Part shown: piece by piece, positions 1-64,000 of the stretch | How positions within the stretch are numbered: position 1 is the stretch's first letter | Layout of the letters: every line of letters begins with the position of its first letter | Assembly: GCA_964658305.1 (NCBI GenBank) | Contig: OZ210885.1 | Location: forward strand, 18,228,001-18,292,000 | Source: Leptogorgia sarmentosa | Taxonomy: Eukaryota | DNA: 64,000 nucleotides | Direction: 5' to 3' | Notes under the pieces: generated by a model | Databases searched by the model: none | The model's input: only the letters and a program-made list of their open reading frames with translations | What the model was told of the DNA's origin: nothing | Translations under genes and position numbers: made by a program

Positions 1-983
1 AAGATGTGTTGAGCTTCCATACACCAGGACCACGTTCCGGTAGTGTTGGAAAGGCTACACGGAGGAAGACATACGAATGGTCCGAGCGAAAAAAGGGAAA
101 AATGGATACCTCAGATACATGTTCGTGTAATGACGAGAAAATGAAAAACATATCTAGTCGGGATGCCTGGGAGCCATTGGCCCGGTGCCACGTGTAACTC
201 CGCTTATCTGGGTGCGTTAATCGCCAAGTATCGACCAGATCACACCGATCGGTCAGTGATGAAAGAGAAGCCGGCCAGTTGTATGCCCAAGGAGAGTCTG
301 GATTGCAACCTAGGCGGTCAATATGGGGGTCCACTACTACATTAAAGTCCCCACACAAAATAGTGGGAAGAGAAGGATCGATTTTGGGATGGAGGGAGGC
401 AAAAAATTCTTCACCAGCTTGTATCTTATTCGGACCATAGATGTTAGCAACCTGGATAAGAGACTCAAGATCGGTATGTTTCAAACGAGCGACAATAGCA
501 CGACCGTCTGCGTCTCTGTCTACATGTTCTATTTTAAAGCAAGGCTTGTACAGTAATGCTATAGCATTTACGCTGTGTATGGTCAGTGGCTCCGCACTCT
601 CTGCATGTTGCGTCTTCAATGCAGTCTCGTGCAATGTGGCCCGTTTTGTAACATTTTCGGCATGTTTGCGGTTGTTGGTAGTACCGTATGCATACCTGGT
701 GTTTGCCGACAAAAACGTATGATGGGATGTCCTTTTTGATTTCCATTACTATTGTTCGTTCCCCTGTGGCCAGTCCGTAGCTGTCATTTACAATTGTGAC
801 GTCGCCGGTGCGTTTGCCGTATTGGCCCAATACCGTGGTTAAGTCATGTGTCTCGCCGTCAATGGGGTAATTGTAAACATGCACCAGTGCAGTGCATTGA
901 CGGTTGAAGGTCGGGTTCGGGTGATCGAGGATAAGTCGTTGTCCTCGTGCGGTAATCTTTTTGTTGAGAAACTTGTTATGTGT
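1..983 (-). mobile_element. Rearranged Tx1-clade LINE fragment: partial ORF1 with CCHC zinc knuckles (534-983) fused to an APE-endonuclease fragment (1-545) that runs off the window
   Basis: ORF 534..1028 has CRKCYKTGHIARDC and CRECGATDHTQRKC. Bases 1-545 align with the family-A endonuclease region at 38350-38910. Confidence 0.8.
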
Positions 984-1124
984 TACCGAGACAACCCGTG
1001 GCCAGGGCGAAGCAAGCTTCAATCCCATGGCCGAGGTCCAAAAATCAGTTTAATATATGAGTTAGGACATTGCCTAACATATCAGATATTAAGCTGATAA
1101 GAACAGATACTACACTTGATCTTA
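984..1124 (-). pseudogene. U2: U2 snRNA fragment, nt 22 to about 162 (3' part of the gene split by Tx1 copy A1, truncated at stem-loop IV)
   Basis: Minus strand reads TAAGATCAAGTGTAGTATCTGTTCTTATCAGCTTAATATCTGAT...GATTTTTGG (Sm site)...GGGTTGTCTCGGTA and matches the copy at 49523-49674. Confidence 0.95.
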
Positions 1125-1548
1125 TTTTGTTTTGAACGACGACAGGCTTGTCGACTCCGACGGTGCAATGGAGCCTGGACCCAAACAAGTCGCCGCACCC
1201 AGGGGGGTCACTACAGGTGACGCGGATCGACAGGGGTGGTGAGCCCCTCCCCCGTGCCATGATGCAACCGTGAGTGGATTGCTTCAGGGATCCCTAATGA
1301 TGGTGAAATGGTCAGATGATGATGTTAAGCTAGACAATTACAACAAGAGCAGCAACCCCTACATCAAAACCTGTGCAACCCGCTCGGAACAAGTCCAAGC
1401 GAACCACAGGGCAAAAATTGGAACAAACAGACAACCCAATCCGATACAGGCAGTACAACCAATAAAGGCGACCGTCGAGACCCTAGATCACTACATAGAA
1501 CACAAAGAACGAAAAAGGGAAAAGAGGGAGGGAAGAGAGAAGGGGAAC

Positions 1549-4500
1549 TTAGGTAATAAAGTCCTGAGTAAACCGGATCCAATCCTGCTCAATGAGCGTT
1601 TGTATCAGCCCGTCAGCCAACCACTTGTGAACAAAACTGTCCCGAGGGCAGTGGCGCTTGTGCATGCACACCAGAAAGCGAAAGGTGGTCTTTGCTTTCT
1701 TCAGGGTGGTGGTAACATCTGGGGCAGTGTGGTTGAACCATTGGGCGTTGCGGCTTAGCCAAATGTTGTGTCGTAGCACACCCAGCAGGGCAGAAAAGAC
1801 AACGGGCACATGGATATTGGGAGAGAATCCAAATAAAATAGTATTCGCTGGTAGTGAAGGAGCATTCGGCCGAAATTTACGAAAAATTGACTGGAACCGG
1901 TCGAGGACCGATACCGAAAACGGGCAAGAGCAAACTCTCTTGCGCACCACAAAAGCACAGCGGGTCGACTCTCATGCCAAAACGGACCAGATGATTGGCC
2001 ATGGGTAAAATGCTGTGAAAAGACAGCCAACCAGTGTCTTGGACGGCCCGCACAAAGCGCCACAGGTGTAACGAGGCCCACGCAGCCTGCCATGGGACGT
2101 TAATGTCCCAGTCCCGATATTTCGCCACTGAGCGATGCTCAACAGCGGAAGAGCGCCGGAGCAGGGAATACCCTGTACGAGCTGTTAGCTCAGAGAGGGG
2201 AAGCAACTGTCCTGAAGGACGAGGGATGACCCAATCACTCTGCTCGTTCCTACCTTTCAGGAGGACCCACGCAGTAAACACACCCCGATAACAGGGTGGA
2301 AGTTTTTTAATCAAATATGCTGGCAGAGGATCACGAGTAAGAACGTGAGGTACCGACTGTCTAAACACGCTAGTAACAAGATGGGAAAAAAGGGATGCCC
2401 ACGGGTGGCTATGATGAATAAAAAACCAACCAAGCCATACGGCACGAAGGGACAAAAGTTTATTGTTGATGTCGATGACATTCAGGCCTCCTTCACTAAT
2501 GGGCTGGACGACTGATGTGCGAGCCATCCATTCACGCTTTTTTCCCCAAACAAAAGGAAAGACTATCTTGTTAACTTTAGTCACGACTACTTTTGGCATA
2601 TCAAAGGCAGTCGCCTGGTACCAGAACAGAGACAGACCAAGAGTATTTACGATCAGAGCTCTTCCCCGAAACGACAATTGGCGCTGTTTCCAGACACCCA
2701 ATTGCCGCTCCTTCCAGACACCCAATTGCCGCTCCAACTTCTCCACTAAGGCGTTCCAATCAGCTCCCTCTATATTTGCTATACGACAGCCCAACACGGT
2801 TATAGCGTCGCTAGACCAGTTCAGTTGTATTGGTAGGTCGGTCCGGCCCTTCCAGGACCCGAAAAGGAGACCATGACTTTTGTTAATATTGAGCTTCGCA
2901 CCGTAAGCCAGCTCGTACTGTTCAAAAAGTGAAAAGAGTGACCGCAGGGCCTGCTCAGAATGTACAATGATGGTTGTGTCATCCGCATATTGAAAAATTT
3001 TGACCGTCTCCCCATTTGGCAACTGGAAGCCGTCGACATTTAAATCTTTCTTGATGGCACACGAGATGGTTTCAGCCACAATAATGTATAATAAAGGGGA
3101 AAGAGGACAGCCCTGACGAACTCCCCGAGTGACACTAAAAGCGCCACTGGTGAACCCATTTACTAGAACATGTGAAAAGATGTTCGTATACAAGAGCTTA
3201 ACCCACCCACGAAAGGACAGACCAAAATTCATTTGCTCCAAGGCCCGCAGGATGAACCCCCAATCAACCCGATCGAAAGTCTTTTCTTGATCTAGTGATA
3301 TGATTGCACCTCCAGTATTATTATTATTACAATGGTTAACTAGATCCTGCAGGCCCTGACATTCAGACCTGAGAAGCGTCCAGGAACGCCACAGGCTTGG
3401 GATTCAGAAATGACAGAAGATAGTACTGTTTTTAGGCGATTTGTAAGTACCTTCGATAGTATTTTGTAGTCCGTGCATAGAAGGGAAATTGGTCGCCAAT
3501 TCTTGACATCTAGTCGATCATTTTTCTTGAATAGGAGAGAGATTAAACCAGTACGCTGGGAAAAAGAAAGAGCACCTCGTGCCAGGCAATTGTTGAAAAC
3601 TGCCACTAGATCAGGACCCAAAATGTCCCAAAAGGACTGATGGAACTCATAGGGTAGCCCATCTAGACCTGGAGATTTGTTACGCTTGAAAGAATTCAAT
3701 GCACGCTGGCACTCCTGTAGCGTGACCTCGCCTTCACAAAGCAGGGCTTCTTCTGCAGACAAGAATCGCTCCAAACTGTTTACGAAAAACGACTGATCCA
3801 GAGAAGATAGAATGGACGCAGAAAAAAGTTGCACATAAAAAATGCACCAAACTCGCAAAATCGCGGAGATAGATCTTACAATGGTGCCTTGTGCGTCTCG
3901 GATGCCAGTGAACAAACGCCTCGATGCTCGCACCTTCTCCTGTCTAAAGAAAAAGGCAGAGGAAGTTTCACCTTCCTCGGCCCACTGTTCCTTGCCCCGA
4001 ATGCATGCACCTTCTGCTGTGTAGTGGTGCTCGAGCTCCAATTTATCCTGTGCCTCCTTTATTAGGTGATTCACATCTTCACCGTCGGCAACTTGTTGAT
4101 GAAGATGTTCGAGGGTGGATTCTAGATTATGCATATTCGACCGCCTCGAACGAGCCTTGCCCTGAGAAAAATGACGAATGATTTCCTTCAAACGAGCCTT
4201 GCCTGCCTCCCACCAAATGCCCAGAGACGGAAAAGTAACTTTCTCAGACTGCCACGAGACCCAGAAGTTACGGACCTCCGTGCACAGAGTCTCTTCACGC
4301 AGCAAGGATGTATTGAATTTCCATGCACCAGGACCACTTTGCGGTAAAGATGGAAAGGCCGCGTGGAGGAAGACATAAGAGTGGTCCGAGCGGAAAAAAG
4401 GGAGAATGGTTACTTCCGAAACGTGTTCATGTAATGATGATGATATCCAAAACATGTCCAGTCGGGATGCCTGGGAGCCGTTGGCCCGGCGCCACGTATA

Positions 4501-5106
4501 ACCCCGCTTGTCTGGATGCGCTAGGCGCCAAGTATCGACCAGATCGCACCTATCAGTCAGTGAGGAACGAGAGGCAGGCCAGTTGTAAGCCCAAGGAGAG
4601 TCAGGATTACAACCCAATCGGTCTACATGCGGATCAGCTACCACATTGAAGTCTCCGCATAAAAGAGTGGAAAAAGAAGGGTCAATCATCTGATGTAGAG
4701 AGGAAAAAAAGTCCTCGCCAGCTTGCTTCTGATTTGGACCATATATATTTACAACTTGAGTTATGGACTCAAGGTCAACATGCTTGAAACGCACGACAAT
4801 AACCCGACCACTCGTGTCTCTGTTAATACTTTCCACGCGAAAACACGGCTTGAATAAAATCGCTACCCCCGCACTACGAGTAGTACCTGGGGAAGATTCA
4901 GCAAGATATTGTTGCAAATTATTGTGCTCGAGAGTCTCCGTCTGTAACCAAGAGAGGAATTCCTCTTCAGAGCGACTATGCATTTCTTGTAGAGCAATGA
5001 TGTCAGGTTTGGCACAATTTAGCCAGGAAAAAAGAGTTTGACGATTACGAGTATTGCATAACCCTTGAACGTTTAGGGTTATTCTGGTTACTTCTTGGTT
5101 AGCCAT
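1549..5106 (-). pseudogene. Family A copy 1 ORF2 (APE endonuclease, reverse transcriptase, C-terminal Zn finger), frameshifted
   Basis: ORFs 3340..5106 (LNVQGL, GDFN, SDH, KNWRPISLL), 1877..3241 (GVRQGCPLSP, QYADD) and 1549..1950 lie in different frames. Confidence 0.92.
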
Positions 5107-5175
5107 AATGAGTGTGTGAAAAGATGTACTGTATAAATGATATTACTATTATTATTCTATATAAACAAGGGAGAC

Positions 5176-5735
5176 TCAAAAGCTACCATCATCAGAAGTG
5201 ACACTGTCACTTGCAAAAAAGCGACGGAGAGCAAGAGTTTCTTCAGAAGCTTGATTTGCTTCTGGTCTGGAAAGATTCGAGGGGCTAGCTGCAGCAGAAG
5301 AGCTAGCACCAACCGGGGCAAAAGGAGTTAAGAGGGAGTCTGATAATTCATTTGCCATGTCTGAGAGTGAGTCATCAACAATTAGATCGATGTCTGACAT
5401 TCCCTCAATAGAAGGAGTGCCAACCATTAGAGAAGGGATATGTGGTCCCTCATCCTCCGGCAATGGAACATTCTCCGGTAATGGTCTCTCTTCGGAATGC
5501 TCAACCTCTGGTTGCATGGTCTTAGGGGGCTCTTCATCCGAAGATGCCTCTTCACTCTCCATGTGAGAGTTTTTGCGGAGAGGAGAACGTGAACGGTCCT
5601 TGTCTGCTGACTTAGAAGTCCGACGGCGCTTACAACGAGGCGGTGGGACAGGGGGGCGTTCTTTGGGCAGGGAACCACTTGCCTCTGATGTCTGGGTCTC
5701 ACTAGCTCCAGACGGAACAAGAGGCAAACCCGAAG
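5176..5735 (-). pseudogene. Family A copy 1 ORF1, C-terminal part
   Basis: Homologous to the ORF1 C-terminus of copy 4 (RSRSPLRKN...EETL...SDDGS); separated from its N-terminal part by the nested LINE. Confidence 0.85.
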
Positions 5736-5736
5736 A

Positions 5737-8700
5737 TAAAATACTTCGCAGCCATAAGCTGAATTGCATATTTTTACAAAGAAAGTTAGCTAAATGTGAT
5801 ATAGAATATAAAAAGTTTATAAGCCATTATGATGACATTCTATATAAATATATAATTTTATACACAGGATGTTTATTACTTTAATATACTATAAAATTTA
5901 AAATTATTAAAAATATAAAGTCATTTCAATAACATTAGGTAAAAGATTTGCGGCATGAAGCCACAAAAAAACTAGTTTGAAAACGATTAGTATTACATCT
6001 AGGAATTTCGAATTTCCTATCGTTTCTTAAATCATAAAAAGAAGTATGTGTAGGCAGCAGCAAACTTCGTAACTTATGATTTTCTTCAGCAACTACTGTT
6101 TGAAATAGACTAGTGCAAATATTTTCATGATGAACAGACAGTGACTCCAATCCACAACTAATTAAAGCGTCTTCATAATTAGTGTTAGGACAGATGATTC
6201 TAATAGCTCTTTTTTGTAATCTTTCCAGTTCGGAACGCAAGTATTTTGGCAATGAATAGTAAATGACAAGGATACCATAATCAATAACAGATCGAATACA
6301 TGTAACGTAAAATAGAACCAGATCATTCCGAGGGATACTGGCCCATTTGAGTTGAATCAGATAATAGATTCGTTTGGATACTTTTTTAACTACCTCTTCG
6401 ATATGTAAATTCCACGTCAGCTTTGAAGGACTTTACAACTCTAACACTTTTATTGTTAATAAGTATCGGGTTAAAATCACGAGGGACTTTTGAGAAGGAA
6501 ATACGGAGCTCCTTACATTTCTCTTCATTCAGCTTCATTTTATTGTTTTGGGACCATTGTGACATTTCATTAGCAATTGTCTGTGCTCTACTCTGTTGGT
6601 TTTTGTCAACTGTTTCCGATGCTGTCGTATCGTCCACGTATTTTCATAGGTCAGTATCAGTAATGGATAAATCATTTATCATGATTAAGAAAAGCCATGC
6701 ACCTAATATGGTGCCTTCAGGGACGCCCGAAGGTACTGCACCCCAATCTGAAAAACATCGTTGTGAAAGTTTGACTCTTTGGAATCTGTCGCTTAAGAAG
6801 TCAATAATCCAATTTATGACACTTCGTGGTAGATCTAGCTGAAGTAGCTTGTTGATCAAAATTCTATGATCGATTAGATCGAAAGCTTTTTGATAATCAA
6901 ATAAGATTATTCTAGTTGTAGAACCGGTACCGTCAAGCCCCGAGGTCCAGTTGTGCACCATACTAAGAAGAGCAAATATCGTCGATGATTTAGGAATTGG
7001 TCCGTACTGATTAGGATCGATTTTCTTCAAAACAGCGGGTTTCACATAATCTTTAACAACGAAATGCTCTGCGACCTTCGAAATATTAGGTGTTAATAAA
7101 ATGGGCCTAAGTTCTTTTTTCAGATCCTGTACCATTTTTACTTTTGGCAGCGGTGAAACATTCGCAAGTTTCCATATTGAAGGTAGGCGTTGTTGCTTGT
7201 AGGATGCATTTAGGAGTAGACTAATTGGGAGGGCAAGGATTACAGCATACTCACGCAAGAGCCAATTTGGCACTTCGTCAGGATCACCACTTTTACTAGG
7301 GTTGAGTTTTTGTAACTGTGACAAGACCCTTTCTTCCGAAACTTCTAGGAATTCTGTGTTTTCTTCTAAGTTAAGTTGTTCTAGCGGTGAAGATAATTGA
7401 TATTCTGATAAGGGCTCAAGAAAGGCTGTATTTATTCTGTTTGCTAATTCATGTTCTGATATATCTTCAAGACCAGCAATATTTATCGAATTTATTAGGG
7501 AAATATTCATTGATTTCATTCCTCCTAGGCGTTTGATTTCACTCCACCAAGCTTTAGGGTTTTCTTTCTCTTCACTGTGGACCTAGGTCATGTAGTATTT
7601 TGATTTGCACTCTTTTCTCTCACGATTGACAATATTTCGGTAATATTTAAAACTGTTGGATTTTGGACCGTAACTGAAAAAGGCTTCTTGTCTTTTTTTA
7701 ATGAATACTTTCAGTTTATCGGTCATCCAAGGAACATCTACGGAAATTTTTTTAATCCGTTTAATTGGCATGAGAAAGTCAAGACCAATAGCCACAATAT
7801 CATAGAACTGCTTCGCCATATCTTCGCAGCTTTGTGATTGAGCAAAGATTACAGGCCAATGAATTGAATGTAAAAATCTCCCCATGGCATCTTTCTTGCT
7901 CTGACGAAGATCTCGTTTGTATACAAATGTAGGTTTTGTTTTCTTCACAATGTGAGCGGGTGAAACTACAACTGTATTATGATCGGATAATCCAATTGGA
8001 GGAAGTATTTGCGGAGACTTGTAGAACTCGTGCATGTTAGTTAAAACAAGGTCAAGTATTGCTTCGCTTCGAGTTGGTGATTTAACAATTTGTTTCAATC
8101 GAAAATGCTTAATTATTTGATTCACATTAAGACGATTGAAATCCCCAGCAATGATAATACCGCAGCTGTAAAATTTTGCTTCAGTTTCACTTAATGTCTG
8201 AAATAAGTGGCTCTGCATACTGGTATCATCAGCACTAGGAGGATGATATAAGACGCCAGCTATAATTGAGGAAAATTCACGAGGAAGTCGTCTAGGTTTT
8301 ATATGGAGCCATAAGATCTCGTGTTCAGAACAACATGAAATTTCTGAAAGAATTTTGAGTTTCGTATCGCCGTCTCCGATGTAAATACAGATTCCGCCAT
8401 GGTTGTTTGTAGTTCTATCTTTGCGTATGACTGTAAATCCAGGTATGCTTACAACACTGTCTGTAATTGGGTCATAGAGCCAAGTTTCAGTTAAAAAGGA
8501 TACGTTTATCTCATTTTCCATCATAAATTCGCGAACTTCGTCTATTTTGGGGGCCAAAGATCTCACATTAGACACCATTAATTTTGGAATATAATTACTA
8601 ATCCTCTGTTTTAATGTAGTGGTATTCGGTTGATGGAATTCTGTAGTAAGGGGCTTACATGGCAATATACAATTATTTGGAAAGTCAACAATTTCGTTTA

Positions 8701-10231
8701 TGGGAATATTTATTAAATTACATTTCCCATGACAGTTCACCAATGTGGGGTTCGGTTCGGAGGATAAACTGGAATTTGCAATAATGGTTGTGGAGGGTGA
8801 GGTGGGGGAGGGGGATTGTGTGTTATTCGGGTTACAAGGTCTAAATACTTTTTCCATCCTGGGGGACGACTGTGATTCCTCGAATGTTGTAAAAAATGGT
8901 TTGGATTTTCTCTGTTGTAACTAAACATATTTTGTTTCCTACGCTTTCGGTTCTTACTTGCCTGCGATATTTGCCTGTCGGAACGATGGCTAATTCGCAC
9001 AGGGATCGCAAAAGACTCGTTTGAACTGGGTACGCCTGATTTATCCTGTTGATTAACTGCATTTCCCCCACCATTGCTCGATGATTTATTCCTGCCATTG
9101 CTCGATGATTTATTCCTGCCATGCGGCTGAGACTTTTTGTTGTAATCGTTATTGACTCGGCTTATTAGGTTGTGGTATGAGATCTTTTATACTTTGTCTA
9201 TTACGAGTTATTGCATTTACATCAGAATTAACATCCGACACCTTGTCTTCAAAGCATGACGGAGGGACGCCATGGCCAGATCTTTGTGTTGTTTCCTTGC
9301 ACAATAAGCTATCATTATAAATTTGTTCGGCTGACTTAATTGTGTTTTCTTTACCCTTTTCAATACAAACGCTATGGGTTGGCGATTTCCTTTCCTCTTC
9401 AAGTTCGACGATACGTGATCTTAAATTCAAATTGTCTGTGCGCAATTTGCATAACTCTTGTTTACTTGTTTCAATGATTTCGTCTTGTACGGAAATTCTT
9501 GTCGATAAATTTACTATTTGCGATTTAATCTCATTTTTAAATATTGAGAAACGTGTCTCCATTGAAATCAATTTGTCGTCCTCGCTTTGCTGCAATGGGC
9601 CAGAATTATTACTTATTACGTTCGTAAAATTGTTAGCAGGTTTAACAAGCGGCGAGTCGTTTATGTTTTGAAATGAAATGTCGATGAAGTCCTCAAGCTC
9701 CGTAAGAGTTGATGAATCGACAGCCGATATCGTGTCTTCTTTTGAGGTTGTGGCATTAGCAACATATTGCTCATTCAGACCCTCATCCAACGAATTGTTG
9801 TTATTATTTAAGGCATTCTCAGGCACCGTGTTTGAAATTACTGCCTCGGAACATAGACAGTACGCTGGCGAGCTTTCTTCATTCATACTAATGTCAATAA
9901 ATAGTTCTTTTAATTAGTCGCCCGTTTTGCTCTGAAAGGTTAACGTACCTCGCTCATAGTTCCAACTAAGAATCAAGTCAGTATTGGTGCTTGTAAATTT
10001 TTTATATCTGCCTCCAGGCGACGACCATGTGCCCGTTTGAACAATTACACATTTAATAAAAATTTTCAGCATTTCATAGCTGTCCGTCCATCTGATTCGC
10101 TTTCCGTTATAAGTAAAACATCCTACATCTTTATATCGGAGAAATTCCTCAACATCCCATTCATTTTGATTATTTTTAAGGGAGCTAACAGAGCCCATTT
10201 GAACATGACTGTCGGCCATTGTTATTTATTC
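5737..10231 (-). mobile_element. Nested CR1/L2-group LINE (Daphne/Crack-like), near full length, decayed
   Basis: ORF1 pieces 9914..10219 and 9149..9886 (coiled coil); APE 7583..8857 (LTETWL, AGDFN, LSDH); RT 6644..7519 and 6386..6637 (YVDD); C-terminus 5935..6252. AT-rich. Splits the host ORF1 cleanly when compared with 54690-54720. Confidence 0.85.
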
Positions 10232-10948
10232 TGGCGAACTGCCCGAACTTCCGGAGTTCTCGGCAGGCTCAGAGAGCACCGTGTCCAACAAATTGGTGAT
10301 GGTCTCCCGTACCTGCTCGTGCTCGTTCTCTTGGCCCACCATGGGCCGTACCTCACTACCAGATGTTTCATGGTTAGCCTGTGTTGACCCTACAACAGCA
10401 GGCCGAGATAGAGCGGGGCAAGCCGACTGATTGTGGCCTTCCTGTCCACACCCGAAACAAGGACGTTTTTGGACCTTATGATACACGAAGCACCAGTGGC
10501 CAGCAATTCGCATGCAAAAAGGAATGGGTTGTTTTATTTCCATTAGCACATGCCTGACCCCAGTATAGATATGAGAATACACCTCGGATGAGATCTTGCG
10601 AATCTCACCAAAGCCACTGAGGACTTTGGAAATTTCTTCATCCGGGACCCTGTAAGTCAGGCGGGTAACATTAACCCAGGTGCATTTGGATACCGGCCGG
10701 AATTCGACAGGGAGGCCCCGCACGGTTAAACCCGTATGTTCGGCAACCTCCATGTTCCGAGCTCCCTTAAAGGTCACGCGGAACCGACCAGGCGCCATCA
10801 TCACGACAGCCTCAAACACAGAAGTATAATCATCGACTTGCCTGCTGAACTCATCGATGACCTCCTTTACATTTATTCTGTGCGCCTCGATGCTGTCAGA
10901 AATGATGACATCGCAGGTGCGATTGACGTGAGGAATCATCCTCACCAC
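10232..10948 (-). pseudogene. Family A copy 1 ORF1, N-terminal part (RRM-like region plus CCHC knuckle)
   Basis: MIPHVNRTCDV...CFGCGQEGHNQSAC, homologous to ORFs 39694..40491 and 54408..55217. Confidence 0.88.
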
Positions 10949-10959
10949 ACTGGATTAGA

Positions 10960-11620
10960 TGCGAGAACCAAAGTCTCGAAAAAAAAAAAGAAAAGAAAAG
11001 AAAAAAGGCTTAGCCTAAATCGAGAACCAGAGTCTCGAAAAACAAAAAGAATAGAAAAGAAAGAGGCTTAGCCTAAATCGAGAACCAAAGTCTCGAAAGA
11101 CAAATTAATCGAATTCGAGAACCAAGGAGAAAAGGTTTAACCTAAATCGAGAACCGAAGTCTCGAAAAACAAAAAGAAAAGAAAAAGGCTTAACCTAGAT
11201 CGAGAATCAAAGTCTCGAAAAACAAAATAACCTGAATCGAAAACCAAAGTCTTGAAAAACAAAAAGAAAAGAAAAGAAAAAGGCTTAATCTAAGTCGAGG
11301 ACGAAAGTCTCGAAAAACAGATTAACCTAATTCGAGAACCAAAGTTTCGAAAAACAAAATAACCTAATTCGAGAACCAAAGTCTTGAAAAACAAAAAGAA
11401 AAGAAAAAGGCTTAACCTAGATCGAGAACCAAATTCTCGGAAAACAAATTAACCTAATACGAGAACCAAAGTCTCGAAAAACAAAATAACCTAATTCGAG
11501 AACCAATGTCTCGAAAAACAAATTAACCTAAGTCGAGAACCAAAGTCTCGAAAAACAACTTAACTTAACCAAGAACCAAGTCTCGATAACTAACTTAACT
11601 TAACCGAGAACCAAGTCTTG
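10960..11620. repeat. Family A 5' UTR array of CGAGA-ACCAA(A)G-TCTCG hairpin units with variable A-rich spacers
   Basis: Roughly 17-20 units visible; homologous arrays at 40504-41290 and 61804-62160. Confidence 0.9.
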
Positions 11621-11794
11621 AAACAGATAAGGAAAGGAAAAAGAAGAGAGGAACGAATCCCTCCAGAAAAGAAGAGAAGTGGAGCCTGCCTAGCGTTTCC
11701 CCCTAGAGGGCCTCGCAGTCAGGCACAGTCACGCGGTGTACCACCAAGGCCAAAGCCAAGGAGGCCTGAGCCGACCGACACAATCCAAAGGAAC

Positions 11795-11975
11795 AGACAG
11801 GACAGCACAGGGACGGACACCACTGGGAGACACCACAGCGCAGGTACGGACAGCACAGGAATGGACAGCACAGGAAAGGACAGCACAGGAAGACACCACA
11901 GCACAGGAACGGACCAGACAGCACAGGAATGGCCAAGACAGGACAGGACCACCAAACTGAACAGCACCACGGACC
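11795..11975. repeat. About 15-bp GACAGCACAGGA-type repeats in the family A 5' UTR
   Basis: Direct repeats visible; shorter versions at 41455-41550 and 62325-62360. Confidence 0.75.
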
Positions 11976-12039
11976 ATGGGAAGGATATCTTCTGCAGCAT
12001 AAACCAGACTTCAGTGAGAAGACCACCAACTGTCAAAGT

Positions 12040-12065
12040 TCTTAGCCAAAAGGCCGAGAAGTGAT
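12040..12065 (-). pseudogene. U2: U2 snRNA nt 1-26 (5' part of the gene split by A1)
   Basis: Minus strand ATCACTTCTCGGCCTTTTGGCTAAGA (one mismatch to canonical ATCGCTTC). Confidence 0.93.
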
Positions 12066-12222
12066 GCCTCCTTCGCCATTCCTCGCCATCTTTTAAGCGA
12101 GAAAAGCAAGGTGAAAAAATGCGGTCCTCCTTCGCCGCCATTAGCAGCCGCGGCCGCGAAATCGCAAGCGAACCGAGTCGCAAACGTTATGGCACGTGGC
12201 GATGATGACGCATACAATCAAT
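12066..12222 (-). promoter_or_regulatory. U2 upstream (promoter) flank
   Basis: Near-identical to 62382-62545 and partly to 41556-41665. Contains TCACCTTGCTTTTCTCGC near -49, a PSE candidate only. Confidence 0.7.
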
Positions 12223-12276
12223 CTCGTCCTGAGAGGACCTCCTAGTTGATCAAGGTGCCTCTCGCGTCAGGTAAGT
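12223..12276 (-). pseudogene. U1: U1 snRNA nt 3 to about 56 (downstream of Tx1 family B; the rest is deleted)
   Basis: ACTTACCTGACGCGAGAGGCACCTTGATCAACTAGGAGGTCCTCTCAGG matches the intact U1 at 48903-49066. Confidence 0.93.
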
Positions 12277-12629
12277 TTATGTTGGATATAGGCAAATCCA
12301 CCCCCACTTGGGAGCGTGCAATGGATTTCCCTAAATCGAGGAGGGTGCTACCGGCACGCAAACGACTAGGGGGACGATCCCTACCTCCTCATTAAATGCA
12401 CCCCGAGAATATTTATTATTCTGATGCCTCGATTAGTGCATTTAATTCTATATAAAAAACAACACATACTAGGACGGAACATGGACCGATGCTCGCCTGA
12501 TACAGGCAGCAACAGGGATTTAAAAAGAGAAACGACCCTACCGAACCGATTCGGGCAGTACAACCAACTAAGGCGACCCCCCTTCATGGAACGGCAGAGG
12601 AAGAAAAAAGGATTAAAAAACCTAAAAGA

Positions 12630-14784
12630 CTAAAAGGAGAAGACCAGCTCCTCACCCTCGAAATGACCTACAATACCGCGAGCGAGCCAATCCCTCTCAA
12701 AAGATCGCACTTGAGCAGGGAGTTTGCACCGACGACCAAAGAAATGAATGACAAACTTTATTTTGGCGATGGCTTTCGCCTGGCAATCCGAGGCGATTGG
12801 CCGCTTACCACGGAAACGTGGAGCATCCACATGATGATTGGGGGCACGATGTGCCGTCGTTCGGACGAGAAGCCGAACAAGAGTTCCGTGACAGTAAATG
12901 GTGCGGCAGTAGGACATATCTGCCACAAATTGTAGTGTACCCATGCCACCAAAAGGCAGGCCATCTCATATTCAAAGAACAGATGTTCTAACGTTTCTTC
13001 ATCTGCTCGACAGAAACAGCGCGTATATCGATGTTGGGCATGTTAAAGCGAGTTCCCAAGCGAGAGCCCGTGTAGAGAATGCCGTGCGCTATTTGCCAGT
13101 TCAGGTCGATCACAAGCCGGTCAAATGGACATAGATGGAGCTGACTCCAAGTTTGGGGCCAGTGTAGAGGTCCATACTGTGGCGTGAATTTGGCTATACA
13201 ATGTGGCTGGCTATTTAAATTGTTTTGACTTATTTGGTACACATTTCTACTGGATATGTTATCCACCAGTAGTGGAGAGGCAGACGAGGCAGCAATGCAG
13301 AAGTCATTGCCTGTAAGACCACTGTCGAGAGATTGCCACACCCGAAAGATGATACAATAGAACTCGGGCAAGGCTCTCAAACGACGTTGGGAAAAAGAAG
13401 ATAAAAGGGCCTCACATGGCTCGCAACCAAGCGCCCGAGGCTTTCTCAAACTGAGAATACACCTCGAAGGTGGCCTCAATGGATTCATCCGTGGTAGGCG
13501 CAATCGTTGCATCGTCGGCATACCCAGAGCATTTAAACTGTTCCAGCGATTGAGGGAGAAAAACCCCAGTTATACCTGGGGCAAAGCAGATGTTAGCTGT
13601 TAACACCTCAATCGACAGAACGTACAATAGTGGAGAAAGTGGACAACCGTGCCGCACACCCCATGAAGGGCGAAAAAAGGAGGAGGTCCAGCCATTAATA
13701 ACAACAGCCGATTCGACGTCGGAGTTAAACAATTTTACCCATCGGCAGAAATCCAGACCAAAATTTATGGTGTCCAGAGTCCGTAAAAGAAAACCCCAAT
13801 CGACCCGATCAAATGCTTTTTCTTGATCCAAAGAGAGCAGAGCGAGGGGAATGTCCTCATGCTCCGCATACTCAATTGGATCACGGATCAGAAAGAGGTT
13901 CTCTGAGATAGTACGGCCTGGAACACCGCATGTCTGATCTGGCCCTACAACAGACCCGACAACGGCTAGGAGACGCCCCGAAATAGCGCGAGTAGCTATT
14001 TTATAGTCTGCATTGAGCAGACTAATCGGCCGCCAGTTCTTTGTCTCCAAGCGGTCGTTCTTTTTGTATAGTGCTATGATCAGACCTCGACGCTGAGAGG
14101 TGGAAAGCTGGCCGGCCTCGTAAGCAACGTTGAGGACGCGAACCAGATCAGTGCCAAGGCATGACCAAAACTTGAGGTAAAACTCCATGGGAAAGCCATC
14201 GGAACCTGGAGTCTTTCCTCTAGCCATACCAGATAAGGCAGTAAAACACTCCTCTAAAGAGAGAAGACCCTCACAACACGCACGTTCCTCCTTACTAAGG
14301 CGCGAGAAAGCTTTGACAGCATCTCGTCCTGAGCAGATGTATCACAGGGTGCCGCAGTAAAGAGTCCGGTGTAATACCGCCGCCAGACATCCAAAATCTC
14401 AAAAGGGTTGTGGCGCACGGAACCGGTGTCGGGGTCTCGAATGGAGTGCATCTCTTGCTTTGCATGATGCTTAGTGGCTAAGTTGAGAAAAAAGGAGGAG
14501 GAAGTTTCCCCCTCCTCAGCCCACTGACAGCGAGCACGAACTTGCGCCCCTCTCGCTTTCATGCAAAGCAATGCCTCGGAGCTCTTCCTGTACCTCGCAA
14601 AGCTTAGCGAATGCAGAGGTATCCCCTGCTTCAAAAAGACGTTGCAGCCTGTGCATTTGCTTGGTCAAGAAGGATTTATGCTCGCGCCGGTCCAGCTCCT
14701 TTGACCGACTAAAAGTCCATGTCACTTCACGAAGGTAGAATTTCCCTTGGTCCCACCAATCCAAAATAGAGGGAAAGGCCTCAG
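12630..14784 (-). pseudogene. Family B ORF2, RT and C-terminal part; frameshifted, with an internal deletion after the RT core
   Basis: KNWRPISLL, DQEKAFDRV, GYADD and HGILYT motifs across ORFs 12630..14830. Confidence 0.88.
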
Positions 14785-15106
14785 TAGGCCGTCGTCGGCT
14801 AAGCATCCAAAAGATGCAATTCCGTTGCACCCCTCTGCGAACTACATAATTTTTACATAATTTAATAGATTAGATCCTACTTTTTCAGAACCACTGCTCC
14901 CCAAGCGAAACAGGTGCACAAATTGAAATAAAGCACCTCCAAAGTTCGGCTAATTCCTATCTTAAAAAATACGATTCTCCATTGTTTTTGTTACAAACAT
15001 GCATGCGTTAAACGGGAAAGCAGCTACTATGCATGCTCAAATTGCAAACACTGATCCCAATACTGTATCTGGAGTTCATACTAGAGACATATATGTCATA
15101 CAATAA

Positions 15107-15307
15107 AGGCCGTGTTACACGATGCAATTTTTCTTGCAACATGCAACGCTATTCTTCTTGCGGAATTAGTGAAGACTGTTTGATTTGTAAAGAATTCATT
15201 GGAAAAATCTAATGAAAACTCATACTTGCCAATTTCACATCCCTCAACAGTCAATAGTAGAATTGCGATGCAAGTTGCAAGAAAAATTGCATCGTGTAAC
15301 AGTGCCT
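15107..15307. mobile_element. PIF/Harbinger-like MITE inside Academ
   Basis: About 40-bp TIR (AGGCCGTGTTACACGATGCAATTTTTCTTGCAAC / GTTGCAAGAAAAATTGCATCGTGTAACAGTGCCT) with TAA duplicated at 15104-15106 and 15308-15310. Confidence 0.8.
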
Positions 15308-15559
15308 TAAAACTAAATAAATTATATAAAAATTGATTACTTCTTTTGTTGCAGATGAAAAATAAATCTCATCGTTTTAAATTTGCTGATAAAAATTATG
15401 GTGCTTTTTGCGTTTAAATCAATGTTTGTGTTTTATATACCATATACGGTCTTGTATCAAACTGCAGTATGGAGGGTAGCATGCATTTGGGGAAGGTTGG
15501 ATTCTACAAACCGCAAAATCAGCATTATTCTTCAAACATGTGATCTGCCAAGACATCAT

Positions 15560-18500
15560 CATCAAACACCAGCTGCTCAAATTCATTCTCATTTTCATCA
15601 TCTTCGATTCCGTTTTCGTCAACATCGATGTTCAAACAGTCACGACAAGCACAGAGATTGGTGCACATTAATTGCGCCTTCAAACAAGCACAGCGCCTTG
15701 TAGAACATCCAGACTGACAGCCACTGACAGTTTACGTTCTCAAGGATTCCATCTGGAGCTGCTGGCATCGTCATCCACTTGATTAATACCTGCCCATTCT
15801 TGCTATCCCAACCACATTCATTGATCGGAGGAAGAGGTAGGGTTGCTTGCAATGCATTTTTCCAGATATATGCTTGGTATGATGAGCGACACGTGTGAAG
15901 CCATAATGCATCTTTTGTACATGGCATTGTGTTGTCGGAATACTGGCCAATACTGAAAATGTTAAAACGTGCATCGTTGACATCGTCAACAAACATATTT
16001 CTGGACATAACAAAATAATTCCTGGGTGACTGCACATGCTGATCCAAGTAACTTGAAGGTGGCAAAGAATTCAGGATACTCTCTAATGTGTTCAACGTCT
16101 TGGTTTTTCCTTTTCCATAAAACGCGCTAGTGCTGTCACAACCTTAAAGAGAAGAATGTTGGACTTAGTGGACCAATCTTCGTTTTTCTATACTGTAATA
16201 CTATTAACAACTAGATTACGAGCTCGATTGCTCGAGATTTCTATGGCATAGCTGACATTTGAGGGGAAAATCCGAACTACCTGTCACTTTATGAAAATTG
16301 AGAACAAGGAATCTAAGTGTTTCAGTGGAATCCCAGTTATTGTATTTGTACAAAAACATTGAAAAATGCGAACTGCATGGAAGGATTTTTTTCAAATGAG
16401 GCGCCAGAAAAGTAAATTAATATCAAACCGAAAAATTTTCTCACCTGTAAATGCATGGAAACCAATGAGAATCACATAGATCAGAGCCAAGTGCTAAATG
16501 TAGTTTACACACATCCAAAATTCTTCTCTGGTTTCCAACACCAGTATCAAAATACATGGCTGCAGGAATTGCTGGTCTATGTCCTAGCATTAAGACAAGT
16601 ACATCCGTGTCAGGGCTGCGAATGATTACATGGTCGTGAAACGTAGAAGCGTGTTGAGCATGAAGTAACATTCGTGTATCCGCTTCTTCGTGATCACTGT
16701 ACAGGTCGGAGCATTCTTCTACGAGAACGCCTTCGCTGGTTATGCTGAATTTATGGCACAGCTTACGTTTTTCAAATGATGGAAAAAGAATTCAACCAAA
16801 GCTTCTTTATTCTTTCTGCTTCAGTTCCACTGACAGGAACTTCTTAAACTGTCTGGGTGCTTTCTGTTGTGGGCCCAGAATCATTATTACGGTTGATCCT
16901 GCATCAGCGCGTTTACTCCTTTCTAGGTTCTTGATGCTCACATCGGGATAGGTGTCACAAACAAAATCTACTCTTGTTGACTTCGAACTTACTGCCCACG
17001 ACAAAATTCGACCAAGAATGCTTTCCACCAATGCTCCAAACGTTTTGGGAATGCGTTTCATTGCCTGGATCAATGCCATTCCATCTAGTATCAAAGCGTT
17101 ATTAAATAGTAGATCTTTGTGTTAAATCCATGTCTTTGCGTGATCTACACAAAAAATTTTTATAAGTAAATCCTAAATTATATCACTCGAGAATCAAGTA
17201 ATGGATTACCCGAGTCAAGTTGGTGGTTTATCACATAATTTGGTAATTATTATATTTGTCGAAATTTGTCTTAAGCAGCGATGTGTGAAGTAATCCAACC
17301 CTGATTTAGGTTTTATAAAACCCGATATCACTGAAGAAATTCATGAATTACCTGCTGTTTGTTGAACTGTCCGCCATTGTGAAACACTGTCTCGTAATAG
17401 CACCACGGTCTGCCTGTGCCAAGATCCATCTGTGCACTGCGTTTTTGTTCAATGTGAATCCAACTATGCCACCTCTAACTTTAGAATCTCGATTGTAAGT
17501 TTGCTCCATAACCTGATCACAAGCAGTGGACGAGAAACCATACGTTTTCTGACGCTGACATGTCCAGTTGTTGATAATGCTATCGGTTGCGCCTATGAAA
17601 TACAAGAAAGAATTACAAAGTACTAATTTTCTCCCATTTTCATGAAAGATTCGTAACATTGCATAACTCCGCAATTTGAAAGCTTGGATCACCTGGGTGT
17701 GATGTTTCAAGACATAACATTTCAAGCCAATAAACCGTTCCATATCTGGCATAGAGGATCCTGTCTGTTGCAAAGAACCATGGTAACATAGATCTCACTG
17801 CTGAGAGATGTAAATCCCAGTTGTTCTCTTGGGTTGCGCGCAAGAATGACAGAAGAGTTTGTACCATCTCAATGTAACTTAGCCACAATGCAAATGTTGG
17901 TTTTCTTTCGGCTTCCGTTTGCCGAAATGTAAAAACAGACGTTTTCAATTCTTCGAATTCTGTTGACATGACTTCGGCGACGTATTCTTCACCAGGGAAT
18001 TTGGTGGCTAGGTTTTCTCAAGCACAAAAAGGGTTATTATTATTCTTTCTTAAATTTCCCATATACTTTAGCTAATGCACATACGTAAATGTTAACTTTG
18101 CGTTTCACAAGTAGATTGCATAAATTTTAATCTCATTTGCAAATCACAACCTGAATCACCTTTTCATTCAAAATTGGGAATATCGGCCATCGTGAAATTC
18201 ATGCCTGGGTTAAATTCCTCAAGACACTTACCGCTCATAGTAATGGTTTCATCCCTTTTATCTTCTGAAAGAGAGTCAAGATATTGTTCAAACAACAATC
18301 TCATCAACGCTTCGTATACAACTTTATGTGACCTGACACTTCCGTTGTAGTGCTTTCCAGACATAACTCCGTTTATTGATCCTACTGCGACAATTTCAGC
18401 CTCAATAAGAATGTCCTATTAAAAGAAAAACCAAACTTAAGTTAGCTTTATTTTGAATTGCATCAAACTGAAAAATCGTTTGACTAAACAAAATTTGTAA

Positions 18501-20958
18501 ATCAGTTGATTGTGGTTGAGTTGGTAATGACCACATAGATGATGCAAGTATAAGTCATTTAATTTTGTCACGTTCTTCCATATTCCTTACGTTTCAAAAT
18601 GCATGGCCTTTATTGAAGAAGGGAGTATTTCTATAAAGCACTTCAACAAAATGATCTCCCAACATACCTTCAATCCAGCATCCTTGAAAAGTTTGGAAAT
18701 TGCCCCACAAAAAGACATATGTGTAGCCATATGGAAATCCCAGCCTGATGAAGTCTGATGATAAATCGATTCAGATATGTTTCTTCTTTCCATCTAATCT
18801 GCTGAACTTTTGAGTAAATCGCCTCATCAAAAACCAAACAAAAGTGTTGCACGTTAAGTTTATCAGCAATTTTCTCACTTTGACGTAATATCTCCTTCAC
18901 TGTTGAAAACTCAGTAGGACTTGCATCAATTATTGGGAGATAACCTATTCCAGACTGTGTGGGGATACTGCGTTCACTGACAAGTTTAGTATTGAACCCT
19001 GTCCAGTTGGGAAAATTAATTCTGCTACCAAGATATCTGCACAGACAGAATGCCAGGTCTTTCTTCTTGGCATCGATTTGGGGTTCAGTGTGATGATCCT
19101 CGCCAATTTCCTTGCCAATCATTGCTCCTTTCAGGTCGACAGTTTTTCTTCTCCCGATAAAATACGGATCAATATCGTAGGTTGGAGCTTCAAGCGATCT
19201 CTTTCGAGGAATACTCTCTCTCGTCTCAGAATCACTAGGTAAACGAGTATTCCTTTGGATTATGATACCTCCAGTTATATGGGTTGTCCCCTTGCCGGAC
19301 CTGGTTTCCTCTGAAAAGTCATCATTATCCCAGGCCAGTGTATTTGGCACATTACTTACGAAACCTGGAGGAATGGAAGTGTCTTCAGAGTTCAGATATA
19401 TTTAACTGTGCAAGTGCTGTTTCGTGAGCTAATACAAACGTGTGAGACATGCAATGCCCCAGCCCATTTAAGAGTGATATAACTGAGGAGGATCCAGTCA
19501 GTTTGCGAAGCGCCATAGCAAGTGCTGCGCTCTTGGGAGTACGATTTCTTTGTTTGGATGCCAAGCTAACCAAGTCTTGCGTTATTGACATCAGTTTGGC
19601 GTTTTCTTTGGAATTAACATTCACGAAGTTATCTACAACGAGGTCTGATGAGAATCCACAGATCCAAGCTAGTGTGTTGAAAAGCTCATAGGGAACAACT
19701 TTCCTGTTGACGTAATCCATTTCGTCCATATCGTCATCGCTGTTTTCAGCTTCGTGCAACAAATGTCCTTCCACCAAATCTGACGAATCTAAGTTCTCAA
19801 CGAAGACAATCTCACTGACGTTTCGTTTTTCGGGCATGCAGAACACAAGTTGTGGATAACTTTTTCTTAATCTCTGTTTGAGTTTGAATGCTCTGTATTT
19901 AGACGCGCCAACATTTTCAGTGTCCTTAGCAATGGCAACAAATTTTAGAAGTAAGTCTTTCATGCATCTTATTTCCTTTCTTTTGATAATTTCAGGGTCG
20001 ATAACGTCTTTACAGAAAACGCCATACGACTTTTCCTACACTGATTTACCTATTTTCGTCTCCTTTGTCTCTTTCGTGAGGAATCGTGTGTAATTGCAGT
20101 AACAAACTTTGTGGTAGCGGACCACCACTGCAACACAGTCCTTATCTCTAATTTGCAACAGAATTCGCTCATCATTCTTTGTTTCAGCAGCGGCGCGTAA
20201 TCGACCAGCATCAACTGTTCCTGCTAACACTAATGGTGTTCTGCTTCTCTTTTGTGTTTTCTATTATGGATAAAATGATTTTTTTTAAAAAACGGACACA
20301 AAAAAAACAAACGGAAAATATATAAGTTTACTTCGAGACATGACAATGCTTGGAACATAGAGAATTCATCTATTCAAACTATCAATCGGCGACTTACGCT
20401 CGATCGAAGCAACTCGAAAAACTACGTTGCGCCATTGAAAGAAGGGAAATTACTGTTAGAATACTTTATAGATCATACCTTGTCCCTTGAAAACCAAGAG
20501 GAATCTTTTCCACAAATAATGCAACACTTTTGAGGCAAATCCTTGCTGGATTGGGCACAGGAATTCCGAGTTACTTTTCTTCTTGGTTCCATGGGTGCCA
20601 TTAGTAGCTTTTCTTCGAGTGGTACTGCAATGTTTGTCATGTTTGTACATTTTTCCTCTTTTTTCTCTAGTCTTCGAATCTTTTCCTCATCGCAAAATTT
20701 CTTATAGCATTTCATGTGATGGTACCACTCTATATGGAAATTCTCATCATCTTTCACGAAGTATGAATTAACCCTGCTATCTTCAAATAGACTGTATGAA
20801 TTCTTCACTATATCAGCTTGCTCACAGTAAAGTTTTGCATATTTGGGCCTGCATTCAACAAATTTTTTTAGCCTTTGTCGCGAAATCTTGCAAAGCGGCT
20901 CCTTTACGCCATCAAAATGCATAAAACATGAGGATATTTTAATCTTATCATTAGCCAT
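15560..20958 (-). pseudogene. Intron-containing Academ gene (transposase, XPG/FEN1-like nuclease, Cys-rich C-terminus), decayed
   Basis: AWDNDDFSEET..G.GTTH and FDEAIY (transposase); ILDGMA, HEEADTRM, SPDTDV, GCDSTSAFYGKGK (XPG-like). A GT-AG intron at about 16144-16444 joins FTG/CDS. Confidence 0.8.
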
Positions 20959-21376
20959 TTGATTATAACTTTTAATGTTTAATTTAAAACAAGCTACATT
21001 GTTGTAACTACGGCGATACTTTTAAAAGAACAAGAAGAAATAACTTTTGAAAACAATGTACTATATTTTGATTCATTGTCCAGTTTCCTGTATTGGGATC
21101 AGTGTTTGCAATTTGAGCATGCATAATAGTTGCTTTCCCGTTTAACGCATGCGTGTTTGTAACAAAAACAATGGAGAATCGTATTTTTTAAGATAGGAAT
21201 TAACCGAACTTTGGAGGTGCTTTATTTCAATTTGTGCACCTGTTTCGCTTGGAGAGCAGTGGATTCTGATAAAGTAGGATCTAATCTATTAAATTATGTA
21301 AAAATTATGTAGTTCCCAGAGGGGTGCAACAGAATTACTTTTTTAAGCACTTTTTCGATGCTCAACCGACGGCCTA

Positions 21377-22220
21377 CAGGTGTATAATGGGCCTGCCAGA
21401 AGGACCTAAATGAAGTGACAAGGGCGCAATAGGTTTCGTCGTCCAGGAGGGAAGTATTAAACTTCCACACTCCAGGACCACTAACGATACGATCACCAAA
21501 TTCGAACTTGACCAGCAAGTACTGATGATTGGATAAAAAGGAGGGATGGTATTCACATTCCCTAATAGACTGTTCCAGACAAGTCGGGGCCCAGACCATA
21601 TCGATGCGTGATGCGAAGGTTCCGGACCCATGGGTCCAGGAATAAGCCTTCTGCGTGGGATGTACTGTACGCCACACCGGATATGTCTGGGTATGAGATA
21701 GTAGGGCCTGCAAAGCCGGGCCACTCTCCTGGGCGCGCGAAGAGGCAGCACCAGTGTAAGAAGCACGCCGAAGCCTATCCCGATCATCGTCTAGAACAGA
21801 ATTAAAATCACCACAAACAAATGTGGGCCTGGTGAGATCGATTAAACCAGGAATTGCAGAGAAAAAAGCGTTACGAGCCGGATTCTTATTTGGGGCATAT
21901 AAGGAGACGAAACTTAGCTGATCCTCCCCAAAATCAACCAAGACTTGGACAAACCGCCCATCATCGTCTCGAATCACCTGTTTAACCTTGTGCCATTTTT
22001 AATTAGAATAGCCGTACCGCAACGCTTAGTTGAAACTGACGACGAGACAACTCGAAAGCCAGAATTAGCGAACCACTTCCTAATGGATTTGTGCGAAGGA
22101 GCATGCGTTTCTTGCAAACATGCAACATCCACCTTCATACATTTTAACCAATCCACCAGGGCGGTTCGTTTAATACGGTTGTTAAGACCATTAATATTGA
22201 TGGACAACAGACTCGCCATC
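21377..22220 (-). pseudogene. Family B ORF2 APE endonuclease
   Basis: MASLLSININGL, CLQETH, CGDFN, SRID; one frameshift. Confidence 0.88.
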
Positions 22221-23849
22221 AGAATCTGATGTCCCAGATGTGGGTAGCTCACCAAGAAGGAGCTCCTCGAGTTGACCAGCACGAAGCTGATCACTAAACG
22301 ACGTGCATGTCGAACATGCACCAACCTCACTGACATCGTCGCGGAGACTAGACAGTGAGGCTTCATGAATGGATGCCAGTGCCTCGAAAAGATCAAGGGA
22401 TAACTCAGACTGCTGAGACGAGACATCCACTGCAGGAGGATCCTGGGAAGCAGCATTGTCATCATCCACAGCAGCCTGAGGAAGCACGGGAGCATCATCC
22501 ATACGCTCCGGGGATCCGGCTGGCTCAGGAGAGGCAAGAGCAGGCGCAGAGTCATGAGCGATGATCGGGTCAACTACAGTATCACCACTCAAACACTTGT
22601 CCAAGTCAGCCTCAGGAGTGGCAGTTTTGGTAGGAGGGCTCGGGAACCCTGGCCACACGCTAACGTTGGATGATCTCGGAGGCGCAGGAGCGGACGTGCA
22701 TACTCTCTTGCCAACTTTACCAGCTTTAGCCTCACTACTGGAGAAAGCGACAGCGCAAAATTAAAGGATTTGCGCTTCAGATGTTCAGCTGTCGGAGGCG
22801 TCAAAGTAGTCTGCTCAGACTGACCTGTGGGCTTAGGAGTCTTCTTCCTCAACTTCTCCTGAAGGTCTCTAGGGCGAGAAGAGGAGGCCGATGTAGAAGG
22901 GCCGGACGAGGCCGGCAGGAAGGTGCTCTCCTTAGCCGAAACTAATAGGGGATAACTCCCTTAGCCTGAGGAGCATTAGCCTTAGCTCGCTAGTCTTCTT
23001 CATCTTCGTTAACTTCTCCCGAAGGTCACCCTTGCAAGAAGAAGAAGAGGATGAATTATCCTTGAGCAAACCTTTTGTCGGCTTAGATGTACTGGTAGGT
23101 TTGGGCACTGCCGACTTACTAGCCTTAACTTCTCGCAAAGGTCTCCAGTGCAAGAGGCAGAGGACGATTTAGAAAGGCCGGACGAAGCCGGCGAGTTATT
23201 ACTATCCTCAGCCCCTGTAGGTTTTGATTTACCAGTATTATTTTTTGTATTTTTAGTATGACTACCCTGACTATGCTGTTTCGATGACTTTGGGCAGTCC
23301 TTTGCAGTGTGCCCCACCTCCTGGCACGCAAAGCTAGTAGGCGGCTGCCCGCGGTAACGAAATGACAGCTGAAATCCGACAACGCGAATTTCAGCTGGGA
23401 TAGCCTTAGATATTACAATTTGCACCATACGTGTGCCAGATTTAACCAACGGGAACCCCTTGATGGTTAAGTGCTTCACTGATATAACCCGACCGTATGG
23501 CGCCAAGGCGTCATAAAGATGTTGGTCCGGCATCTGAGGAGGTGCACGATCCACAAACACAGATTTGACTTCCTCATAGGCCGGTAAGGGTGTGATGGTA
23601 AGGCCCCGAAAGTTAAGGCCGTTGATGTCAAACTGACTTCGAACGGCGGGAGAAGAAAAACATACAAAATTTCATGCCAGGCAAGGCCTGAACACAAGTC
23701 ACACTCTTCTCCCCAATGGCCTTAACTAGTTCTGCCCGCAACTGACGGACTTTGGATTTGCCAACCAGTTTCTTTGGCAAGAGAAACACAGACGTGGTCT
23801 GGTTCCACTTTGCAAAGTCCTCCCGACTAAATACAGTTGGGACAGACAT
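22191..23849 (-). pseudogene. Family B ORF1, frameshifted
   Basis: YRGQPPTSFACQEVGHTAKDC (degenerate knuckle) followed by a low-complexity Ser/Pro/Lys tail. Confidence 0.75.
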
Positions 23850-24498
23850 ACTATGATAAATTACTATAAATTACTATTAACTAAAGCAAGTTGATCCAAA
23901 CACACTGCCAGAACAGGTAAAGCCCGAGTGACAAGAAAATGAGCCTTAAAAAGTACTACAAATTAAGACCCACACACACGAAGGATCAAAAAACTAAGTG
24001 GAAAGAAAGGTCCTTTAAAAGAAAAAGGGCCAGGGAACGGATATGTTGGTCCACCGACCTCAATCCGCAACACCGAAAGCAAAAAAAGAACCTAAAAGAC
24101 CACCGACCTTTGAGTTGTCCCCAAACAGACTCCTCGACAGGTCACACACAAGAAGAGCTATTACCCACTACCTAATAAAAACAATAAAAAACGCTGTAAT
24201 GGGCGGCCCTATGCTGTGTTGCGTGCTAACCGCGCAACAAACAGCAGGAAAGACTGCCAATCGAGTTCCGAAGAACAAGAAAAGCAGTCCAAAAGAAAAA
24301 GAATGGACATACTGCTACCTTGACACCTATCCAAGTAGGCCGGCCAGACAGCGGGAAGACAGAACAAAGAAGAAAGGCGTGTCTGCAAAAAGAACTGCAG
24401 CTAGTTGTAAACCTTGCGAGCAGAGTTACAGGTCCGTGTTCCTGAGCATAGATCCTCTACTGCAAAGGTGAAGAACCTGACACGACAAAGACCGTCGT

Positions 24499-24511
24499 GT
24501 CAGGTAAGTAT
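24499..24511 (-). pseudogene. U1: U1 snRNA nt 1-13 (5' remnant)
   Basis: ATACTTACCTGAC preceded by the same upstream flank as the intact U1. Confidence 0.9.
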
Positions 24512-24950
24512 GACTTCATGGCGCATACGATTACCTTTTATACGCTGCAATCGCGAGGAATGCTTGTGGAACGAATGCATGGGGATGAGTTTGTCTTTCG
24601 ATGGATGGATCGATCGATCTCTCAGACTGCACCGTGTTTGCACGTTCCGAGAATTCTCGACCATATTCAATACGAGTTTACAAAAAAATCAAAGAATGTA
24701 AATCTCATGAACAGCGATACTGCTTTGTTGGCCAACGAGCTACCAAGACAATTATAACATGATTGTGTTAGGCTGCTTACCATGCAAGTATAATTCGTGG
24801 TCGGTCATCCACACTGAATGCTTCATATATACGTATCTCCTGCGAAATGCCTGATCGCGGCGATGATCTATCTGTAAAGGCAAGAATAATTTGTCAGAAT
24901 TTTGAACTGATAGTGAGTGAGAAATCTTCCCCCAATAATGAAATTGGGGG
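24512..24950 (-). promoter_or_regulatory. U2-U1 intergenic spacer including the U1 promoter region
   Basis: Highly similar to 49067-49522. Confidence 0.8.
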
Positions 24951-25102
24951 AAGTGGGCCGTACTCGGAGGTAGTGCAATACCGAGGCAACCCATGGCCAG
25001 GGCGAAGCAAGCTTCAATCCCATGGCCGAGGTCCAAAAATCAGTTTAATATACGAGTTAGGACATTGCCTAACATATCAGATATTAAGCTGATAAGAACA
25101 GA
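24951..25102 (-). pseudogene. U2: U2 snRNA nt 39 to about 190
   Basis: TCTGTTCTTATCAGCTTAATATCTG..., Sm site GATTTTTGG, stem-loop IV CTCGGTATTGCACTACCTCCGAG. Confidence 0.95.
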
Positions 25103-25730
25103 AATTTTTTATTAACAATAAAGAAGAATTTTACATTGGTATAAGATATGTGGTAGTAAGTAACAAGATTATGAGAGAATATAGGAATATATGGCTATTT
25201 AACTGGTTAGTTAAGGAATATATCAGTGTCTTTTATGCACTGTTACAATCAGTGTCTTTTATGCACTGTTACAGGAAGTATTTAGTTAAATTTAAGGATA
25301 TTTACTGCTCTTGAAAAGGGAAGAGCAATGATCGAGAAAAAAGACGTTGTTCAATTTTCACAGAAATGTTCAAGTTCGTAACTAAATTCTTGATATTGTT
25401 CTTCTGATTTAAAAATGTCATTAGGTACTTTAGATACATCATTGAAAGCTAAAATGTTTTTCATGATATTTAAAATATTGTCTCTACTATTATCTAATAA
25501 GTAGGCATGATGATCTGCAAACTCATGAAAAGGATCCATATGAACTTTGTTTCATTCTAGAACATGTACATCGATTAGGTAGGATGGAACTTGAGAGCCA
25601 CAAAGTCTGCACAGACCAGGTAAGCTCATATATTCGGCTTCTATGTCTTTGTGCAGGTATCCATTGATGTCAAAGAACAAGGTTTTGGGTATTTTAGCGA
25701 ATGAATTTTCCTTAGGTTCAAAGTCATCGA
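25103..25730 (-). mobile_element. AT-rich insert at U2 nt 38/39 with a Utopia-like 3' end but unrecognised upstream content
   Basis: Junction AAAAAATT|TCTGTTC is identical to 49674/49675, and the terminal ~55 nt resemble 49675-49730. Confidence 0.55.
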
Positions 25731-28168
25731 AACATACAAACCAATCCAAAACAGGCAGTACCACCAGCAAAGGCAACCACCCAATCGTCATGGTGACACA
25801 TTACATGCAAATGAAAGTGTTATGACCACTACCACAGCTCATCTGGGAATATAACATCATCATCTTCAGGAGGCACAACACCAAACAACCCTCCTGCTAA
25901 CCATAATTCTGAATACCGGTCCCTGGGACAATGTCTGCGCTGCATACGTAGCGTAAAACGCAACATGGATTTGGTGGAAGAAAGTAGATCCGCATGTTCT
26001 ACTGGGATCTGATCGAATCGCCATCCGTTGCGTGCTACCCATATTCTGTGTTTGATGATACCCAAGAGGCAAGGAAAAATTGGTGGAAGTTTCTCCGCCT
26101 GTTTGTACCCGATTAAAATCTGCGCTGGAGTGGGGGCAGTGACACGAAACCTCGCACGATGTAACAGTGAGGAGTACCAGTACTTGCCCACAGTGATCCA
26201 CCAACATTCCAAATCGCATCAAGCGGTTTGCAGTCGGCAAGATGCCATGGGCGATCAACCAAGCCGTGTCACACACTGGTCTGATGAACCGCCAAAGATG
26301 GAGGTTCATCCACACCGTACGCCATTCAATGTCTAGGCCCCAAGACCGGTACCGCTGCACACACTTGTGCTCTTCTTGGTCAAGTTTAGAGAGAACCCGG
26401 TAAACAAATCTGGCAGACAATTCAGTCAAAGGACTAACTTGTGCACCAATTCCTTTTATTACGATAACCCCATCCGCCCTTTCGCGATGGAGTCGGAACC
26501 AGGCCTTCATTATTGATTTATAAAAAGGAGGAAGAAGATCTATTGCATATGGAGGAGGCGACGGCAGCATAAGTATGTCTTCTATACTTCGCCCGCTGAA
26601 CGCTATACGGAGATGGTATCTAAAAAAGAACATCCCTGGAGCATCAGGGTTTTCAACCAACCTATGTACCCAAACTGCATGGAATGAGGTGACCTTCCTT
26701 TGTATATCAACTATCCCTAGACCCCCTTGTCCAAAATGTTGCGTTGCTGAGGTCCGAGCCAGCCATTCTCGGCGCTTTCACCAGACAAAGGGGAACACTA
26801 CCTTCTCCATAGCAGTCACCACCTGTCCAGGCAGAGCCAGGAAAGACAGGTGGTACCAAAATCTACTATACCCGAGCATGTTGGCTACAAGGGCACGCCC
26901 GTGGAAGGAAAGCTGCCAAGACTGCCAAGAGGCAATCACTTTGGTGAGCTCCCCAACTTTGGAATCCCAATCCTCATCTTCCGACTGGTTGAAAAGTGTG
27001 GAACCGATAATTTTTATGTTAGCAGACGACCAATCTAGATGTACAGGTAAGTCGGTACGTCTGACCCATGTGCCTATAAGCAACCCATGTGACTTTGTCA
27101 CATTCAATTTTGCTCCGGATGCCTTTTCGTATCGCTCAAAAACTGAAAAGACAGCTTTTAGAGCTGTATCCGACATTACAATTAGTGAGGTGTCGTCTGC
27201 GTACTAACAAATTTTTGCCCGACGTGTACGGGGCAGTGGAATGCCGTCTATCAAGGGGTGTGCTCGAATCGCACATGCAAGCGTCTCAGCCATTAATACA
27301 TAAAGCAGGGGTGACAATGGACACCCCTGACGTACTCCACGGCTGACAGAAAACCAAGCAGATGGCGTGCCATTAACTAGGACACAGGAGAAAATGTCGG
27401 TATAAAAAAGTTTGATCCAACGCCAAAATGAGTCCTCAAAATTCATATTTTGCAACACTCGCTGCAGATATTGCCACTCGACACGATCAAAGGCTTTTTC
27501 TTGGTCTAGTGACAAAATGGCTCCACCCAATCCCCTACGATTAACATCTTGTACAATATCTCGCAACAAACGATTATTGACGACAGGATTACGTCCAGGA
27601 ATACCACAGGTTTGGTCAGAGTGAATGAGATGACCCAGTACCTGTAGAAGACGGTTGGCTATTGCTTTAGCTGCTATTTTATAATCAACACAAAGAAGTG
27701 TTATTGGGCGCCAGTTCTATATTTCCAGTCTATCCCCACGCTTATATAGTAACGTGATTAATCCCTGCCTCTGCGATGCTGATAACCTACCCTCTCTGTA
27801 AGTGATTCATAACTTGAACATAGTCATTTCCCATCACAGGCCGAAAGCGCTGGAAAAATTCTGCTGGAAATCCATCTATCCCCGGAGATTTGGATGATGC
27901 CATCCCATCTAGAGCAGCCTTGCACTCTGCTGATGTAAGCTCTCCTTCACACGATTGCGCCTGTGCTAGAGATAACTTCAGCACTATCTGGTCTAGGAAG
28001 AACTCCTGTTCTCTCTCATCGAGCCTTAATGACATAAACAGTTTGGCATAAAAGGAGACCCATGCACCTGCAATGGCCATTGCGGAATAAACAATCTTTC
28101 CAGACAGATCTTTAATTGCCGTGAACAGGCGTTGCTCCCCTCGTTTCTGCTCCAGACGGAAAAAATAG

Positions 28169-28482
28169 TATACTATTTCTCAATGCTCGACTTCATGCTC
28201 AGTTTATTTAAGGTATGACAATGTTGATCAGCGCCCCACGCCAAGCTGAAAGCTTGGCGTGGAGTTGCGGCGCACGACTCACCCGAATTCTGGGGTGGAT
28301 GGGTGGGTCGCTCGCCACTTGCTTCTCAACGGTGTAACTGAACAAGAGCCGAGTTTATGGCGTTTTCCACCTTTTATAGCTTTGTTACCCATTCATGCGC
28401 ATAATCTATGCCATTATGCTTGATAATACCTTTGTTTGTCCTTAATTTGTTGTTCGCATATCATTACGAGCATTGAAAATAG
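28169..28482. mobile_element. About 310-bp non-autonomous insertion in family C ORF2
   Basis: Interrupts the EEG..SSAY/FFRLE motif; imperfect inverted ends (CTATTTCTCAATGCTCG / CGAGCATTGAAAATAG); AAAATAG at both junctions. Confidence 0.65.
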
Positions 28483-30499
28483 GCAGAGGAAACTTTACCT
28501 TCTTCAGCCCATTGTACCTTTGATCATATTCGCGCCCCGCGTGCCTGCTGGCGATGCGTCTCCTCGAGCTCAGCCCGGACGTCCGCCATCATGCCGCTCA
28601 CATCCTCCCCTCTATCCGCTCTACGCTTCAGACAAAGCAGTGTATTTTCTAACGAAGAGATTCGCTTACGTAAAGAGGAAGCCTGCTTTCGAGAGTATGC
28701 CCGTATTTTGGATTGTAACCTGGCCTTACCCGCGTCCCACCATGCAGAAAGAGAAAAAAACGAATCTTTCTCAGCTTGCCATGACTCCCAGAACTGGGTA
28801 ACCATGAGTATAAATGAAGAGTCTTTGAGGTGGCTTGTATTAAACTTCCACACTCCTGTGCCTCTACTAATCGCATTTGGGACAGAAAACTTCAAATAAA
28901 TACAGGAATGATCTGAACGAAAGAACGGAAAGATCCCGACTGAAACTATCAATTGGAGAAAAAAGGTGGATACCCAAAACATATCTAGTCGGCTCGCTTG
29001 ACTATTGTTGGGACGTTGCCATGTAAATTCCATTGCATCCAGATGCTTGGACGTTTGCAAATTTTTTCCATCATTTTTGGGGTCCTGAGGGGTTTCCAAT
29101 GTCGTATCCATGTTTTCGTCATTTGTGTCAAGCTTGCTTGACTCCTCATTTTCATCATCTGGGGGTAAAGGGAGTAGTTCAGCTGGTGTACTAAATAGGT
29201 CTTGGGAAGGGTCGAGCCTGGTAGTCTTAACACTGCTGGCCGCTTCCCCCCTGCCTTCCTGCTCTTCTGAGCTGTTCGAACTGTTGGTGCTACTCTCTTC
29301 ACACCGGGGTCTTTTGGTAGAAGGGGGAGACGCTTTTGATCTATCAACGTTATCCTCCCTTTCCACTAAATTATTGCCCTGCATTACCTCTGGAGGCTTG
29401 TCCTGTTCATTAGCCAAGGTGGCAGCCTTTACTACCTGCTCCTCTATTGCTGTGCTCTCACCTTCAACTGGCTCATTAATCTGTTGATCTCTAACCTCTG
29501 TAGCCGTGCCTGTCAGATCAGAAACCGGCACAGTACCTGCAGTTGGGGTAATACCTTCATCAGTGTTAGGGCCCTGTAGGCCTTGCTGCACCGCTTCAGC
29601 GAATGAAGTCAGGGTTGGACGAGGAGGAGGTACTTCCTCTCTTCGTTTTAGTATCTGGTCACTTGCCTTTTCGGCGTTCTCAGTAGAGGTGGTTGCCTGG
29701 CCTCGAGTGCCCTGTGGGCATTGCGCCCTCGTATGACCCGTTTTATTACACCCAAAGCAAGTGGGAATTTGTCCAGGGTAGAATATGTTGCACCAATGAT
29801 CTGCCACCCGAATGGATGACGGAATTGTCGTCTTTACCTCAACCAATGCATGCCTTATACCTATATGCACACCTTTGTATGTGTCTGCCTTTATATTGAC
29901 TACTTTGCCATATGGCTTAAGGGCCTCTCCTATGGCTTCATTTGGTATCCCATAGCTAAGTCGGGTGATAGTCACCCACTTGGCAGATCGGCACGGATTA
30001 AATTTTACCGGGGAATTCCGGAAGGAGAGACCTAAATGCGACACTTCTTCTCGGGCTCGTTCGGATCACCAGGTTACCCTCACCTTCCTAGGTGACAATA
30101 GCACAAAGGCTTCAAACAAAGCCTCAAAATTACTTGGGACTTGGTCCCGGAAGGAGTCAACTATGGCCTTAATGCTGACTTTGGCCTGGCCTTCTCCTAA
30201 GGGCAGATCAACATCTGCTGTGCGATTGGCGAACGGTATTTGCATTTTACTACTTTTTATATTCAAACGAACGTTTGAGAAGCGGGCCTCATGCACGCTA
30301 TTTTTTTAACTATTTTGGAAAGGAAGAAAAAAGTTGTAGTATGGTTTAACTAGTTAAGCCTCTACAGAAGACTAAAATTTTAATATATATGAGGTTTTAT
30401 AGCGAAAGGATGAGAACCGTTGTCTCACCGAAAGCAACTAGTAATCCAGGGAAGTTAATTTAACACACTAAAATAATGATAGTATACCTTAAGCTTTGA

Positions 30500-32128
30500 T
30501 TTTATTTTATCTATACTGCTCCCAGTTATTACTAGAATAGTTAACACCTCGTTAGTTACCGCTATCATGCCTACTGAACTAAAGAATGCTGTTCTTACTC
30601 CTAATTTAAAGAAAACTTCACTTGACCATGAAGTTTATTCAAACTTTAGGCCCATTTCAAACCTGAAATTTATTTCTAAAATAGTGGAGAAGTCTGTTTC
30701 ACATCAACTTACAGATTATCTGCGTGGAAATGATTTAGAAGAAAGATTCCAGTCGGCATATAAAGGGTTTCATAGCACTGAAACTGCTCTTGTTAAAGTA
30801 CACAATGATATTGTCTCGGCAATTGACAACCAGGAACATGTAATTCTGGTACTGCTTGACTTGTCTGCTGCGTTTGATATGATAGACCACAAAATACTGT
30901 TATCCAGGCTATCGAGCCGTTTTGGTATCAAGGGAAAGGTATTAGGTTGGTTTGAATCTTACCTGAAAGATCGCAAGCAGACCGTCAGTGTAAATGGTGT
31001 TACATCCTCAACTAGAAAAGTCATTTCTGGGGTACCTCAGGGGTCTGTACTAGGGCCAATCCTATACCTGCTGTATACGTCACCACTCGGAGACATTGTT
31101 CGAAGCCATGGCCTATCCCATCACTTTTATGCTGATGATTCACAGTTGTATATCACTTTCAAACCAAGCAATGAGATAGCAACTATATCAAATATTGAAG
31201 CTTGTATCAATGACATTAATAATTGGATGATTTCTAATAAATTAAAACTTAATAAAGGAAAAACGGAACTTCTTGTAATAGGATCGAATTCTCGTTGTCG
31301 TCCATTGGTTGAAAGTATCACTGTTGCTGGAGAATATATAAATGGATCAAAAACGGTTAGAAACCTTGGATCAGTCTTTGATGAAAGCATGAATCTAGAG
31401 CAACATGTAAAGGATGTGTGTAAATGTGCTTTCTACCACATTCAGAATATATCAAAGATAAGAGACTGTCTTACTCAGAACGATACTGAGACGTTGGTAC
31501 ACGCATTTATATCAAGCAAACTTGATTTCTGTAACGCATTGCTTTATGGCCTACCACAGTGTGTGATAGATAAGCTTCAACGTGTTCAAAACTCGGCGGC
31601 GCGTCTTGTAACTCGAACTCGTAAATATGAACATATCACACCAGTACTCATGGATTTACACTGGTTACCAGTAGAGCAGCGTATCAAATACAAGATACTG
31701 TTATTAACATACAAATCGTTCAATGGAATGGCACCTAAGTATCTGAGTGATCTTCTTCATTGTCATAATCCAACGAGACAACTTAGGTCAGCATCAAAAC
31801 ATCTGCTTGTTCCACCTAAAGTAAATCTTAAACGATATGGTGAAAGATCCTTCAAATCTGCCTCCCCAAGACTATGGAACTCTCTGCCTGAGAATGTTCG
31901 AGCTAGTCCATCACTTGACTCTTTTAAAACTAGACTAAAGACTTTCCTTTATAAAGAAGCTTTTAATTAAGAGTCTTATTTTCTTAATATTATATATAAT
32001 TATATATAGACTAGATCTCTAACGGTTGTATTGTAAATATGTAAATATTAATATTTTATCAAATTATAAAGCGTCTTTGAGCTTCGGGAAACGGCGCTAT
32101 ATAAATCTATTAAATTATTATTATTATT
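30500..32128 (+). mobile_element. 5'-truncated L2-clade LINE nested in the family C 5' UTR
   Basis: Open RT frame, then a terminal stem-loop and (TAT)n tail at 32070-32128. The 5' boundary is approximate. Confidence 0.85.
30567..31970 (+). CDS. L2/CR1-type reverse transcriptase, C-terminal part of ORF2
   Basis: FRPISNL, LDLSAAFD, GVPQGSVLGP, FYADDSQLY, HITPVLMDLHWLPV. Confidence 0.9.
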   Translation: MPTELKNAVLTPNLKKTSLDHEVYSNFRPISNLKFISKIVEKSVSHQLTDYLRGNDLEERFQSAYKGFHSTETALVKVHNDIVSAIDNQEHVILVLLDLSAAFDMIDHKILLSRLSSRFGIKGKVLGWFESYLKDRKQTVSVNGVTSSTRKVISGVPQGSVLGPILYLLYTSPLGDIVRSHGLSHHFYADDSQLYITFKPSNEIATISNIEACINDINNWMISNKLKLNKGKTELLVIGSNSRCRPLVESITVAGEYINGSKTVRNLGSVFDESMNLEQHVKDVCKCAFYHIQNISKIRDCLTQNDTETLVHAFISSKLDFCNALLYGLPQCVIDKLQRVQNSAARLVTRTRKYEHITPVLMDLHWLPVEQRIKYKILLLTYKSFNGMAPKYLSDLLHCHNPTRQLRSASKHLLVPPKVNLKRYGERSFKSASPRLWNSLPENVRASPSLDSFKTRLKTFLYKEAFN

Positions 32129-32728
32129 AAATTAAAGAAAAAACAAAAAGCAAAAACCTAGTAATAATTAAACAAATAATACCTAGACGAGGACTAACAG
32201 CCTCGCAACAAAATGAATGACCTAGAATTGTTCCACGAAGACCTAAAGCTTCGAGTGAACGTAATTACAAAAACCTAAAAACAATAATCCAAAACGAGGA
32301 CCAACAGCCTCTAAACAAAAAATACAATACCTAAACGAGGACCAAATGCCTCAAAACAAAAACAAAAATTAATTGCTAAACTCGGACCAAATGCCTCCCG
32401 AACAAAAATGGGCAGAAAAATAGCGGAGGGTCTCCAACCCCCGTGGCCAGAAACAAAGAAAAGAGAGAGTGACAGGCTTCAGCCAAGCACTTCCACCTGA
32501 CCAGATGCAACGAAAAAGTGGAAAAGGGTCCACCGCCTTAGAGTAACCCCCTAGAGGGCCCCTCAAACAGGCACAACCACGAAAAACAAGGAGGACCAGT
32601 GCAGGACCACTCGACCACCACAGGACACCAGGACCAGCAGGGTGCTCTCTTCTTCACCAGGCTTGATCTTTGATCTTCGTTCTTCTGTCTTCTTCTTTCA
32701 GCTTTACCTTCTTTACCACCAGCAGAAT

Positions 32729-32734
32729 ATCTTA
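32729..32734 (-). other. 6-nt U2 target remnant (TAAGAT, U2 nt 22-27) between the family D 3' end and the family C 5' end
   Basis: TCGTTCAACTCAAAA|TAAGAT is the same junction as at 50339/50340. Confidence 0.7.
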
Positions 32735-35700
32735 TTTTGAGTTGAACGACGTAAGGTCCCGATCATTGCTGATCTGGTTCCGATGGTGCAATGGAACCTG
32801 TACCTTGTGCAGACGCCGCACCCAGGGGGTTGCTACACAGCAAGCAGACCAACAGAGAGTACGACCCTCTCCCCCGTGCCATGAAACGACTCGTGAATGG
32901 CCCAGACGATCAAGTGCTAAGCGCTGTCCCGCCTGGGGATCCCTAACCCTATGATGGTGATTGAATGAAGTAGATGATCTGAAACTGAAGTCGATGACGA
33001 CATGAGCACCCCTGAGTCCACCAGATACCCGTGCAATCCTTGGGAGTTAGACTCGAAAGAACCACGGGCCAAAATTGCGAAACATTACGAGGCCACTATA
33101 CACACCGCATATCGCGGCGAGACAATTAAACATATTACAGGACATACGATATTACTATTTCACGAGTTGTACGAACATTGCCTCGACAGTAAGGAAACAG
33201 TGTACACACAATTAGACTGCCCCATAGACAGCAGTACAACCAATCAAGGCGACCCCCGTATGGTGACAGTAACACAAAAAACAACACACAAGATGGTCAA
33301 GTGCGAAAGTCCTGTCGCAGAATGAGAACGTTGTCGGGAGTGAGGATCCCGATGGCCCCCTTTGCCAGCCATTCACGAGCAAACAGCTCTGGTTTGCAAT
33401 TACGATGTTGGACATGTAGCAGGAATTGAAAAGTTGACTTGACACGGGATAGGATAAAGTCCACATCCGGTTTGGTGGAGTCGAAACGGGAAGCATTCCG
33501 GGTCAACCATAATTGGTGGCGGATAACACCTAACATCGCTGAGTAGGCGACAGGAATTTTGCGAGCTGGATGAAAACCGAAAAGGAGTTCTTGGTCGGTA
33601 GGATATTTGCTGTGCAGAAGGTACTGTTGGAAACGTGCTAAGAACCAGTCGAGCACGTCGATGGCAACTTGACACTCCGTGAATAGATGGACGAGAGTCT
33701 CTGGGCAGCCACAGTGACACTCCCCCAACACTTGTATTCCAAATCGCTTTAGACGATCAGCTGTAGGAAGAATTCCATGGGCAGAAAGCCACGCAGTGTC
33801 CTGTACAGATCGCACATAGTTCCACAGTGATAAATTATGCCACACCCACTTCCACTCTTTAGCTGGCCCTAAGGTATGTGAATGTTCGAAGCAGCGATGG
33901 GAGAAAGCCTTTCGAAGAAGATCATAGGCTAGCTTGGCGCTTAGGTGGTCAATGGTTATATCCGGTGGTTTCGGTGCGCGTACTTTCCAGATCTGTTCCG
34001 AAAGGCTAGGATTCAGTGCTACCCAGGAACAGAGGATGGATTTGTAGAATGCCGGTAGAGCGTGTAAAGAACGGGTAGCGGGGCGTGGATGTAATAGGAT
34101 GTCAGTCATTGATGCTTTGTTGGGAAAAGCACGCATTGCGAAATATTCAAAAAAACCATGCCAACCATGACAAGGACCAAGTAGGTACCGTTTGATCCAT
34201 AAACAATGTAGAGACTGTATCTTACGTCCAACATCAACAGCACCAAGACCACCAGATCCCACAGGTTGGGTCACCGAATTTCGGGCTAACCATTCTCGTT
34301 TCTTGCCCCAAATATATGAAAATGTCAATGAGTTGATCGTTGCCAGTATCTTCGACGGTATCTCTTGGAAGGTGGCGAGATACCAGAAAAGACTCAACCC
34401 AAGAGTCTTTGTTACCATAGTACGCCCACGAAAGGAAAGGTCACGACGCTTCCAGGATTCCAACAATTTGGTGTATTTGTCGAGGGGGGATTGCCAATCC
34501 TTTGAACCGTCATTGCTGATACGACTCCCGAGGACACGAATACAATCTGCTTTCCAATTGAGTTCCACAGGGAAGGTTGACCGAGTACGCCAGGCACCAA
34601 GCAGAAGGCCCTCACATTTACTTGGATTGAGCTTGGCTCCCGATGCTGATTCGTACCGCTTACATGTTGCAAAGAGCTGCAGGATAGATTGATCTGACAT
34701 GACCAACGCCGTAGTATCATCAGCATATTGGCATAACTTTTGTCGAGAGCCATCAGGAAGAGTAAAACCATCAATGCTCGTGTCCTTCTCGATGGTAATA
34801 GCCAAAGCCTCGATCACTAGGATATAAAGTAACGGGGAAAGTGGGCAACCTTGACGGACACCCCTGGAAACAGCAAATGGTTTGGATATAAAGCCATTGA
34901 CAATAACCGCTGAGGAGATATTGGTGTAGAGGAGGCTCACCCACCGTTGAAATGATGGACCAAACCCCATGGCGGATAAAACGTGTGACATGAACGGCCA
35001 TTCCACTCGGTCAAAGGCTTTTTCTTGGTCTAAGGATATAATAGCCGCCGACAAATCTTTCTCATTCGCATACTGAACAATGTCTTTGATTAAACGGATA
35101 TTTGCAGCCGATAATCGACCAGGTATACCGGCAGTCTGAGACAGGGAGACAACCGACGATATGACGAGCAGGAGGCGATTTGCTAAAGCCTTCACGGCGA
35201 TTTTATAGTCTGTATTGAGAAGGGTAATGGGGCGCCAGTTCTTTGGGTTAGTACGTTCGTTTTTCTTATATAACAATGTAATTAAACCTTGCCGTTGAGA
35301 TGTGGACAAGCATCCTTGGTCATACGCTTCATTAAGGACATCTGTGAGGTCTTTTCCCAGTACGCCCCAAAAGTTGATGTAGAACTCAGCTGGAAGGCCA
35401 TCCAACCCAGGGGTTTTGTTCCGTGACATGTTCTTTACCGCTTCAAAGCACTCTTCCACCGTTAGATGTCCTTCACAAAGTTTCTGGTCGTGCGACGACA
35501 AAGTGTGCTCGATATGGGATATGAAAAAGTCAATGTCGTACTCCGTTAAGGGTTGTGAAGTAAATAAATCAGAGTAGAATTCGCGAAACACTTCAAGTAT
35601 GCCATGCGATGTCATTGCCAACGAACTGTCTGGCCTAGCAATGGATTGGATCACAGACTTGGTCGCTCGACGTTTTTCCAGTTGAAAAAAGTATGAAGTG

Positions 35701-37870
35701 GACCGTTCCCCTTCTTCTGCCCATTGTACCCGTGCACGAACTTGGGCTCCTCTCGCTGCTTCCTGCATGAGTAGTTCCAAATCAGCTTTTGCTTCCCCTA
35801 AGTATTCATGGACATCATCTCCTTTCTCCATTCTTCGATTCAGATGGTAAATTGTGGCTTCGAGAGATTTTTTCCTTGATTTGCGTCGAGATGCTTCGCG
35901 ACGTGAGAAAGTCTTAATTCGCTTGCGTAACTCGATTTTTCTGCTATCCCACCAAGCCGTCAATGAGGAAAAGCGATGCTTGTGTTTTTGCCATGATTTC
36001 CAGAAGGTTTCGATCATATTGCGAAAAATTCGGGTTCGTGAGGTGCATAGTATTGAATTTCCAATAGCTTGAGCCAAGGGCTATCTGATCCGGCAAAGAG
36101 AACTCCATATACACGTAGCAGTGATCAGAGCGAAAAAAGGGGAGGATGTCGGTGTGTGAAATACAATCAACCAAGGAAGAGGAGACCAGGAAGAGGTCCA
36201 AACGAGAGGCTTGACTACCATTGGGACGGTGCCAAGTATACTGTTTTTCGGTTGGATGATGTTTTCGCCAAATGTCTGTTAACTCAAAAGTATCCATAAG
36301 AGTACACAATGAGGAAGGATTATTATAAGCCCAGGGCGAAGAAAGGTTACATGATTGGCGGTCAGCCGCTGGATTCAACACGGTATTGAAATCGCCACAC
36401 AGTATTATGGGACAGTCCGGTTGTAGAGCAGGAACCAACGATTCAAAGAAAGGAATGCCGTCCTTTTTATTATTGGGTCCATAAATATTCGCAACTTGAA
36501 AAGTAACGTCCTGATGTTTAAGGATCGCTGCCACTGTTCTACCATCCTTATCGCGAAAGGTTGCTTCTAAACTCAATTCGGACCGAAAAAGAATGGCGAC
36601 GCCACAACTTTTGCTAGTACCCGGTGACGAGACAACTTGATGCGAGATTTTAGATAAGACCGTATTATTCATGTCATCTGTCCATTTCGAGAATTCAGCT
36701 TCCGAGAGAGAATGCGTTTCTTGTAGGCAAACAATGTCAGGCGTAAAACAGTTTAGCCATGAAAAAAGTATTTCCAAACTAGGACGAGCCCGTAGGCCTT
36801 GACAGTTGAGAGTTATCATTTTGATTCTGTTAGCCATTTCGAAAAAATTGTGAAATGTCAGATAGTGCAGTGTTCAGGAGGAACGTATTACCGAGGCTTA
36901 GAGGACCCCGAGAACAAGCTTGGCTTGGTTTTCTTTCGTACAAACTGAGCTGGTGGGACATTGTGTAAGACCTTGCTGCATACTGTCTTCCCCTTCGTTT
37001 TTGTGGACAGGGAACTCCGTGCTGTCCGCAGAGATCCCGCAGATGACTGGGAAAATTGCGAAATTTGAGCACTAGGCTTGCTACGGGGTGTGGTTGGGGT
37101 GGGGGTGAATAGTTGAGGGGATTGCAGGTTGGGAGAAGAGACCGAGCGATCCAATCTCAGGGGTGTTACCACCTTCTTGAGAGGTTCCTGGGAAGTCTTC
37201 GCCTCGCTTTCTTTGCCTGGGATGGGCAGGTTGACAGACGAGTTATCGGTTGCCGCTTGGGGGGGTACCTTTGCAGCAGAAGGATCTGAACCTCTGAATC
37301 TGAATCTTGCTTATGCGCCTTCTTGGTGGAAGTTGAAGAGGGGATCACTGGATCAACTGGAGCTTTTGGTGGGAGAGATTTAACCTCGTTTGCTTGATGT
37401 TCGGGAGGCAACAATGTTGAGTCAGATTGGGATGCAGATGGCGGGTGTTCGGAATTCGAACCCGTTTCACGAGGCACCACCGCGACCGCAGTCTTTGCAG
37501 AAGGAGATGTCCCCACCGGTTTGGACGGGACCACAGTCAATAAGGATGATGATGCACCTGAAACAGCGTCCGCGTAGGTGGGTGTCGCCGGTACCTTGGT
37601 GGATTCAGAGGGACTGGAAGGTGGTGATGACGTTGGCAGTTGTGACGTTGTCTCTGCAGGGCGTGACTTCTGAACGGTCTGGTTTTCACTAGGTGGAGTC
37701 ACCTGGGGTTTGGGGTGTATGTTTCGATTCTGCTTACGCGGACAATCTTTAGATACATGCCCAACTTCTCCACAGGCGAAGCATGATCGAGGTTGACCCC
37801 GATAAAAGATGTTGATGGGGTTACCTTTGATGCGTATACGGGACGGGATATCCGATTATAAAATAGGCGA
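32735..37870 (-). mobile_element. Tx1-clade family D, 5' part of ORF1 missing
   Basis: ORF1 remnant (YRGQPRSCFACGEVGH near 37760-37850, plus 37166..37702), ORF2, and a 3' UTR homologous to family A. Confidence 0.9.
33297..36837 (-). pseudogene. Family D ORF2 (APE, RT, CCHC), apparently with a single frameshift near 36040
   Basis: ORFs 35944..36837 (LNCQGL, CLQETH, GDFN, SDH) and 33297..36077 (QYADD, CHCG..E...HLF..C). Confidence 0.9.
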
Positions 37871-37879
37871 TAAAATAGT

Positions 37880-40800
37880 AGCATAAAAAAGTTGAACATA
37901 AAAAAGGCACCAAACTCGTAAAATCGTGGAAACAGATCTTACTATAGTACCGCATGCATCGCGAATGCCTGTAAATAAACGGTGTGATGCCCTCACTTTC
38001 TCCTGTCGGAAAAAAAAGGCAGAAGAAGTTTCCCCTTCCTCGGCCCACTGCTCCTTGCCTCGAATGCGCGCACCTTACGCCGCATAGAGATGTTCTAGTT
38101 CGAGTTTATCCTTAGTATCTTTTATAAGGTGTGCTACATCATCACCGTTGGCTTCCCGCCGATGAAGATGTTCAGGGGTAGTTTCTAAGGTATGTAGGTT
38201 TGACCGCCGTGACTGAGCCTTGCCACGAGAAAAACAACAAAGCTTGTGCTTCAAACGAGCCTTGCCCGCATCCCACCAAACGGCCAAGGACGGAAAAGTA
38301 TCTTTTTCAGACCGCCACGAAACCCAAATAGAGTCTCATCGCGCAATAACGAGGTATTCAGTTTCCACACCCCAGGACCTCGTTCAGGCAAGGCTGGAAA
38401 GGCCACCCGGAGAAAAACGTATGAATGGTCTGACTGGAAAAAAGGAAGGATAGACACCTCGGATACATGTTCATGTAAGGACGAGGAAATCCAGAACATA
38501 TCTAATCTGGATGCCTGGGAGCCACTGGCTCGACGCCATGTATAAGCTCCCTTAATTGGGTGGTGTAAACGCCAGGTGTCAACCAAATCACACCTATTAG
38601 TTAGGGAAGAAAGAGGTGCAGGCCAGCTATATGCCCAAGGGGAATCCGGATTGCATCCTAAACGGTCGACATGCGGATCGACGATGACATTAAAATCCCC
38701 ACACAAAATCGTGGGAAGAGCTGGATCGATCCTCTGATATAAGGAAGCAAAAAATTCTATACCAGCATGTTTTTTATTTGGACCGTATATATTCACAACC
38801 TGAATCACAGATTCAAGGTTGACGTGCTTAAAACAGGCTACTATAAGTCGACCGTCGGAGTCTTTGGCAACCTTCTCAATTTTAAAACTAGGTTTATAAA
38901 GTAATGCAACCCCAGCACTACGTATAGAGCCCGGAGAAGATTCTACGAGATAGTGTTGCAGATTATTATTTTCTCTAGATTCAGTCGCAAGCCAAGATTG
39001 AAATTCTTCAACTGAACGACAATGTGTCTCCTGAAGAGCAATGATGTCAGGCTTGGCACAATTAAGCCAAGAGAAAAAGGTTTTACAATGTCGAGGATTA
39101 CACAATCCCTGGACATTTAAAGTTATGATAAATAAGTGTTGCTTATCCATCATGATTGTTTGGGAGATATACTATATAATTCTATTACTATTTTATATTA
39201 CTATGTTACTATGTTACTATGTTAGCGTGAAGCTTACTAAAAACAACTTTCCGACCCATCATCGGAAGGGTCACCGCTTTCTGAAAAAAAGCGTTGCAGG
39301 AAAAGAGTTTCTTCAGAAGCTGAAGTTGCTTCTGGTCTATTATTATTCATGGGGCTAGCTGTCTCAGACGAGCTAGCACCCTCCGTGGCGTACGAGTTCA
39401 AGAGAGAGTCTGATAGTTCATTGGCCATTTCCGTTGCAGAATCGTCTATTGGGAAATCGATGACAAGTGAGGGAATACCCTGCACTTCATCATCAGGGGG
39501 TAAAGGCAGATCTTCGGGCCTAGACGCCTCAGGGGGTAGAGGCACATTCTCTGGCAAAGGCCTACCCTCTATTGTTGGTTCGGTATCCATTAACGACTGA
39601 TCGACCTCTGGAAAACCAGAAGGGGATTTCTCACTTGTAGAGGACAACTTTCTACGAGAGTCCTTGCGGGGAGGCGATCGAGAATGGTCTCCTTCATCGG
39701 ACTTTTGCGCACGGCGACGCTTCGTGTGAAGATGCAGCGGTGGGATTGGAGTGCGCTCTGGTAAGTTGGACACGCCCGACTCGGATGGGTTTTCGTTTCC
39801 CAACTCCGATGGAATTGGAGGCAAAGTACCGGACTGAGATGGGTCGGTACAGACAGAAGGCTTTGTTACATTGTCCACGACTGTCTGGTGGACTTGCTCG
39901 CTGGCATCTCCGACGAGGCACCGGACTGGACGTTGTTGCGGCTGGGATTTCTGGTCGCACTCGACTAGGGCAGTCTGAGCGATTGTGGCCTTCTTGACCA
40001 CAGCCAAAGCAAAGACGTTTCTGGCCTTTATGGTGGAAAAAGCACCAATGGCCAGCGATGCGCATGAGGAAGGGGATGGGTTGCCGGATCTCCATCAACA
40101 CATGTCGTACTCCGGTGTATATGTGGGAATAGACTTCCGACGAGATCTTTTTGATTTCGCCAAAGCCACTTAGCACCTTAGTTATCTCTACTTCAGGTAC
40201 ACCGTATGATAAGCGGGTAACGTTTACCCAGGTGTATTTTGAAATTGGCCGGAATTCTACAGGGAAACACCGCACTAGCAAACCCGAGTGCTTGGCAGCT
40301 TCCATCTTCCATGCACCCTTAAAGGTCACACAGAACCGGCCAGGGGCCATCATCACGATAGCCTCGAAAATGGAGGTGTAGTCTTCTACTTGACCATGGA
40401 AGTCATCTATGACCTCCTTAACGTTCACTCTGTGAGCCTCTATATTATCCGAGAGGACCACATCGCAGGTACGATTTACATGTGGAATCATCCTGGCTTT
40501 CGTTCGAGAACTAGTCTCGAGAAAAAGGAAAAAAAGGCTTAAAAGAAAAAGGCTTAACTAAATCGAGAACAAAGTCTCGAAAAACAAAAGGAAAAGAAAA
40601 AAGGCTTAGCCTAAGTCAAGAACTACAGTCTCGAAAATTAAATTAACCTATTTCGGGAACAAAGTCTCGAAAGAAGGAAAAGAAAAGAAAGAGGCTTAGC
40701 CTAAATCGAGAACCAAGTCTCGAAAACTAGTTTAACATAGCACGAGAACCAAGTCTCGGGAAACACACTGTACATAACCCGAGAACCAAGTCTCGAAAAC

Positions 40801-41555
40801 ACACTTAACTAATCGAGAACCAATCTCGAGAGTTAACTTGACTTAACCCGAGAACCAAGTCTCGAAATCTAACTAGACTTAAACCGAGAATCAAGTCTCG
40901 AAAACACACTTAACTAATCGAGAACCAAGTCTCGAGAATTAACTTGACTTAACCTGAGAACCAAGTCTCGAAAACACACTTAGCTGATCGAGAACCAAGT
41001 CTCGAGAATTAACTTGACTTAACCTGAGAACCAAGTCTCGAAAACACACTTAGCTGATCGAGAACCAAGTCTCGAGAATTAACTTGACTTAACTAGACCG
41101 AGAACCGAGTCTCGAACACACACTAAACTTAACTGAGAACCAAGTCTCGCAGACTAAATTAGCTTAACCGAGAACCGAGTCTCGAAAACTAACTAAACCG
41201 AGAACCGAGTCTCGAACACACACTTAAACTAAACCGAGAACCAAGTCTCGAAAACTAAATGGACCTAAGTCGAGACCCCAGTCTCGAAAAGGACGGGAAG
41301 CAGAAAAGAGGAACGAATCCCTCTAAAAAGGAAAGGAAGAAGGAGCCTGTCCTAACGATTCCCCCTAGAGGGCCTCGCAGAAAGGCACAGCCACGCGGTG
41401 TACCACCAAGGGCGAAGCCAAGGAGGCCTGAACCGACCGACACGAACTAAAGGAACGGACTGGACAGCACAGGGACGGACAACACAGGAACGGACTGGAC
41501 AGCAATGGACAGCACAGGAAAGGAACAGCACAGAAAAACGGCACAGGAACGGAAT
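37880..41555 (-). mobile_element. Tx1 family A copy (5' UTR, ORF1, endonuclease); 3' half lost
   Basis: ORFs 39694..40491, 39237..40007, 38251..39153 and 38075..38287 are homologous to A1. Confidence 0.88.
40504..41290. repeat. Family A 5' UTR CGAGAACCAAGTCTCG hairpin array
   Basis: More than 20 units, including a higher-order dimer repeat of about 65 bp at 40900-41100. Confidence 0.9.
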
Positions 41556-41820
41556 AATGCGGTCCTCCTTCGCGCCGCCATTAGCAACCGCGGCGGTCGC
41601 GAAATCGCAAGTGAAACGAGCCGCAAACGTTGTGGCACGCGGCGATGATGACGGGTACAATAAATCGTTTGTGCGCTGCTAATTGATTCGGGTGCACGCG
41701 CGAAACTGCTCGCGACGCACGCGTGTTCTCCACAAATTTCTGGCGAATTTTTGGCAGGCGCACATGGCGCTTTTTCCCATTCGCTGGCTCCGCGACCGAT
41801 TCGCGAATGGCAAATGAGCG
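41556..41820 (-). promoter_or_regulatory. U2 upstream flank; the proximal ~55 nt and the U2 5' end are deleted
   Basis: Homologous to 62434-62644. Confidence 0.7.
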
Positions 41821-41825
41821 ACATG

Positions 41826-42045
41826 TGTTACTGCCAATGAGCAAGTAAACTACAATCTTACTCTCTTTAATTCTTCTTAAGAACATACATGTACTTTAGC
41901 AAGGCTCTTAGCCAACGTTCAAAGATTGTTGACGATTACACTCTTTCTTAAACTGGCTTGACGAATACTAGCAAATTAATATAAGTCTCCATCCTTTTAT
42001 ATTGTCGTAAAGTCATTTACATATAATTAGCAATAGTATGCTACA
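41826..42045 (-). repeat. BEL 3' LTR (220 bp)
   Basis: Near-identical to 48274-48510 apart from a ~17-bp deletion and a few substitutions. Confidence 0.92.
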
Positions 42046-42088
42046 CACCGGCCTCTTAAGTGTGCGAGGCAATCAAACACTTATAATC

Positions 42089-45000
42089 TTATTCATCATA
42101 ACTGTCCGCTTCTAACAATAACACTAACTTATCTATCGGTCTCTCCAATATGTTAGACTTTGTTCTTACTTGAACACGTCGTACCAAACCTTTCTTATCA
42201 GCCATAACCTTCTCGACTTTTCCCATTAACCACATGTTTCTTGAGGTAGAGGAATCGGCTAGTAATACTATGTCACCAACTGCTACGTTGCGTTTGGACT
42301 GGAGCCATTTCTGTCTTCTCTGCAACATGGGGATGTATTCCCGAATCCATCTTTTCCAAAATATATCCACGAGATATTGTACTTGTCTCCATCGTCTTTT
42401 GGAATACGTATCGGCTTTGTTGAATACTCCAGGAGGGAAGGATTGGTTGGATTGGGTAAGCAACAGATGATTCGGTGTTAGCGCATGAAGGTCTTTCGGA
42501 TCTTCGCTGACTTTTGTAATGGGTCGACCATTCAGCAGCGCTTCGACTTCACACATCAGGGTATGTAACCCTTCATCATCAACTATTTGCTCCTTTAGCA
42601 ATACTCTCAGAATACCACGAATGGTTCTGATGCATCTTTCCCATATACCTCCATGGTGGGATCCATAAGGAGGGTTAAATGTCCACTTGATGTGCTTCTG
42701 TAAAAGATGGCCATGAATTTTATCCTGGTTCCACTTGCTGATAGCTTCTCTTAATTCCTTTTCTCCACTCGTGAAGTTTGTTCCATTATCAGATCTTATT
42801 TCCTTGACTTGTCCTCATCTAGCTAGAAATCTTCTTAAAGCCAAAATGAAAGAATCTGTGTCGAGGCTGTGCGAAATTTCGATGTGGACGGCTCGTATTG
42901 CCAGACACGTAAATATTACCCCATATCTCTTTACTAAGCTTCTGCCACGACGAACTGTGAACGGACCAAAGTAGTCTACTCCAACGTAGGTAAATGGAGG
43001 ATGGTCAGGGGTCAAACGATCTTTGGGTAGGTCTGCCATTTTTTGCTCTAAGACTGGTGCTTTCCATTTTCTGCAGCTGATACAACATGAAAGTAATCAT
43101 CTTACAGCTGAGTTAGCCTGAATGATCCAATATCGTCTGCGTAGAAGTGCTAACATATATTCTCTGCCAAGATGACCAGAGATAACGTGATAATATTGAA
43201 TGATAATGTTCGTTATGTGATTTCCTTTCGGCAGGATAATCGGATGCTTCGAACATTCAGGAATTGCAGCATTTCGTAGTCTTCCACCCACGACTAGAAG
43301 ACCATCACTAAGAATCGGGTCCAGTTTGGATAATGGGCTTGATTTCTTTATACATGCTTGTTTTGATCTTTGTTCTTGTAGTGCTGCTATTTCTTCTGGA
43401 AAATACTTTCGTTGGACACATCTCAGAATGGCTTTCTCTGCTGTTTTCAACTCGTCAACGCTTAACTTTTCGCTATTCGATTTCGAAGATTCTCTACTTT
43501 CAGATATCTGTTCTTTACGTTTCCGAATGGCTTCGATCAGCTTTCTGCGATAACGTAGGATCCACGCTACCAATTTCACTGCATGATACCAAGAAGAAAT
43601 TCCATGTACAAGGTTAAGAAGAAAGTCCTCTTTCGATGAAGCATTTTGGACATGGGTAATGCACAATAGTGTATTACGTTTCAATTCGGGGTCTTCAGAA
43701 GGTATTTCGGCTGACTGAAAACTCTCGGGACGTTCAGGCCAATATGATCGAGGTTTCCACAGAAAATCAGGACCGTCTATCCAAGTGTTGGACTTCAGGA
43801 ATTTATCAGCAGTCAGACCGCGTGACGCTAAATCAGCAGGATTCGTTATACCATTCACGAACCTCCACTGTGTTGGATCTGATCTATCTCTAATTATGGC
43901 AATGCGATTAGCAACGAAGGTTTGAAATCTTCAATTCTCATTTTCTACATAACGTATTACTGCTGTACTGTCCGTCCAAAAGGTGGAGCTTTCGAGCGGA
44001 ATATCCATTTCGTTCAACAACATAGAATCAACACGAACAGACACTGTCGCAGCTGAAAGTTCGAGGCGAGGAATAGAGATCGTTTTCAGGGGTGCCACAC
44101 GAGCCATTCTGAGTACGAGCGAACAATGGACTCTTTTATCATGGCTTTCTTGGCGAAGATACGACACCGACCCGTACCCAGATTCGGATGCATCAGAAAA
44201 GTGGTGCAGCTCACTTGACTTGACTTCGAAATCTGGAGGCTTGTAACAGCGCGGGATTGATAATTGAGACAATTTAGGCAGCTCTTCTAACCACCTCAAC
44301 CACGCTAATCGATACTCTTCTGGTATTTGATCATCCCATCCCAGCTTTAATCTGCATAACTCTTGCAAGATGATTTTTGCAGGCAAGATAACTGGCGATA
44401 ACAAACCGAGCGGATCGTAGATGGAACTCACTGTTGATAGGATTCCTCGTCTGGTTGGGGGTCTTACTTTAATGATGATCTTAAAACGAAATTTGTCCGA
44501 TTCTGCAGACCAAGAGTTCCCAGAGCTCTTTCTATTGGTAGTTTATCTTGATCCAAATCAAGATCTTAACTGCATTGGCGCGTTCTTTCTTTGGTATACT
44601 TGTCAACAATTCACGGCTGTTGCTTGTCCACTTTGTTAAACGAAAGCCTCCTTTCATCAACAGATCGCGTAGATTCTGGACGAGTGGAGTCGTATCACCG
44701 ATAGTAGGAGTGGACTTGAGGCAATCGTCTACGTAGAAGTTTCTCTTAACTATATTGGTAACTTCACTATCGAACTTTTCTTCATTATCTTCGGCCGTTT
44801 TCAAAAGGGCGAAATTCGAGCAGTTAGGTGAGGATGCAGCTCCGAAGAGGTGCACGAGCATTCGGTATTCTTCCGGTTCTTTCGTGAGGTCACTGTCAGT
44901 CCACCATAGAAAGCGAAGAAAATCAGCGTCGGCATGTGGTATTCTGACTTGGTAGAACATAGCTTCTATGTCTGCCATAAATGCAATATATTCTTCACGA

Positions 45001-48000
45001 AACCTTATCAAGACTCCAAGCAGGTGGTTGCTTAAGTTAGGACCGGTCAGTAGTTGATCATTTAGGGATGTGCCTTTATATTTGCACGAACAATCGAACA
45101 CCACCCTTACTTTTCCTGGCTTCTGGGGGTGGTAGACACCATGGTGGGGTAGGTACCAGACTTTCCCATCACTTTTACCCAAAAGTTCTGGCGGGACTTT
45201 TCGTGCGTACGATTTGTCCAGGAGATTATCGATAAACACCTTGTAGTCTTCGAAAAGCTGCGGGTTCTTCAGGAACTTTTGTTTCAACCAGTGGGCACGC
45301 TGTTGTACCTGTTCTTTGTTGTTTGGCATTTGACAATTACTGTTCTTGAAAGGCAACGCGATAACATAATGATCATTCTTCAGAGTAGTTGTACTTCGGA
45401 CAGAGGCCATGAACTGTGCTTCTTTTCGGGACATTTCGGTTTTGACATCGGAGATTGATTCGTTGAAGTCTCTATTGATTGCGTCCATCACAACTTGATT
45501 TAATGTAACATCTGCATTCACGAAGAAACTTCCGATTCCCTGAGCTTTATTCTGACGAAATAAAGGCCCATTAATTGCCCATCCTAGCACTGTTTTTGTC
45601 GCATACGGACCACTGTTCTCGCTATTTATAACTTCTATAGGATTCAACGCTTTCGGAACGTCACTTGCGATCAGAATACCGACTTGGGCGTCGACAATTG
45701 GTAATTGTACGCCTTGAAGATGCGGCCACTTGTCCACGTCTTCTTGAGTTGGAATGTCTTTATTTGACACTGGAATTTCGGCTGCAGTATCGATAAATGG
45801 CAAGTCAATCGAACAATTTTCATCCAAATCCAAGATTTCCAGGTGCTGGATAACGGAGCTATTGATGATGCTATTCTTCGCTTCCATTGTCGTTAGCGAT
45901 ATCGTCGTTTCGATACCCTTAACACCCAACTGTTCAGCTAGATTCTCCGTACAAAACGACGAGTCACTTCCGTTGTCCAAGAACGCATAGGTCACAACTG
46001 TCATATTCGTTTCTTTACTTCGTACTTTGACGGGAATTATAGCTCTGGCAATCTTAGATTTTCCAGCCCCTGTTCGGTCAGGGATTTCTCTGTCGGGTTC
46101 TCCACTTGTAAAGGCAATACGGGCTTCACCGACACGAGTACGATCACGTGATGTTAACGGGCTATCGCCAGCTGCTTGGAATTGATCTTCATCCGTAGTT
46201 GTCGACTTGTCTACCTTGTTGTTCTTCGGGTTACTTGAGATCGAGTGCAAAACGGTTGGATGCTTCTTGAAACATTTTGCAACTTTGCAGGAGAGTCGTC
46301 CGGTGCAAGATTTTGCGAGATGACCTTCACGGAGGCAGCTAAAACATAACTGAGCACTCTTCAGAAAGTCAATGCGATTTTTATAAGGTTTACTTTTCAA
46401 GACTTCACAATTTTCGATAGTATGACCGACTTCTTCACGACCGTTCTTACTGCAATACTGACAGGGTTTATTAGATTCCTTTACATTAATACCAAAACTC
46501 GATCCTCCGGATTTTGGCTTCGCAGGCTTAACTCGATTAGCTAACGGTTTCACAGAGGAAATATTACCAAACACAGGATGGGTAGCAATTCTTGCTTCCT
46601 TTTCCACGAAATTTGCAAGGTCTGTAAACGTTACCATTCTTTGGTTGATTTCAGTAATGTCATCTACTGTTCTTCGCCATCTGCATCTCATATTAAAGGG
46701 CAATATTTGTACAATCTGATGAATATTTTCAGGATTGTCGAATTTAGTCATGAAGTCATTACCATCCATAACATTCTTGCAACATACAAGAAGGATCGAG
46801 AATCTGTGTAAGTTCGCATTATCTTCTGATTTCAATTCAGGCCACTTTAACACTTTGTCCATATAGGCGGCTGCAATCTTGTACTCATTTCCATAATTTC
46901 TTTTCAACAGCGCTCTAGCTTCAGGATAACCACGTACCGGAGGCATGTGATGACACGATTTTACCAACTCTTTCGCTTGGCCAGAAGTAAATTGTTCTAA
47001 ATAATACAAACGTTCGGATAAAGTTATTATACTCCGTAGGATTTCCGTTCGGAACTTTTGCTTCGATAATATTCTCAAACGCGCGTATAAAGTTATTATA
47101 CGCCGTAGGATTTCCATCAAAAACTGGAACACGTTGTTGTGGTAAGGTGCTCTTTCGCTGCTGTACTGAAAAGCCTTTCATGATTTCATTTTGCTGAATA
47201 TTTAAATCATTCTGTTGTTCTTGAAGTCGTAGCATTGTTTCTAATGTCGTATTATGCAATTCTGTTGGTTCTCGTTCCGGTTGATCACGTCTTTTGAAAC
47301 TTGTATCTTGTTGATCAACTATCTTGGAGACGGCCGCTCTTTTGTCTGTTTTGCTAATAAACGATGGTTGAGGTAATTTTCTACCAATCGAACGAGGTAT
47401 TTTTACTTCATGTTCTGGTGGGCTTTGGTGAACAGCTACATTTTCAAATGGGTTTTTATTGGACGGTTGAGGTGCTTGTAAGGCTGCCAGCGCCTTTTCT
47501 TTTGCCGCAGACTTAGCGATTTCCATCTCCAACTTTATGCGAGTTTCCTCTTGCTCTAATCGTAATTTCTCTTGCTCTAAACGTTGCTGGACTTCTAGAG
47601 ACTTTGCCTGTACCATAAGCTCAGCCAATTTTACAGCTTCATTAGCTCTTAGCTCGGATGTCACAGACGAGTGAGTAGACTGTTTTGATGAAACTTTCGA
47701 AGCAACTTGACTTGCGGAGTCACTAGGTGATATCTCAGGAAGGGACATCAAACGTAGCTCTTTATCTTTAATCCACTCAATTATGTTATCAATAAATTCT
47801 CGGTATGATTTCTCTTGATCTTCGTATCGCCTTTCGGCTTGCATCATACGTTCCGCATCGGGTTCATTAGATTGACACGCTCGATGCGCATCATAATACT
47901 TGTTAAATAATCGTTTCAAACTTTCGTATTTCTCCATAACCAGCTTAACATCGCCATCTTCAGCTAGTAGAGTGCTTATCTCGTTCTTTTTAGCTGTAAC

Positions 48001-48250
48001 TGCCGATAAAACACCGCTTCGACTGTTCCTAAGGCGCTTTAATTGTTCTTCCGAGCTCAATTGTTTGTTGACATTGTTTTCCAAACCCGACACACGAATT
48101 TTCGAATTTTGCTGTATTGTAACATCGCTTTGGTCGCTACTTCCATCAGAGGACGATAAAATTGTGGATTGTCGAACATCTTCATCAATATGAAGCGTGC
48201 TGTTGAGTTCTGCGTCTGTAGTGAGTATATCTTGCTCAAAATATGCCATT
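42089..48250 (-). pseudogene. BEL gag-pol (Zn knuckles, protease, RT, RNase H, integrase) with stops and frameshifts
   Basis: CFSCLREGH, FLDNGS, WYLPHH, FYVDD, FSDAS, DYFGPF, LTPNHLL motifs. Confidence 0.92.
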
Positions 48251-48273
48251 GTAATCGTGAATCTTTGAACTAA

Positions 48274-48510
48274 TGTTACTGCCAATGAGCAAGTAAACTA
48301 CAATCTTACTCTCTTTAATTCTTCTTAAGAACATACATATACTTTTAACTATAATTGCTGCCAATAAGGCTCTTAGCCAACGTTCAAAGATTGTTGACGA
48401 TCACACTCTTTCTTAAACTGGCTTGACGAATACTAGCAAATTAATATAAGTCTCCGTCCTTTTATATTGTCGTAAAGTCATTTACATATAATTAGCAATA
48501 GTATGCTACA
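48274..48510 (-). repeat. BEL 5' LTR (237 bp)
   Basis: Direct repeat of 41826-42045. Confidence 0.92.
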
Positions 48511-48902
48511 ACATGCATTGAGTTGAACGAAGCGCGTCCGGTTGCGCTTCGGTTGGAGAAATGACAAGTGCATTTGAATTGGAAATGGTTGTTTAACATA
48601 AATCTAGTATAAAATGCATGATCGGTTGGCAGCACGTGTATCGATTGACTCATTCATTCATTCCATGTGATGTGCATACAACAAGGTGTGAGTAATCCAA
48701 TTCCAATATTGATTGCATGGTTGTGTATTAGTTTTGAATGACAGCGATTTAGTATCGAGTTACACGTGTTCGTGAAACACGCGGCCTGCAGTGTGAAGAG
48801 CACATAGAATTGTTGTCCCTTCAAAAAACTAGGATGCCGACGCGACGACATTTGTAATATGAGTTTTGAGTATTGGAAATGAGAATAATAAGATGAGGAT
48901 AA

Positions 48903-49066
48903 AGGCGACGAGCGCGAACGCAGGTCCCCACTACCAGAAATTATACGCTCAAGTTACCCACATTAGGGGTAATCGCAGGAGTCAACCCAGTCGAAGTGCA
49001 ATGAAAGGGCCTCATCCTGAGAGGACCTCCTAGTTGATCAAGGTGCCTCTCGCGTCAGGTAAGTAT
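48903..49066 (-). ncRNA. U1: U1 snRNA, full length and uninterrupted
   Basis: ATACTTACCTG 5' end; SL1 GAGAGG..GATCA..CCTCTC; SL2 loop ATTGCAC; Sm site AATTTCTGG; SL4 with TTCG loop; about 164 nt. Confidence 0.96.
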
Positions 49067-49522
49067 GACTTCATGGCGCATACGATTACCTTTTATACGC
49101 TGCAACCGCGAGGAATGCTTGTGGAACGAATGCATGGGGATGAGTTTGTCTGTCGATAGATGGATCGATCTATCTCTCGGACTGCACCGTGTTTGCACGT
49201 TCCGACAATTCTCGACCCGCATATTCAATACGAATTAACAAGAAAATCAAAGTATGTAAATCTCATGAACAGCGATGCTGCTTAAGCTTTGTTGGCCAAC
49301 GAGCAGCTACCCAAGACTATTATAACATGAATGTGTTAGGCTGCTTACCATAATTTGTTCGTCGTCGGTCATCCGCACTGAATAATGATGTCATTATATA
49401 CGTGTCTCTTGCCAAATGCCGGTTCGCGGCGAGGATCTATCTATAAAGTCAAGAATAATTTGTTAGAATTTTTTTGAACTGATAATGAGTGAGAAATCTT
49501 CCCCCAATAATGAAATTAGGGG
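49067..49522 (-). promoter_or_regulatory. U2-U1 intergenic spacer / U1 promoter region
   Basis: Repeat of 24512-24950. Confidence 0.8.
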
Positions 49523-49674
49523 AAGTGGGCCGTACTCGGAGGTAGTGCAATACCGAGACAACCCGTGGCCAGGGCGAAGCAAGCTTCAATCCCATGGCCG
49601 AGGTCCAAAAATCAGTTTAATATATGAGTTAGGACATTGCCTAACATATCAGATATTAAGCTGATAAGAACAGA
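49523..49674 (-). pseudogene. U2: U2 snRNA nt 39 to about 190
   Basis: Same sequence as 24951-25102, with Sm site and stem-loop IV. Confidence 0.95.
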
Positions 49675-50322
49675 AATTTTTTATTGACAATAAAAAAACC
49701 CATTTACATTGATTGACTTATGTGGTATGAGTTACAGTTAACATTACATTTATAGTGATAACTTGAATTGTTCATATTTATATGACTAATTATAGTACGT
49801 GGATTGTTCATAGTTCATATTACTGATTGTTACTGAGAGATCAATTAAAGATCAACATTAATGATATGTTTGTTCATTTGAGGACCATACTAATGGCTTT
49901 AAGAAAGGACGAAGCAATAAAGAGGTTTTTATTGATTACATCATTATTTGATTTAATTCTAAAAAGTTATTGTGGAACACCTGTGAGGTGTTGTACATAA
50001 ATGTTACGTGATCCTCTGATTGCATCAGCGCAGCAAAGTTTCCTGAGAAGAGTTCTATAGGTCTTGTTGATTTGTAGATCGTCAAGGACATCTTCGTTAC
50101 CATTGTACCAGGCACCGAGTGAGCCAACTACGAATCCAAATACTTTGGCATCCATGTTTTGTTGTTGGAAGTGATCGATTAGATATTGATATTTGTTCAC
50201 TTTACGTTGGGCAGCCATTTCAAGGGATGAGTCATCATTTTCGAAGGGGCACATGACGTCAATGATTGTTACTTTGTTACCATTTGTGATGACGATGTCG
50301 GGGCGGTTTATACCAGGAGCAC
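49675..50322 (-). mobile_element. 5'-truncated Utopia-type (NeSL clade) retrotransposon at U2 nt 38/39, no TSD
   Basis: RPDIV...IIDVMCPFEN...KVNKY...GSLGAW is a restriction-like PD-(D/E)xK endonuclease (49967-50322). Flanked by U2 GTGTAGTA and TCTGTTC. Confidence 0.9.
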
Positions 50323-50339
50323 TACTACACTTGATCTTA
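50323..50339 (-). pseudogene. U2: U2 snRNA nt 22-38, between the Tx1 and Utopia insertions
   Basis: TAAGATCAAGTGTAGTA. Confidence 0.92.
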
Positions 50340-52249
50340 TTTTGAGTTGAACGATGACGGGCTTGTCGACTCCGACGGTGCAATGGAGCCTGGACCCAAA
50401 CAAATCGCCGCACCCAGGGGGGTCACTACAGGTGACGCGGATCGACAGGGGTCGTGAGCCCCTCCCCCGTGCCATGATGCAACCGTGAGTGGCCTGAACG
50501 ATCCGGTGCTAACCACCTTCACGTCCAGGGATCCCTAACCTAATGATGGTGAAATGGTCAGACGATGATGTTAAGCTAAACAATTACAACATGAGCAGCA
50601 ACCCCTAGATCAACACCTGTGCAACCCGCTCGGAACAAGTCCAAGCGAACCACAGGGCAAAAAATTGGAACAAACAAACAACCCAATCCGATACAGGCAG
50701 TACAAGCAATAAAGGCGACCGCTAGATCTTCATGGGAGGACAATACGAACCAACATTAAACATAAAAACAGATGTGCTGTCCAGTCCAAGACAACGAGAC
50801 AAAAACAAAAAGCGTCCAGAAGGCGACGACAGTACAACCACTGAAGGCGACCATCGTGCCCCTAGACCACTACATAGAACATAGGGAACGAAAAGAGGAA
50901 AAGAGGGAGGAAAGAAAGAAAAAAGGGATCAGGTGATAAAATCCCTGGTAAAGCGGATCCAGTCTTGCTCTGTTAATGAGCCAATAACGCCGTCTGCCAG
51001 CCACTCGTGGACAAACCGGTCCCGAGGGCAATGCCGCTTGTGCATACGCACGAGAAAGCGGAAGGTGGTCTTAGCTTTCTTCAGGGTGGTAGGTATATCT
51101 GGGGCAACGTGATCAAACCGTTGGGCGTTGCGGCTCAACCAAATGGTGTGTCTTAGTACACCCAGCAAAGCAGAAAATACAGCGGGCACATGGCTAGTGG
51201 GAGGGAACCCAAATAAAATAGTACTCACTGGCAGTGAGGGCGCATTCGGCCGAAATTTACAAGAAATGGAGTGGAACCAGTCGATAATAGTGACTGAAAT
51301 TGGGCAAGAGGTAAACAAATGTAGCAGATTCTCTTGCTCTCCACAAGAGCACAGGGGATCCACCCTCATGCCAAATCGAACCAACCGATCGGCCGTGGGT
51401 AGGATGCCGTGGTATGACAGCCAAGCAGTGTCTTGCACTGACCTCACAAAGCGCCACAGGTGTAATGAGGCCCACGCAGCAGGCCATGCGACGTCGATAC
51501 CCTAGTCTCTAAACTTTGCCACGGAGCGATGCTCAACGGTGGAGGAACGCCGGAGCAGGGAATACCCTGTACGAGCAGTCAGCTCGGGGAGAGGAAGCAA
51601 TTGCCCAGAAGGACGAGGGATGACCCATTCGCCCTGCTCGATCCTACCCTTCAAGAGGACCCATGAGGAAAGTACACCCCTATAACAAGGAGGTAGTTTT
51701 TTTATTAAGTAGACTGGGATGGGATCCCTAGCCAAAACATCAGCAACCGACTGATTGAAAACCACCTCAATGTGGTGCGAAAAAAAAACAAGACCATGGG
51801 TGTAAGCGGTTAACAAAAAAGTGACGTAGCCAAACGGCACGAATGGACAAAATTTTAGTTGAGACGTCCACAATATTTAAACCACTGTCTCCGATGGGCT
51901 GGACCACGGATGTGCGTGCCATCCATTTGCGCTTTTTCCCCCAAACAAAAGGAAAAATTATTTTATTTATTTTAGCAATCGTCATTTTTGGCAGGTCGAA
52001 AATTGTCGCTTGGTACCAGAAGAGCGACAGCCCCAAGGTATTTACAGCTGATGCTGTTTCCATAGTGACAGTTGCTGGTCTAACTTTGCAACCAAGGAGT
52101 CCCAGTCAGCAGATTCTATGTTTGCAACCCGACACCCCAACACAGTTATGGCGTCGCTAGACCAATTGAGCTGAACAGGAAGGTCAACCCTATTCTTCCA
52201 GGTGCCAAAAAGAAGACCATGACTTTTAGTAATGTTTAATTTTGCGCCA

Positions 52250-55200
52250 GACGCTCTTTCGTATTTTTCAAAAAGAGAAAAAAGCGACTGCAGGGCCCGC
52301 TCGGAATGGACAATAACTGATGTGTTGTCGGCGTATTGAAAAATTTTTATGGTCTCACCATTGAACATTTGAAAACCATCAATATTGAGGTCCTTTTTTA
52401 TTGCACTGGAGATTGTCTCCGCCACAATGATATACAGTAATGGAGAAAGAGGACACCCTTGACGAACTCCACGAGTGATGGTAAAAGCATCGCTCACAAA
52501 ACCATTAACTAGGACGCGAGAAAAAATGTTAGTGTACAAGAGTTTGACCCATGCACAAAAGGATGGACCAAAATTCATCTTTTCTAAGGTGCGTAACATG
52601 AATCCCCAATCGACTCGATCAAAAGCCTTCTCTTGATCCAAAGAGATAATAGCTCCTCCAGTATTGTGGCGATTACAAAAGTTAACGACATCCTGTAACG
52701 TCCTGACATTCAGTCCGGAAAACCGGCCAGGAACACCACAAGCTTGGGATTCCGAGATAACGGAAGATAGTACTATTTTAAGGCGATTAGTAAGCACCTT
52801 AGATAAAATTTTATAATCGGTGCACAAGAGGGAAATGGGCCGCCAATTCTTGACGTCTAAACGATCATTTTTCTTAAAGAGAAGTGAGATTAATCCGGTT
52901 CTCTGAGAAAAAGAAAGAGCACCGCGTGCCAAGCAATCATTGTATACAGAAACTAAATCAGGTCCTAATGTGTCCCAAAAGGACTGGTAAAATTCGTATG
53001 GTAAGCCATCGAGACCCGGAGATTTGTTGTGATTAAAGGAATTCAAAGCTCGCTGACATTCAGATAATGTAACCTCTCCTTCACAAAGCTTAGCTTCTTC
53101 AGAAGAGAGAGATTTATCTAAACTGTTTATGAAAAAAGACTCATCCGAGGGAGATAAAAGAGATGCAGAAAAAAGCTGAACATAAAAAAGGCACCAAACT
53201 CGTAGAATGGCGGAAACAGATCTAACTATAGTACCATGTGCATCACGAATGCCAGTAAATAACCGGCGTGATGCTCTCGCTTTCTCCTGACGGAAAAAAA
53301 AGGCAGAAGAGGTTTCACCTTCCTCGGCCCACTGCTCTTTACTGCGAATGCGTGCGCCCTCCGCCGCATGTAGATGTTCCAGTTCAAGTTTTTCTTTGGT
53401 CTCTTTTATAAGGTGAGCTACGTCTTCGCCATTGGTTTCCCGCCGGTGAAGTTGTTCTAGAGTAGCTTCTAAGTTGTGTGTGGTTAACCGCCGTGACTTA
53501 GCCTTGCCACGAGAAAAATGTCGGATCTTATCTTTCAACCGAGCTTTGCCCGCATCCCACCAAACGGCCAAGGACGGAAAGGTCTCTTTTTCGGACCGCC
53601 ACGAAACCCAAAAAGAACGGACCTCTGCGCACAGACCTCTGCGCACAGATTTTCATCGTGCAACAGCGAGGTATTCAATTTCCATACCCCAGGACCTCGT
53701 TCAGGCAGAGTCGGAAAAGTCACTTGAAGAAAAACGTACGAGTGATCGGAACGAAAAAAAGGGAGGATAGACACCTCGGAGACATGTTCGTGCAGGGAAG
53801 AAGATATCCAAAACATATCCAATCTGGATGCTTGGGAACCATTGGCTCGACGCCATGTGTAAGCACGTTCATTTGGGTGGTGTAAACGCCACGTGTCAAC
53901 GAGATCACACCTATTAGTTAAGGGGGAAAGAGGGGCAGGCCAGTTATAGGCCCAGGGAGAATCTGGATTACACCCTAACCGGTCGACCTGTGGGTCAACG
54001 GCAACATTGAAATCCCCACACAAAATTGTGGGAAGGGCTGGATCGATCTTCTGGTGTAAGGAGGAAAAAAATTCTATGCCAGGGTTTTTTTGATTCGGAC
54101 CATATATATTAACGACCTGAAACACAGATTCACGGTTGATATGTTTAAAGCAGGCTACTATAAGTCTTGCTAAAAGCAACTATCCGATCCATCATCGGAA
54201 AGGGCACCGCTTTCTGGAAAAGGGCGCTGAGAAAAAAGAGTTTCTTCAGAAGCGACATTTGCTTCTGGTCGTAAAAGATTCAAGGGGCCAGCTGCAGTAG
54301 AGGAGCTAGCACCAGCCGGGGCGACAGGGGTTAAAAGGGAATCCGATAATTCGTTTCCAAGGTCCGAAATCGATCCATCAACAGTGAAATCCAAATCTGA
54401 CATACCTTCAATAGGAGGAGTGCCAATCGTTAAGGAGGGGAACATTCTCAGGAAGAGTAGAATGCTCAACCTCTGGATGGACAGTCGCAGGGGGCACTTC
54501 ACGCGAAGATGCATCATCACTCTCCACGTGGGTATTCTTGCGGAGAGGAGAACGTGAACGGTCCTTACCAGCAGATTTGGAGGACCGACGGCGCTTACGA
54601 CGAGGCGGTGGGGTAGGAGGGAGTTCTTTAGGCCGGGAACTACTTGCCTCTGGTGTCTGGGAGTCGCCAGCTCCTGATGGAGCAAGAGGCACATCTGAAG
54701 TAGGGGCGCTGCCCGAACTTCCGGATGTCGTGCGAGGCTCAGAGGACACCGAGTCCAGTAAATTGGCCATGGTTGCATGAACCTGCACATTCTCTTGGCC
54801 CTCCATGGGCCGCACCTCACTATTTGGAGGTTCATTTTGACCCTGTGTTGTCTCGCCACCAGCAGGCCGAGAATTAGCGGGGCAAGACGACCGATTGTGG
54901 CCTTCTTGGCCACAGCCAAAACAAAGGCGTTTCTGGCCTTTATGGTGAACGAAGCACCAATGGCCGGCGATGCGCATACAGAAAGGTATTGGTTGGCGGA
55001 TTTCCATTAATACATGTCTCACACCGGTGTATATGTGTGAGTAGACCTCAAACCAATTTTTTTTAATTTCACCGAAACCACTCAACGCTTTTGTGATTTC
55101 TGTGTCAGGCACGCCGTATGACAAGCGGGTAACGTTTACCCAGGTATATTTCGAAATGGGCCTGAATGTTACAGGGAGGCCTCGCACAAGCAAACCGGAG

Positions 55201-58200
55201 TGCTTGGCTGCCTCCATCTTCCGCGCACCCTTAAAGGTGACTCAGAATGGGCACGGGGCCATCATAACGATAGCCTCTAAAACGGAGGTGTAGTCAGTAA
55301 CTTGACTACGAAAGTCATCGATGACCTCCTTCACGTTGGCTCTATGAGCCTCTATTTGATCCGAGAGGATCACATCACAAGTGCGATTCACGTGAGGAAT
55401 CATCCTCACCAGAGGAGGTTGGACAGCAGACCGCAAAGCATCATGGGTAATGAGCTTCTGAATGCACGTGCGGCCTCATTTGTGTTTTGACTGCCGCGAA
55501 GTAAACATCTCTATGGCAGAATAATTTGGACGCCTTTGAATCTACAAATTGGAAAATAACCCGATATACTTCCGTTGTTGCGATTCTTTCGATGAATGCC
55601 GTTTTACTTACTCCAATTTCACCGTTTTTAAGTTGCGTGGCTTTCAATTGCGACAATTTCATTGACTTTCCGTGTATCGCCATTGTGAAAGTATATTAGT
55701 ATATTAGTATAAAGTATAAACCATATTTCAGGTACATTATGATTATAAACTGCAATGCATTCAAAACCAACTTGTTCTCTTGTCAAAATGTACAGTGTAC
55801 TTTAATATTAGTGTACAGATGTCTCTTTATTTTCAAATAATCTACTGGTTATACAATGCATATTCTCTGTATATTTAATTTGTCTAAGTATAATGAGCAA
55901 AGTTTTATTAATGACACTATCAAGTTACATTGCATAGCATGACAACATATGTGTTACAAATAAAATAATTATAAAATAACATATCTATTTTATGTTCTGA
56001 ATCATCATCATCATCCTTGAACCTCTGGGTGTTCCACTCCCTGCAAGAGGCTGCTCTGGTACTTGCCCTTGTCCTGGGGAGGGACCACATCTCAATTTGC
56101 CAAGGACAATTACAGGATATGCTGTTTACTAGATAGAAAATCGTTCATGTGAAGGTAGAAGAACAACAATATGCTAGTCCAATGCTGACATCCTCATCAC
56201 TCCACATAATAGCACCTACACATGTATAATACAAAAATATAATGAACCACTAACAATGGCCAGCTTGCATAGGCATGATGTGAAAGAATAATACAGTATG
56301 CACATATAGATATGAAAGGTCTACGCATTTGTGCCCATGGTTTCTTCCCAAATGTTGACCAGTTGGGAAATTATGAAGCCAAAATTAGCTACATACTGTT
56401 TATACATAAAATACTGGCATTCAATCAAAGATGATACGGTAACAGACTTGTTATTACACATGCACACGCATTAAATAAAAAAAAAACAGGCAAATAATGC
56501 CTGAATCTTCTAAGTATTCTTTTAAAATTAGCCTAGAACTGTGAGAAACAAGCTTTGGTGCGGCGATGTCGTCCCGAAGCATTGCACGCCATTTTGACAA
56601 ACGTTGAATTGCCTATGGTCAGTTTAGTGCGAAATATCTCAAAATCTGCCGGGGGATCTCGGGGATCTCTCCAGCAGATTTTAAGTTTAGGCATTTGTCT
56701 TGACTTTTTTGCAAAAATTACGAAAATCGAACCGTGGGAACTCCAGATTTTTTAATTTGAAATTTGTAAACAGAAACAGACTTCGGCCATTACGCCGAGA
56801 CGACATGGCCAACTTTAATGACCAAAATAATATTGAAAAATAGCATTTACCTGAGTAATTCTTGCATAGATCGCTAGCTCATTCATAATACTTCGGTCAC
56901 GCTTCGATTTTATGTGCAAAATTAGTATATATATGACGCTCTTTCGTATTTTTCAAAAAGAGAAAAAAGCGACTGCAGGGCCCGCTCGGAATGGACAATA
57001 ACTGATGTGTCGTCGGCGTATTGAAAAATTTTTATGGTCTCACCATTGAACATTTGAAAACCATCAATATTGAGGTCCTTTTTTATTGCACTGGAGATTG
57101 TCTCCGCCACAATGATATACAGTAATGGAGAAAGAGGACACCCTTGACGAACTCCACGAGTGATGGTAAAAGCATCGCTCACAAAACCATTAACTAGGAC
57201 GCGAGAAAAAATGTTAGTGTACAAGAGTTTGACCCATGCACAAAAGGATGGACCAAAATTCATCTTTTCTAAGGTGCGTAACATGAATCCCCAATCGACT
57301 CGATCAAAAGCCTTCTCTTGATCCAAAGAGATAATAGCTCCTCCAGTATTGTGGCGATTACAAAAGTTAACGACATCCTGTAACGTCCTGACATTCAGTC
57401 CGGAAAACCGGCCAGGAACACCACAAGCTTGGGATTCCGAGATAACGGAAGATAGTACTATTTTAAGGCGATTAGTAAGCACCTTAGATAAAATTTTATA
57501 ATCGGTGCACAAGAGGGAAATGGGCCGCCAATTCTTGACGTCTAAACGATCATTTTTCTTAAAGAGAAGTGAGATTAATCCGGTTCTCTGAGAAAAAGAA
57601 AGAGCACCGCGTGCCAAGCAATCATTGTATACAGAAACTAAATCAGGTCCTAATGTGTCCCAAAAGGACTGGTAAAATTCGTATGGTAAGCCATCGAGAC
57701 CCGGAGATTTGTTGTGATTAAAGGAATTCAAAGCTCGCTGACATTCAGATAATGTAACCTCTCCTTCACAAAGCTTAGCTTCTTCAGAAGAGAGAGATTT
57801 ATCTAAACTGTTTATGAAAAAAGACTCATCCGAGGGAGATAAAAGAGATGCAGAAAAAAGCTGAACATAAAAAAGGCACCAAACTCGTAGAATGGCGGAA
57901 ACAGATCTAACTATAGTACCATGTGCATCACGAATGCCAGTAAATAACCGGCGTGATGCTCTCGCTTTCTCCTGACGGAAAAAAAAGGCAGAAGAGGTTT
58001 CACCTTCCTCGGCCCACTGCTCTTTACTGCGAATGCGTGCGCCCTCCGCCGCATGTAGATGTTCCAGTTCAAGTTTTTCTTTGGTCTCTTTTATAAGGTG
58101 AGCTACGTCTTCGCCATTGGTTTCCCGCCGGTGAAGTTGTTCTAGAGTAGCTTCTAAGTTGTGTGTGGTTAACCGCCGTGACTTAGCCTTGCCACGAGAA

Positions 58201-61200
58201 AAATGTCGGATCTTATCTTTCAACCGAGCTTTGCCCGCATCCCACCAAACGGCCAAGGACGGAAAGGTCTCTTTTTCGGACCGCCACGAAACCCAAAAAG
58301 AACGGACCTCTGCGCACAGACCTCTGCGCACAGATTTTCATCGTGCAACAGCGAGGTATTCAATTTCCATACCCCAGGACCTCGTTCAGGCAGAGTCGGA
58401 AAAGTCACTTGAAGAAAAACGTACGAGTGATCGGAACGAAAAAAAGGGAGGATAGACACCTCGGAGACATGTTCGTGCAGGGAAGAAGATATCCAAAACA
58501 TATCCAATCTGGATGCTTGGGAACCATTGGCTCGACGCCATGTGTAAGCACGTTCATTTGGGTGGTGTAAACGCCACGTGTCAACGAGATCACACCTATT
58601 AGTTAAGGGGGAAAGAGGGGCAGGCCAGTTATAGGCCCAGGGAGAATCTGGATTACACCCTAACCGGTCGACCTGTGGGTCAACGGCAACATTGAAATCC
58701 CCACACAAAATTGTGGGAAGGGCTGGATCGATCTTCTGGTGTAAGGAGGAAAAAAATTCTATGCCAGGGTTTTTTTGATTCGGACCATATATATTAACGA
58801 CCTGAAACACAGATTCACGGTTGATATGTTTAAAGCAGGCTACTATAAGTCTTGCTAAAAGCAACTATCCGATCCATCATCGGAAAGGGCACCGCTTTCT
58901 GGAAAAGGGCGCTGAGAAAAAAGAGTTTCTTCAGAAGCGACATTTGCTTCTGGTCGTAAAAGATTCAAGGGGCCAGCTGCAGTAGAGGAGCTAGCACCAG
59001 CCGGGGCGACAGGGGTTAAAAGGGAATCCGATAATTCGTTTCCAAGGTCCGAAATCGATCCATCAACAGTGAAATCCAAATCTGACATACCTTCAATAGG
59101 AGGAGTGCCAATCGTTAAGGAGGGGAACATTCTCAGGAAGAGTAGAATGCTCAACCTCTGGATGGACAGTCGCAGGGGGCACTTCACGCGAAGATGCATC
59201 ATCACTCTCCACGTGGGTATTCTTGCGGAGAGGAGAACGTGAACGGTCCTTACCAGCAGATTTGGAGGACCGACGGCGCTTACGACGAGGCGGTGGGGTA
59301 GGAGGGAGTTCTTTAGGCCGGGAACTACTTGCCTCTGGTGTCTGGGAGTCGCCAGCTCCTGATGGAGCAAGAGGCACATCTGAAGTAGGGGCGCTGCCCG
59401 AACTTCCGGATGTCGTGCGAGGCTCAGAGGACACCGAGTCCAGTAAATTGGCCATGGTTGCATGAACCTGCACATTCTCTTGGCCCTCCATGGGCCGCAC
59501 CTCACTATTTGGAGGTTCATTTTGACCCTGTGTTGTCTCGCCACCAGCAGGCCGAGAATTAGCGGGGCAAGACGACCGATTGTGGCCTTCTTGGCCACAG
59601 CCAAAACAAAGGCGTTTCTGGCCTTTATGGTGAACGAAGCACCAATGGCCGGCGATGCGCATACAGAAAGGTATTGGTTGGCGGATTTCCATTAATACAT
59701 GTCTCACACCGGTGTATATGTGTGAGTAGACCTCAAACCAATTTTTTTTAATTTCACCGAAACCACTCAACGCTTTTGTGATTTCTGTGTCAGGCACGCC
59801 GTATGACAAGCGGGTAACGTTTACCCAGGTATATTTCGAAATGGGCCTGAATGTTACAGGGAGGCCTCGCACAAGCAAACCGGAGTGCTTGGCTGCCTCC
59901 ATCTTCCGCGCACCCTTAAAGGTGACTCAGAATGGGCACGGGGCCATCATAACGATAGCCTCTAAAACGGAGGTGTAGTCAGTAACTTGACTACGAAAGT
60001 CATCGATGACCTCCTTCACGTTGGCTCTATGAGCCTCTATTTGATCCGAGAGGATCACATCACAAGTGCGATTCACGTGAGGAATCATCCTCACCAGAGG
60101 AGGTTGGACAGCAGACCGCAAAGCATCATGGGTAATGAGCTTCTGAATGCACGTGCGGCCTCATTTGTGTTTTGACTGCCGCGAAGTAAACATCTCTATG
60201 GCAGAATAATTTGGACGCCTTTGAATCTACAAATTGGAAAATAACCCGATATACTTCCGTTGTTGCGATTCTTTCGATGAATGCCGTTTTACTTACTCCA
60301 ATTTCACCGTTTTTAAGTTGCGTGGCTTTCAATTGCGACAATTTCATTGACTTTCCGTGTATCGCCATTGTGAAAGTATATTAGTATATTAGTATAAAGT
60401 ATAAACCATATTTCAGGTACATTATGATTATAAACTGCAATGCATTCAAAACCAACTTGTTCTCTTGTCAAAATGTACAGTGTACTTTAATATTAGTGTA
60501 CAGATGTCTCTTTATTTTCAAATAATCTACTGGTTATACAATGCATATTCTCTGTATATTTAATTTGTCTAAGTATAATGAGCAAAGTTTTATTAATGAC
60601 ACTATCAAGTTACATTGCATAGCATGACAACATATGTGTTACAAATAAAATAATTATAAAATAACATATCTATTTTATGTTCTGAATCATCATCATCATC
60701 CTTGAACCTCTGGGTGTTCCACTCCCTGCAAGAGGCTGCTCTGGTACTTGCCCTTGTCCTGGGGAGGGACCACATCTCAATTTGCCAAGGACAATTACAG
60801 GATATGCTGTTTACTAGATAGAAAATCGTTCATGTGAAGGTAGAAGAACAACAATATGCTAGTCCAATGCTGACATCCTCATCACTCCACATAATAGCAC
60901 CTACACATGTATAATACAAAAATATAATGAACCACTAACAATGGCCAGCTTGCATAGGCATGATGTGAAAGAATAATACAGTATGCACATATAGATATGA
61001 AAGGTCTACGCATTTGTGCCCATGGTTTCTTCCCAAATGTTGACCAGTTGGGAAATTATGAAGCCAAAATTAGCTACATACTGTTTATACATAAAATACT
61101 GGCATTCAATCAAAGATGATACGGTAACAGACTTGTTATTACACATGCACACGCATTAAATAAAAAAAAAACAGGCAAATAATGCCTGAATCTTCTAAGT

Positions 61201-61619
61201 ATTCTTTTAAAATTAGCCTAGAACTGTGAGAAACAAGCTTTGGTGCGGCGATGTCGTCCCGAAGCATTGCACGCCATTTTGACAAACGTTGAATTGCCTA
61301 TGGTCAGTTTAGTGCGAAATATCTCAAAATCTGCCGGGGGATCTCGGGGATCTCTCCAGCAGATTTTAAGTTTAGGCATTTGTCTTGACTTTTTTGCAAA
61401 AATTACGAAAATCGAACCGTGGGAACTCCAGATTTTTTAATTTGAAATTTGTAAACAGAAACAGACTTCGGCCATTACGCCGAGACGACATGGCCAACTT
61501 TAATGACCAAAATAATATTGAAAAATAGCATTTACCTGAGTAATTCTTGCATAGATCGCTAGCTCATTCATAATACTTCGGTCACGCTTCGATTTTATGT
61601 GCAAAATTAGTATATATAT
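52250..61619. repeat. 4685-bp tandem duplication (52250-56934 and 56935-61619)
   Basis: All ORFs recur at an offset of 4685. The only difference noticed is YADN versus YADD (52326/57011). Confidence 0.95.
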
Positions 61620-61746
61620 GCATACTTTTTGAGTTTTTATGCGTCTAATGCAAATTAAAAGAACAAAAATTTTCGCGAATACGATGGAAAATTAGCGCGA
61701 TTTGATTGGTCGAGAAATTCACGTGACAGCTGTCCAACCTCCTCTG
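60095..61746. mobile_element. Non-autonomous DNA transposon, 18-bp TIR CAGAGGAGGTTGGACAGC, 9-bp TSD CATCCTCAC (truncated duplicate at 55410-56934)
   Basis: TSD at 60086-60094 and 61747-61755; the empty site is visible in copy A1 near 10937. Confidence 0.85.
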
Positions 61747-61803
61747 CATCCTCACCACACGATATTACTATACGATAATTATGTTTTATTTACTAAATTA
61801 CAT

Positions 61804-62160
61804 ACGAGAACTAAAGTCTCGCAAAAAAGTAAAGAGAAAAAAGGAGAAAAAGGGCTTAAGACGAGAACCAGGTCTCGCGAACTAAATTAGACGAGAACCA
61901 AGTCTCGAAAATACACTAAACCGAGAACGAAGTCTCGAGAACTAAATTAAACGAGAACCAAGTCTCGAAAAAACACTAATTTGAAAACCAAGTCACGAAA
62001 AAGGGGGACGAGAACCAAGTCTCGACTAACCAAGGTGACTTAAAACGAGAACCAAGTCTCGAAAACTACCTAAACCGAGAACCGAGTCTCGAACACACAC
62101 TTAAACTAAACCGAGAACCGAGTCTCGAAAACTAACTAAAGCGAGAACCTAGTCTCGAAA
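61804..62160. repeat. Family A 5' UTR hairpin array
   Basis: About 11 CGAGAACCAAGTCTCG units. Confidence 0.88.
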
Positions 62161-62362
62161 AGGACGGAAAGCAGAGAAGAGGAACGAATCCCTCTAAAAA
62201 GAAAGGGAAAAGGAGCCTATCCTAACGATTCCCCCTAGAGGGCCTCGCAGAAAGGCACAGCCACGCGGTGTACCACCAAGGCGGAAGCCAAGGAGGCCTG
62301 AACCGACCGACACGAACCAAAGGAACGGACTGGACAGCACAGGGACGGACACCACAGGAAGA

Positions 62363-62381
62363 CAAAAGGCCGAGAAGCGAT
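62363..62381 (-). pseudogene. U2: U2 snRNA nt 1-19
   Basis: ATCGCTTCTCGGCCTTTTG. Confidence 0.92.
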
Positions 62382-62644
62382 GCCTTCTTCGCCGTTCCAA
62401 GCCATTTTTTAAGCGAGAAAAGCAAGGTGAAAAAATGCGGTCCTCCTTCACGCCGCAATCAGCAGCCGCGGCGGCTGCGAAATTGCAAGCAAAACGAGCC
62501 GCAAACGTTGTGGCACACGGTGATGATGACGGGTACAATCAATCGTTTGTGCGCTGCTAATTAATTCGGCTGCACGGGCGAAACTTCTCGCGACGCACTC
62601 GTGTTCTCCACGAATTTCTGGCGATTTTTTGGCAGGCGCACGTG
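62382..62644 (-). promoter_or_regulatory. U2 upstream (promoter) flank
   Basis: Third copy of the flank, directly upstream of U2 +1. Confidence 0.75.
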
Positions 62645-64000
62645 TATGAGGGGTTATCAATATCAAAAACTACTCTCGATCGTAAGGAGATTCATCGGGC
62701 CGTAAATCAAACTTCATTGTAAAATTTAATTGCTCGTAGCATGCTCCTATATGTCGTAAATCAAAATGTTTCGTAACTCTCGTAATACTTCGGGTCGTAA
62801 TTATGGTGATACTTCGGGTCGTAATTATGGTGATACCTCGGGTCGTAACTGTCGTAATACTTCCTGTCGTAACTCTCGTGATACTTTGGGTCGTAATTAT
62901 GGTAATACTTCGGGTCGTAATTATGGTAATACTTCGGGTCGTAATTATGGTGATACTTCGGGTCGTAATTATGGTGATACTTCGGGTCGTAATGGTGATA
63001 CTTCGGGTCGTAATTATGGTAATACTTCGGGTCGTAACTCTCGTGATACTTCGGCAAAGACTAAGAATAAAATATACACTCACGCTGACTTCGGGTCGTA
63101 ATTAATACTTCCGGTCAATGACTTCCGGTTGTAATTCTTGTACTCAATTCTAGGCTTTCTCTAGAAGTTTCTGGCGCCGCTTTGTAATTGTTCACTGTTA
63201 TGTTTTCAATCTTTGCAAAATTGCGAATTGGTCGTTTTAAAAATTGTCAACTTTACCGTATCTCCTTTGCTTGAGTTGATATTAACATTATGAACGAGGT
63301 AAGAGTAAACTTTTCTGTGGTTATTACAACTCAACACTGTAGCAAGAAGGCAATACCATGTCCCAAGTCCTCTTAGCCTATGGCATATAGATGGAAACCA
63401 TAAACTAATTAGGTATAAAAAATTAAAGCATTTCTTTATTTTCGAAAACCACATGTAATTGAGCTAATAATGTCTGCCTCCACCGCAGGCTCTTCAGGGA
63501 GTATGACCAGACTGCAGAGTAATGGCATTCCGCAGCCGGAATTTGCATATGCAAATTAGGTATTTAGGCATGCAAAAAGCTTATTGTTCTAAAAAGTGAA
63601 AGTTTGTGTGATGTCTTGAAGGGCTTATTGAACAGCAATACAAAACTGGACAAAGTTGCCATTCATTAACTCAACATTACTTTTAAAGGCAGGTTACAGC
63701 GTCTTAATGTAAACAAATGCTTTGTTTACATACGAGCATCTTATCTGTAGAATATTATGTACTAACTGATTATCTAACACTGTTCTGGTTTGCTATGTTA
63801 TCAAATGATAATAAACCAGAGTTTAATTCAGGAAAAGTTTGCAAGATGCGAAATGTATAAAATGTTTATATCTGTGTGATCCACATTTGTTATGAGCAGA
63901 ATTGATGCGCAGAAGCCACTGTAACCCCCCTTCAAGCGTTTAAATTTCGTGCGCAAGCCATTTTTTTATCTGTTGGATAAGACACACACCCCCGGTTTTA
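62645..64000 (+). mobile_element. Probable left part of an IS3EU-like DNA transposon ending the snRNA array
   Basis: Homology to the U2 flank stops at TATGAGG (62645). Exon-like RRQYHVPSPLSLWHIDGNHKLIR at 63333-63412, followed by GT, resembles an integrase-core DDE motif. The other end is not in the window. Confidence 0.5.
62770..63110. repeat. 24-bp minisatellite (TACTTCGGGTCGTAATTATGGTRA)n
   Basis: About 12 tandem units visible. Confidence 0.92.

What the first reader, a model, noticed from the sequence alone, without database searches (positions are those of the whole stretch)
984..62644. A U2-U1 tandem array partitioned among several site-specific retrotransposons
Seen: about three array units (U2 flank, U2, ~450-bp spacer, U1, spacer) are reconstructable, and all U2 copies are broken. 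Three defined sites are used: U2 nt 21/22 (Tx1 A, C, D), U2 nt 38/39 (Utopia-type) and U1 nt 3-13 (Tx1 B). All these elements are co-oriented with the snRNA genes. Known: Keno (Tx1) and Utopia target U2, and R1/R2 share rDNA in a comparable way. Inference: a multi-family niche where elements may use snRNA promoters, with dead units then collecting non-specific transposons.
Basis: partly seen in the sequence, partly recalled or inferred. Interest (0 to 1): 0.75.

Follow-up and report, generated by a model that had tools for sequence, protein, structure and literature searches.

The report
Retrotransposons partition U1–U2 snRNA gene array
Three units of a tandem array of U1 and U2 splicing-RNA genes, likely from a coral-type animal, are split by several unrelated jumping-gene families at fixed bases; two of these landing sites were not found in the papers searched, and the elements likely borrow the small-RNA promoters.

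Summary
Observation confirmed, with corrections. Three U2–U1 units lie on the minus strand; all three U2 genes and one of two U1 genes are interrupted. Three Tx1 copies of two diverged lineages end at U2 nt 22 (21/22 to 24/25, ambiguous); a fourth family starts after nt 27. They are not Keno, whose site is 38/39, and the RT tree rejects grouping them with Keno-like elements (p-AU 0.018). One Tx1 copy sits in U1 with nt 3–17 duplicated (one mismatch). Related Tx1 in metagenome contigs join U1 nt 3 in 8 of 9 visible 3' ends, and one joins U5. Only one Utopia-like RLE remnant is present, at U2 38/39. Public contigs support the junctions and the empty U1 site, and suggest most array units are uninserted. 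New here: these Tx1 3' ends carry a C-G-closed hairpin with AUUGCAC, the U1A/SNF-binding loop (16 of 17 ends; 0 of 8 Keno-like ends). Promoter use and U1A binding are inferred, not shown. The scan has noted U1-targeting Tx1 on other DNA. Repbase was not checked. Verdict: new variant of a known kind.

The parts
62363..62644 (-). Unit 1 U2 5' flank (TATA-like word near -30) and U2 nt1-19
50340..62362 (-). Tx1 element D (slightly 5'-truncated; ORF1, APE, RT, zf-RVT broken); 3' end joins U2 nt22; holds a 1.65-kb TIR element (60095-61746, 9-bp TSD) and a 4685-bp tandem duplication (52250-56934 / 56935-61619)
50323..50339 (-). U2 nt22-38 left between Tx1 D and the RLE element
49675..50322 (-). 5'-truncated RLE-type (Utopia-like) element at U2 38/39, no TSD
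49520..49674 (-). U2 nt39-end
49067..49519 (-). U2-to-U1 spacer (453 bp) with U1 promoter region
48903..49066 (-). Intact U1 snRNA gene
   Evidence: 141.5 bits
41826..48509 (-). BEL/Pao LTR retrotransposon in the U1-to-U2 spacer; LTRs 97.7% alike; 5-bp TSD
41553..41825 (-). Unit 2 U2 5' flank; the last ~70 bp and U2 nt1-21 are missing
37866..41552 (-). Tx1 element C, 5' half only (about 81% identical to D), fused to E
32735..37855 (-). Tx1 element E (end of ORF1, APE, RT, zf-RVT); 3' end joins U2 nt22
32729..32734 (-). U2 nt22-27 between tandem elements E and F
25730..32728 (-). Tx1 element F (5' end after U2 nt27; 3' end deleted); holds an antisense CR1/L2-type RT fragment (ORF 30483-31970, + strand)
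25103..25729 (-). Remnant X: unassigned ORF piece plus a 3' end that shares its terminal ~20 nt with the RLE element, joined to U2 nt39
24948..25102 (-). U2 nt39-end
24495..24947 (-). U2-to-U1 spacer (92% identical to unit 1) and U1 nt1-17 (one mismatch at nt14)
12277..24494 (-). Tx1 element B in U1, full length but broken; 5' hairpin overlapping U1 nt7-17; holds a 6.6-kb DNA transposon (about 14781-21376, 255-bp TIRs; Academ-like by recalled features)
12223..12276 (-). U1 nt3-56, then a deletion into the next U2 flank
12040..12222 (-). Unit 3 U2 5' flank and U2 nt1-26
1125..12039 (-). Tx1 element A, full length but broken; U2 nt22-26 duplicated; holds a co-oriented L2-type insertion (about 5750-10230)
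984..1124 (-). U2 nt22-162, then a probable deletion junction into a further Tx1 (ORF1/APE, 983-1)
1153..1175 (-). AUUGCAC hairpin in the 3' UTR of A (motif starts at 1169); equivalents at 12322 (B), 32792 (E), 50384 (D)

Best explanation
This is a decayed, heavily inserted stretch of a U2–U1 snRNA tandem array in which three retrotransposon lineages sit at three fixed sites, likely because each endonuclease nicks its own snRNA sequence, and the elements are likely transcribed from the snRNA promoter left upstream. Shown: Tx1 (APE) families A, D and E end at U2 nt22, and A and F begin after U2 nt26-27 (5-6 bp duplication). Tx1 B ends at U1 nt3 and begins after U1 nt13-17. An RLE element ends at U2 nt39. 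A, D, E, F and B belong to one Tx1 clade that also holds U1-, U5- and non-specific relatives and excludes the Keno-like elements. Inferred: target-primed reverse transcription at these sites; initiation at the intact promoter, giving an RNA with a short U1 or U2 head; tolerance by the host because most units are uninserted; tandem and nested insertion because each insertion leaves part of a target; later deletions and non-specific transposons in the silenced units. The 3' AUUGCAC hairpin, found in place of a poly(A) signal, is predicted to bind the host U1A/U2B''(SNF)-type protein and to serve 3'-end protection or RNP handling rather than targeting.
For: Junctions. Domains. Tree: A/D/E/F clade 99/97; joined with B, the U1-core and sister clades at 97/85; Keno-like rows outside (36 rows); p-AU 0.018 against one clade with the Keno-like rows. 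U1 site elsewhere: of 22 U1-core loci, 9 3' ends are visible and 8 join U1 nt3 (7 of 8 distinct); 8 loci start at the U1 5' end; duplications run from nt3 to nt13-19. L002 shows the same U2-then-U1 order. Public contigs: empty U1 with 11 shared letters at depth 528 in X4, where single-copy contigs are ~5-6; one contig joining a Tx1 tail to U2 nt22-38 carries 3076 of 3145 depth at 50355-50365 in X1; further 3' ends join U2 nt39 in X1, X4 and X5. Co-location: 9 contig lengths are shared between 25 (U2-site clade) and 39 (B clade) large contigs, and 5 of 8 RLE contigs share a length with a Tx1 clade (length as a proxy only). Hairpin: 16 of 17 terminal AUUGCAC are closed by a C-G stem of 4 bp or more with varied stem letters, against 2 of 35 other occurrences; none in 8 Keno-like or 2 RLE-type ends; U1A contacts AUUGCAC plus the closing C-G pair (PMC2203988 passages).
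Against: No locus of B's own clade (0 of 80) and only one partial, endless locus of the A/D/E/F clade (L076) was retrieved, so B's family specificity rests on one copy plus sister clades. In the sister clade 5 of 7 visible 3' ends have no snRNA flank, and L024 in the U1 core is off target. In X5 one contig leaves U2 after nt35, and in X4 two contigs leave it after about nt47, into unidentified sequence; 13 loose ends were not shown. C and D have 5' target deletions, not duplications, and C has lost the proximal promoter region. The hairpin also occurs in off-target relatives; 3 ends carry variant motifs, including a G4-to-A change in L041 that would weaken binding; the stem test scored 0 of 6 real snRNA loops, so it tests shape, not binding; the 17 ends are related and were picked by eye. 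The AU test used LG+G4 without the mixture model, and the group was named after an earlier tree.
Confidence: 0.7

Rival explanations
1. A, D, E and F nick U2 at the Keno/Utopia site (38/39) and regenerate U2 nt22-38 from read-through or carried RNA, so 21/22 is an element boundary, not a cut site.
For: Keno-like metagenome elements with 3' flank at nt38/39 have 5' junctions at U2 nt21-26, like A. The deep X1 contig ends exactly at nt38. A seamless read-through junction cannot be told from sequence.
Against: E is followed by only nt22-27. A and F both give 5-6 bp duplications starting at nt22. The clade is separate from the Keno-like rows. Sister lineages join U1 and U5 without a carried segment.
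Confidence: 0.15
2. Targeting is mainly positional: this Tx1 clade is recruited to the first ~25 bp behind active Pol II snRNA promoters (U1, U2, U5), for example through snRNP or promoter proteins, and local sequence only fixes the exact base.
For: One clade uses U1 nt3, U2 nt22 and U5 near nt10, which share little sequence. All carry an snRNA-like AUUGCAC hairpin. Earlier unchecked notes of this scan suggest the same for other genomes.
Against: Each sub-clade keeps one exact base in one gene across hosts. Hairpin-bearing sisters land outside snRNA genes in 5 of 7 cases. Target choice of Tx1 is attributed to the endonuclease (PMC4494074 introduction).
Confidence: 0.12
3. The stretch is partly an assembly collapse or a product of recombination among array copies, so the number of independent insertions is overstated.
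For: A 4685-bp duplication with 1 mismatch; deletion-type junctions at 984, 12223, 25730 and 37866; no listed contig spans either laid stretch.
Against: The families are 50-86% alike in RT, so they are not collapsed copies. Contigs of a second study hold the empty U1 site and reach across the nested RLE junction (30 letters on the short side, one under the tool's bridging rule).
Confidence: 0.05

Closest known systems
Keno (Tx1 clade, U2-specific; Kojima and Fujiwara 2004, not held; seen through PMC4640811 parts 1-3 of 5 and PMC4494074 parts 1-4 of 5)
   Same: APE-RT Tx1 elements in U2 genes, co-oriented; Keno is known from cnidarians (hydra).
   Different: Keno's 3' flank is U2 nt39; here it is nt22. 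The RT tree separates the two. Keno-like ends fetched here are AT-rich with an A tail, mostly behind an AATAAA-type word, and have no AUUGCAC hairpin.
Utopia (NeSL clade, RLE; PMC4640811, parts 1-3 and S1 Table read)
   Same: RLE C-terminus, 3' flank U2 nt39, no TSD, low copy, several families at one site; 45% identical to a Pristionchus pacificus protein, a species that carries Utopia.
   Different: S1 Table lists no cnidarian. Only a 117-aa fragment is present, so the RT was not placed. It is nested downstream of a Tx1 in the same U2 gene.
Dada-U1 DNA transposons (PMC8869645 passages; PMC3706591 search listing only)
   Same: Site-specific insertion in U1 genes.
   Different: Dada are DDE DNA transposons with 6-7 bp TSD; B is a non-LTR retrotransposon with an 11-15 bp duplication.
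Crocodilian Tx1-Mar with U1/U2 heads, and a U5-targeting Tx1 named only in the Fig. 3 legend (PMC4494074)
   Same: Tx1 elements with snRNA sequence at the 5' end; a U5 target is known, as in L041 here.
   Different: Tx1-Mar heads arise by template switching at non-snRNA loci; here the U1 piece follows the real U1 promoter and U1 resumes downstream. The figure and supplements were not visible, so a known relative of this clade cannot be excluded.
R1/R2 in rDNA (R2 co-transcription as cited in PMC4494074; partitioning by R1 and R2 recalled)
   Same: An APE-type and an RLE-type element share one tandem RNA-gene array at nearby fixed sites.
   Different: Pol II snRNA array with at least three lineages and two genes; no ribozyme detected.
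Coral 5S-U1-U2 tandem arrays (PMC8167085, passages read)
   Same: Tandem linkage of U1 and U2 in a cnidarian.
   Different: No 5S gene in this unit; the word 'retrotransposon' does not occur in that paper's main text.

Membership tests
Tx1 clade | ORF1 with CCHC knuckle; ORF2 with APE, RT and C-terminal zf-RVT | tested here: met
   Pfam hits in A-F
Tx1 clade | RT groups with named Tx1 proteins | tested here: inconclusive
   55% identity to a protein named 'Transposon TX1' of Stylophora, which lies in the same clade; no Repbase reference Tx1 was available
Keno | APE-type Tx1 element in U2 | tested here: met
Keno | 3' flank starts at U2 nt39 | tested here: not met
   A, D and E are followed by nt22
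Keno | RT monophyly with elements using the 38/39 site | tested here: not met
   p-AU 0.018; comparators are Keno-like metagenome loci identified by their flank, not named Keno sequences
Utopia | Restriction-like endonuclease at the C-terminus | tested here: met
   PD..D motif; hits to R2-group polyproteins, 30 of 179 candidates
Utopia | 3' flank starts at U2 nt39 | tested here: met
   49675/49674
Utopia | RT phylogeny inside Utopia/NeSL; N-terminal zinc fingers | not tested
   The RT is absent from the truncated copy; longer homologs (P0308-P0325) were fetched, but no named Utopia protein was at hand for a tree
U1A/SNF binding site | AUUGCAC in a loop closed by a C-G pair | tested here: met
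   16 of 17 terminal occurrences; definition from PMC2203988 and PMC5992148 passages
U1A/SNF binding site | Protein binds the RNA | not testable with these tools
   needs a binding assay or CLIP

The most novel reading that the evidence does not exclude
A cnidarian Tx1 superclade lives as an snRNA mimic. Sub-clades have divided the 5' ends of Pol II snRNA genes (U1 nt3, U2 nt22, U5 near nt10), start at the snRNA promoter with a capped U1 or U2 head, and end without a poly(A) signal in a hairpin that copies the U1A/U2B'' binding loop, so that a host snRNP protein handles the retrotransposon RNA. Together with Keno-like and Utopia-like families this makes four or more lineages sharing one small array.
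Probability: 0.3. Interest if true: 0.8.

Novelty: new variant of a known kind. Interest (0 to 1): 0.62.

Why it matters
The 2015 Utopia paper lists only Keno and Utopia (U2) and Dada (U1, U6) as snRNA-targeting transposons. A Tx1 clade whose branches switched among U1, U2 and U5 sites, with intact ORF2 relatives on record (for example P0122, 1181 aa, 89% to B's RT), gives a natural series for asking how APE endonucleases change sequence specificity and how promoterless site-specific elements are expressed. It also adds candidate site-specific insertion enzymes for conserved multicopy targets. If the 3' hairpin binds U1A/SNF, it would be a case of a retrotransposon RNA recruiting a spliceosomal protein; this was not found in the search made.

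Tried and rejected
1. Element 5' ends pairing back on the U1 head: not above shuffles in any of 8 heads (fraction of shuffles as high 0.12-0.84); rejected as a general feature, although B has a perfect 13-bp hairpin. 2. Reading 30065-25103 as Utopia: rejected, it is Tx1. 3. Whole-genome tally: no genome is held. 4. Expression: no RNA holder listed; this is no evidence either way. 5. Junction pattern in prokaryote genome contigs: 0 matches; U2-clade alignment in viral contigs: 146 pattern hits, none confirmed; both are uninformative collections. The same pattern in viral contigs did not complete. 6. An intact U2 gene of the host species was not shown directly among the listed joints (31 joints not shown); its presence is inferred from depth. 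7. Ribozyme or other Rfam family in the elements: none at E up to 1. 8. Literature: searches found no U1-specific non-LTR element, no U2 21/22 site and no AUUGCAC hairpin in a LINE (listings and abstract starts only, except the papers named). 9. No structure prediction or complex job was run. 10. An earlier count gave U2 nt22-38 as 50345-50329 and 'nt22-~44'; the recount is 50339-50323, and therefore cut D's end 6 nt early (true motif distance 45 nt).


Full report
Observation. Rfam places three U2 pieces, one intact U1 and one U1 fragment on the minus strand. Motif searches add U2 5' ends at 62381 and 12065 and a U1 5' end at 24511. Self-comparison and reading of the junctions give three array units of about 1.55 kb each: U2, a spacer of about 450 bp, U1, and a spacer of about 740 bp. 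The two U2-to-U1 spacers are 92% identical. All 3 U2 genes and 1 of 2 U1 genes are interrupted. The host is likely an anthozoan: the named close homologs are from Paramuricea clavata and Stylophora pistillata. Tandem U1-U2 arrays are known in corals (PMC8167085, passages).

Elements. Pfam and tblastn show six Tx1-type elements (A-F) and part of a seventh at the window start. A, D and E end in a short A run followed by U2 nt22. Because TAA fits both sides, the boundary lies between 21/22 and 24/25. A starts after U2 nt26 and F after nt27, giving duplications of 5-6 bp. D starts after nt19. C has lost the U2 start and is fused to E. B starts after U1 nt13, or after nt17 with one mismatch, and ends before U1 nt3. 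At U2 38/39 there is a 648-bp 5'-truncated element with an RLE C-terminus and a second remnant that shares only its terminal motif. The long element upstream of that second junction is Tx1 F, not Utopia. Non-specific passengers are a BEL/Pao element in a spacer, a DNA transposon in B, a TIR element in D, an L2-type element in A and an antisense CR1/L2 fragment in F.

Support from public contigs. Four runs were laid on 11950-26000 and on 49600-50480; X1 may be the source sample, X4 and X5 come from another study. Single-copy contigs have depth about 65-95 in X1 and 5-6 in X4. The array unit has about 10,000-17,000 in X1 and about 500 in X4, and B's main contigs about 900-1000 in X1. A joint that skips B, with 11 letters fitting either side, has depth 528 in X4: this is the empty U1. 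A joint that skips the DNA transposon in B has depth 406 in X1. One 126-nt contig joining a Tx1 tail to U2 nt22-38 has depth 3076 of 3145 at that place in X1, and a similar one 31.8 of 37 in X4. Other 3' ends join U2 nt39 in X1, X4 and X5. Depth is only a rough guide, but it suggests that most units are uninserted and that this window is a decayed zone. Against: three contigs in X4 and X5 leave U2 after nt35 or about nt47 into unknown sequence, 13 loose ends and 484 were not shown, and no listed contig spans either stretch.

Relatives. A metagenome scan with a B-clade alignment kept the best 80 of 328 confirmed loci. None fell in B's own clade and one partial locus in the A/D/E/F clade. Of 22 loci in the neighbouring U1-core clade, 9 3' ends are visible; 8 join U1 nt3 (7 of 8 distinct, as L028 and L029 are one element) and L024 is off target. 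Eight loci begin at the U1 5' end; in the loci compared, the match to U1 runs from nt3 to nt13-19. Of 18 sister-clade loci, 7 3' ends are visible: one at U1 nt3, one near the U5 5' end, five at no snRNA; one more has a U1 5' junction. Six loci have the Keno-type flank at U2 nt38/39 and two near nt35. In a 36-row maximum-likelihood tree chosen from 288 rows plus two outgroups from the window, A/D/E/F (99/97), B (100/98), the U1 core and the sister clade form one group (97/85) that excludes the Keno-like rows. Forcing A/D/E/F together with the Keno-like rows is rejected at p-AU 0.018 (no mixture model, group named after an earlier tree). As a proxy for co-location in other assemblies, 9 contig lengths are shared between the U2-site clade (25 large contigs) and the B clade (39), and 5 of 8 RLE contigs share a length with one of them.

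A shared 3' signal. A, B, D, E and their relatives have AUUGCAC 40-58 nt before the 3' end. In 16 of 17 such ends it follows a C that closes a stem of 4-8 bp, against 2 of 35 other non-snRNA occurrences. Stem letters differ between families while pairing is kept, and the motif sits either in a 10-11 nt loop or beside an inner hairpin. U1A contacts AUUGCAC and the closing C-G pair, in a hairpin or an internal loop (PMC2203988, passages), and SNF binds more tightly with a C-G closing pair (PMC5992148, passages). The motif is absent from the last 110 nt of 8 Keno-like and 2 RLE-type ends. Limits: the ends are related and were chosen by eye; three more ends have one-letter variants; the stem test scored 0 of 6 true snRNA loops; off-target relatives keep the hairpin, so it does not set the target. 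A second motif near the ORF2 stop occurs 20 times on the element strand and never on the reverse strand; it is unexplained.

Mechanism. Most likely each lineage's endonuclease recognises its own snRNA sequence and primes reverse transcription there (established for the class; inferred here). Insertion just behind the start leaves the promoter upstream, which would give a capped RNA with a short U1 or U2 head (inferred; no RNA data). Each insertion leaves part of a target, which allows tandem (E-F) and nested (D, then RLE) insertions (junctions shown, order inferred). Rivals are a nick at 38/39 with nt22-38 copied from the RNA, positional targeting behind active promoters, and assembly or recombination effects. 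Pairing of element 5' ends with the U1 head was tested and not supported.

Comparison and novelty. Keno and Utopia both have U2 nt39 as 3' flank, and in 2015 only Keno, Utopia, Dada-U1 and Dada-U6 were listed as snRNA-targeting (PMC4640811, parts 1-3 of 5). PMC4494074 (parts 1-4 of 5) names a U5 target in a figure legend, so part of this clade may be in Repbase. The RLE element fits Utopia on site and endonuclease, and no cnidarian is listed in its S1 Table. The Tx1 sites at U2 21/22 and U1 2/3 and the AUUGCAC hairpin were not found; Kojima and Fujiwara 2004, Repbase and the SINEU supplements were not seen. Earlier unchecked notes of this scan describe U1-targeting Tx1-type elements in other genomes; none holds the word AUUGCAC, and none matched E by sequence. 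The labels Academ-like and the R1/R2 partition are recalled, not from a call.

Verdict. Real, and a new variant of a known kind: site-specific LINEs in snRNA arrays are known, but two of the three sites and the 3' snRNP-protein-site mimic appear undescribed. Interest 0.62.

Noticed in passing
window 52250-61619: 4685-bp tandem duplication inside Tx1 D with a single mismatch; a very recent duplication or an assembly artefact.
   Followed up: partly
window 1473, 12578, 25778, 33254, 50720, 50852 (minus strand); L016, L018, L031, L041, L060, L080: A conserved 23-nt motif shortly after the ORF2 stop of these Tx1 elements (20 matches on the element strand, 0 on the reverse), duplicated in D and repeated 8 times in L060; function unexplained.
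   Followed up: partly
L006, L007, L027, L028, L031, L080 3' UTRs: A tRNA T-arm-like hairpin about 100-150 nt before the 3' end, seen by eye.
   Followed up: no
L033, L037, L039, L043, L044, L049, L070 5' ends: Keno-like elements start after U2 nt21-26, and several continue with a diverged U2-like stretch, although the 3' flank, where visible, is nt38/39; this suggests an inherited U2 head or a regular target deletion.
   Followed up: no
L041:5238-5355: A sister-clade Tx1 joined to a U5 gene near its 5' end.
   Followed up: partly
L071:5837, L079:5831, L050, L052: Further Tx1 lineages with a 3' flank near U2 nt35 and 5' junctions near U2 nt50; a possible additional U2 site.
   Followed up: no
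L027:3609 and 9479; L060:6085: Tandem Tx1 insertions separated by U1 nt3-13/15, the U1 counterpart of the E-F tandem.
   Followed up: partly
window 24475-24505: Perfect 13-bp hairpin at B's 5' end whose partner strand matches the variant U1 nt14, so the U1 head may be inherited with the element.
   Followed up: partly
window 25103-25729: Remnant X encodes an unassigned ORF piece with a CxxC..H motif but ends like the RLE element at U2 nt39; related ends occur in X1, X4 and X5.
   Followed up: partly
window about 49097 and 62411: Both U1 and U2 upstream regions have a TATA-like word near -30; a CCACAAG word near -60 of U1 recurs upstream of U1 in L001 and L002.
   Followed up: no
window 62771-63054: 24-bp tandem repeat (12 copies) just outside the first array unit.
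   Followed up: no
L006:6939-7057; L026:3666-5186: A 5S rRNA gene lies downstream of U1 in L006; two U4 genes lie 1.4 kb or more downstream of a non-snRNA-flanked Tx1 in L026.
   Followed up: no

Follow-up and report, generated by a model that had tools for sequence, protein, structure and literature searches.

Retrotransposons of the Tx1 clade that reside in snRNA genes are already known. The accessible part of PMC4640811 lists only Keno and Utopia (both in U2), Dada-U1 and Dada-U6 as snRNA-targeting elements and gives U2 nt 39 as the start of the 3′ flank of Keno and Utopia, and a tree legend in the accessible part of PMC4494074 adds U5 as a target. The same parts of these two papers describe neither a 3′ RNA structure nor a U1A site for Keno-type elements, and little is known about Tx1 host factors or 3′ signals. 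For the spliceosomal proteins U1A and SNF, by comparison, the RNA ligand is described in detail: according to the available sections of PMC2203988, U1A contacts AUUGCAC together with the closing CG pair, and human U1A loses 5 kcal/mol when loop position A1 is changed to G; the available text of PMC5992148 defines the U1 SLII type by a C:G closing pair and a C at loop position 7 and reports that SNF binds it tightly without U2A′; and the majority of metazoans carry one SNF, as stated in the consulted part of PMC4114683. Here, we analyzed a 64,000-nt window of the Leptogorgia sarmentosa assembly (contig OZ210885.1) and other genomes, and describe a Tx1 lineage with what appears to be a new 3′ RNA module, the sequence of which itself points to a candidate host protein because it bears a putative site for a host splicing protein.

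Mobile elements fill the window, which is a cluster of animal U2 and U1 snRNA genes. Rfam identifies one U1 gene, three U2 pieces and one U1 5′ fragment, and Pfam identifies several ORF2 proteins with APE endonuclease and reverse transcriptase (RT), ORF1 proteins with CCHC knuckles and one BEL-type LTR element. The host genes and all Tx1 and Utopia elements treated here, including their flanks, ORFs and terminal domains, are on the minus strand. The intact U1 gene (48903..49066) carries AUUGCAC in a C-G-closed SL2 loop (48996-49002); its SL1 loop reads GAUCAACUAG and differs from the Rfam consensus. Host U2 sequence from nt 39 onward is present at 49520..49674, with a second copy at 24948-25102, and is preceded by a Utopia-type end in which AAUAAA is present and the heptamer absent. 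The heptamer is also present in host U2 SL4 (49545 and 24973), confirming that both U1 SL2 and U2 SL4 carry it, as the first-pass annotation had stated. A BEL/Pao-type LTR element with terminal repeats of ~230 bp lies at about 41826-48510, upstream of a U2 promoter copy, and a 4.7-kb tandem duplication (52250-56935 / 56935-61620, 99.98% identical) is either recent or an assembly artefact.

Three Tx1 families, A, B and D, are inserted in these genes. The first copy of family A (A1) spans 12039 to 1125 and is flanked by U2 nt 1-26 (12040..12065), which follows a U2 promoter, and by U2 nt 22 onward (984..1124), which is cut again ahead of SL4; the insertion has generated a 5-bp duplication, TAAGA (U2 nt 22-26). 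The A1 ORF2 (1552..5142) encodes APE endonuclease and RT and is frameshifted, and a CR1/L2-like insertion interrupts the element at about 5740-10240. The second copy (A2) joins U2 nt 22-38 (50323-50339), with a Utopia-type RLE fragment beyond. Family D joins TAAGAT (U2 nt 22-27) at the end of its terminal domain (32735), the same U2 position as in A, and its ORF2 (33297..36873; APE endonuclease, RT and zf-RVT) has one frameshift. Family B extends from 24498 to 12277 between U1 nt 1-13 (24499..24511), which follows a U1 promoter, and U1 nt 3 onward (nt 3-56 at 12223..12276), with an 11-bp duplication (U1 nt 3-13); its ORF2 is split by an insertion (14810-21344) bounded by inverted repeats of ~255 bp that is probably a DNA transposon. 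Because their ORF2s are broken, the Tx1 copies in the window are not young. Utopia-type RLE 3′ fragments (49674-50322 and about 25102-25720) adjoin nt-22 Tx1 copies in the same genes, and these two ends share with the published Keno and Utopia the 3′ flank beginning at U2 nt 39.

In support of a Tx1 affiliation, Pfam finds APE, RT and a C-terminal zinc motif in ORF2 and CCHC knuckles in ORF1, one ORF2 homolog is annotated as "Transposon TX1 uncharacterized 149 kDa", and the named ORF2 relatives are octocoral proteins only, with 41-47% identity. Insertion is sequence-specific with target duplication, and the same junctions recur in other genomes and sequencing runs. Just past the ORF2 stop, all three families have a 23-nt motif (A1, 1451..1473; D, 33232-33254; B, 12556-12578; twice in A2). 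This motif, also present at 25730-25793 of the window and in loci L024-L083, is common to heptamer-bearing Tx1 elements and those at U2 nt 39, is often in tandem, may fold into a small stem-loop with an internal loop and is absent in some young families (L086, L087).

The 3′ ends of A, D and B consist of a multibranch junction followed by a long stem capped by C-AUUGCAC…G, and the junction is common to B as well. In A1 (1125..1262), a closing stem (1249-1257 with 1195-1206) encloses a T-arm-like hairpin (1232-1248), a linker (1222-1231) and a GUA-loop hairpin (1207-1221). A basal stem (about 1189-1196 with 1136-1143) then encloses a predicted U1A/SNF-type hairpin (1153..1175) with a 6-bp stem, a C-G closing pair and an 11-nt loop that begins with AUUGCAC (1163-1169), 38 nt from the element/target junction at 1125, and is followed by a short A-rich tail (1125-1135). 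A2 (50340..50475) has the corresponding hairpin at 50368-50390 and the heptamer at 50378-50384, 38 nt from the junction at 50340, and D (32735..32882), which contains an additional small hairpin on the 3′ side, has them at 32776-32798 and 32786-32792, 51 nt from the junction at 32735. In B (12277..12390), the closing stem (12384-12390 with 12338-12344), T-arm-like hairpin (12367-12383) and GUA-loop hairpin (12345-12357) precede a predicted internal-loop U1A-type site, in which the heptamer (12316-12322, 39 nt from the junction at 12277) lies between a stem (12323-12328 with 12294-12299) and a capping hairpin (12300-12315).

On re-reading the window, all sequences and coordinates quoted in the first-pass annotation were correct, and some of its structural statements need revision. 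It had described the 3′ end of B as otherwise different from that of A and D, but B has their closing stem, the hairpin of 5 bp and 7 nt, the GUCG..GC linker and the GUA-loop hairpin. It had also described compensatory changes in each hairpin between A and D, and these are real but fewer than implied: hairpin 1 has a single pair altered on both sides, hairpin 2 has two such pairs (only if a 1-nt insertion in the loop is allowed for) and the heptamer stem has one. The heptamer is open in the predicted folds of A1 and A2 and costs 0.5 kcal/mol to open in D; in B it is paired in the MFE structure with an opening cost of 2.0 kcal/mol, compared with 0-4.7 kcal/mol in the ends of the G001 bin introduced below. 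D contains AUUGCAC a second time (33031), and A has GUUGCAC in the corresponding place; both are inside a predicted stem and were rejected as sites.

We extended the comparison with two independent samples collected using patterns that did not include the heptamer. For sample 1, metagenome contigs were scanned for the 23-nt post-stop motif, yielding 66 loci, of which 33 are Tx1-type and 33 were dropped as chance matches, having neither a Tx1 protein match nor a shared UTR. For sample 2, genome contigs were scanned for the T-arm-like hairpin plus linker, and the matches were animal snRNA/5S array contigs filed within one bacterial genome bin, G001. This bin (L086-L134; contigs C5, C11, C42, C46, C57, C68 and C71) contains U2-U1-5S arrays, a tRNA cluster and intact Tx1, representing host contamination. 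An RNA model, R1, was built from the alignment of 11 complete ends from sample 1, i.e. without window sequences. R1 has 15 matches in G001, where several Tx1 copies have an unbroken ORF2 of 1155-1202 aa. In the window, B is its top match (25.7 bits, E 0.0019) and A1 the third (13.1 bits, E 0.54), and A2 and D are unmatched at E ≤10; homology of the A/D junction is accordingly supported by its architecture and by the weak A1 match. Viral contigs gave 18 matches to the U2-junction pattern, all 18 due to chance, one match without ORF2 to the post-stop pattern and zero matches to the T-arm pattern, and no relative turned up when genome and viral contigs were scanned with protein anchors.

The first question raised by a 7-nt motif is whether it is a chance occurrence in GC-rich ends. 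In the window, bare AUUGCAC is indeed at chance level (14 occurrences versus 10.2 ± 3.3 expected; 14 was reached in 17 of 100 shuffles), and single-sequence folding-energy z-scores are unremarkable for A1 (-0.19), A2 (+1.62) and D (-0.25), with B at -2.72. However, of the 39 heptamers in the window plus the 33 Tx1-type loci (353,562 bases searched on both strands), 12 are in a C-G-closed loop of 10-11 nt on a stem of at least 5 bp, whereas shuffled sequences contain a mean of 0.04 such hairpins (maximum 1, n=200). All 12 are located at Tx1 3′ ends, and the exact site is present in 25 of the 30 ends of the clade tallied below. These counts refute chance, the likelihood of which we regard as negligible.

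For covariation, we used the 11 complete non-window ends with 36 named pairs, excluding window sequences. In this alignment, 91.6% of cells are paired (shuffles, 83.8 ± 0.8%; slid controls, 46-56%) and 17 of the 36 pairs change on both sides (shuffles, 6.5; slid controls, 3-5). Five of these 17 fall in the basal helix (helix 6), where a one-column slip of L029 inflates the count, and because the L029 row is misaligned and kinship can beat such shuffles, the counts do not amount to a significance test. RNAalifold recovered the same fold from this alignment unprompted. In the heptamer stem, five of seven pairs change on both sides around a fixed C-G pair and loop. A comparison of 15 hairpins, drawn from the window and from other genomes, showed a C-G closing pair in 14 (10 of 11 among the non-window aligned ends); loop positions 1-7 are conserved in 14, 15, 15, 14, 15, 15 and 15 hairpins, respectively, positions 8-10 are variable, and the five stem pairs next to the closing pair are paired in 72 of 75 cells using up to six pair types. 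Of note, a pseudoknot or triple helix is conceivable in L029, L043, L049 and others, where it could involve a U-rich strand inside the basal stem together with the short A-rich tail.

Sequencing runs from elsewhere provided further copies. Family A contigs were found in four runs from three studies with three organism labels. In the three runs that cover the hairpin region (1132-1179; X4 does not), no listed variant reaches 5%, and 1180-1193 is variable in X8. The main hairpin-1 loop of family A in the runs is UUCAUGA, and loose ends confirm the junction at U2 nt 22. For family B, the main contig in X4 keeps the heptamer with a strengthened capping hairpin, and X8 has a G-C to A-U change in the closing stem; the B heptamer hairpin is uncovered in X2 and X8. 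Two B copies speak against the U1A/SNF-site reading: one, which has CpG-type changes, shows AUUGCAU in place of the heptamer, and a second is joined to U1 and lacks the module altogether.

Stems that covary while the heptamer and C-G pair stay nearly fixed and loop positions 8-11 vary are, as predicted from the alignments, the signature of a U1 SL2-type U1A/SNF site. AUUGCAC stands at the start of the loop, as expected for U1 SL2, in all four window ends and exactly so in 25 of 30 clade ends. The proposal in the first-pass annotation that the loop is a conserved, covarying site of the U1A/SNF type is thus borne out by the pair counts, RNAalifold, the tally of 30 ends and the comparison of 15 hairpins, and we consider it highly probable that the terminal loop is an SNF site. 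In loci L066 and L125-L130, the hosts have AUAGCAC in U2 SL4, while the window host keeps AUUGCAC; because of this difference, the element loop in the G001 host matches U1 SL2 only. We also considered that ORF1p or ORF2p reads the loop without any host protein, the resemblance to U1 SL2 dating from an ancient capture of target-gene sequence. U1 genes are indeed where the elements reside, an RRM is faintly matched by one ORF1 (E 0.079), and the tails of stringent LINEs and SINEs combine variable stems with conserved loops (PMC3747384, in the part available). Nevertheless, the conserved letters are exactly those read by U1A and the free letters those that U1A ignores, across ORF2s that are ~40% identical; the site has been duplicated and recast as an internal loop; and an ORF1 compared with solved structures matched zinc knuckles only and no U1A-family RRM. 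We therefore regard reading by an element-encoded protein as improbable.

While the loop is of U1 type, the fold as a whole is not "U1-like", as it had been called. The heptamer stem is outside the junction, the U1-70K loop is not kept, and Sm-like sites are not conserved: Sm-like strings occur in 10 of the 30 ends, scattered, and recur in one non-autonomous group only. We also rejected a U1 snRNA mimic, as the module lacks the four-way junction that holds the AUUGCAC arm and the U1-70K loop and is not matched by Rfam U1; the Rfam search of the module detected no ribozyme and no other family. The first hairpin of the module, as modeled, resembles a tRNA T-arm, which has 5 bp and a 7-nt loop with the consensus UUCRANY. 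The non-window clade fits this consensus, and the window families have 5 bp and 7 nt with the N-U-C-R core only; the stretch after this hairpin we take to be D-loop-like. A tRNA or tRNA-derived SINE piece was discarded, as neither ARAGORN nor Rfam calls a tRNA in the module. In the non-window clade, the T-arm-like hairpin also matches the B-box consensus, with an A-box-like stretch behind it, so the upstream junction might consist of Pol III promoter boxes acting in DNA, or of a captured tRNA-derived piece, unrelated to the heptamer. However, these boxes are in reverse order, the stems covary as RNA, the two programs find no tRNA there, and the window families keep the hairpin without the B-box letters, making this reading very unlikely.

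To relate the site to poly(A) signals, targets and lineage, we tallied 39 3′ ends, i.e. 30 of the clade, seven of Tx1 elements at U2 nt 39 (the Keno site) and two of Utopia; identical or same-insertion copies (L036, L053, L054, L057, L068, L093 and L096) were left out, and many of the clade ends that remain are near-copies. Among the 30 clade ends, 25 have an exact terminal AUUGCAC after C, three have a one-letter variant (L031, AUUACAC; L090, UUUGCAC; L100, AUCGCAC at the terminal site) and two a deletion (L044, L094). The change in L090 is A1U rather than the A1 to G substitution for which a cost to human U1A is published. The internal-loop form with capping hairpin is present in nine of the 30, including window B. 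In G001, many U1-inserted ends have two sites, a hairpin loop of 11-13 nt and an internal loop with the heptamer opposite one or two bases beneath a small capping hairpin, as in window B; eight of 13 G001 ends have two sites, on separate arms, and window A, D and B have one each. Four U1-inserted elements of 1.0-1.9 kb without an ORF2 match (L125 4769-6049; L128, C68 24069-25111; L127 2202-3976; L130 9332-11247) retain the junction with one or two sites and are likely non-autonomous Tx1 derivatives; one of them encodes a zinc-knuckle protein resembling ORF1. Five clade copies combine an unbroken ORF2 with a 3′ side that lies within the contig. Only two of these have a perfect site in an intact stem, which counts against every reading considered here; the others are L090 with UUUGCAC, L097, which keeps the heptamer and has lost its 3′ stem strand, and one without the whole domain.

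In trees based on C-terminal and RT alignments, which comprise only unnamed relatives, the heptamer elements fall into three deep groups (A/D, B and a U1/U5/tRNA group) on one side of a branch, with the elements at U2 nt 39 outside (SH-aLRT 92, midpoint root). L069, whose RT groups with the heptamer elements, was rejected as an exception because it is a nested locus, its first 2.3 kb being 82.6% like L029 and the rest 85.5% like L061. The terminal module follows lineage, not target, and probably arose once. A U5-joined Tx1 family (L031 4247-4364; L076, L053) includes the L031 copy with a broken heptamer and AAUAAA right before the A-run, and a partial Tx1, L104 (L132 near 7930), keeps the hairpin, ends 4 nt upstream of a tRNA-Gln(CTG) gene and possibly represents a tRNA-gene-targeting family, based on one copy only.

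These relationships bear on the suggestion of the first-pass annotation that the bound protein leads the element to its target, i.e. that loop-bound SNF would bring the RNP to snRNA gene arrays or Cajal bodies. Consistent with such homing, U1, U2 or U5(-like) sequence adjoins 23 of the 30 clade ends, and two-site ends are most frequent among U1-inserted elements. However, the heptamer is present in none of the seven U2 nt 39 Tx1 ends and neither of the two Utopia ends, although these elements reach the same arrays; it is kept in all seven clade ends at non-snRNA insertions (flanks checked with Rfam), one of them the end next to tRNA-Gln; and target choice is mainly set by the endonuclease, according to the accessible portion of PMC4494074. 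Because neighbors in the same arrays lack the loop and off-array copies keep it, homing is weakened and seems unlikely. The presence of the loop in Tx1 with other targets, which the first-pass annotation had named as counting against its proposal, thus speaks in part against homing and not against binding.

In contrast, the alternative suggestion, a 3′ end independent of poly(A), is strengthened by how seldom the site co-occurs with A(A/U)UAAA: this signal is present in the last 60 nt of two of 30 clade ends, both running directly into the A-run, versus six of seven U2 nt 39 Tx1 and both Utopia ends. Of note, because the module is a lineage trait of probably single origin, this contrast amounts to roughly one evolutionary change, and lineage history alone could yield it. 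In the clade, the multibranch junction with the T-arm-like hairpin is followed by a long stem showing one or two U1 SL2-type loops, ~40-55 nt before an A-run of 2-10 nt and the target junction. We favor, with reservations, a working model in which the last 110-190 nt form a conserved covarying module whose AUUGCAC loop would bind host U1A/SNF and guard a 3′ end without poly(A) signal; compared with the binding itself, the 3′-end role is held with moderate confidence. In this model, the element would be transcribed from the snRNA promoter upstream of the insertion; co-transcription with the target is discussed in the part of PMC4494074 available to us. ORF2p would dock on the junction together with the basal stem, as described for stringent LINEs (PMC3747384, sections at hand), which fits the retention of the module in ORF2-less elements. 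SNF would bind the loop(s), taking over the job of the poly(A)-binding protein on L1-type RNAs in stability, export or translation, and RNP assembly, and the target would be picked by the endonuclease, not by SNF.

Two-site and internal-loop forms also recall the PIE, in which, as far as described in the accessible part of PMC9977717, site duplication leads to U1A dimers and to inhibition of poly(A) polymerase. By analogy with U1A on its own PIE, the loop could be a feedback sensor: each insertion would destroy a U1 gene, and free SNF would rise, bind the element RNA and damp its processing, making the load on an essential gene array self-limiting. Intact and disrupted U1 genes do exist side by side in G001 arrays. 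However, the PIE acts beside a poly(A) signal, and 28 of the 30 ends have none; families A, D and B of the window are single-site, the doubling of a repressive site would profit non-autonomous elements little, and the sources in the parts consulted do not mention inhibition of poly(A) polymerase by invertebrate SNF. Such a feedback sensor is, in our estimate, rather doubtful. Returning to the guarding of the 3′ end by SNF, we also entertain, tentatively and as a speculation by analogy, a broader version in which the whole lineage swapped the poly(A) tail for a borrowed snRNP protein, with a tRNA-elbow-like dock for the RT and one or two SNF/U1A loops; SNF might then be a required host factor of the RNP, comparable to SLBP on histone mRNA, and non-autonomous elements might double the site in competition. 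As the supply of free SNF depends on the number of intact U1 genes, the loop might in this version also link element activity to array damage.

A literature search for U1A and retrotransposons found nothing relevant, a search for Tx1 with U1 and U2 snRNA in the literature from 2016 found none, and PMC8869645, in the part available, added nothing on novelty. The target sites U2 nt 22 and U1 nt 3 were not found in the accessible parts of PMC4640811 and PMC4494074 and may already be recorded in Repbase Reports. If the model is correct, the RNA of a retrotransposon would use the site of a spliceosomal protein, for which we found no case in the literature searched, L1/Tx1-type elements would have a second way to end an RNA without poly(A), and U1A/SNF would have natural ligands beyond snRNAs and PIE-type mRNA sites. 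The analysis also yielded the two target sites, intact young copies and a compact RNA module outside Rfam families.

Compared with known systems, the elements resemble Keno and other snRNA-targeting Tx1 (PMC4494074, PMC4640811, each in part), for which U2 and U5 targets are listed, in being Tx1-clade elements with APE and RT in snRNA genes. Tx1 elements at the Keno site lack the module in all seven ends examined. Unlike Keno at U2 nt 39, A/D join U2 nt 22 and B joins U1 nt 3, and because their 3′ flanks differ, they use sites other than those of Keno and Utopia. With U1 SL2 (PMC2203988, PMC5992148, available sections), the loop shares AUUGCAC on the 5′ side, the C-G closing pair and free 3′ loop positions; in contrast to U1 SL2, it belongs to the end of a retrotransposon RNA of 5-6 kb, its stems are unrelated, its loops measure 10-13 nt or are internal, and the remainder of U1 is missing. 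The PIE of the U1A and SMN2 mRNAs (PMC9977717, accessible portion) likewise places U1A sites near an mRNA 3′ end and occurs in two-site and internal-loop forms, but here 28 of 30 ends have no poly(A) signal, paired sites are on separate arms, and the host probably has SNF rather than vertebrate U1A. Like the 3′ stem-loops of stringent LINEs (eel UnaL2, SART1 and maize L1; PMC3747384, in part), the module is a covarying terminal structure shared with non-autonomous derivatives; it is larger and multibranched, with a T-arm-like hairpin and a loop of host-protein type. Finally, SINEU and Tx1-Mar of crocodilians, as presented in the part of PMC4494074 at hand, also tie Tx1 machinery to U1/U2-derived RNA, but there the snRNA pieces are copied heads or bodies, whereas here the putative protein-binding loop alone, on new stems, is placed at the 3′ end.

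Follow-up and report, generated by a model that had tools for sequence, protein, structure and literature searches.

The locus described here raises the question of whether a short Sm-like tract in the 3′ UTRs of LINEs inserted in snRNA genes could be a site for assembly of host Sm proteins on retrotransposon RNA. The window (the whole stretch of DNA analysed, 64,000 nucleotides) contains a U1/U2 snRNA cluster packed with retroelements, in which an Rfam search finds one U1 and three U2. The cluster is interrupted by a fragmented element at 42089–48297 (minus strand), which from its motifs is presumably a BEL/Pao-like LTR retrotransposon, and by two elements at 5935–8920 (minus) and 30483–31970 (plus) that, again from their motifs, are presumably two other types of LINE. 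The Sm-like tracts are in the 3′ UTRs of three LINE copies, all on the minus strand: AAUUUUUG in copy A (1412–1419), AAUUUUUUG in copy B (50658–50666) and AAUUUUGG in copy D (33069–33076). These LINEs have AP endonuclease, RT and zf-RVT domains (Exo_endo_phos, RVT_1, zf-RVT) and are probably Tx1-type, as judged from domain order, target specificity and motifs; the only named homologue among the best 120 ORF2 matches comes from the octocoral Paramuricea clavata, so an anthozoan host is probable. The 3′ UTR of copy A (1125–1548, minus) follows a frameshifted ORF2 (1549–5142, minus; stop codon 1551–1549) encoding the AP endonuclease and RT, and ORF2 of copy D (33297–36873, minus) encodes AP endonuclease, RT and zf-RVT in two frames.

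All three copies are followed by U2 sequence. The 3′ ends of A and B are both CAAAA followed by U2 from nt 22, and D is followed by U2 nt 22–27. Copy A adjoins a U2 snRNA gene from nt 22 onward (984–1124, minus; true Sm site 1039–1046), which is broken off ahead of its last loop; copy B is followed first by U2 nt 22–38 (50323–50339, minus) and then by a Utopia-like RLE fragment; and the 3′ end of D is at TAAGAT (32729–32734, minus), beyond which an apparent 5′ UTR of another element suggests a tandem insertion. A 5′ junction at the same target site is located at 12040–12065 (minus), where U2 nt 1–25/26 run directly into the 5′ end of a related element (74% ORF1 identity with B). Together, the 3′ junctions of A, B and D and this 5′ junction point to insertion at U2 nt ~22–27 with a putative 4–6 bp duplication, pieced together from different copies. 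Keno (of the Tx1 clade) and Utopia are likewise U2-targeting non-LTR retrotransposons according to the available text of PMC4640811 and PMC4494074, and Keno shares the AP endonuclease architecture of A, B and D and is reported from cnidarians. However, Keno and Utopia are described as inserting before U2 nt 39 (PMC4640811, available text), whereas A, B and D end at nt 22. Utopia-like 3′ ends in the window (49681–50322 and 25109–25165, minus) adjoin U2 nt 39, and one U2 gene has been entered twice, with copy B and a Utopia-like fragment nested in it at positions separated by 16 nt.

Each tract stands directly ahead of a 41-nt hairpin. In copy A this is located at 1370–1410 (minus) and has a 6-bp base, a 2-nt UG bulge on the 3′ side and an upper stem; that of copy B (50616–50656, minus) is identical, and that of copy D (33028–33068, minus) has compensatory changes relative to A and B. 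A metagenome locus (L044) keeps CAAUUUUUG-CCCUGUGG..CACAGG, with the tract AAUUUUUG directly ahead of the same hairpin. The preliminary description had placed the three window tracts at equivalent positions, and AAUUUUUG, AAUUUUUUG and AAUUUUGG do fall in homologous alignment columns; the covarying stem it reported, CCUGUG..CACAGG in A (1410–1405 with 1375–1370) and CCCGUG..CACGGG in D, is also as described, but those six base pairs include only one two-sided change, and it is the full bulged hairpin of 15 pairs that includes five (with 2 one-sided changes and 8 invariant pairs among A, B, L044 and D). The hairpin is paired in 60 of 60 cells of these four copies, a level reached in 0 of 500 shuffles, with slid registers only 28–57% paired, in a test of only four rows from which the structure itself was derived. 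The hairpin is real and is conserved in these four clade copies. A search of the window and 44 metagenome loci with the hairpin model (R1) returned only its four training copies, the next best scoring 13.9 bits, and an Rfam search over the module found no snRNA match at E up to 10 and nothing near gathering score in either UTR. Two other candidate folds were discarded: an HDV-like fold is unsupported by Rfam, and an ENE-like U-rich internal loop is rejected, A being the only copy with a U run 3′ of the hairpin.

The 44 metagenome loci were obtained with a 23-nt motif located upstream of the tract, and about 30 of them are Tx1-like 3′ ends. In a tree of 21 ORF2 C-terminal pieces, drawn only from the window and the metagenome loci, A, B, D, E, L044 and L054 fall into a single clade with a support of 0.945; the U1/U5-targeting elements and the Keno-type elements form separate groups. 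RAU4–6G is found 0–1 nt ahead of the hairpin in all four clade copies that retain the region (A, B, D and L044). Two further members are uncounted: the degenerate L054, in which tract and hairpin are deleted, and E, whose UTR similarity ends just before the tract. Outside the clade, RAU4–6G occurs in 0/15 UTRs of U1-, U5- and Keno-type Tx1 elements (14 of the 44 metagenome loci plus window element C, with misplaced UTR limits for L015, L023 and L028), against about 4.7 expected from shuffles, an expectation inflated by two over-long UTRs and by near-duplicates (four locus pairs). Conservation of the tract in wider alignments thus holds within the clade, where L044 keeps both tract and hairpin, and not beyond it, which means that Tx1 elements can target snRNA genes without such a site. 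L014 has AUUUUUG lacking the purine, and the Keno-type loci L045 and L048, on their separate branch, have AT-rich UTRs with neither the hairpin nor the AUUGCAC loop described below. Three Keno-like loci left out of the 15 (L013, L039 and L052) do contain RAU4–7G, at places where it is absent from their close relatives L017, L042, L045 and L048; the remaining metagenome loci are 11 chance-like matches and others that are truncated, rearranged or in-clade. Protein-based locus scans of metagenome, genome and viral contigs gave 457, 5 and 20 pattern matches with 0 relatives confirmed, and the upstream motif has 0 matches in viral contigs; 10 viral loci matching a 15-nt core pattern and 5 prokaryotic genome loci matching the motif are taken as chance. 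Tract and hairpin are a real, conserved and clade-specific RNA module in the 3′ UTR of Tx1-type LINEs that target U2 nt ~22, represented by only three independent lineages.

The preliminary description had warned that short U tracts arise easily by chance, and rightly so: the window has 11 RATTTTTG sites where 13.6 would be expected, and RAU4–6G is present in 6–23% of shuffled UTRs. What is beyond chance is not the tract itself but the fact that diverged lineages have retained it immediately ahead of the hairpin, and the tract is probably under constraint.

The fit of this module to the snRNP code, as first proposed, stands in sequence and geometry for A, B and L044, and for D only in a looser U4 form. 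Canonical AUUUUU(U)G is found in A, B and L044 and not in D (AUUUUGG), which is also outside the noncanonical AUNU(U/G)UN, by the definitions of PMC12359035. The looser RAU4–6G form, of SL RNA type, is present in 4/4 copies; in the available text of PMC7986045 the default for SL RNA searches is AT{4,6}G and AAUUUUGA is one of the U4 sites of Hydra SL RNAs, and the U4 form of D matches these Hydra SL-type sites. None of the copies has the Sm nonamer consensus PuAUUUNUGPu (10.1101/857334, available text), since the base after the G is a C in A, B and L044, while D, with a G there, has one U fewer. The stem-loop is directly 3′ of the site, with the 15-pair hairpin beginning 0–1 nt past the G run, although the site is internal, 292–340 nt from the element end, rather than near the RNA end. 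U2's own Sm site is 77 nt beyond the end of A; read-through RNA would carry this true Sm site, and read-through into the target snRNA would likewise provide one for the elements of the other lineages, so an internal site is less necessary for snRNA-targeting elements, the exception being tandem arrays such as B and D, in which the element is cut off from U2's Sm site.

Among known systems, the closest likeness is to the Sm-class snRNAs, which likewise have an A, a U run and a G followed by a stable stem (PMC6954390 and PMC5131778, available text). The 8-mer AAUUUUUG of A and L044 is identical to human U4 nt 118–125, a sequence bound by Gemin5, for which AAUUUU alone binds only slightly less (PMC5131778, available text); B has a U5-type run. 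The module differs from those of Sm-class snRNAs in being inside a ~5–6 kb coding RNA, ~300 nt from the element end, and from the U4-type code in lacking a purine after the G (A, B and L044) or having four U (D). A predicted canonical Sm site is present in one third of human mRNAs, and internal 3′ UTR Sm sites can accept Sm rings, according to the available text of PMC12359035; these mRNA sites are similarly internal and flanked by structure. Here, in contrast, a transposon RNA bears the site, diverged lineages have retained it, the AUUGCAC loop accompanies it and the version in D is outside the definitions of that work. Yeast telomerase RNA, named as an Sm-class RNP in the available text of 10.1101/857334, is likewise a reverse-transcriptase template RNA, and one that carries an Sm ring. 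The candidate site in the LINEs is internal and in a translated mobile RNA, whereas yeast telomerase RNA is non-coding and has its Sm site close to the mature 3′ end. SINEU elements (PMC4494074, available text) are likewise retroelements tied to U1/U2 sequence and Tx1 machinery, but carry recognisable snRNA copies at the 5′ head, whereas the module here belongs to a LINE 3′ UTR and has no significant Rfam match.

A second putative snRNP determinant is located 240–280 nt downstream of the tract and hairpin. In copy A it is a hairpin at 1153–1175 (minus) with an AUUGCAC loop (1163–1169), which by consensus is presumably of the U1A/U2B″ type. The other loops in the window are at 50378–50384, 32786–32792 and 12316–12322 (minus), and further ones are present in L014, L016, L022, L023, L028, L035, L050 and L053. 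The loops are of 10–12 nt on freely covarying stems, 38–60 nt from the element end, and occur in U1-, U2- and U5-associated Tx1 families. CAUUGCAC is invariant in 10/10 aligned loops with freely varying flanks, which argues that a snRNP-protein-type site is already present on element RNAs, and as a mimic of snRNP-protein sites the loop has far stronger support than the Sm-like tract has. Since an AUUGCAC-type loop is near the 3′ end in 13/15 UTRs of the other lineages (once as AUUACAC), where RAU4–6G is in none, the loop can be regarded as a common feature of the groups other than Keno, and the Sm-like module as restricted to its clade.

The reading that we tentatively favour, at somewhat below even confidence, is that the module mimics the snRNP code and is a candidate host Sm-ring assembly site, through which the RNA would be stabilised. 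Once the RNA had been exported and translated, the seven Sm proteins would be loaded onto the tract by the SMN pathway, the hairpin would act as the 3′ stem required for Sm assembly, and the ring together with the downstream AUUGCAC loop would stabilise the element RNA in the manner of a snRNP. The ring could further trigger cap hypermethylation, nuclear import and entry to Cajal bodies, placing the RNP beside its target, the U2 clusters; this extension is unlikely. An Sm site and stem suffice to send foreign or chimeric RNAs to Cajal bodies (PMC5909452, available text), and Cajal bodies associate with U2 loci (PMC2196410, available text). The corresponding picture of RNA-level host mimicry for delivery, in which a LINE RNA dressed as a U2-like snRNP (with an Sm ring and a U1A/U2B″-type protein) would ride the import route into Cajal bodies, is similarly doubtful.

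A serious alternative, to which we also give appreciable weight short of an even chance, is that the hairpin is a structured-UTR domain to which ORF1p or ORF2p of the element itself binds for packaging and target-primed reverse transcription, with the tract a linker or part of the binding site that is Sm-like by coincidence. LINE proteins have an established recognition of 3′ tails (PMC4494074, available text), and structure extends over the entire UTR, in which numerous stems covary; conserved UTR blocks number about 16 including the tract, the other 15 being invariant and of at least 6 nt. Among the structured parts is a stem element, GGUCGCC-UUNNNU-GGUUGUACUG, at 1451–1473 (minus) in copy A, that is common to all Tx1 3′ UTRs of the window (other copies at 12556–12578, 25756–25778, 33232–33254, 50698–50720 and 50830–50852, minus). 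It follows the ORF2 stop, often in tandem, in Tx1-type LINEs with different targets (also among L012–L054), and has no Rfam match. The 23-nt motif occurs six times in the window and 0 times in shuffles, and the basal stem of the element covaries (26 rows, 88.5% of cells paired, 0/500 shuffles on score) in an alignment whose core columns are fixed by the search pattern. The same element is found in L034 (oriented 541–563), shortly past a 28S-like junction, in an apparent 5′ region of an R2-like element.

Two comparisons with this upstream element bear on recognition by the element's proteins, each of them both for and against. U4–7G is common within 30 nt before the upstream stem (33/72), but RAU4–7G occurs there in 0/72 (the 72 control units being distinct copies that are not statistically independent); the RA ahead of the U run is specific to the tract, and the AA is not explained by binding of ORF1p or ORF2p alone. 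The base of the hairpin (GUG-GYU with GRYUGCAC) resembles the repeated upstream element, by a hand-made, post hoc pattern that selects only these two kinds in the window. However, the covariance model of the upstream element (R2) fails to detect the hairpin, so paralogy of the two is unproven. A larger multibranch core is present at 1180–1300, 32810–32945 and 50395–50540 (minus), with GGGAUCCC and CAUGGCACGGGGG..CCCCCUGGGUGC, and its inner stems covary among A, B and D.

An improbable alternative is that the tract is kept by descent only, with 8 nt beside a constrained stem surviving without function after recent 3′ UTR exchange. Identity at fourfold-degenerate positions is 0.15–0.28 between D and the others, 0.35–0.37 between L044 and A or B, and 0.37–0.42 between A and B, such that synonymous sites between lineages are at or near saturation. 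Yet A and B, treated at first as separate examples, share 339 of 357 UTR columns (95%), and therefore count as one of three independent points rather than two of four; UTRs this similar on near-saturated ORFs show that exchange between subfamilies happens, which weakens the saturation argument. Passive survival is also compatible with the alignability of the L044 linker to that of A (p 0.002), and with the background identity of the UTRs: the entire downstream UTR of B agrees with that of D at 219 of 325 positions (67%), and 7–8 identical letters at a background of 67–70% have a chance of about 0.06 per comparison. Against it, D keeps AAUUUU and the G despite five compensatory changes in the hairpin and an upstream linker that is not alignable to that of A (p 0.17). 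The contig matches of a more distant family also end at the first A of the tract: in runs X2, X4 and X5, from other samples, matches stop at 1419, those of X4 and X5 (the more distant family) comprising only 1366–1419 and that of X2 being a loose end at 1419, all of these being match limits only. Other contigs, from X2 (high-depth) and X5, join 1335 to 1414, so that AAUUUU is kept and the hairpin and last U/G are skipped or replaced; the X2 contig with this join has about half the local depth.

More improbable still is that the tract is kept for base pairing, with GGAUUGG or the terminal CAAAAU, or as the target of some other host protein that binds U-rich RNA. The consensus fold predicts an unpaired tract. 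Predicted unpaired probabilities are 0.83–0.93 for most of the tract in D and 0.76–1.0 over the AAU run in L044, and the corresponding scores of the true Sm sites are 0.51 for U2 and 0.78 for U1. In B, AAUUU is predicted to pair with an upstream GGAUUGG at 0.85–0.99, and in A the same pairing is predicted at 0.37–0.88, varying with window and temperature. This GGAUUGG strand (1436–1442, minus, in copy A) is a predicted partner of the tract CCAAUUU in A and B only, where the helix (−6.8 kcal/mol) is better than in shuffled linkers (p 0.007 and 0.011). GGAUUGG is also found in L044 and E, but the helix is at chance level in L044 (p 0.22) and D (p 0.60); it is not conserved beyond A and B, and so neither explains the conservation of the tract nor clearly blocks the site. 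Gemin3 is able to unfold structure covering Sm sites (PMC12359035, available text). Pairing of the tract to the element 3′ end is rejected (probability at most 0.003), and an apparent complementarity of the tract region of A to U6, judged by eye, is not kept in D or L044.

Finally, it is very improbable that the module is an old captured piece of U2 (Sm site and stem-loop III) now in any of the above roles: the order of parts is that of U2 (Sm site, long irregular hairpin, AUUGCAC loop) and the hairpin of A can be aligned (p 0.001) to the part of the L045 U2 that follows the Sm site, but this is the only significant result among 12 comparisons, with p 0.09–0.81 for D, L044 and the window's own U2, and the Rfam search at E up to 10 has no snRNA match over the module.

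To our knowledge, little is understood of the means by which LINE RNPs persist in the absence of a poly(A) signal and re-enter the nucleus. If the Sm-ring reading is true, an Sm ring on a retrotransposon RNA would be a new route of host exploitation, and targeting to snRNA genes would gain a step ahead of endonuclease specificity; even if that reading fails, a Tx1-type clade with a site at U2 nt ~22 and a set of conserved 3′ UTR structures are defined. The openly accessible papers searched yielded no report of retrotransposon RNAs with Sm or U1A sites, nor of Tx1-type elements that target U2 at nt ~22; such families may be described in subscription papers, supplements, Repbase Reports or Kojima and Fujiwara 2004.

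Other snRNA genes are also associated with Tx1-type elements. The 3′ ends of the element at 12277–14341 (minus) and of L016, L023, L029, L035 and L051 adjoin U1 at ~nt 3, and no description of U1-targeting Tx1 elements was found in the literature searched. In L015 (1447–1564), a Tx1-type element has inserted close to the 5′ end of a gene that Rfam identifies as U5 (62.9 bits), and L036 and L050 have a short junction resembling this U5 junction. The UTRs of the U1/U5 lineage have a conserved GC-rich multi-stem domain with visible compensatory changes (L014–L016, L022, L023, L028, L035, L036, L051 and L053), including a GGUUCGANUCC hairpin that is presumably T-loop or B-box-like. In the window, 52250–56935 and 56935–61620 are a 4.7-kb direct duplication with 99.98% identity, which is either very recent or an assembly artefact.

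Follow-up and report, generated by a model that had tools for sequence, protein, structure and literature searches.

The 64,000-nucleotide stretch of Leptogorgia sarmentosa DNA analysed here (the window) is part of a tandem array of U1 and U2 snRNA genes packed with non-LTR retrotransposons (Table 1). Rfam matches, every one of them on the minus strand, locate one complete U1 gene along with three pieces of U2, and local searches add pieces spanning U2 nt 1-26, nt 1-19 and nt 22-38 and U1 nt 3-52; no intact U2 gene lies in the window. Conserved upstream regions are present in three copies of the U2 type and two of the U1 type, and each of the three U2 upstream regions opens into an element of a single lineage, the A type. 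Within this lineage, the reverse transcriptase (RT) frame of A2 is open over 927 aa, the boundary between A3 and A2 is a deletion joint, and A4 contains both a foreign segment near 60.1-61.8 kb and a 4686-bp tandem duplication (52250-56935 and 56935-61620, 99.98% identity) that is either very recent or an assembly artefact. Unrelated LINEs are nested in A1 (~5760-10230, minus strand) and in B (~30480-32000, plus strand). The 5' UTRs of A1, A3 and A4 carry degenerate tandem repeats of ~40-45 nt (10959-11640, 40554-41290 and 61805-62161, respectively, all on the minus strand), upstream of which lies the motif GGCCCTCTAGGGGG, found also in B.

Further rearrangements and insertions mark the rest of the array. 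Deletion-like joints fuse a U2 upstream region to U1 nt 52 (12227/12226) and the interior of element E0 to U2 nt 162 (984/983). A BEL/Pao-type LTR retrotransposon (~41826-48510, minus strand) with DUF1759 and DUF5641 domains and end repeats that are 91% identical separates the U1 gene from the U2 upstream region that follows, and a short satellite-like tandem repeat (62771-63054) is located upstream of the last U2 upstream region. The U1-inserted element C is flanked by U1 nt 1-13 on its 5' side (24511-24499) and by U1 nt 3-52 on its 3' side (12276-12227), in an apparent 11-bp duplication over the U1 5' end. With one copy in evidence, C is possibly the representative of a U1-specific family. 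A segment nested in C (~14800-21350) is bounded by 255-bp inverted repeats (14810-15063 and 21090-21344, 95% identity) and is probably a DNA transposon.

Table 1. Features of the snRNA gene array, in order of window position.
Feature	Position	Strand	Remark
E0, 5'-truncated member of the A1/A4 subfamily	1..983	-	Joined to U2 nt 162; exits the window
U2 nt 22-162	984..1124	-	3' flank of A1
A1, apparently full-length	1125..12039	-	ORF1 and APE/RT ORF2, with stops and frameshifts
3'-tail hairpin of A1	1152..1175	-	
10-mer TCCATTGCAC	1163-1172	-	In A1
APE endonuclease domain of A1	4372..5106	-	L1-EN fold
U2 nt 1-26	12040..12065	-	5' flank of A1; U2 upstream region beyond, to ~12225
Element C, APE/RT, other branch	12277-24498	-	Inside a U1 gene
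10-mer TCCATTGCAC	12316-12325	-	In C
U2 nt 39 to end	24948..25102	-	Preceded by a Utopia-like 3' tail (~25103-25165)
B, third subfamily of the same lineage	25750..32728	-	3' tail lost; joined at its 5' end to U2 nt 27; lower end approximate
U2 nt 22-27	32729..32734	-	Between A2 and B
A2, distant subfamily	32735..37865	-	5' end lost; 3' end at U2 nt 22
3'-tail hairpin of A2	~32775-32798	-	
10-mer TCCATTGCAC	32786-32795	-	In A2
A3, 5' part only	37866..41555	-	Joined to the U2 upstream region at nt -52
U2 nt 39 to end	49520..49674	-	After the Utopia-like remnant
Utopia-like element, 5'-truncated	49675..50322	-	At U2 nt 38/39; R2 protein match, E 4e-08
U2 nt 22-38	50323..50339	-	Between A4 and the Utopia-like remnant
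A4, 5'-truncated	50340..62362	-	
3'-tail hairpin of A4	~50367-50390	-	
10-mer TCCATTGCAC	50378-50387	-	In A4
U2 nt 1-19	62363..62381	-	5' flank of A4; U2 upstream region beyond

Junctions at U2 nt 22

As the original prediction had it, three 3' junctions in the window run from element sequence directly into TAAGAT, the U2 parts beginning at 1124, 32734 and 50339. The junction pattern, TCGTTCAANNCAAAATAAGAT, has exactly three matches (1119-1139, 32729-32749 and 50334-50354), all on the minus strand and all free of mismatches where two were allowed, against a mean of 0.01 and a maximum of 1 in 100 shuffles. All copies of the lineage with an intact 3' end (A1, A2 and A4; 3/3) join U2 at nt 22, and at the A2 junction (32734) the next element begins after just six bases of U2 (nt 22-27). 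The 5' junctions are of four different kinds, falling after U2 nt 26 (A1), nt 27 (B), nt 19 (A4) and nt -52 (A3), which indicates separate insertions. Protein identity amounts to 79-83% between A1 and A4 and to 44-49% (ORF2) between A2 and either of these, and the ORF2 DNA of A1 and A4 is 74-77% identical, so that the copies cannot descend from one recently duplicated insertion. At the DNA level, A2 and A4 are more alike in their tails (68%) than in ORF2 (55-62%), and with the A2 tail nearer to A4 than its ORF2 is, an old exchange of tails is possible.

The bases at the junctions define the target only within a small range. TAAGA both ends the U2 nt 1-26 piece (12065-12040) and opens the 3' flank of A1 at 1124, which bears out the 5-bp target-site duplication put forward for this element as an apparent duplication, but not its exact size: the element ends in CAAAA and the target begins with TAA, T, TA or TAA may be assigned to either, and the nick hence falls between nt 21/22 and nt 24/25 and the A1 duplication spans 2-5 bp. 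The proposed 2-nt target deletion at A4 is confirmed, since the 5' flank stops at nt 19 (62363), the 3' flank begins at nt 22 and nt 20-21 are absent; A4 is 5'-truncated and its 5' junction shows a 2-base microhomology, so that a deletion of up to 4 nt is possible on that side.

A history devoid of targeting, in which unequal crossover and gene conversion spread one or two chance insertions through the tandem array, is highly improbable. The array has been rearranged, as the A3/A2 and U1/U2-upstream deletion joints and the tandem duplication in A4 attest, and the high depth of one tail type in public sequencing runs could equal array amplification. Three subfamilies with 44-83% protein identity and four 5' junctions, however, are impossible to obtain from one insertion, and the junction bases have remained unchanged although the elements diverged.

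The flanks of the A4 subfamily were examined further by comparing the A4 3' junction with contigs from four public runs (at most three samples, from two studies). The junction was matched by 28 contigs, 21 of which were listed, and among those listed 16 cross the A4 end. Random flanks would have spoken against a U2 target, but all 16 listed crossing contigs enter U2 at nt 22 and none shows another flank. The U2 sequence displayed in these 16 ranges from 5 to 17 nt: eleven contigs reach nt 38, where the reference leaves U2, one runs across the whole junction, two reach nt 35, one reaches nt 32 and one stops at nt 26. At least 31 letters on both sides are present in 3/16 (record 6 of X1, record 17 of X4 and record 19 of X5), the other listed crossing contigs being short unitigs that stop at graph forks. 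Dispersed copies would be expected to give loose ends at the element end, and none of the nine rows of the complete loose-end table lies there. Contigs omit rare variants, and the human-match filter could have removed only U2-bearing contigs, a bias against the U2-flank result. X4 (organism B) carries the same single locus as X1 and adds no independent evidence from another species, so the test refers in effect to one species and to A4-like tails. Crossing contigs in X1 have depths of 448-5930, compared to about 100-115 for pieces identical to A1, which suggests tens of copies as a rough figure, depth not being a copy number. Many related subfamilies are seen in public runs as well, and longer Utopia-like copies in these four.

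A second insertion site is in use in the same genes. One gene copy displays both, 17 nt apart, in the order A4, U2 nt 22-38, Utopia-like element, U2 nt 39 onwards; the Utopia-like remnant encodes the C-terminus of a restriction-like endonuclease and agrees with Utopia in its defining features, and a second Utopia-like tail joins U2 nt 39 at 25102. It is conceivable, if very unlikely, that the A-type elements were themselves cut in at nt 38/39, carrying U2 nt 22-38 as their 3' end, and that the nt-22 junction is a fossil. At A4 and in the X1 and X5 contigs U2 does stop exactly at nt 38 and gives way to other DNA, and the nick is impossible to place from sequence alone where RNA and target share bases. 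Yet the DNA that follows nt 38 at A4 is a Utopia-like element with its own 3' end at nt 39, and hence a second insertion; the A1 flank is unbroken to nt 162; A2 is followed by nt 22-27 only; and the 5' junctions (nt 26, nt 27 and nt 19) cluster near nt 22, not nt 38. A U2-carrying ancestor, moreover, would still have required a join to U2 at nt 22.

Known U2 elements and the A-type endonuclease

Keno was reportedly described by Kojima and Fujiwara in 2004. In the available portions of later accounts it is, like the elements of the window, a U2-specific LINE with an AP-type endonuclease whose insertion destroys the U2 copy, and it is also recorded from hydra and lancelet (PMC4640811, PMC4494074, PMC6136364). 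According to the accessible text of PMC4640811, the 3' flank is the same in Utopia and in Keno and begins at U2 nt 39, and the excerpted PMC6136364 gives the Keno flank with identical sequence. As far as these descriptions allow a comparison, the Keno flank begins with TCTGTTCTTATCAG (U2 nt 39), whereas that of the window elements lies 14-17 nt earlier, at nt 22 or at the latest nt 25; they share with Keno the APE endonuclease and the insertion in U2, but not the flank. The claim that the nt-22 site is distinct from the Keno/Utopia site is upheld on the basis of the same portions of PMC4640811, and these two families do insert downstream, at nt 38/39 (near nt 37-38 in the original prediction), with the distance of about 17 nt becoming 14-17 nt given the ambiguity of the nick. 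Utopia resembles the window elements in occupying U2 arrays, with precise 3' and variable 5' junctions and occasional tandem copies (PMC4640811, in the portions available), and differs from them in its restriction-like endonuclease and its nt 38/39 site, A1-A4 and B having an N-terminal APE domain and the nt-22 site. A cnidarian host of Utopia was not found in the accessible text or supplements of PMC4640811, and the text of the supplements is without Hydra, Nematostella, Acropora, Keno, Tx1 or the junction string.

The Tx1-Mar and SINEU elements of crocodilians are likewise Tx1-clade elements associated with U1 or U2 sequence, but in the available text of PMC4494074 their snRNA heads were carried into a DNA transposon, whereas the U2 pieces of the window are real genes. 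U2 upstream sequence precedes the 5' junctions and the U2 remainder follows the 3' junctions, an arrangement other than the U2-headed one of the SINEU or Tx1-11_Crp type. The legend to Fig. 3 of PMC4494074, as accessible, gives U2, U5, 5S and satellites as the targets known for Tx1, with no positions. The diversity of targets in the Tx1 group is already known, and the nt-22 site in U2 is possibly the new part. No family at U2 nt 22 was found in a search of partially available papers. The accessible part of PMC8869645 has nothing further on U2. The nt-22 junctions likely mark a separate, possibly undescribed, targeting specificity within U2; that some database already lists the site is a minority possibility, though a substantial one. 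Single-ORF elements with restriction-like endonucleases are said, in an excerpted review, to have been surveyed by Fell et al. in 2025.

The frames of A1 and A2 match the Pfam families Exo_endo_phos, RVT_1, zf-RVT and zf-CCHC, and the order of domains is that of Tx1, with an N-terminal APE, an RT and a C-terminal zinc-binding domain in ORF2 and a zinc knuckle in ORF1. The nearest solved relative is LINE-1 ORF2, and named close homologues come from the octocoral Paramuricea clavata only. Tx1 is here a putative label drawn from the architecture, in that the RT tree contains no named Tx1 or Keno reference. This tree, midpoint-rooted and with SH-aLRT as its sole support measure, has 121 rows (116 of 120 hits covering the region, plus five window pieces) and places A1, A2, A4 and B in one 74-row clade (SH-aLRT 98), with the U1-inserted element C outside it and A2 as a long basal branch of unsure placement.

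A model of the A1 endonuclease built from 70 sequences (pLDDT 95; a single-sequence AlphaFold model with pLDDT 32 was discarded) has the LINE-1 endonuclease as its best match (TM-score about 0.79). The A1 enzyme resembles human LINE-1 endonuclease (PDB 1vyb, 7n8s and 2v0r) in fold and hairpin position and differs from it in that the loop following the conserved DR is longer by about seven residues and the hairpin is shorter; LINE-1, unlike the window elements, inserts genome-wide and has a poly(A) tail. The lineage-specific loop of A1 reads GCNPxSPWAYNW and its hairpin WRRANGSQASRLD. A1, A2, A4 and B have in common the pattern xRxNxxQxS in a hairpin that corresponds in position to betaB6-betaB5 of L1-EN, and the clade hairpin with its conserved Gln aligns to T192-S202 of L1. 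The WAY loop is present in A1-A4 and E0 and lacking in element C, the three subfamilies share their endonuclease loops, and the extra loop together with the conserved hairpin occurs in 54 of the 98 homologues with a scored loop. As reported in the accessible part of PMC1950540, grafting the Tx1L hairpin at this position changes the nicking specificity of L1-EN, and nicking is less strict in vitro than integration is in vivo.

An alternative is that site choice lies largely outside the nuclease. A loosely specific enzyme, nicking T/AAGA (nt 22/23) in the manner of L1, would then have its site set by RNA pairing and by transcription local to the array, with U2 read-through at the 3' end of the transcript pairing to the nicked target and array transcription keeping the particle near its targets. 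The T|AAGA of the sense strand comes close to the poly(T)-A junction for which L1-EN has a preference, and RNA-target pairing has been proposed as an added filter (PMC1950540, available portions); the tails have no polyadenylation signal, and the element end CAAAA is ambiguous with the TAA of the target. Against this, the lineage-wide extra loop and conserved hairpin suggest selected DNA contacts, and a loose nuclease should leave off-target copies, of which there are none among the listed contigs. Such an account is considered unlikely.

The question of which loops set the specificity of APE-type nucleases has been raised before (PMC1950540, in part), and related endonucleases with targets at U2 nt 22 and U1 nt 3 provide a natural pair for testing specificity loops. 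A second site 14-17 nt away from the first, beside Utopia-like and U1-targeting elements, means that a gene of 190 nt can host several specificities, as rDNA does. Because U2 nt 1-60 is highly conserved, the system is also relevant to site-specific gene insertion tools.

Probable insertion route and 3' tails

Target-primed reverse transcription is the established insertion route of such elements. The reading we favour, and hold to be fairly probable, is that an L1/Tx1-type lineage occupies U2 genes with 3' ends at nt 22, likely through this route after a nick by its AP-type endonuclease. The enzyme would nick the antisense strand of U2 between nt 21 and 25, and the nicked target would prime reverse transcription on the element RNA. 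A second cut about 5-6 nt downstream (near nt 26-27) would generate the short duplication in the apparently full-length copies A1 and B, and the truncated copies A4 and A3 would have joined by microhomology with loss of target (2 nt and about 73 nt). The element is presumed to be transcribed from the remaining U2 promoter and to read through into the downstream U2 remainder. Such read-through would account for the lack of both AATAAA and a poly(A) tail, would supply RNA pairing with the nicked target and may be the simplest way to obtain a 3' end for priming. Each insertion destroys its U2 copy but leaves the nt 38/39 site in the remainder, where Utopia-like elements re-use it.

AATAAA and ATTAAA are absent from the three 3' tails (A1, A2 and A4), which also have no A run, and the tails of the Utopia-like elements differ in these respects. 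A1/A4 and A2 show conservation over the final ~150 nt, and each of the four elements whose 3' end is intact has a single copy of a 10-mer, TCCATTGCAC, at about 40-55 nt from that end (four occurrences in the window versus 0.14 expected); this 10-mer was chosen from A1, A2 and A4, element C being the sole independent case. In the A-type consensus the 10-mer opens an 11-nt loop, starting with ATTGCAC, above a C-G closing pair and a 6-bp stem. One two-sided change is found in this hairpin, which is not above shuffles (171/500), and when A2 and C are each folded as single sequences, part of the ATTGCAC stretch is paired. Over the final 146-150 nt the folding is no stronger than in shuffles (z 0.28, 0.73 and -0.47), and a shorter terminal stem yields z values of -2.0 (A1), -1.2 (A2), -0.5 (A4) and -3.2 (C). 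Derivation of the tail from U1 or U2 was also considered and found no support, with 16/16 alignments falling within shuffles (best z 1.23) and no Rfam match to U1 or U2.

In the available part of PMC5992148, Drosophila SNF binds the loops AUUGCACCUC (U1) and AUUGCAGUACC (U2) and favours a C:G closing pair. The tail 10-mer appears similar to such a U1A/SNF binding loop, a resemblance only. On a broader and rather doubtful view, an old clade (70+ protein clusters) would home to nt 22 with its RNA in the guise of an snRNA: the U2 promoter would drive its transcription, it would stay unpolyadenylated, and a U1A/U2B''-type loop ~45 nt short of the 3' end, found in element C too, would recruit a host snRNP protein. 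The recruited protein might block polyadenylation or return the particle to the snRNA gene cluster. The loop common to the tails offers a testable link between the elements and the host snRNP machinery, and the interest of the system would grow if either the clade-wide specificity or the snRNP-mimic tail proved true.

Wider collections were scanned too, and they yielded no flanks from distant species. The tail motif gave one match in viral, five in metagenome and nine in genome sequences, none of them a homologous tail; all 15 were rejected as chance matches with no similarity to the window or to ORF2. The junction pattern has no match in viral contigs, and protein-pattern scans of viral contigs returned seven distant RT/EN loci (24-34% identity), which were left out of the comparison. 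In the protein cluster P0030, 13 of 14 members lie on contigs of three sizes, and in P0054, a member of the clade, all 15 listed members lie on contigs of different sizes, a spread that is ambiguous, fitting dispersal or merely many samples. Within the window, a 3'-UTR motif of 50-75 nt with ~75% identity recurs on the minus strand in A1 (~1440-1475), C (~12530-12580), B (~25730-25805) and A4 (~50670-50720), and thus spans both branches, that of A1, A4 and B and that of C.

Follow-up and report, generated by a model that had tools for sequence, protein, structure and literature searches.

A dead Tx1-type LINE at nucleotide 2/3 of a U1 gene, with likely use of the U1 promoter

The window (the whole stretch of Leptogorgia sarmentosa DNA analysed, 64,000 nucleotides) carried one copy of family B, which is very probably a Tx1-type LINE using a single site, U1 nt 2/3. 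The family is likely driven by the U1 promoter, and its nicking is likely centred on TCAT/AC and not on splice donors. The copy itself is a dead LINE. The features are collected in Table 1.

Table 1. Features of the family B insertion and its surroundings in the window
Feature	Position	Strand	Remarks
Family B element, a full-length but dead Tx1-type non-LTR retrotransposon	12277..24498	-	5,627 bp without nested element
ORF1 remnant, CCHC zinc knuckle, frameshifted, approximate limits	22200..23849	-	PF00098 and translation
5' part of ORF2 with AP-type endonuclease, frameshifted once	21381..22219	-	PF03372, PF14529
3' part of ORF2 with reverse transcriptase and C-terminal region; stops, frameshifts, internal deletion	12642..14782	-	PF00078, E 3e-24
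Nested DNA transposon, 6,592 bp	14785..21376	.	TAG...CTA ends, ~255-bp inverted repeats, 3-bp CTG duplication
Predicted 13-bp hairpin, U1 nt 7-13 and first element bases against element nt 12-24	24475..24505	-	
3'-terminal hairpin, C-G pair before AUUGCAC (12322-12316)	12285..12337	-	2-nt A-tail, no AATAAA
3' copy of 11-bp duplication, U1 nt 3-13	12266..12276	-	GTCAGGTAAGT
U1 nt 1-13, holding 5' copy of duplication (24499-24509)	24499..24511	-	GTCAGGTAAGT
U1 upstream (promoter) flank ahead of element	24512..25122	-	90.5% identity to flank of intact U1
U1 nt 3-52, remainder of gene deleted	12227..12276	-	100% over 50 nt against intact U1
Joint left by the deletion, then U2 upstream sequence with U2 nt 1-26	12040..12226	-	
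Intact U1 gene, same U1-U2 array (empty target)	48903..49066	-	Rfam RF00003, 141.5 bits

The 11-bp sequence GTCAGGTAAGT was present as an exact match on both sides of the element (12266-12276 and 24499-24509); it equals U1 nt 3-13 and contains CAG/GTAAGT, as an earlier note on this DNA had described. The only third copy in the window belonged to the intact U1 gene on the minus strand (49066-48903), and the expected count for this 11-mer was 0.016 per strand. The far limit of the duplication is not quite sharp, with three of the first four nucleotides of the element matching U1 nt 14-17. The same note's statement that the U1 upstream flank and nt 1-13 remain before the element was borne out by the identity of that flank to the intact one, which reached 97/100 in the proximal 100 nt of 24512-25122, and by the presence of nt 1-13 at 24511-24499. 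After the element, the U1 remnant ended at nt 52 and was joined there to sequence from upstream of a U2 gene. The U2 nt 1-26 of this segment are followed by a Tx1 from a different family inserted in U2, and a 4.7-kb near-identical duplication was also observed within the window.

The ORF2 of this copy was frameshifted, contained stops and lacked residues ~733-901 of an intact relative, while its 5' part stood at 83-89% to the intact relative P0002. A DNA transposon, which may be Academ-like to judge from its ends and 3-bp duplication, interrupted ORF2 between residues 280 and 282 and made up 6.6 kb out of the 12.2 kb between the duplications; no Pfam hit was obtained in the four of its ORFs that were scanned.

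Two features placed family B in the Tx1 type, namely an ORF2 with an N-terminal AP-type endonuclease and a reverse transcriptase (PF03372, PF14529, PF00078), and a CCHC knuckle ORF1 upstream of it (PF00098). An identity of 55% to 'Transposon TX1 uncharacterized 149 kDa protein' was found in addition, and relatives were located at the printed Keno site. In trees built without named Tx1 reference sequences, B fell within a 28-row group (99/99) that excluded the U2 nt-39 elements with poly(A) tails, where one row labelled Keno (win_28104) has a U2 nt-39 junction that more likely belongs to another element, so that counts by the Keno label are unreliable.

The specificity of the family for U1 was left open in the earlier note, which called for its other 3' junctions. 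These were read from contigs, which give no copy count, and all that were visible for family B in 3 samples entered either U1 nt 3 or a head-to-tail B copy. Family B would thereby count as target-specific under the definition of PMC4494074, by which >20% of the flanks are of one type. Of the runs involved, X2, X3 and X4 represent a single sample, the best run possibly being the window's own source, and the count leaves out three runs: X2 lacked a contig over the junction, X7 contributed no contigs, and X1 left 12278-12500 uncovered. In X3, 13 contigs lay on 12255-12400, and the eight displayed included no partial contig and no loose end, with a depth of 1969 across the junction against 1886 just within the element. 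The one contig of X4 spanned the junction with 8 differences. Two contigs of X5 reached the end of B, one extending 31 nt into U1 and the other into the duplication, and one contig of X6 was a tandem in which the 3' end of B led through the duplication into the 5' end of another B copy. U1 specificity of family B is thus supported, with the limit that contigs are collapsed and rare variants dropped, so that single off-target B copies could be missed.

A single chance insertion into U1, followed by passive multiplication with the U1-U2 array, would agree with the one B copy in the window and with the tendency of such arrays to amplify, for which the 4.7-kb duplication is an example. However, diverged B variants used the same base, including an X3 contig with 21 differences and 24 gaps that met U1 at the same site; head-to-tail copies with the duplication between them pointed to this base too, and so did relatives from other hosts, whose ORF2 was ~42% identical to that of the B clade. 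This explanation is extremely improbable and has already been largely refuted.

Among the relatives, U1 nt 3 accounted for 10 of the 11 distinct visible 3' junctions in a strict clade and for 2/8 in its sister clade, the other six of which were elsewhere. The single B-clade locus among the relatives fetched (L081) stops short of its junctions. Several Tx1 families were common to the U1 5' end, stacked in arrays and many with an intact ORF2; tandem arrays were seen in L028, L082/L084, L088 and L046, within which promoter-side and body-side insertion could not be told apart by the age order of the elements. Other lineages insert in U1 at nt 37-41 and perhaps at nt 23. No relative of family B was found in the viral contigs examined. 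A careful tree did not place B as sister to the other U1 nt-3 elements, which formed a four-way polytomy together with B and U2-targeting families, and the endonuclease loop of B was unlike that of the other U1 nt-3 elements; the relatives may therefore have arrived at U1 nt 3 independently.

Two sister-clade elements would fit targeting that is mainly positional, in which the element is held at promoters of snRNA type, or at nascent snRNPs via its U1A-type hairpin, and cuts at the transcription start while sequence plays a minor part: L035 occupied the start of a U5 gene and L090 lay just 5' of a tRNA-Gln gene. At the remaining non-U1 junctions (L006, L012, L025, L031 and L044) no small RNA was found with Rfam. 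Against this, B and the strict clade were at U1 starts with no visible junction at a U2 start, although the same arrays hold U2 genes, and the off-target sites had local sequence in common with U1. Positional targeting is accordingly considered unlikely. L006 and L031 read TCAT/AC as U1 does, a core that is based on these 2 sites since the other 5 non-U1 sites had no usable empty-site sequence, and in L006 the U1 head was within an 8-bp duplication.

The proposal that consensus intron donors could be secondary targets was not supported. Recognition confined to the donor-like 9-11 bp would have in its favour the exact CAG/GTAAGT inside the duplication and the tandem copies, by which one-sided replacement beyond ~nt 13 is tolerated, and rare single insertions would hardly be visible in contigs. 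Yet donor resemblance was seen in 0/7 non-U1 junctions of relatives, none of which begins with the donor complement; no B contig was outside U1, and X3 and X4 had no loose end at the B junction. TCAT/AC corresponds to U1 -2 to +4, with only its final 2 nt within the donor consensus, and the two readable off-target sites retained it while the rest of the donor match was gone. Genuine targeting of donors is therefore very unlikely. The donor-like reading of the duplication is a simple consequence of insertion at the 5' end of U1, the functional complement of the donor.

For the preferred reading, site choice around TCAT/AC at U1 nt 2/3, insertion could proceed as follows. The endonuclease would nick the antisense strand at the T/A step opposite U1 nt 2/3, and the freed 3' end, reading GTCAGGTAAGT, would prime reverse transcription. 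A second cut near nt 13 would give the 11-bp duplication, and the promoter and nt 1-13 would be kept ahead of the element. A usable site would thereby be rebuilt, leading to tandem arrays, and the RNA would begin with a U1 head. Such a U1-headed family B RNA is supported only indirectly, by the U1 head that the relative L006 carries at a non-U1 site and by U1-like heads that differed from one element family to another. Among the sequencing runs listed for the family none was of RNA, which has no bearing on expression.

At this end of family B, the hairpin at 24475..24505 had a folding energy of -21.8 kcal/mol (z -6.0, 0/200 shuffles), and its complementary arm was also present in the X6 tandem copy. 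In a co-transcript it is predicted to mask part of the donor-pairing arm of U1. As a general device over the U1 arm, a masking hairpin was rejected: the duplex exceeded shuffles in only 4/18 relatives' heads (p<0.05; all donor-like sites). A 5' UTR intron was not demonstrated, with GGTRAG at nt 70-79 in 12/18 heads and a clear acceptor by the ORF1 start in about 2/17. No GGTRAG-type donor existed in the head of family B.

The 3' end was distinctive as well. AUUGCAC was exact in 16 of 20 element ends and present in 20/20 with one mismatch allowed, against 0/17 Keno-side ends and a background of 0.6%, and AATAAA occurred in 0/19 hairpin-side elements versus 14/17 on the Keno side. A C-G pair preceded the motif in 12/12 ends. 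Covariation was seen in the hairpin, 6/13 pairs being changed on both sides and 92.9% of cells paired, with relatedness uncorrected. AUUGCAC was open in the consensus fold and partly paired in the B hairpin folded alone. No Rfam U1A_PIE match was present in the window among hits up to E 1. According to PMC2203988, the protein U1A makes contact with AUUGCAC and with the C-G pair that closes it, whether these stand in a hairpin or within an internal loop, and the 3' hairpin of family B is predicted to dock host U1A. It resembles the asymmetric internal loop of U1A mRNA (PIE) and U1 stem-loop II in having AUUGCAC after a C-G pair at an RNA 3' end, and differs from PIE, as described in that part, by having one predicted site, in a retrotransposon tail (PMC2203988). 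The literature searches turned up no paper that describes a retrotransposon with a U1A site.

In the fifth and least certain step of the insertion process, with no poly(A) signal, host U1A or U2B'' on the hairpin would divert the RNA from mRNA polyadenylation, by which read-through U1 sequence could pair with the nicked strand. For this step alone, it is quite possible, if somewhat short of an even chance, that the hairpin is an old captured snRNA stem-loop by which the ORF1 or ORF2 protein of the element itself, and not U1A, takes hold of the 3' tail. Stringent LINEs recognise 3' stem-loops, which would favour such a handle; the loops of the simple-loop hairpins had exactly the same letters as those in U1 stem-loop II or U2 stem-loop IV, and the hairpin was found regardless of target. 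As it is also carried by relatives outside U1, it does not determine the target. On the other hand, the conserved letters, the 7-nt motif and the C-G pair, are exactly those read by U1A, and they were retained in two loop geometries while the stems varied. Returning to U1A, a broader idea is offered tentatively and is itself rather doubtful: the Tx1 lineage may mimic an snRNA at both ends, with a U1 promoter and head and a U1A/U2B'' hairpin in place of the poly(A) signal, the hairpin blocking polyadenylation or guiding the particle to snRNA clusters, and a read-through U1 tail pairing with the nicked target.

Several known systems share part of these properties, as far as the available parts of the cited papers describe them. 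Keno is likewise a LINE with AP-endonuclease and RT that enters a spliceosomal snRNA gene at a single base and in the sense direction (PMC4640811, PMC4494074), but its site is before U2 nt 39 and that of family B at U1 nt 3; the Keno-site elements found here had AATAAA and poly(A), were without AUUGCAC and fell outside the clade of B. Xenopus Tx1L is also of Tx1 type, with an endonuclease nicking a specific sequence, whereas its target is the transposon Tx1D and, in the part available, an snRNA promoter is not involved (PMC1950540). Dada-U1 inserts specifically in U1 genes, yet it is described in the accessible text as a DDE transposon with a 6-bp duplication at the internal GCGAAT and no reverse transcription (PMC3706591); B, an RT element with an 11-bp duplication, lacks the DDE transposase and 6-7 bp duplication of that group. 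Utopia, a non-LTR element specific to snRNA genes, is also found in tandem at times, but it has a restriction-like endonuclease and is at U2 nt 39, while B has the AP type (PMC4640811). In the available portion of this 2015 paper, four snRNA-targeting elements were named and no others, namely Keno and Utopia for U2 together with Dada-U1 and Dada-U6, and low-copy snRNA genes were called a poor niche (PMC4640811). No U1-targeting non-LTR element was found in the printed literature, with Repbase outside the search, and Figure 3 or the supplement of PMC4494074 may list more targets.

The splice-donor idea, the most striking point of the earlier note, contributes little to this picture. A change of target by an AP-type endonuclease becomes testable in these close relatives, among which targeting is strict, loose or switched (U1, U5, tRNA and other), and the clean split between poly(A) signal and U1A-type hairpin gives a direct test of 3' end formation for a LINE with an snRNA promoter. 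If the idea of snRNA mimicry at both ends is true, the lineage would be a LINE that employs a spliceosomal protein as cofactor for retrotransposition and is directed at the part of U1 that varies least.

On the minus strand of the window, a U1 upstream flank and U1 nt 1-13 were followed by family B, the Tx1-type element of the window, and then by U1 nt 3-52. The 11-mer GTCAGGTAAGT, which the earlier note had read as a target site duplication, was exact at both ends of the element and occurred elsewhere in the window only in the intact U1 gene, with a chance expectation of 0.016 per strand. The U1 flank and nt 1-13 reported ahead of the element were also confirmed, the flank being 90.5% identical to that of the intact gene. 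The surrounding DNA is a U1-U2 tandem array dense in retroelements. Named protein hits of 50-55% identity pointed to an animal, probably cnidarian, host.

Family B contained ORF1 with CCHC and ORF2 with AP-endonuclease and RT. Compared with its intact 1,181-aa relative P0002, ORF2 was aligned in six pieces of 73-89% identity and was damaged by frameshifts, four stops and the loss of about 170 residues; the intact 1,181-aa ORF2 was found in 4 of the 15 listed members of the 53-member cluster of P0002. In addition, a DNA transposon of 6,592 bp with a 3-bp duplication, for which Pfam gave no match, was nested between residues 280 and 282, and the LINE without it measured 5,627 bp. U1 on the 3' side was lost beyond nt 52, and the remainder was fused to U2 upstream sequence. 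Both this copy and its host U1 gene are dead.

The earlier note, having a single copy, could not prove specificity for U1. Contigs of public runs (X1-X7) placed over the 3' junction were surveyed; rare variants are lost from such contigs, and the window itself may derive from one of the runs. In X3, 13 contigs (8 shown) aligned to 12255-12400 with no partial placements or loose ends listed, and the depth across the junction (1969) matched that just inside family B (1886). One X4 contig crossed the junction with 8 differences, and none of the four contigs of X2, from the same sample as X3 and X4, extended to it. Two X5 contigs covered the element end, one entering U1 for 31 nt with 10 differences and another ending within the duplication, and one X6 contig ran from the 3' end through the duplication into a 5' end, i.e. 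a head-to-tail pair. X7 had no contig over the junction and X1 no cover there. Thus a preference for U1 was upheld by three samples from two studies, in whose contigs (rare variants dropped) family B variants were at the U1 nt-3 site only.

An alignment of 16 B-clade proteins was used to gather relatives, namely the best 80 of 328 confirmed metagenome loci; prokaryote bins supplied 48 more, evidently of host origin. Two trees were built, a fast RT tree (140 rows) and a careful tree (36 rows). For junction counts, identical or overlapping contigs were scored once, and prematurely ending or rearranged contigs were left out. A 29-row clade of the fast tree gave 11 distinct visible 3' junctions, 10 of which read an A-run and then U1 nt 3; the exception, L031, lay within a 210-bp repeat. 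Its 23-row sister clade gave eight, two at U1 nt 3, one at a U5 start, one upstream of tRNA-Gln and four elsewhere. Copies parted by a U1 head formed tandem arrays at four places (L028, L082/L084, L088, L046). Passive amplification of one chance insertion would be an extremely improbable account of the U1 association; ORF2 of these relatives was only about 42% identical to that of family B. The careful tree joined family B, both clades and the U2-targeting families of the window in one group (99/99) as a four-way polytomy, and the endonuclease loop of family B was unlike that of the 29-row clade, so the nt-3 site may have been reached more than once.

Sister-clade elements near a U4/U7-like array, at a U5 start and upstream of tRNA-Gln point to target switching inside one small clade. 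Short non-autonomous elements (1.0-1.3 kb) at U1 nt 3 shared the U1 head and the AUUGCAC tail, had a stretch near nt 57-60 complementary to the U1 5' arm, and are regarded as SINE-like riders of U1-targeting Tx1.

Insertion at U1 nt 3-11 copies a donor-like word because these nucleotides are functionally the complement of the 5' splice site consensus, from which intron donors had been proposed as secondary targets. This proposal found no support, since none of seven non-U1 junctions of relatives began with the donor complement and the readable empty non-U1 sites (L006, with an 8-bp duplication, and the L031 repeat unit) were TCAT/AC as in U1. All promoter-side U1 junctions except L004 were also CAT/AC. 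On the donor strand the TCAT/AC core corresponds to intron +5 to +10, largely beyond the donor consensus; by arithmetic the 11-mer is expected in 1 in 16 perfect donors and a 15-mer (-2 to +13) in 1 in 4,096. Occasional donor insertions may occur, but no evidence singles donors out as a target class, and their targeting is very unlikely. Tethering by position instead of by sequence is somewhat easier to entertain, though still unlikely.

Site, duplication, tandem copies, decay and hairpin are established for family B. In the cycle we propose, a nick would be made at the T/A step opposite U1 nt 2/3, the freed strand would prime, and a second cut would fall near nt 13. Passages of PMC1950540 describe L1-type endonucleases as cutting 5'-TTTT/AA and that of Tx1L as sequence-specific.

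The retained U1 promoter would drive transcription of the element. L006, although at a non-U1 site, had a U1 head at its start along with several bases of U1 flank. U1-like heads reached nt 12-19, varying by family, and L001, L020 and L037 had one inserted base in common after nt 12; the head past about nt 12 therefore seems to be passed on as part of the element, a pattern that also agrees with a real duplication of 10-11 bp. The first bases of family B were predicted to fold back and pair with U1 nt 7-13, forming a hairpin of 13 bp (z -6.0). A consensus donor occurred at nt 70-79, counted from the U1 start, in the heads of 12 of 18 relatives and not in family B, no clear acceptor being seen in the loci listed in the table; it could recruit U1 snRNP and aid elongation of a transcript from an snRNA promoter. 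R2 is transcribed together with its target, according to part of PMC4494074.

Without AATAAA, the 3' end of family B formed a hairpin with a C-G pair and then AUUGCAC. Across 12 aligned ends, 92.9% of cells were paired, both partners changed in 6 of 13 pairs, and the C-G pair was invariant; the covariation score was reached by none of 500 shuffles, a control that ignores relatedness. An exact AUUGCAC lay within the final 80 nt in 16 of 20 in-clade ends (all 20 allowing one mismatch) versus 0 of 17 on the Keno side, the poly(A)-tailed elements around the U2 nt-39 branch (background 0.6%), and AATAAA had the reverse pattern (0/19 versus 14/17). These counts reflect common descent, perhaps a single event. 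Three U2-side Tx1 ends of the window had AUUGCAC in a simple loop. U1A recognises precisely AUUGCAC and the C-G pair that closes it, both in stem-loop II of U1 and in its own mRNA, where the site is an internal loop through which it controls polyadenylation (portions of PMC2203988). Host U1A/U2B'' might dock on the RNA tail, and read-through U1 sequence might anneal to the primer strand. The loop stayed constant despite changing stems; the hairpin in relatives outside U1 speaks against a targeting role, and the fold of family B itself, pairing part of AUUGCAC, against an open loop. For the docking step only, it is quite conceivable that proteins encoded by the element read the hairpin instead.

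Other elements were present in the array. Family A, a Tx1 ending in a simple AUUGCAC hairpin, occupied U2 near nt 22-26, with U2 nt 1-26 before it and U2 resuming at nt 22 behind it, and not the printed Keno/Utopia site, nt 39. A 3' fragment at U2 nt 39, nested where a copy of family A ends, encoded a PD..D-type motif which we take to be restriction-like, of Utopia/R2 type, and a similar tail preceded U2 at 25104. An LTR retrotransposon, presumably BEL/Pao-like, with DUF1759 and LTRs of about 240 bp (91% identity), lay in the U1-U2 spacer. A 4,685-bp head-to-tail duplication within a family A copy (99.98% identity) is very recent or an assembly artefact. A poly(A)-tailed X1 contig met U1 at nt 23 and X3 contigs departed after nt 30, possibly marking a second U1-targeting element in this host, whose duplication would be about 8 bp. 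In other hosts, Keno-side poly(A)-type elements in U1 had 3' junctions at about nt 37-41 and 5' junctions after nt 25, a distinct U1 site used by another lineage.

Coordinates of features in the window and in loci of other hosts
Feature	Location	Remark
Family B	12277-24498	minus strand
GTCAGGTAAGT	12266-12276; 24499-24509; 49054	last in intact U1 gene
Intact U1 gene	49066-48903	Rfam
Nested DNA transposon	14785-21376	interrupted in an intron-like manner; ends form long inverted repeats; 53-bp inverted repeat inside (15106-15308)
Family A junction pairs	12040-12065 with 1100-1125; 62362-62381 with 50323-50345	
X1 and X3 contigs in U1	12249-12256	
Fragment at U2 nt 39	49680-50320	
Similar tail	25104-25130	
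LTR retrotransposon	41826-48510	
Head-to-tail duplication	52250-61620	
Keno-side elements in U1	L096 684 and 7281; L092 72 and 6012; L097 10008	
Sister-clade elements	L025 3666-5611; L035 5247; L090 9608	U4/U7-like array; U5 start; 5 bp upstream of tRNA-Gln
Short elements	L082 7271-8550; L088 1905-2946	
Fixed-distance donor	nt 70-79 after U1 start	L001, L002, L003, L004, L013, L020, L028, L037, L084, L086, L089

No U1-targeting LINE was found in the literature searched; Repbase, outside the search, may hold such families. The sections of PMC4640811 considered name only Keno, Utopia, Dada-U1 and Dada-U6 in snRNA genes, a figure legend of PMC4494074 gives U2, U5, 5S and satellites as Tx1 targets, and the parts of PMC8869645 considered add no further targets; parts of PMC3706591 and PMC4455052 were also consulted. 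Family B works in like manner to Keno, but in a different gene, at a different site, with a different 3' end and on a different branch.
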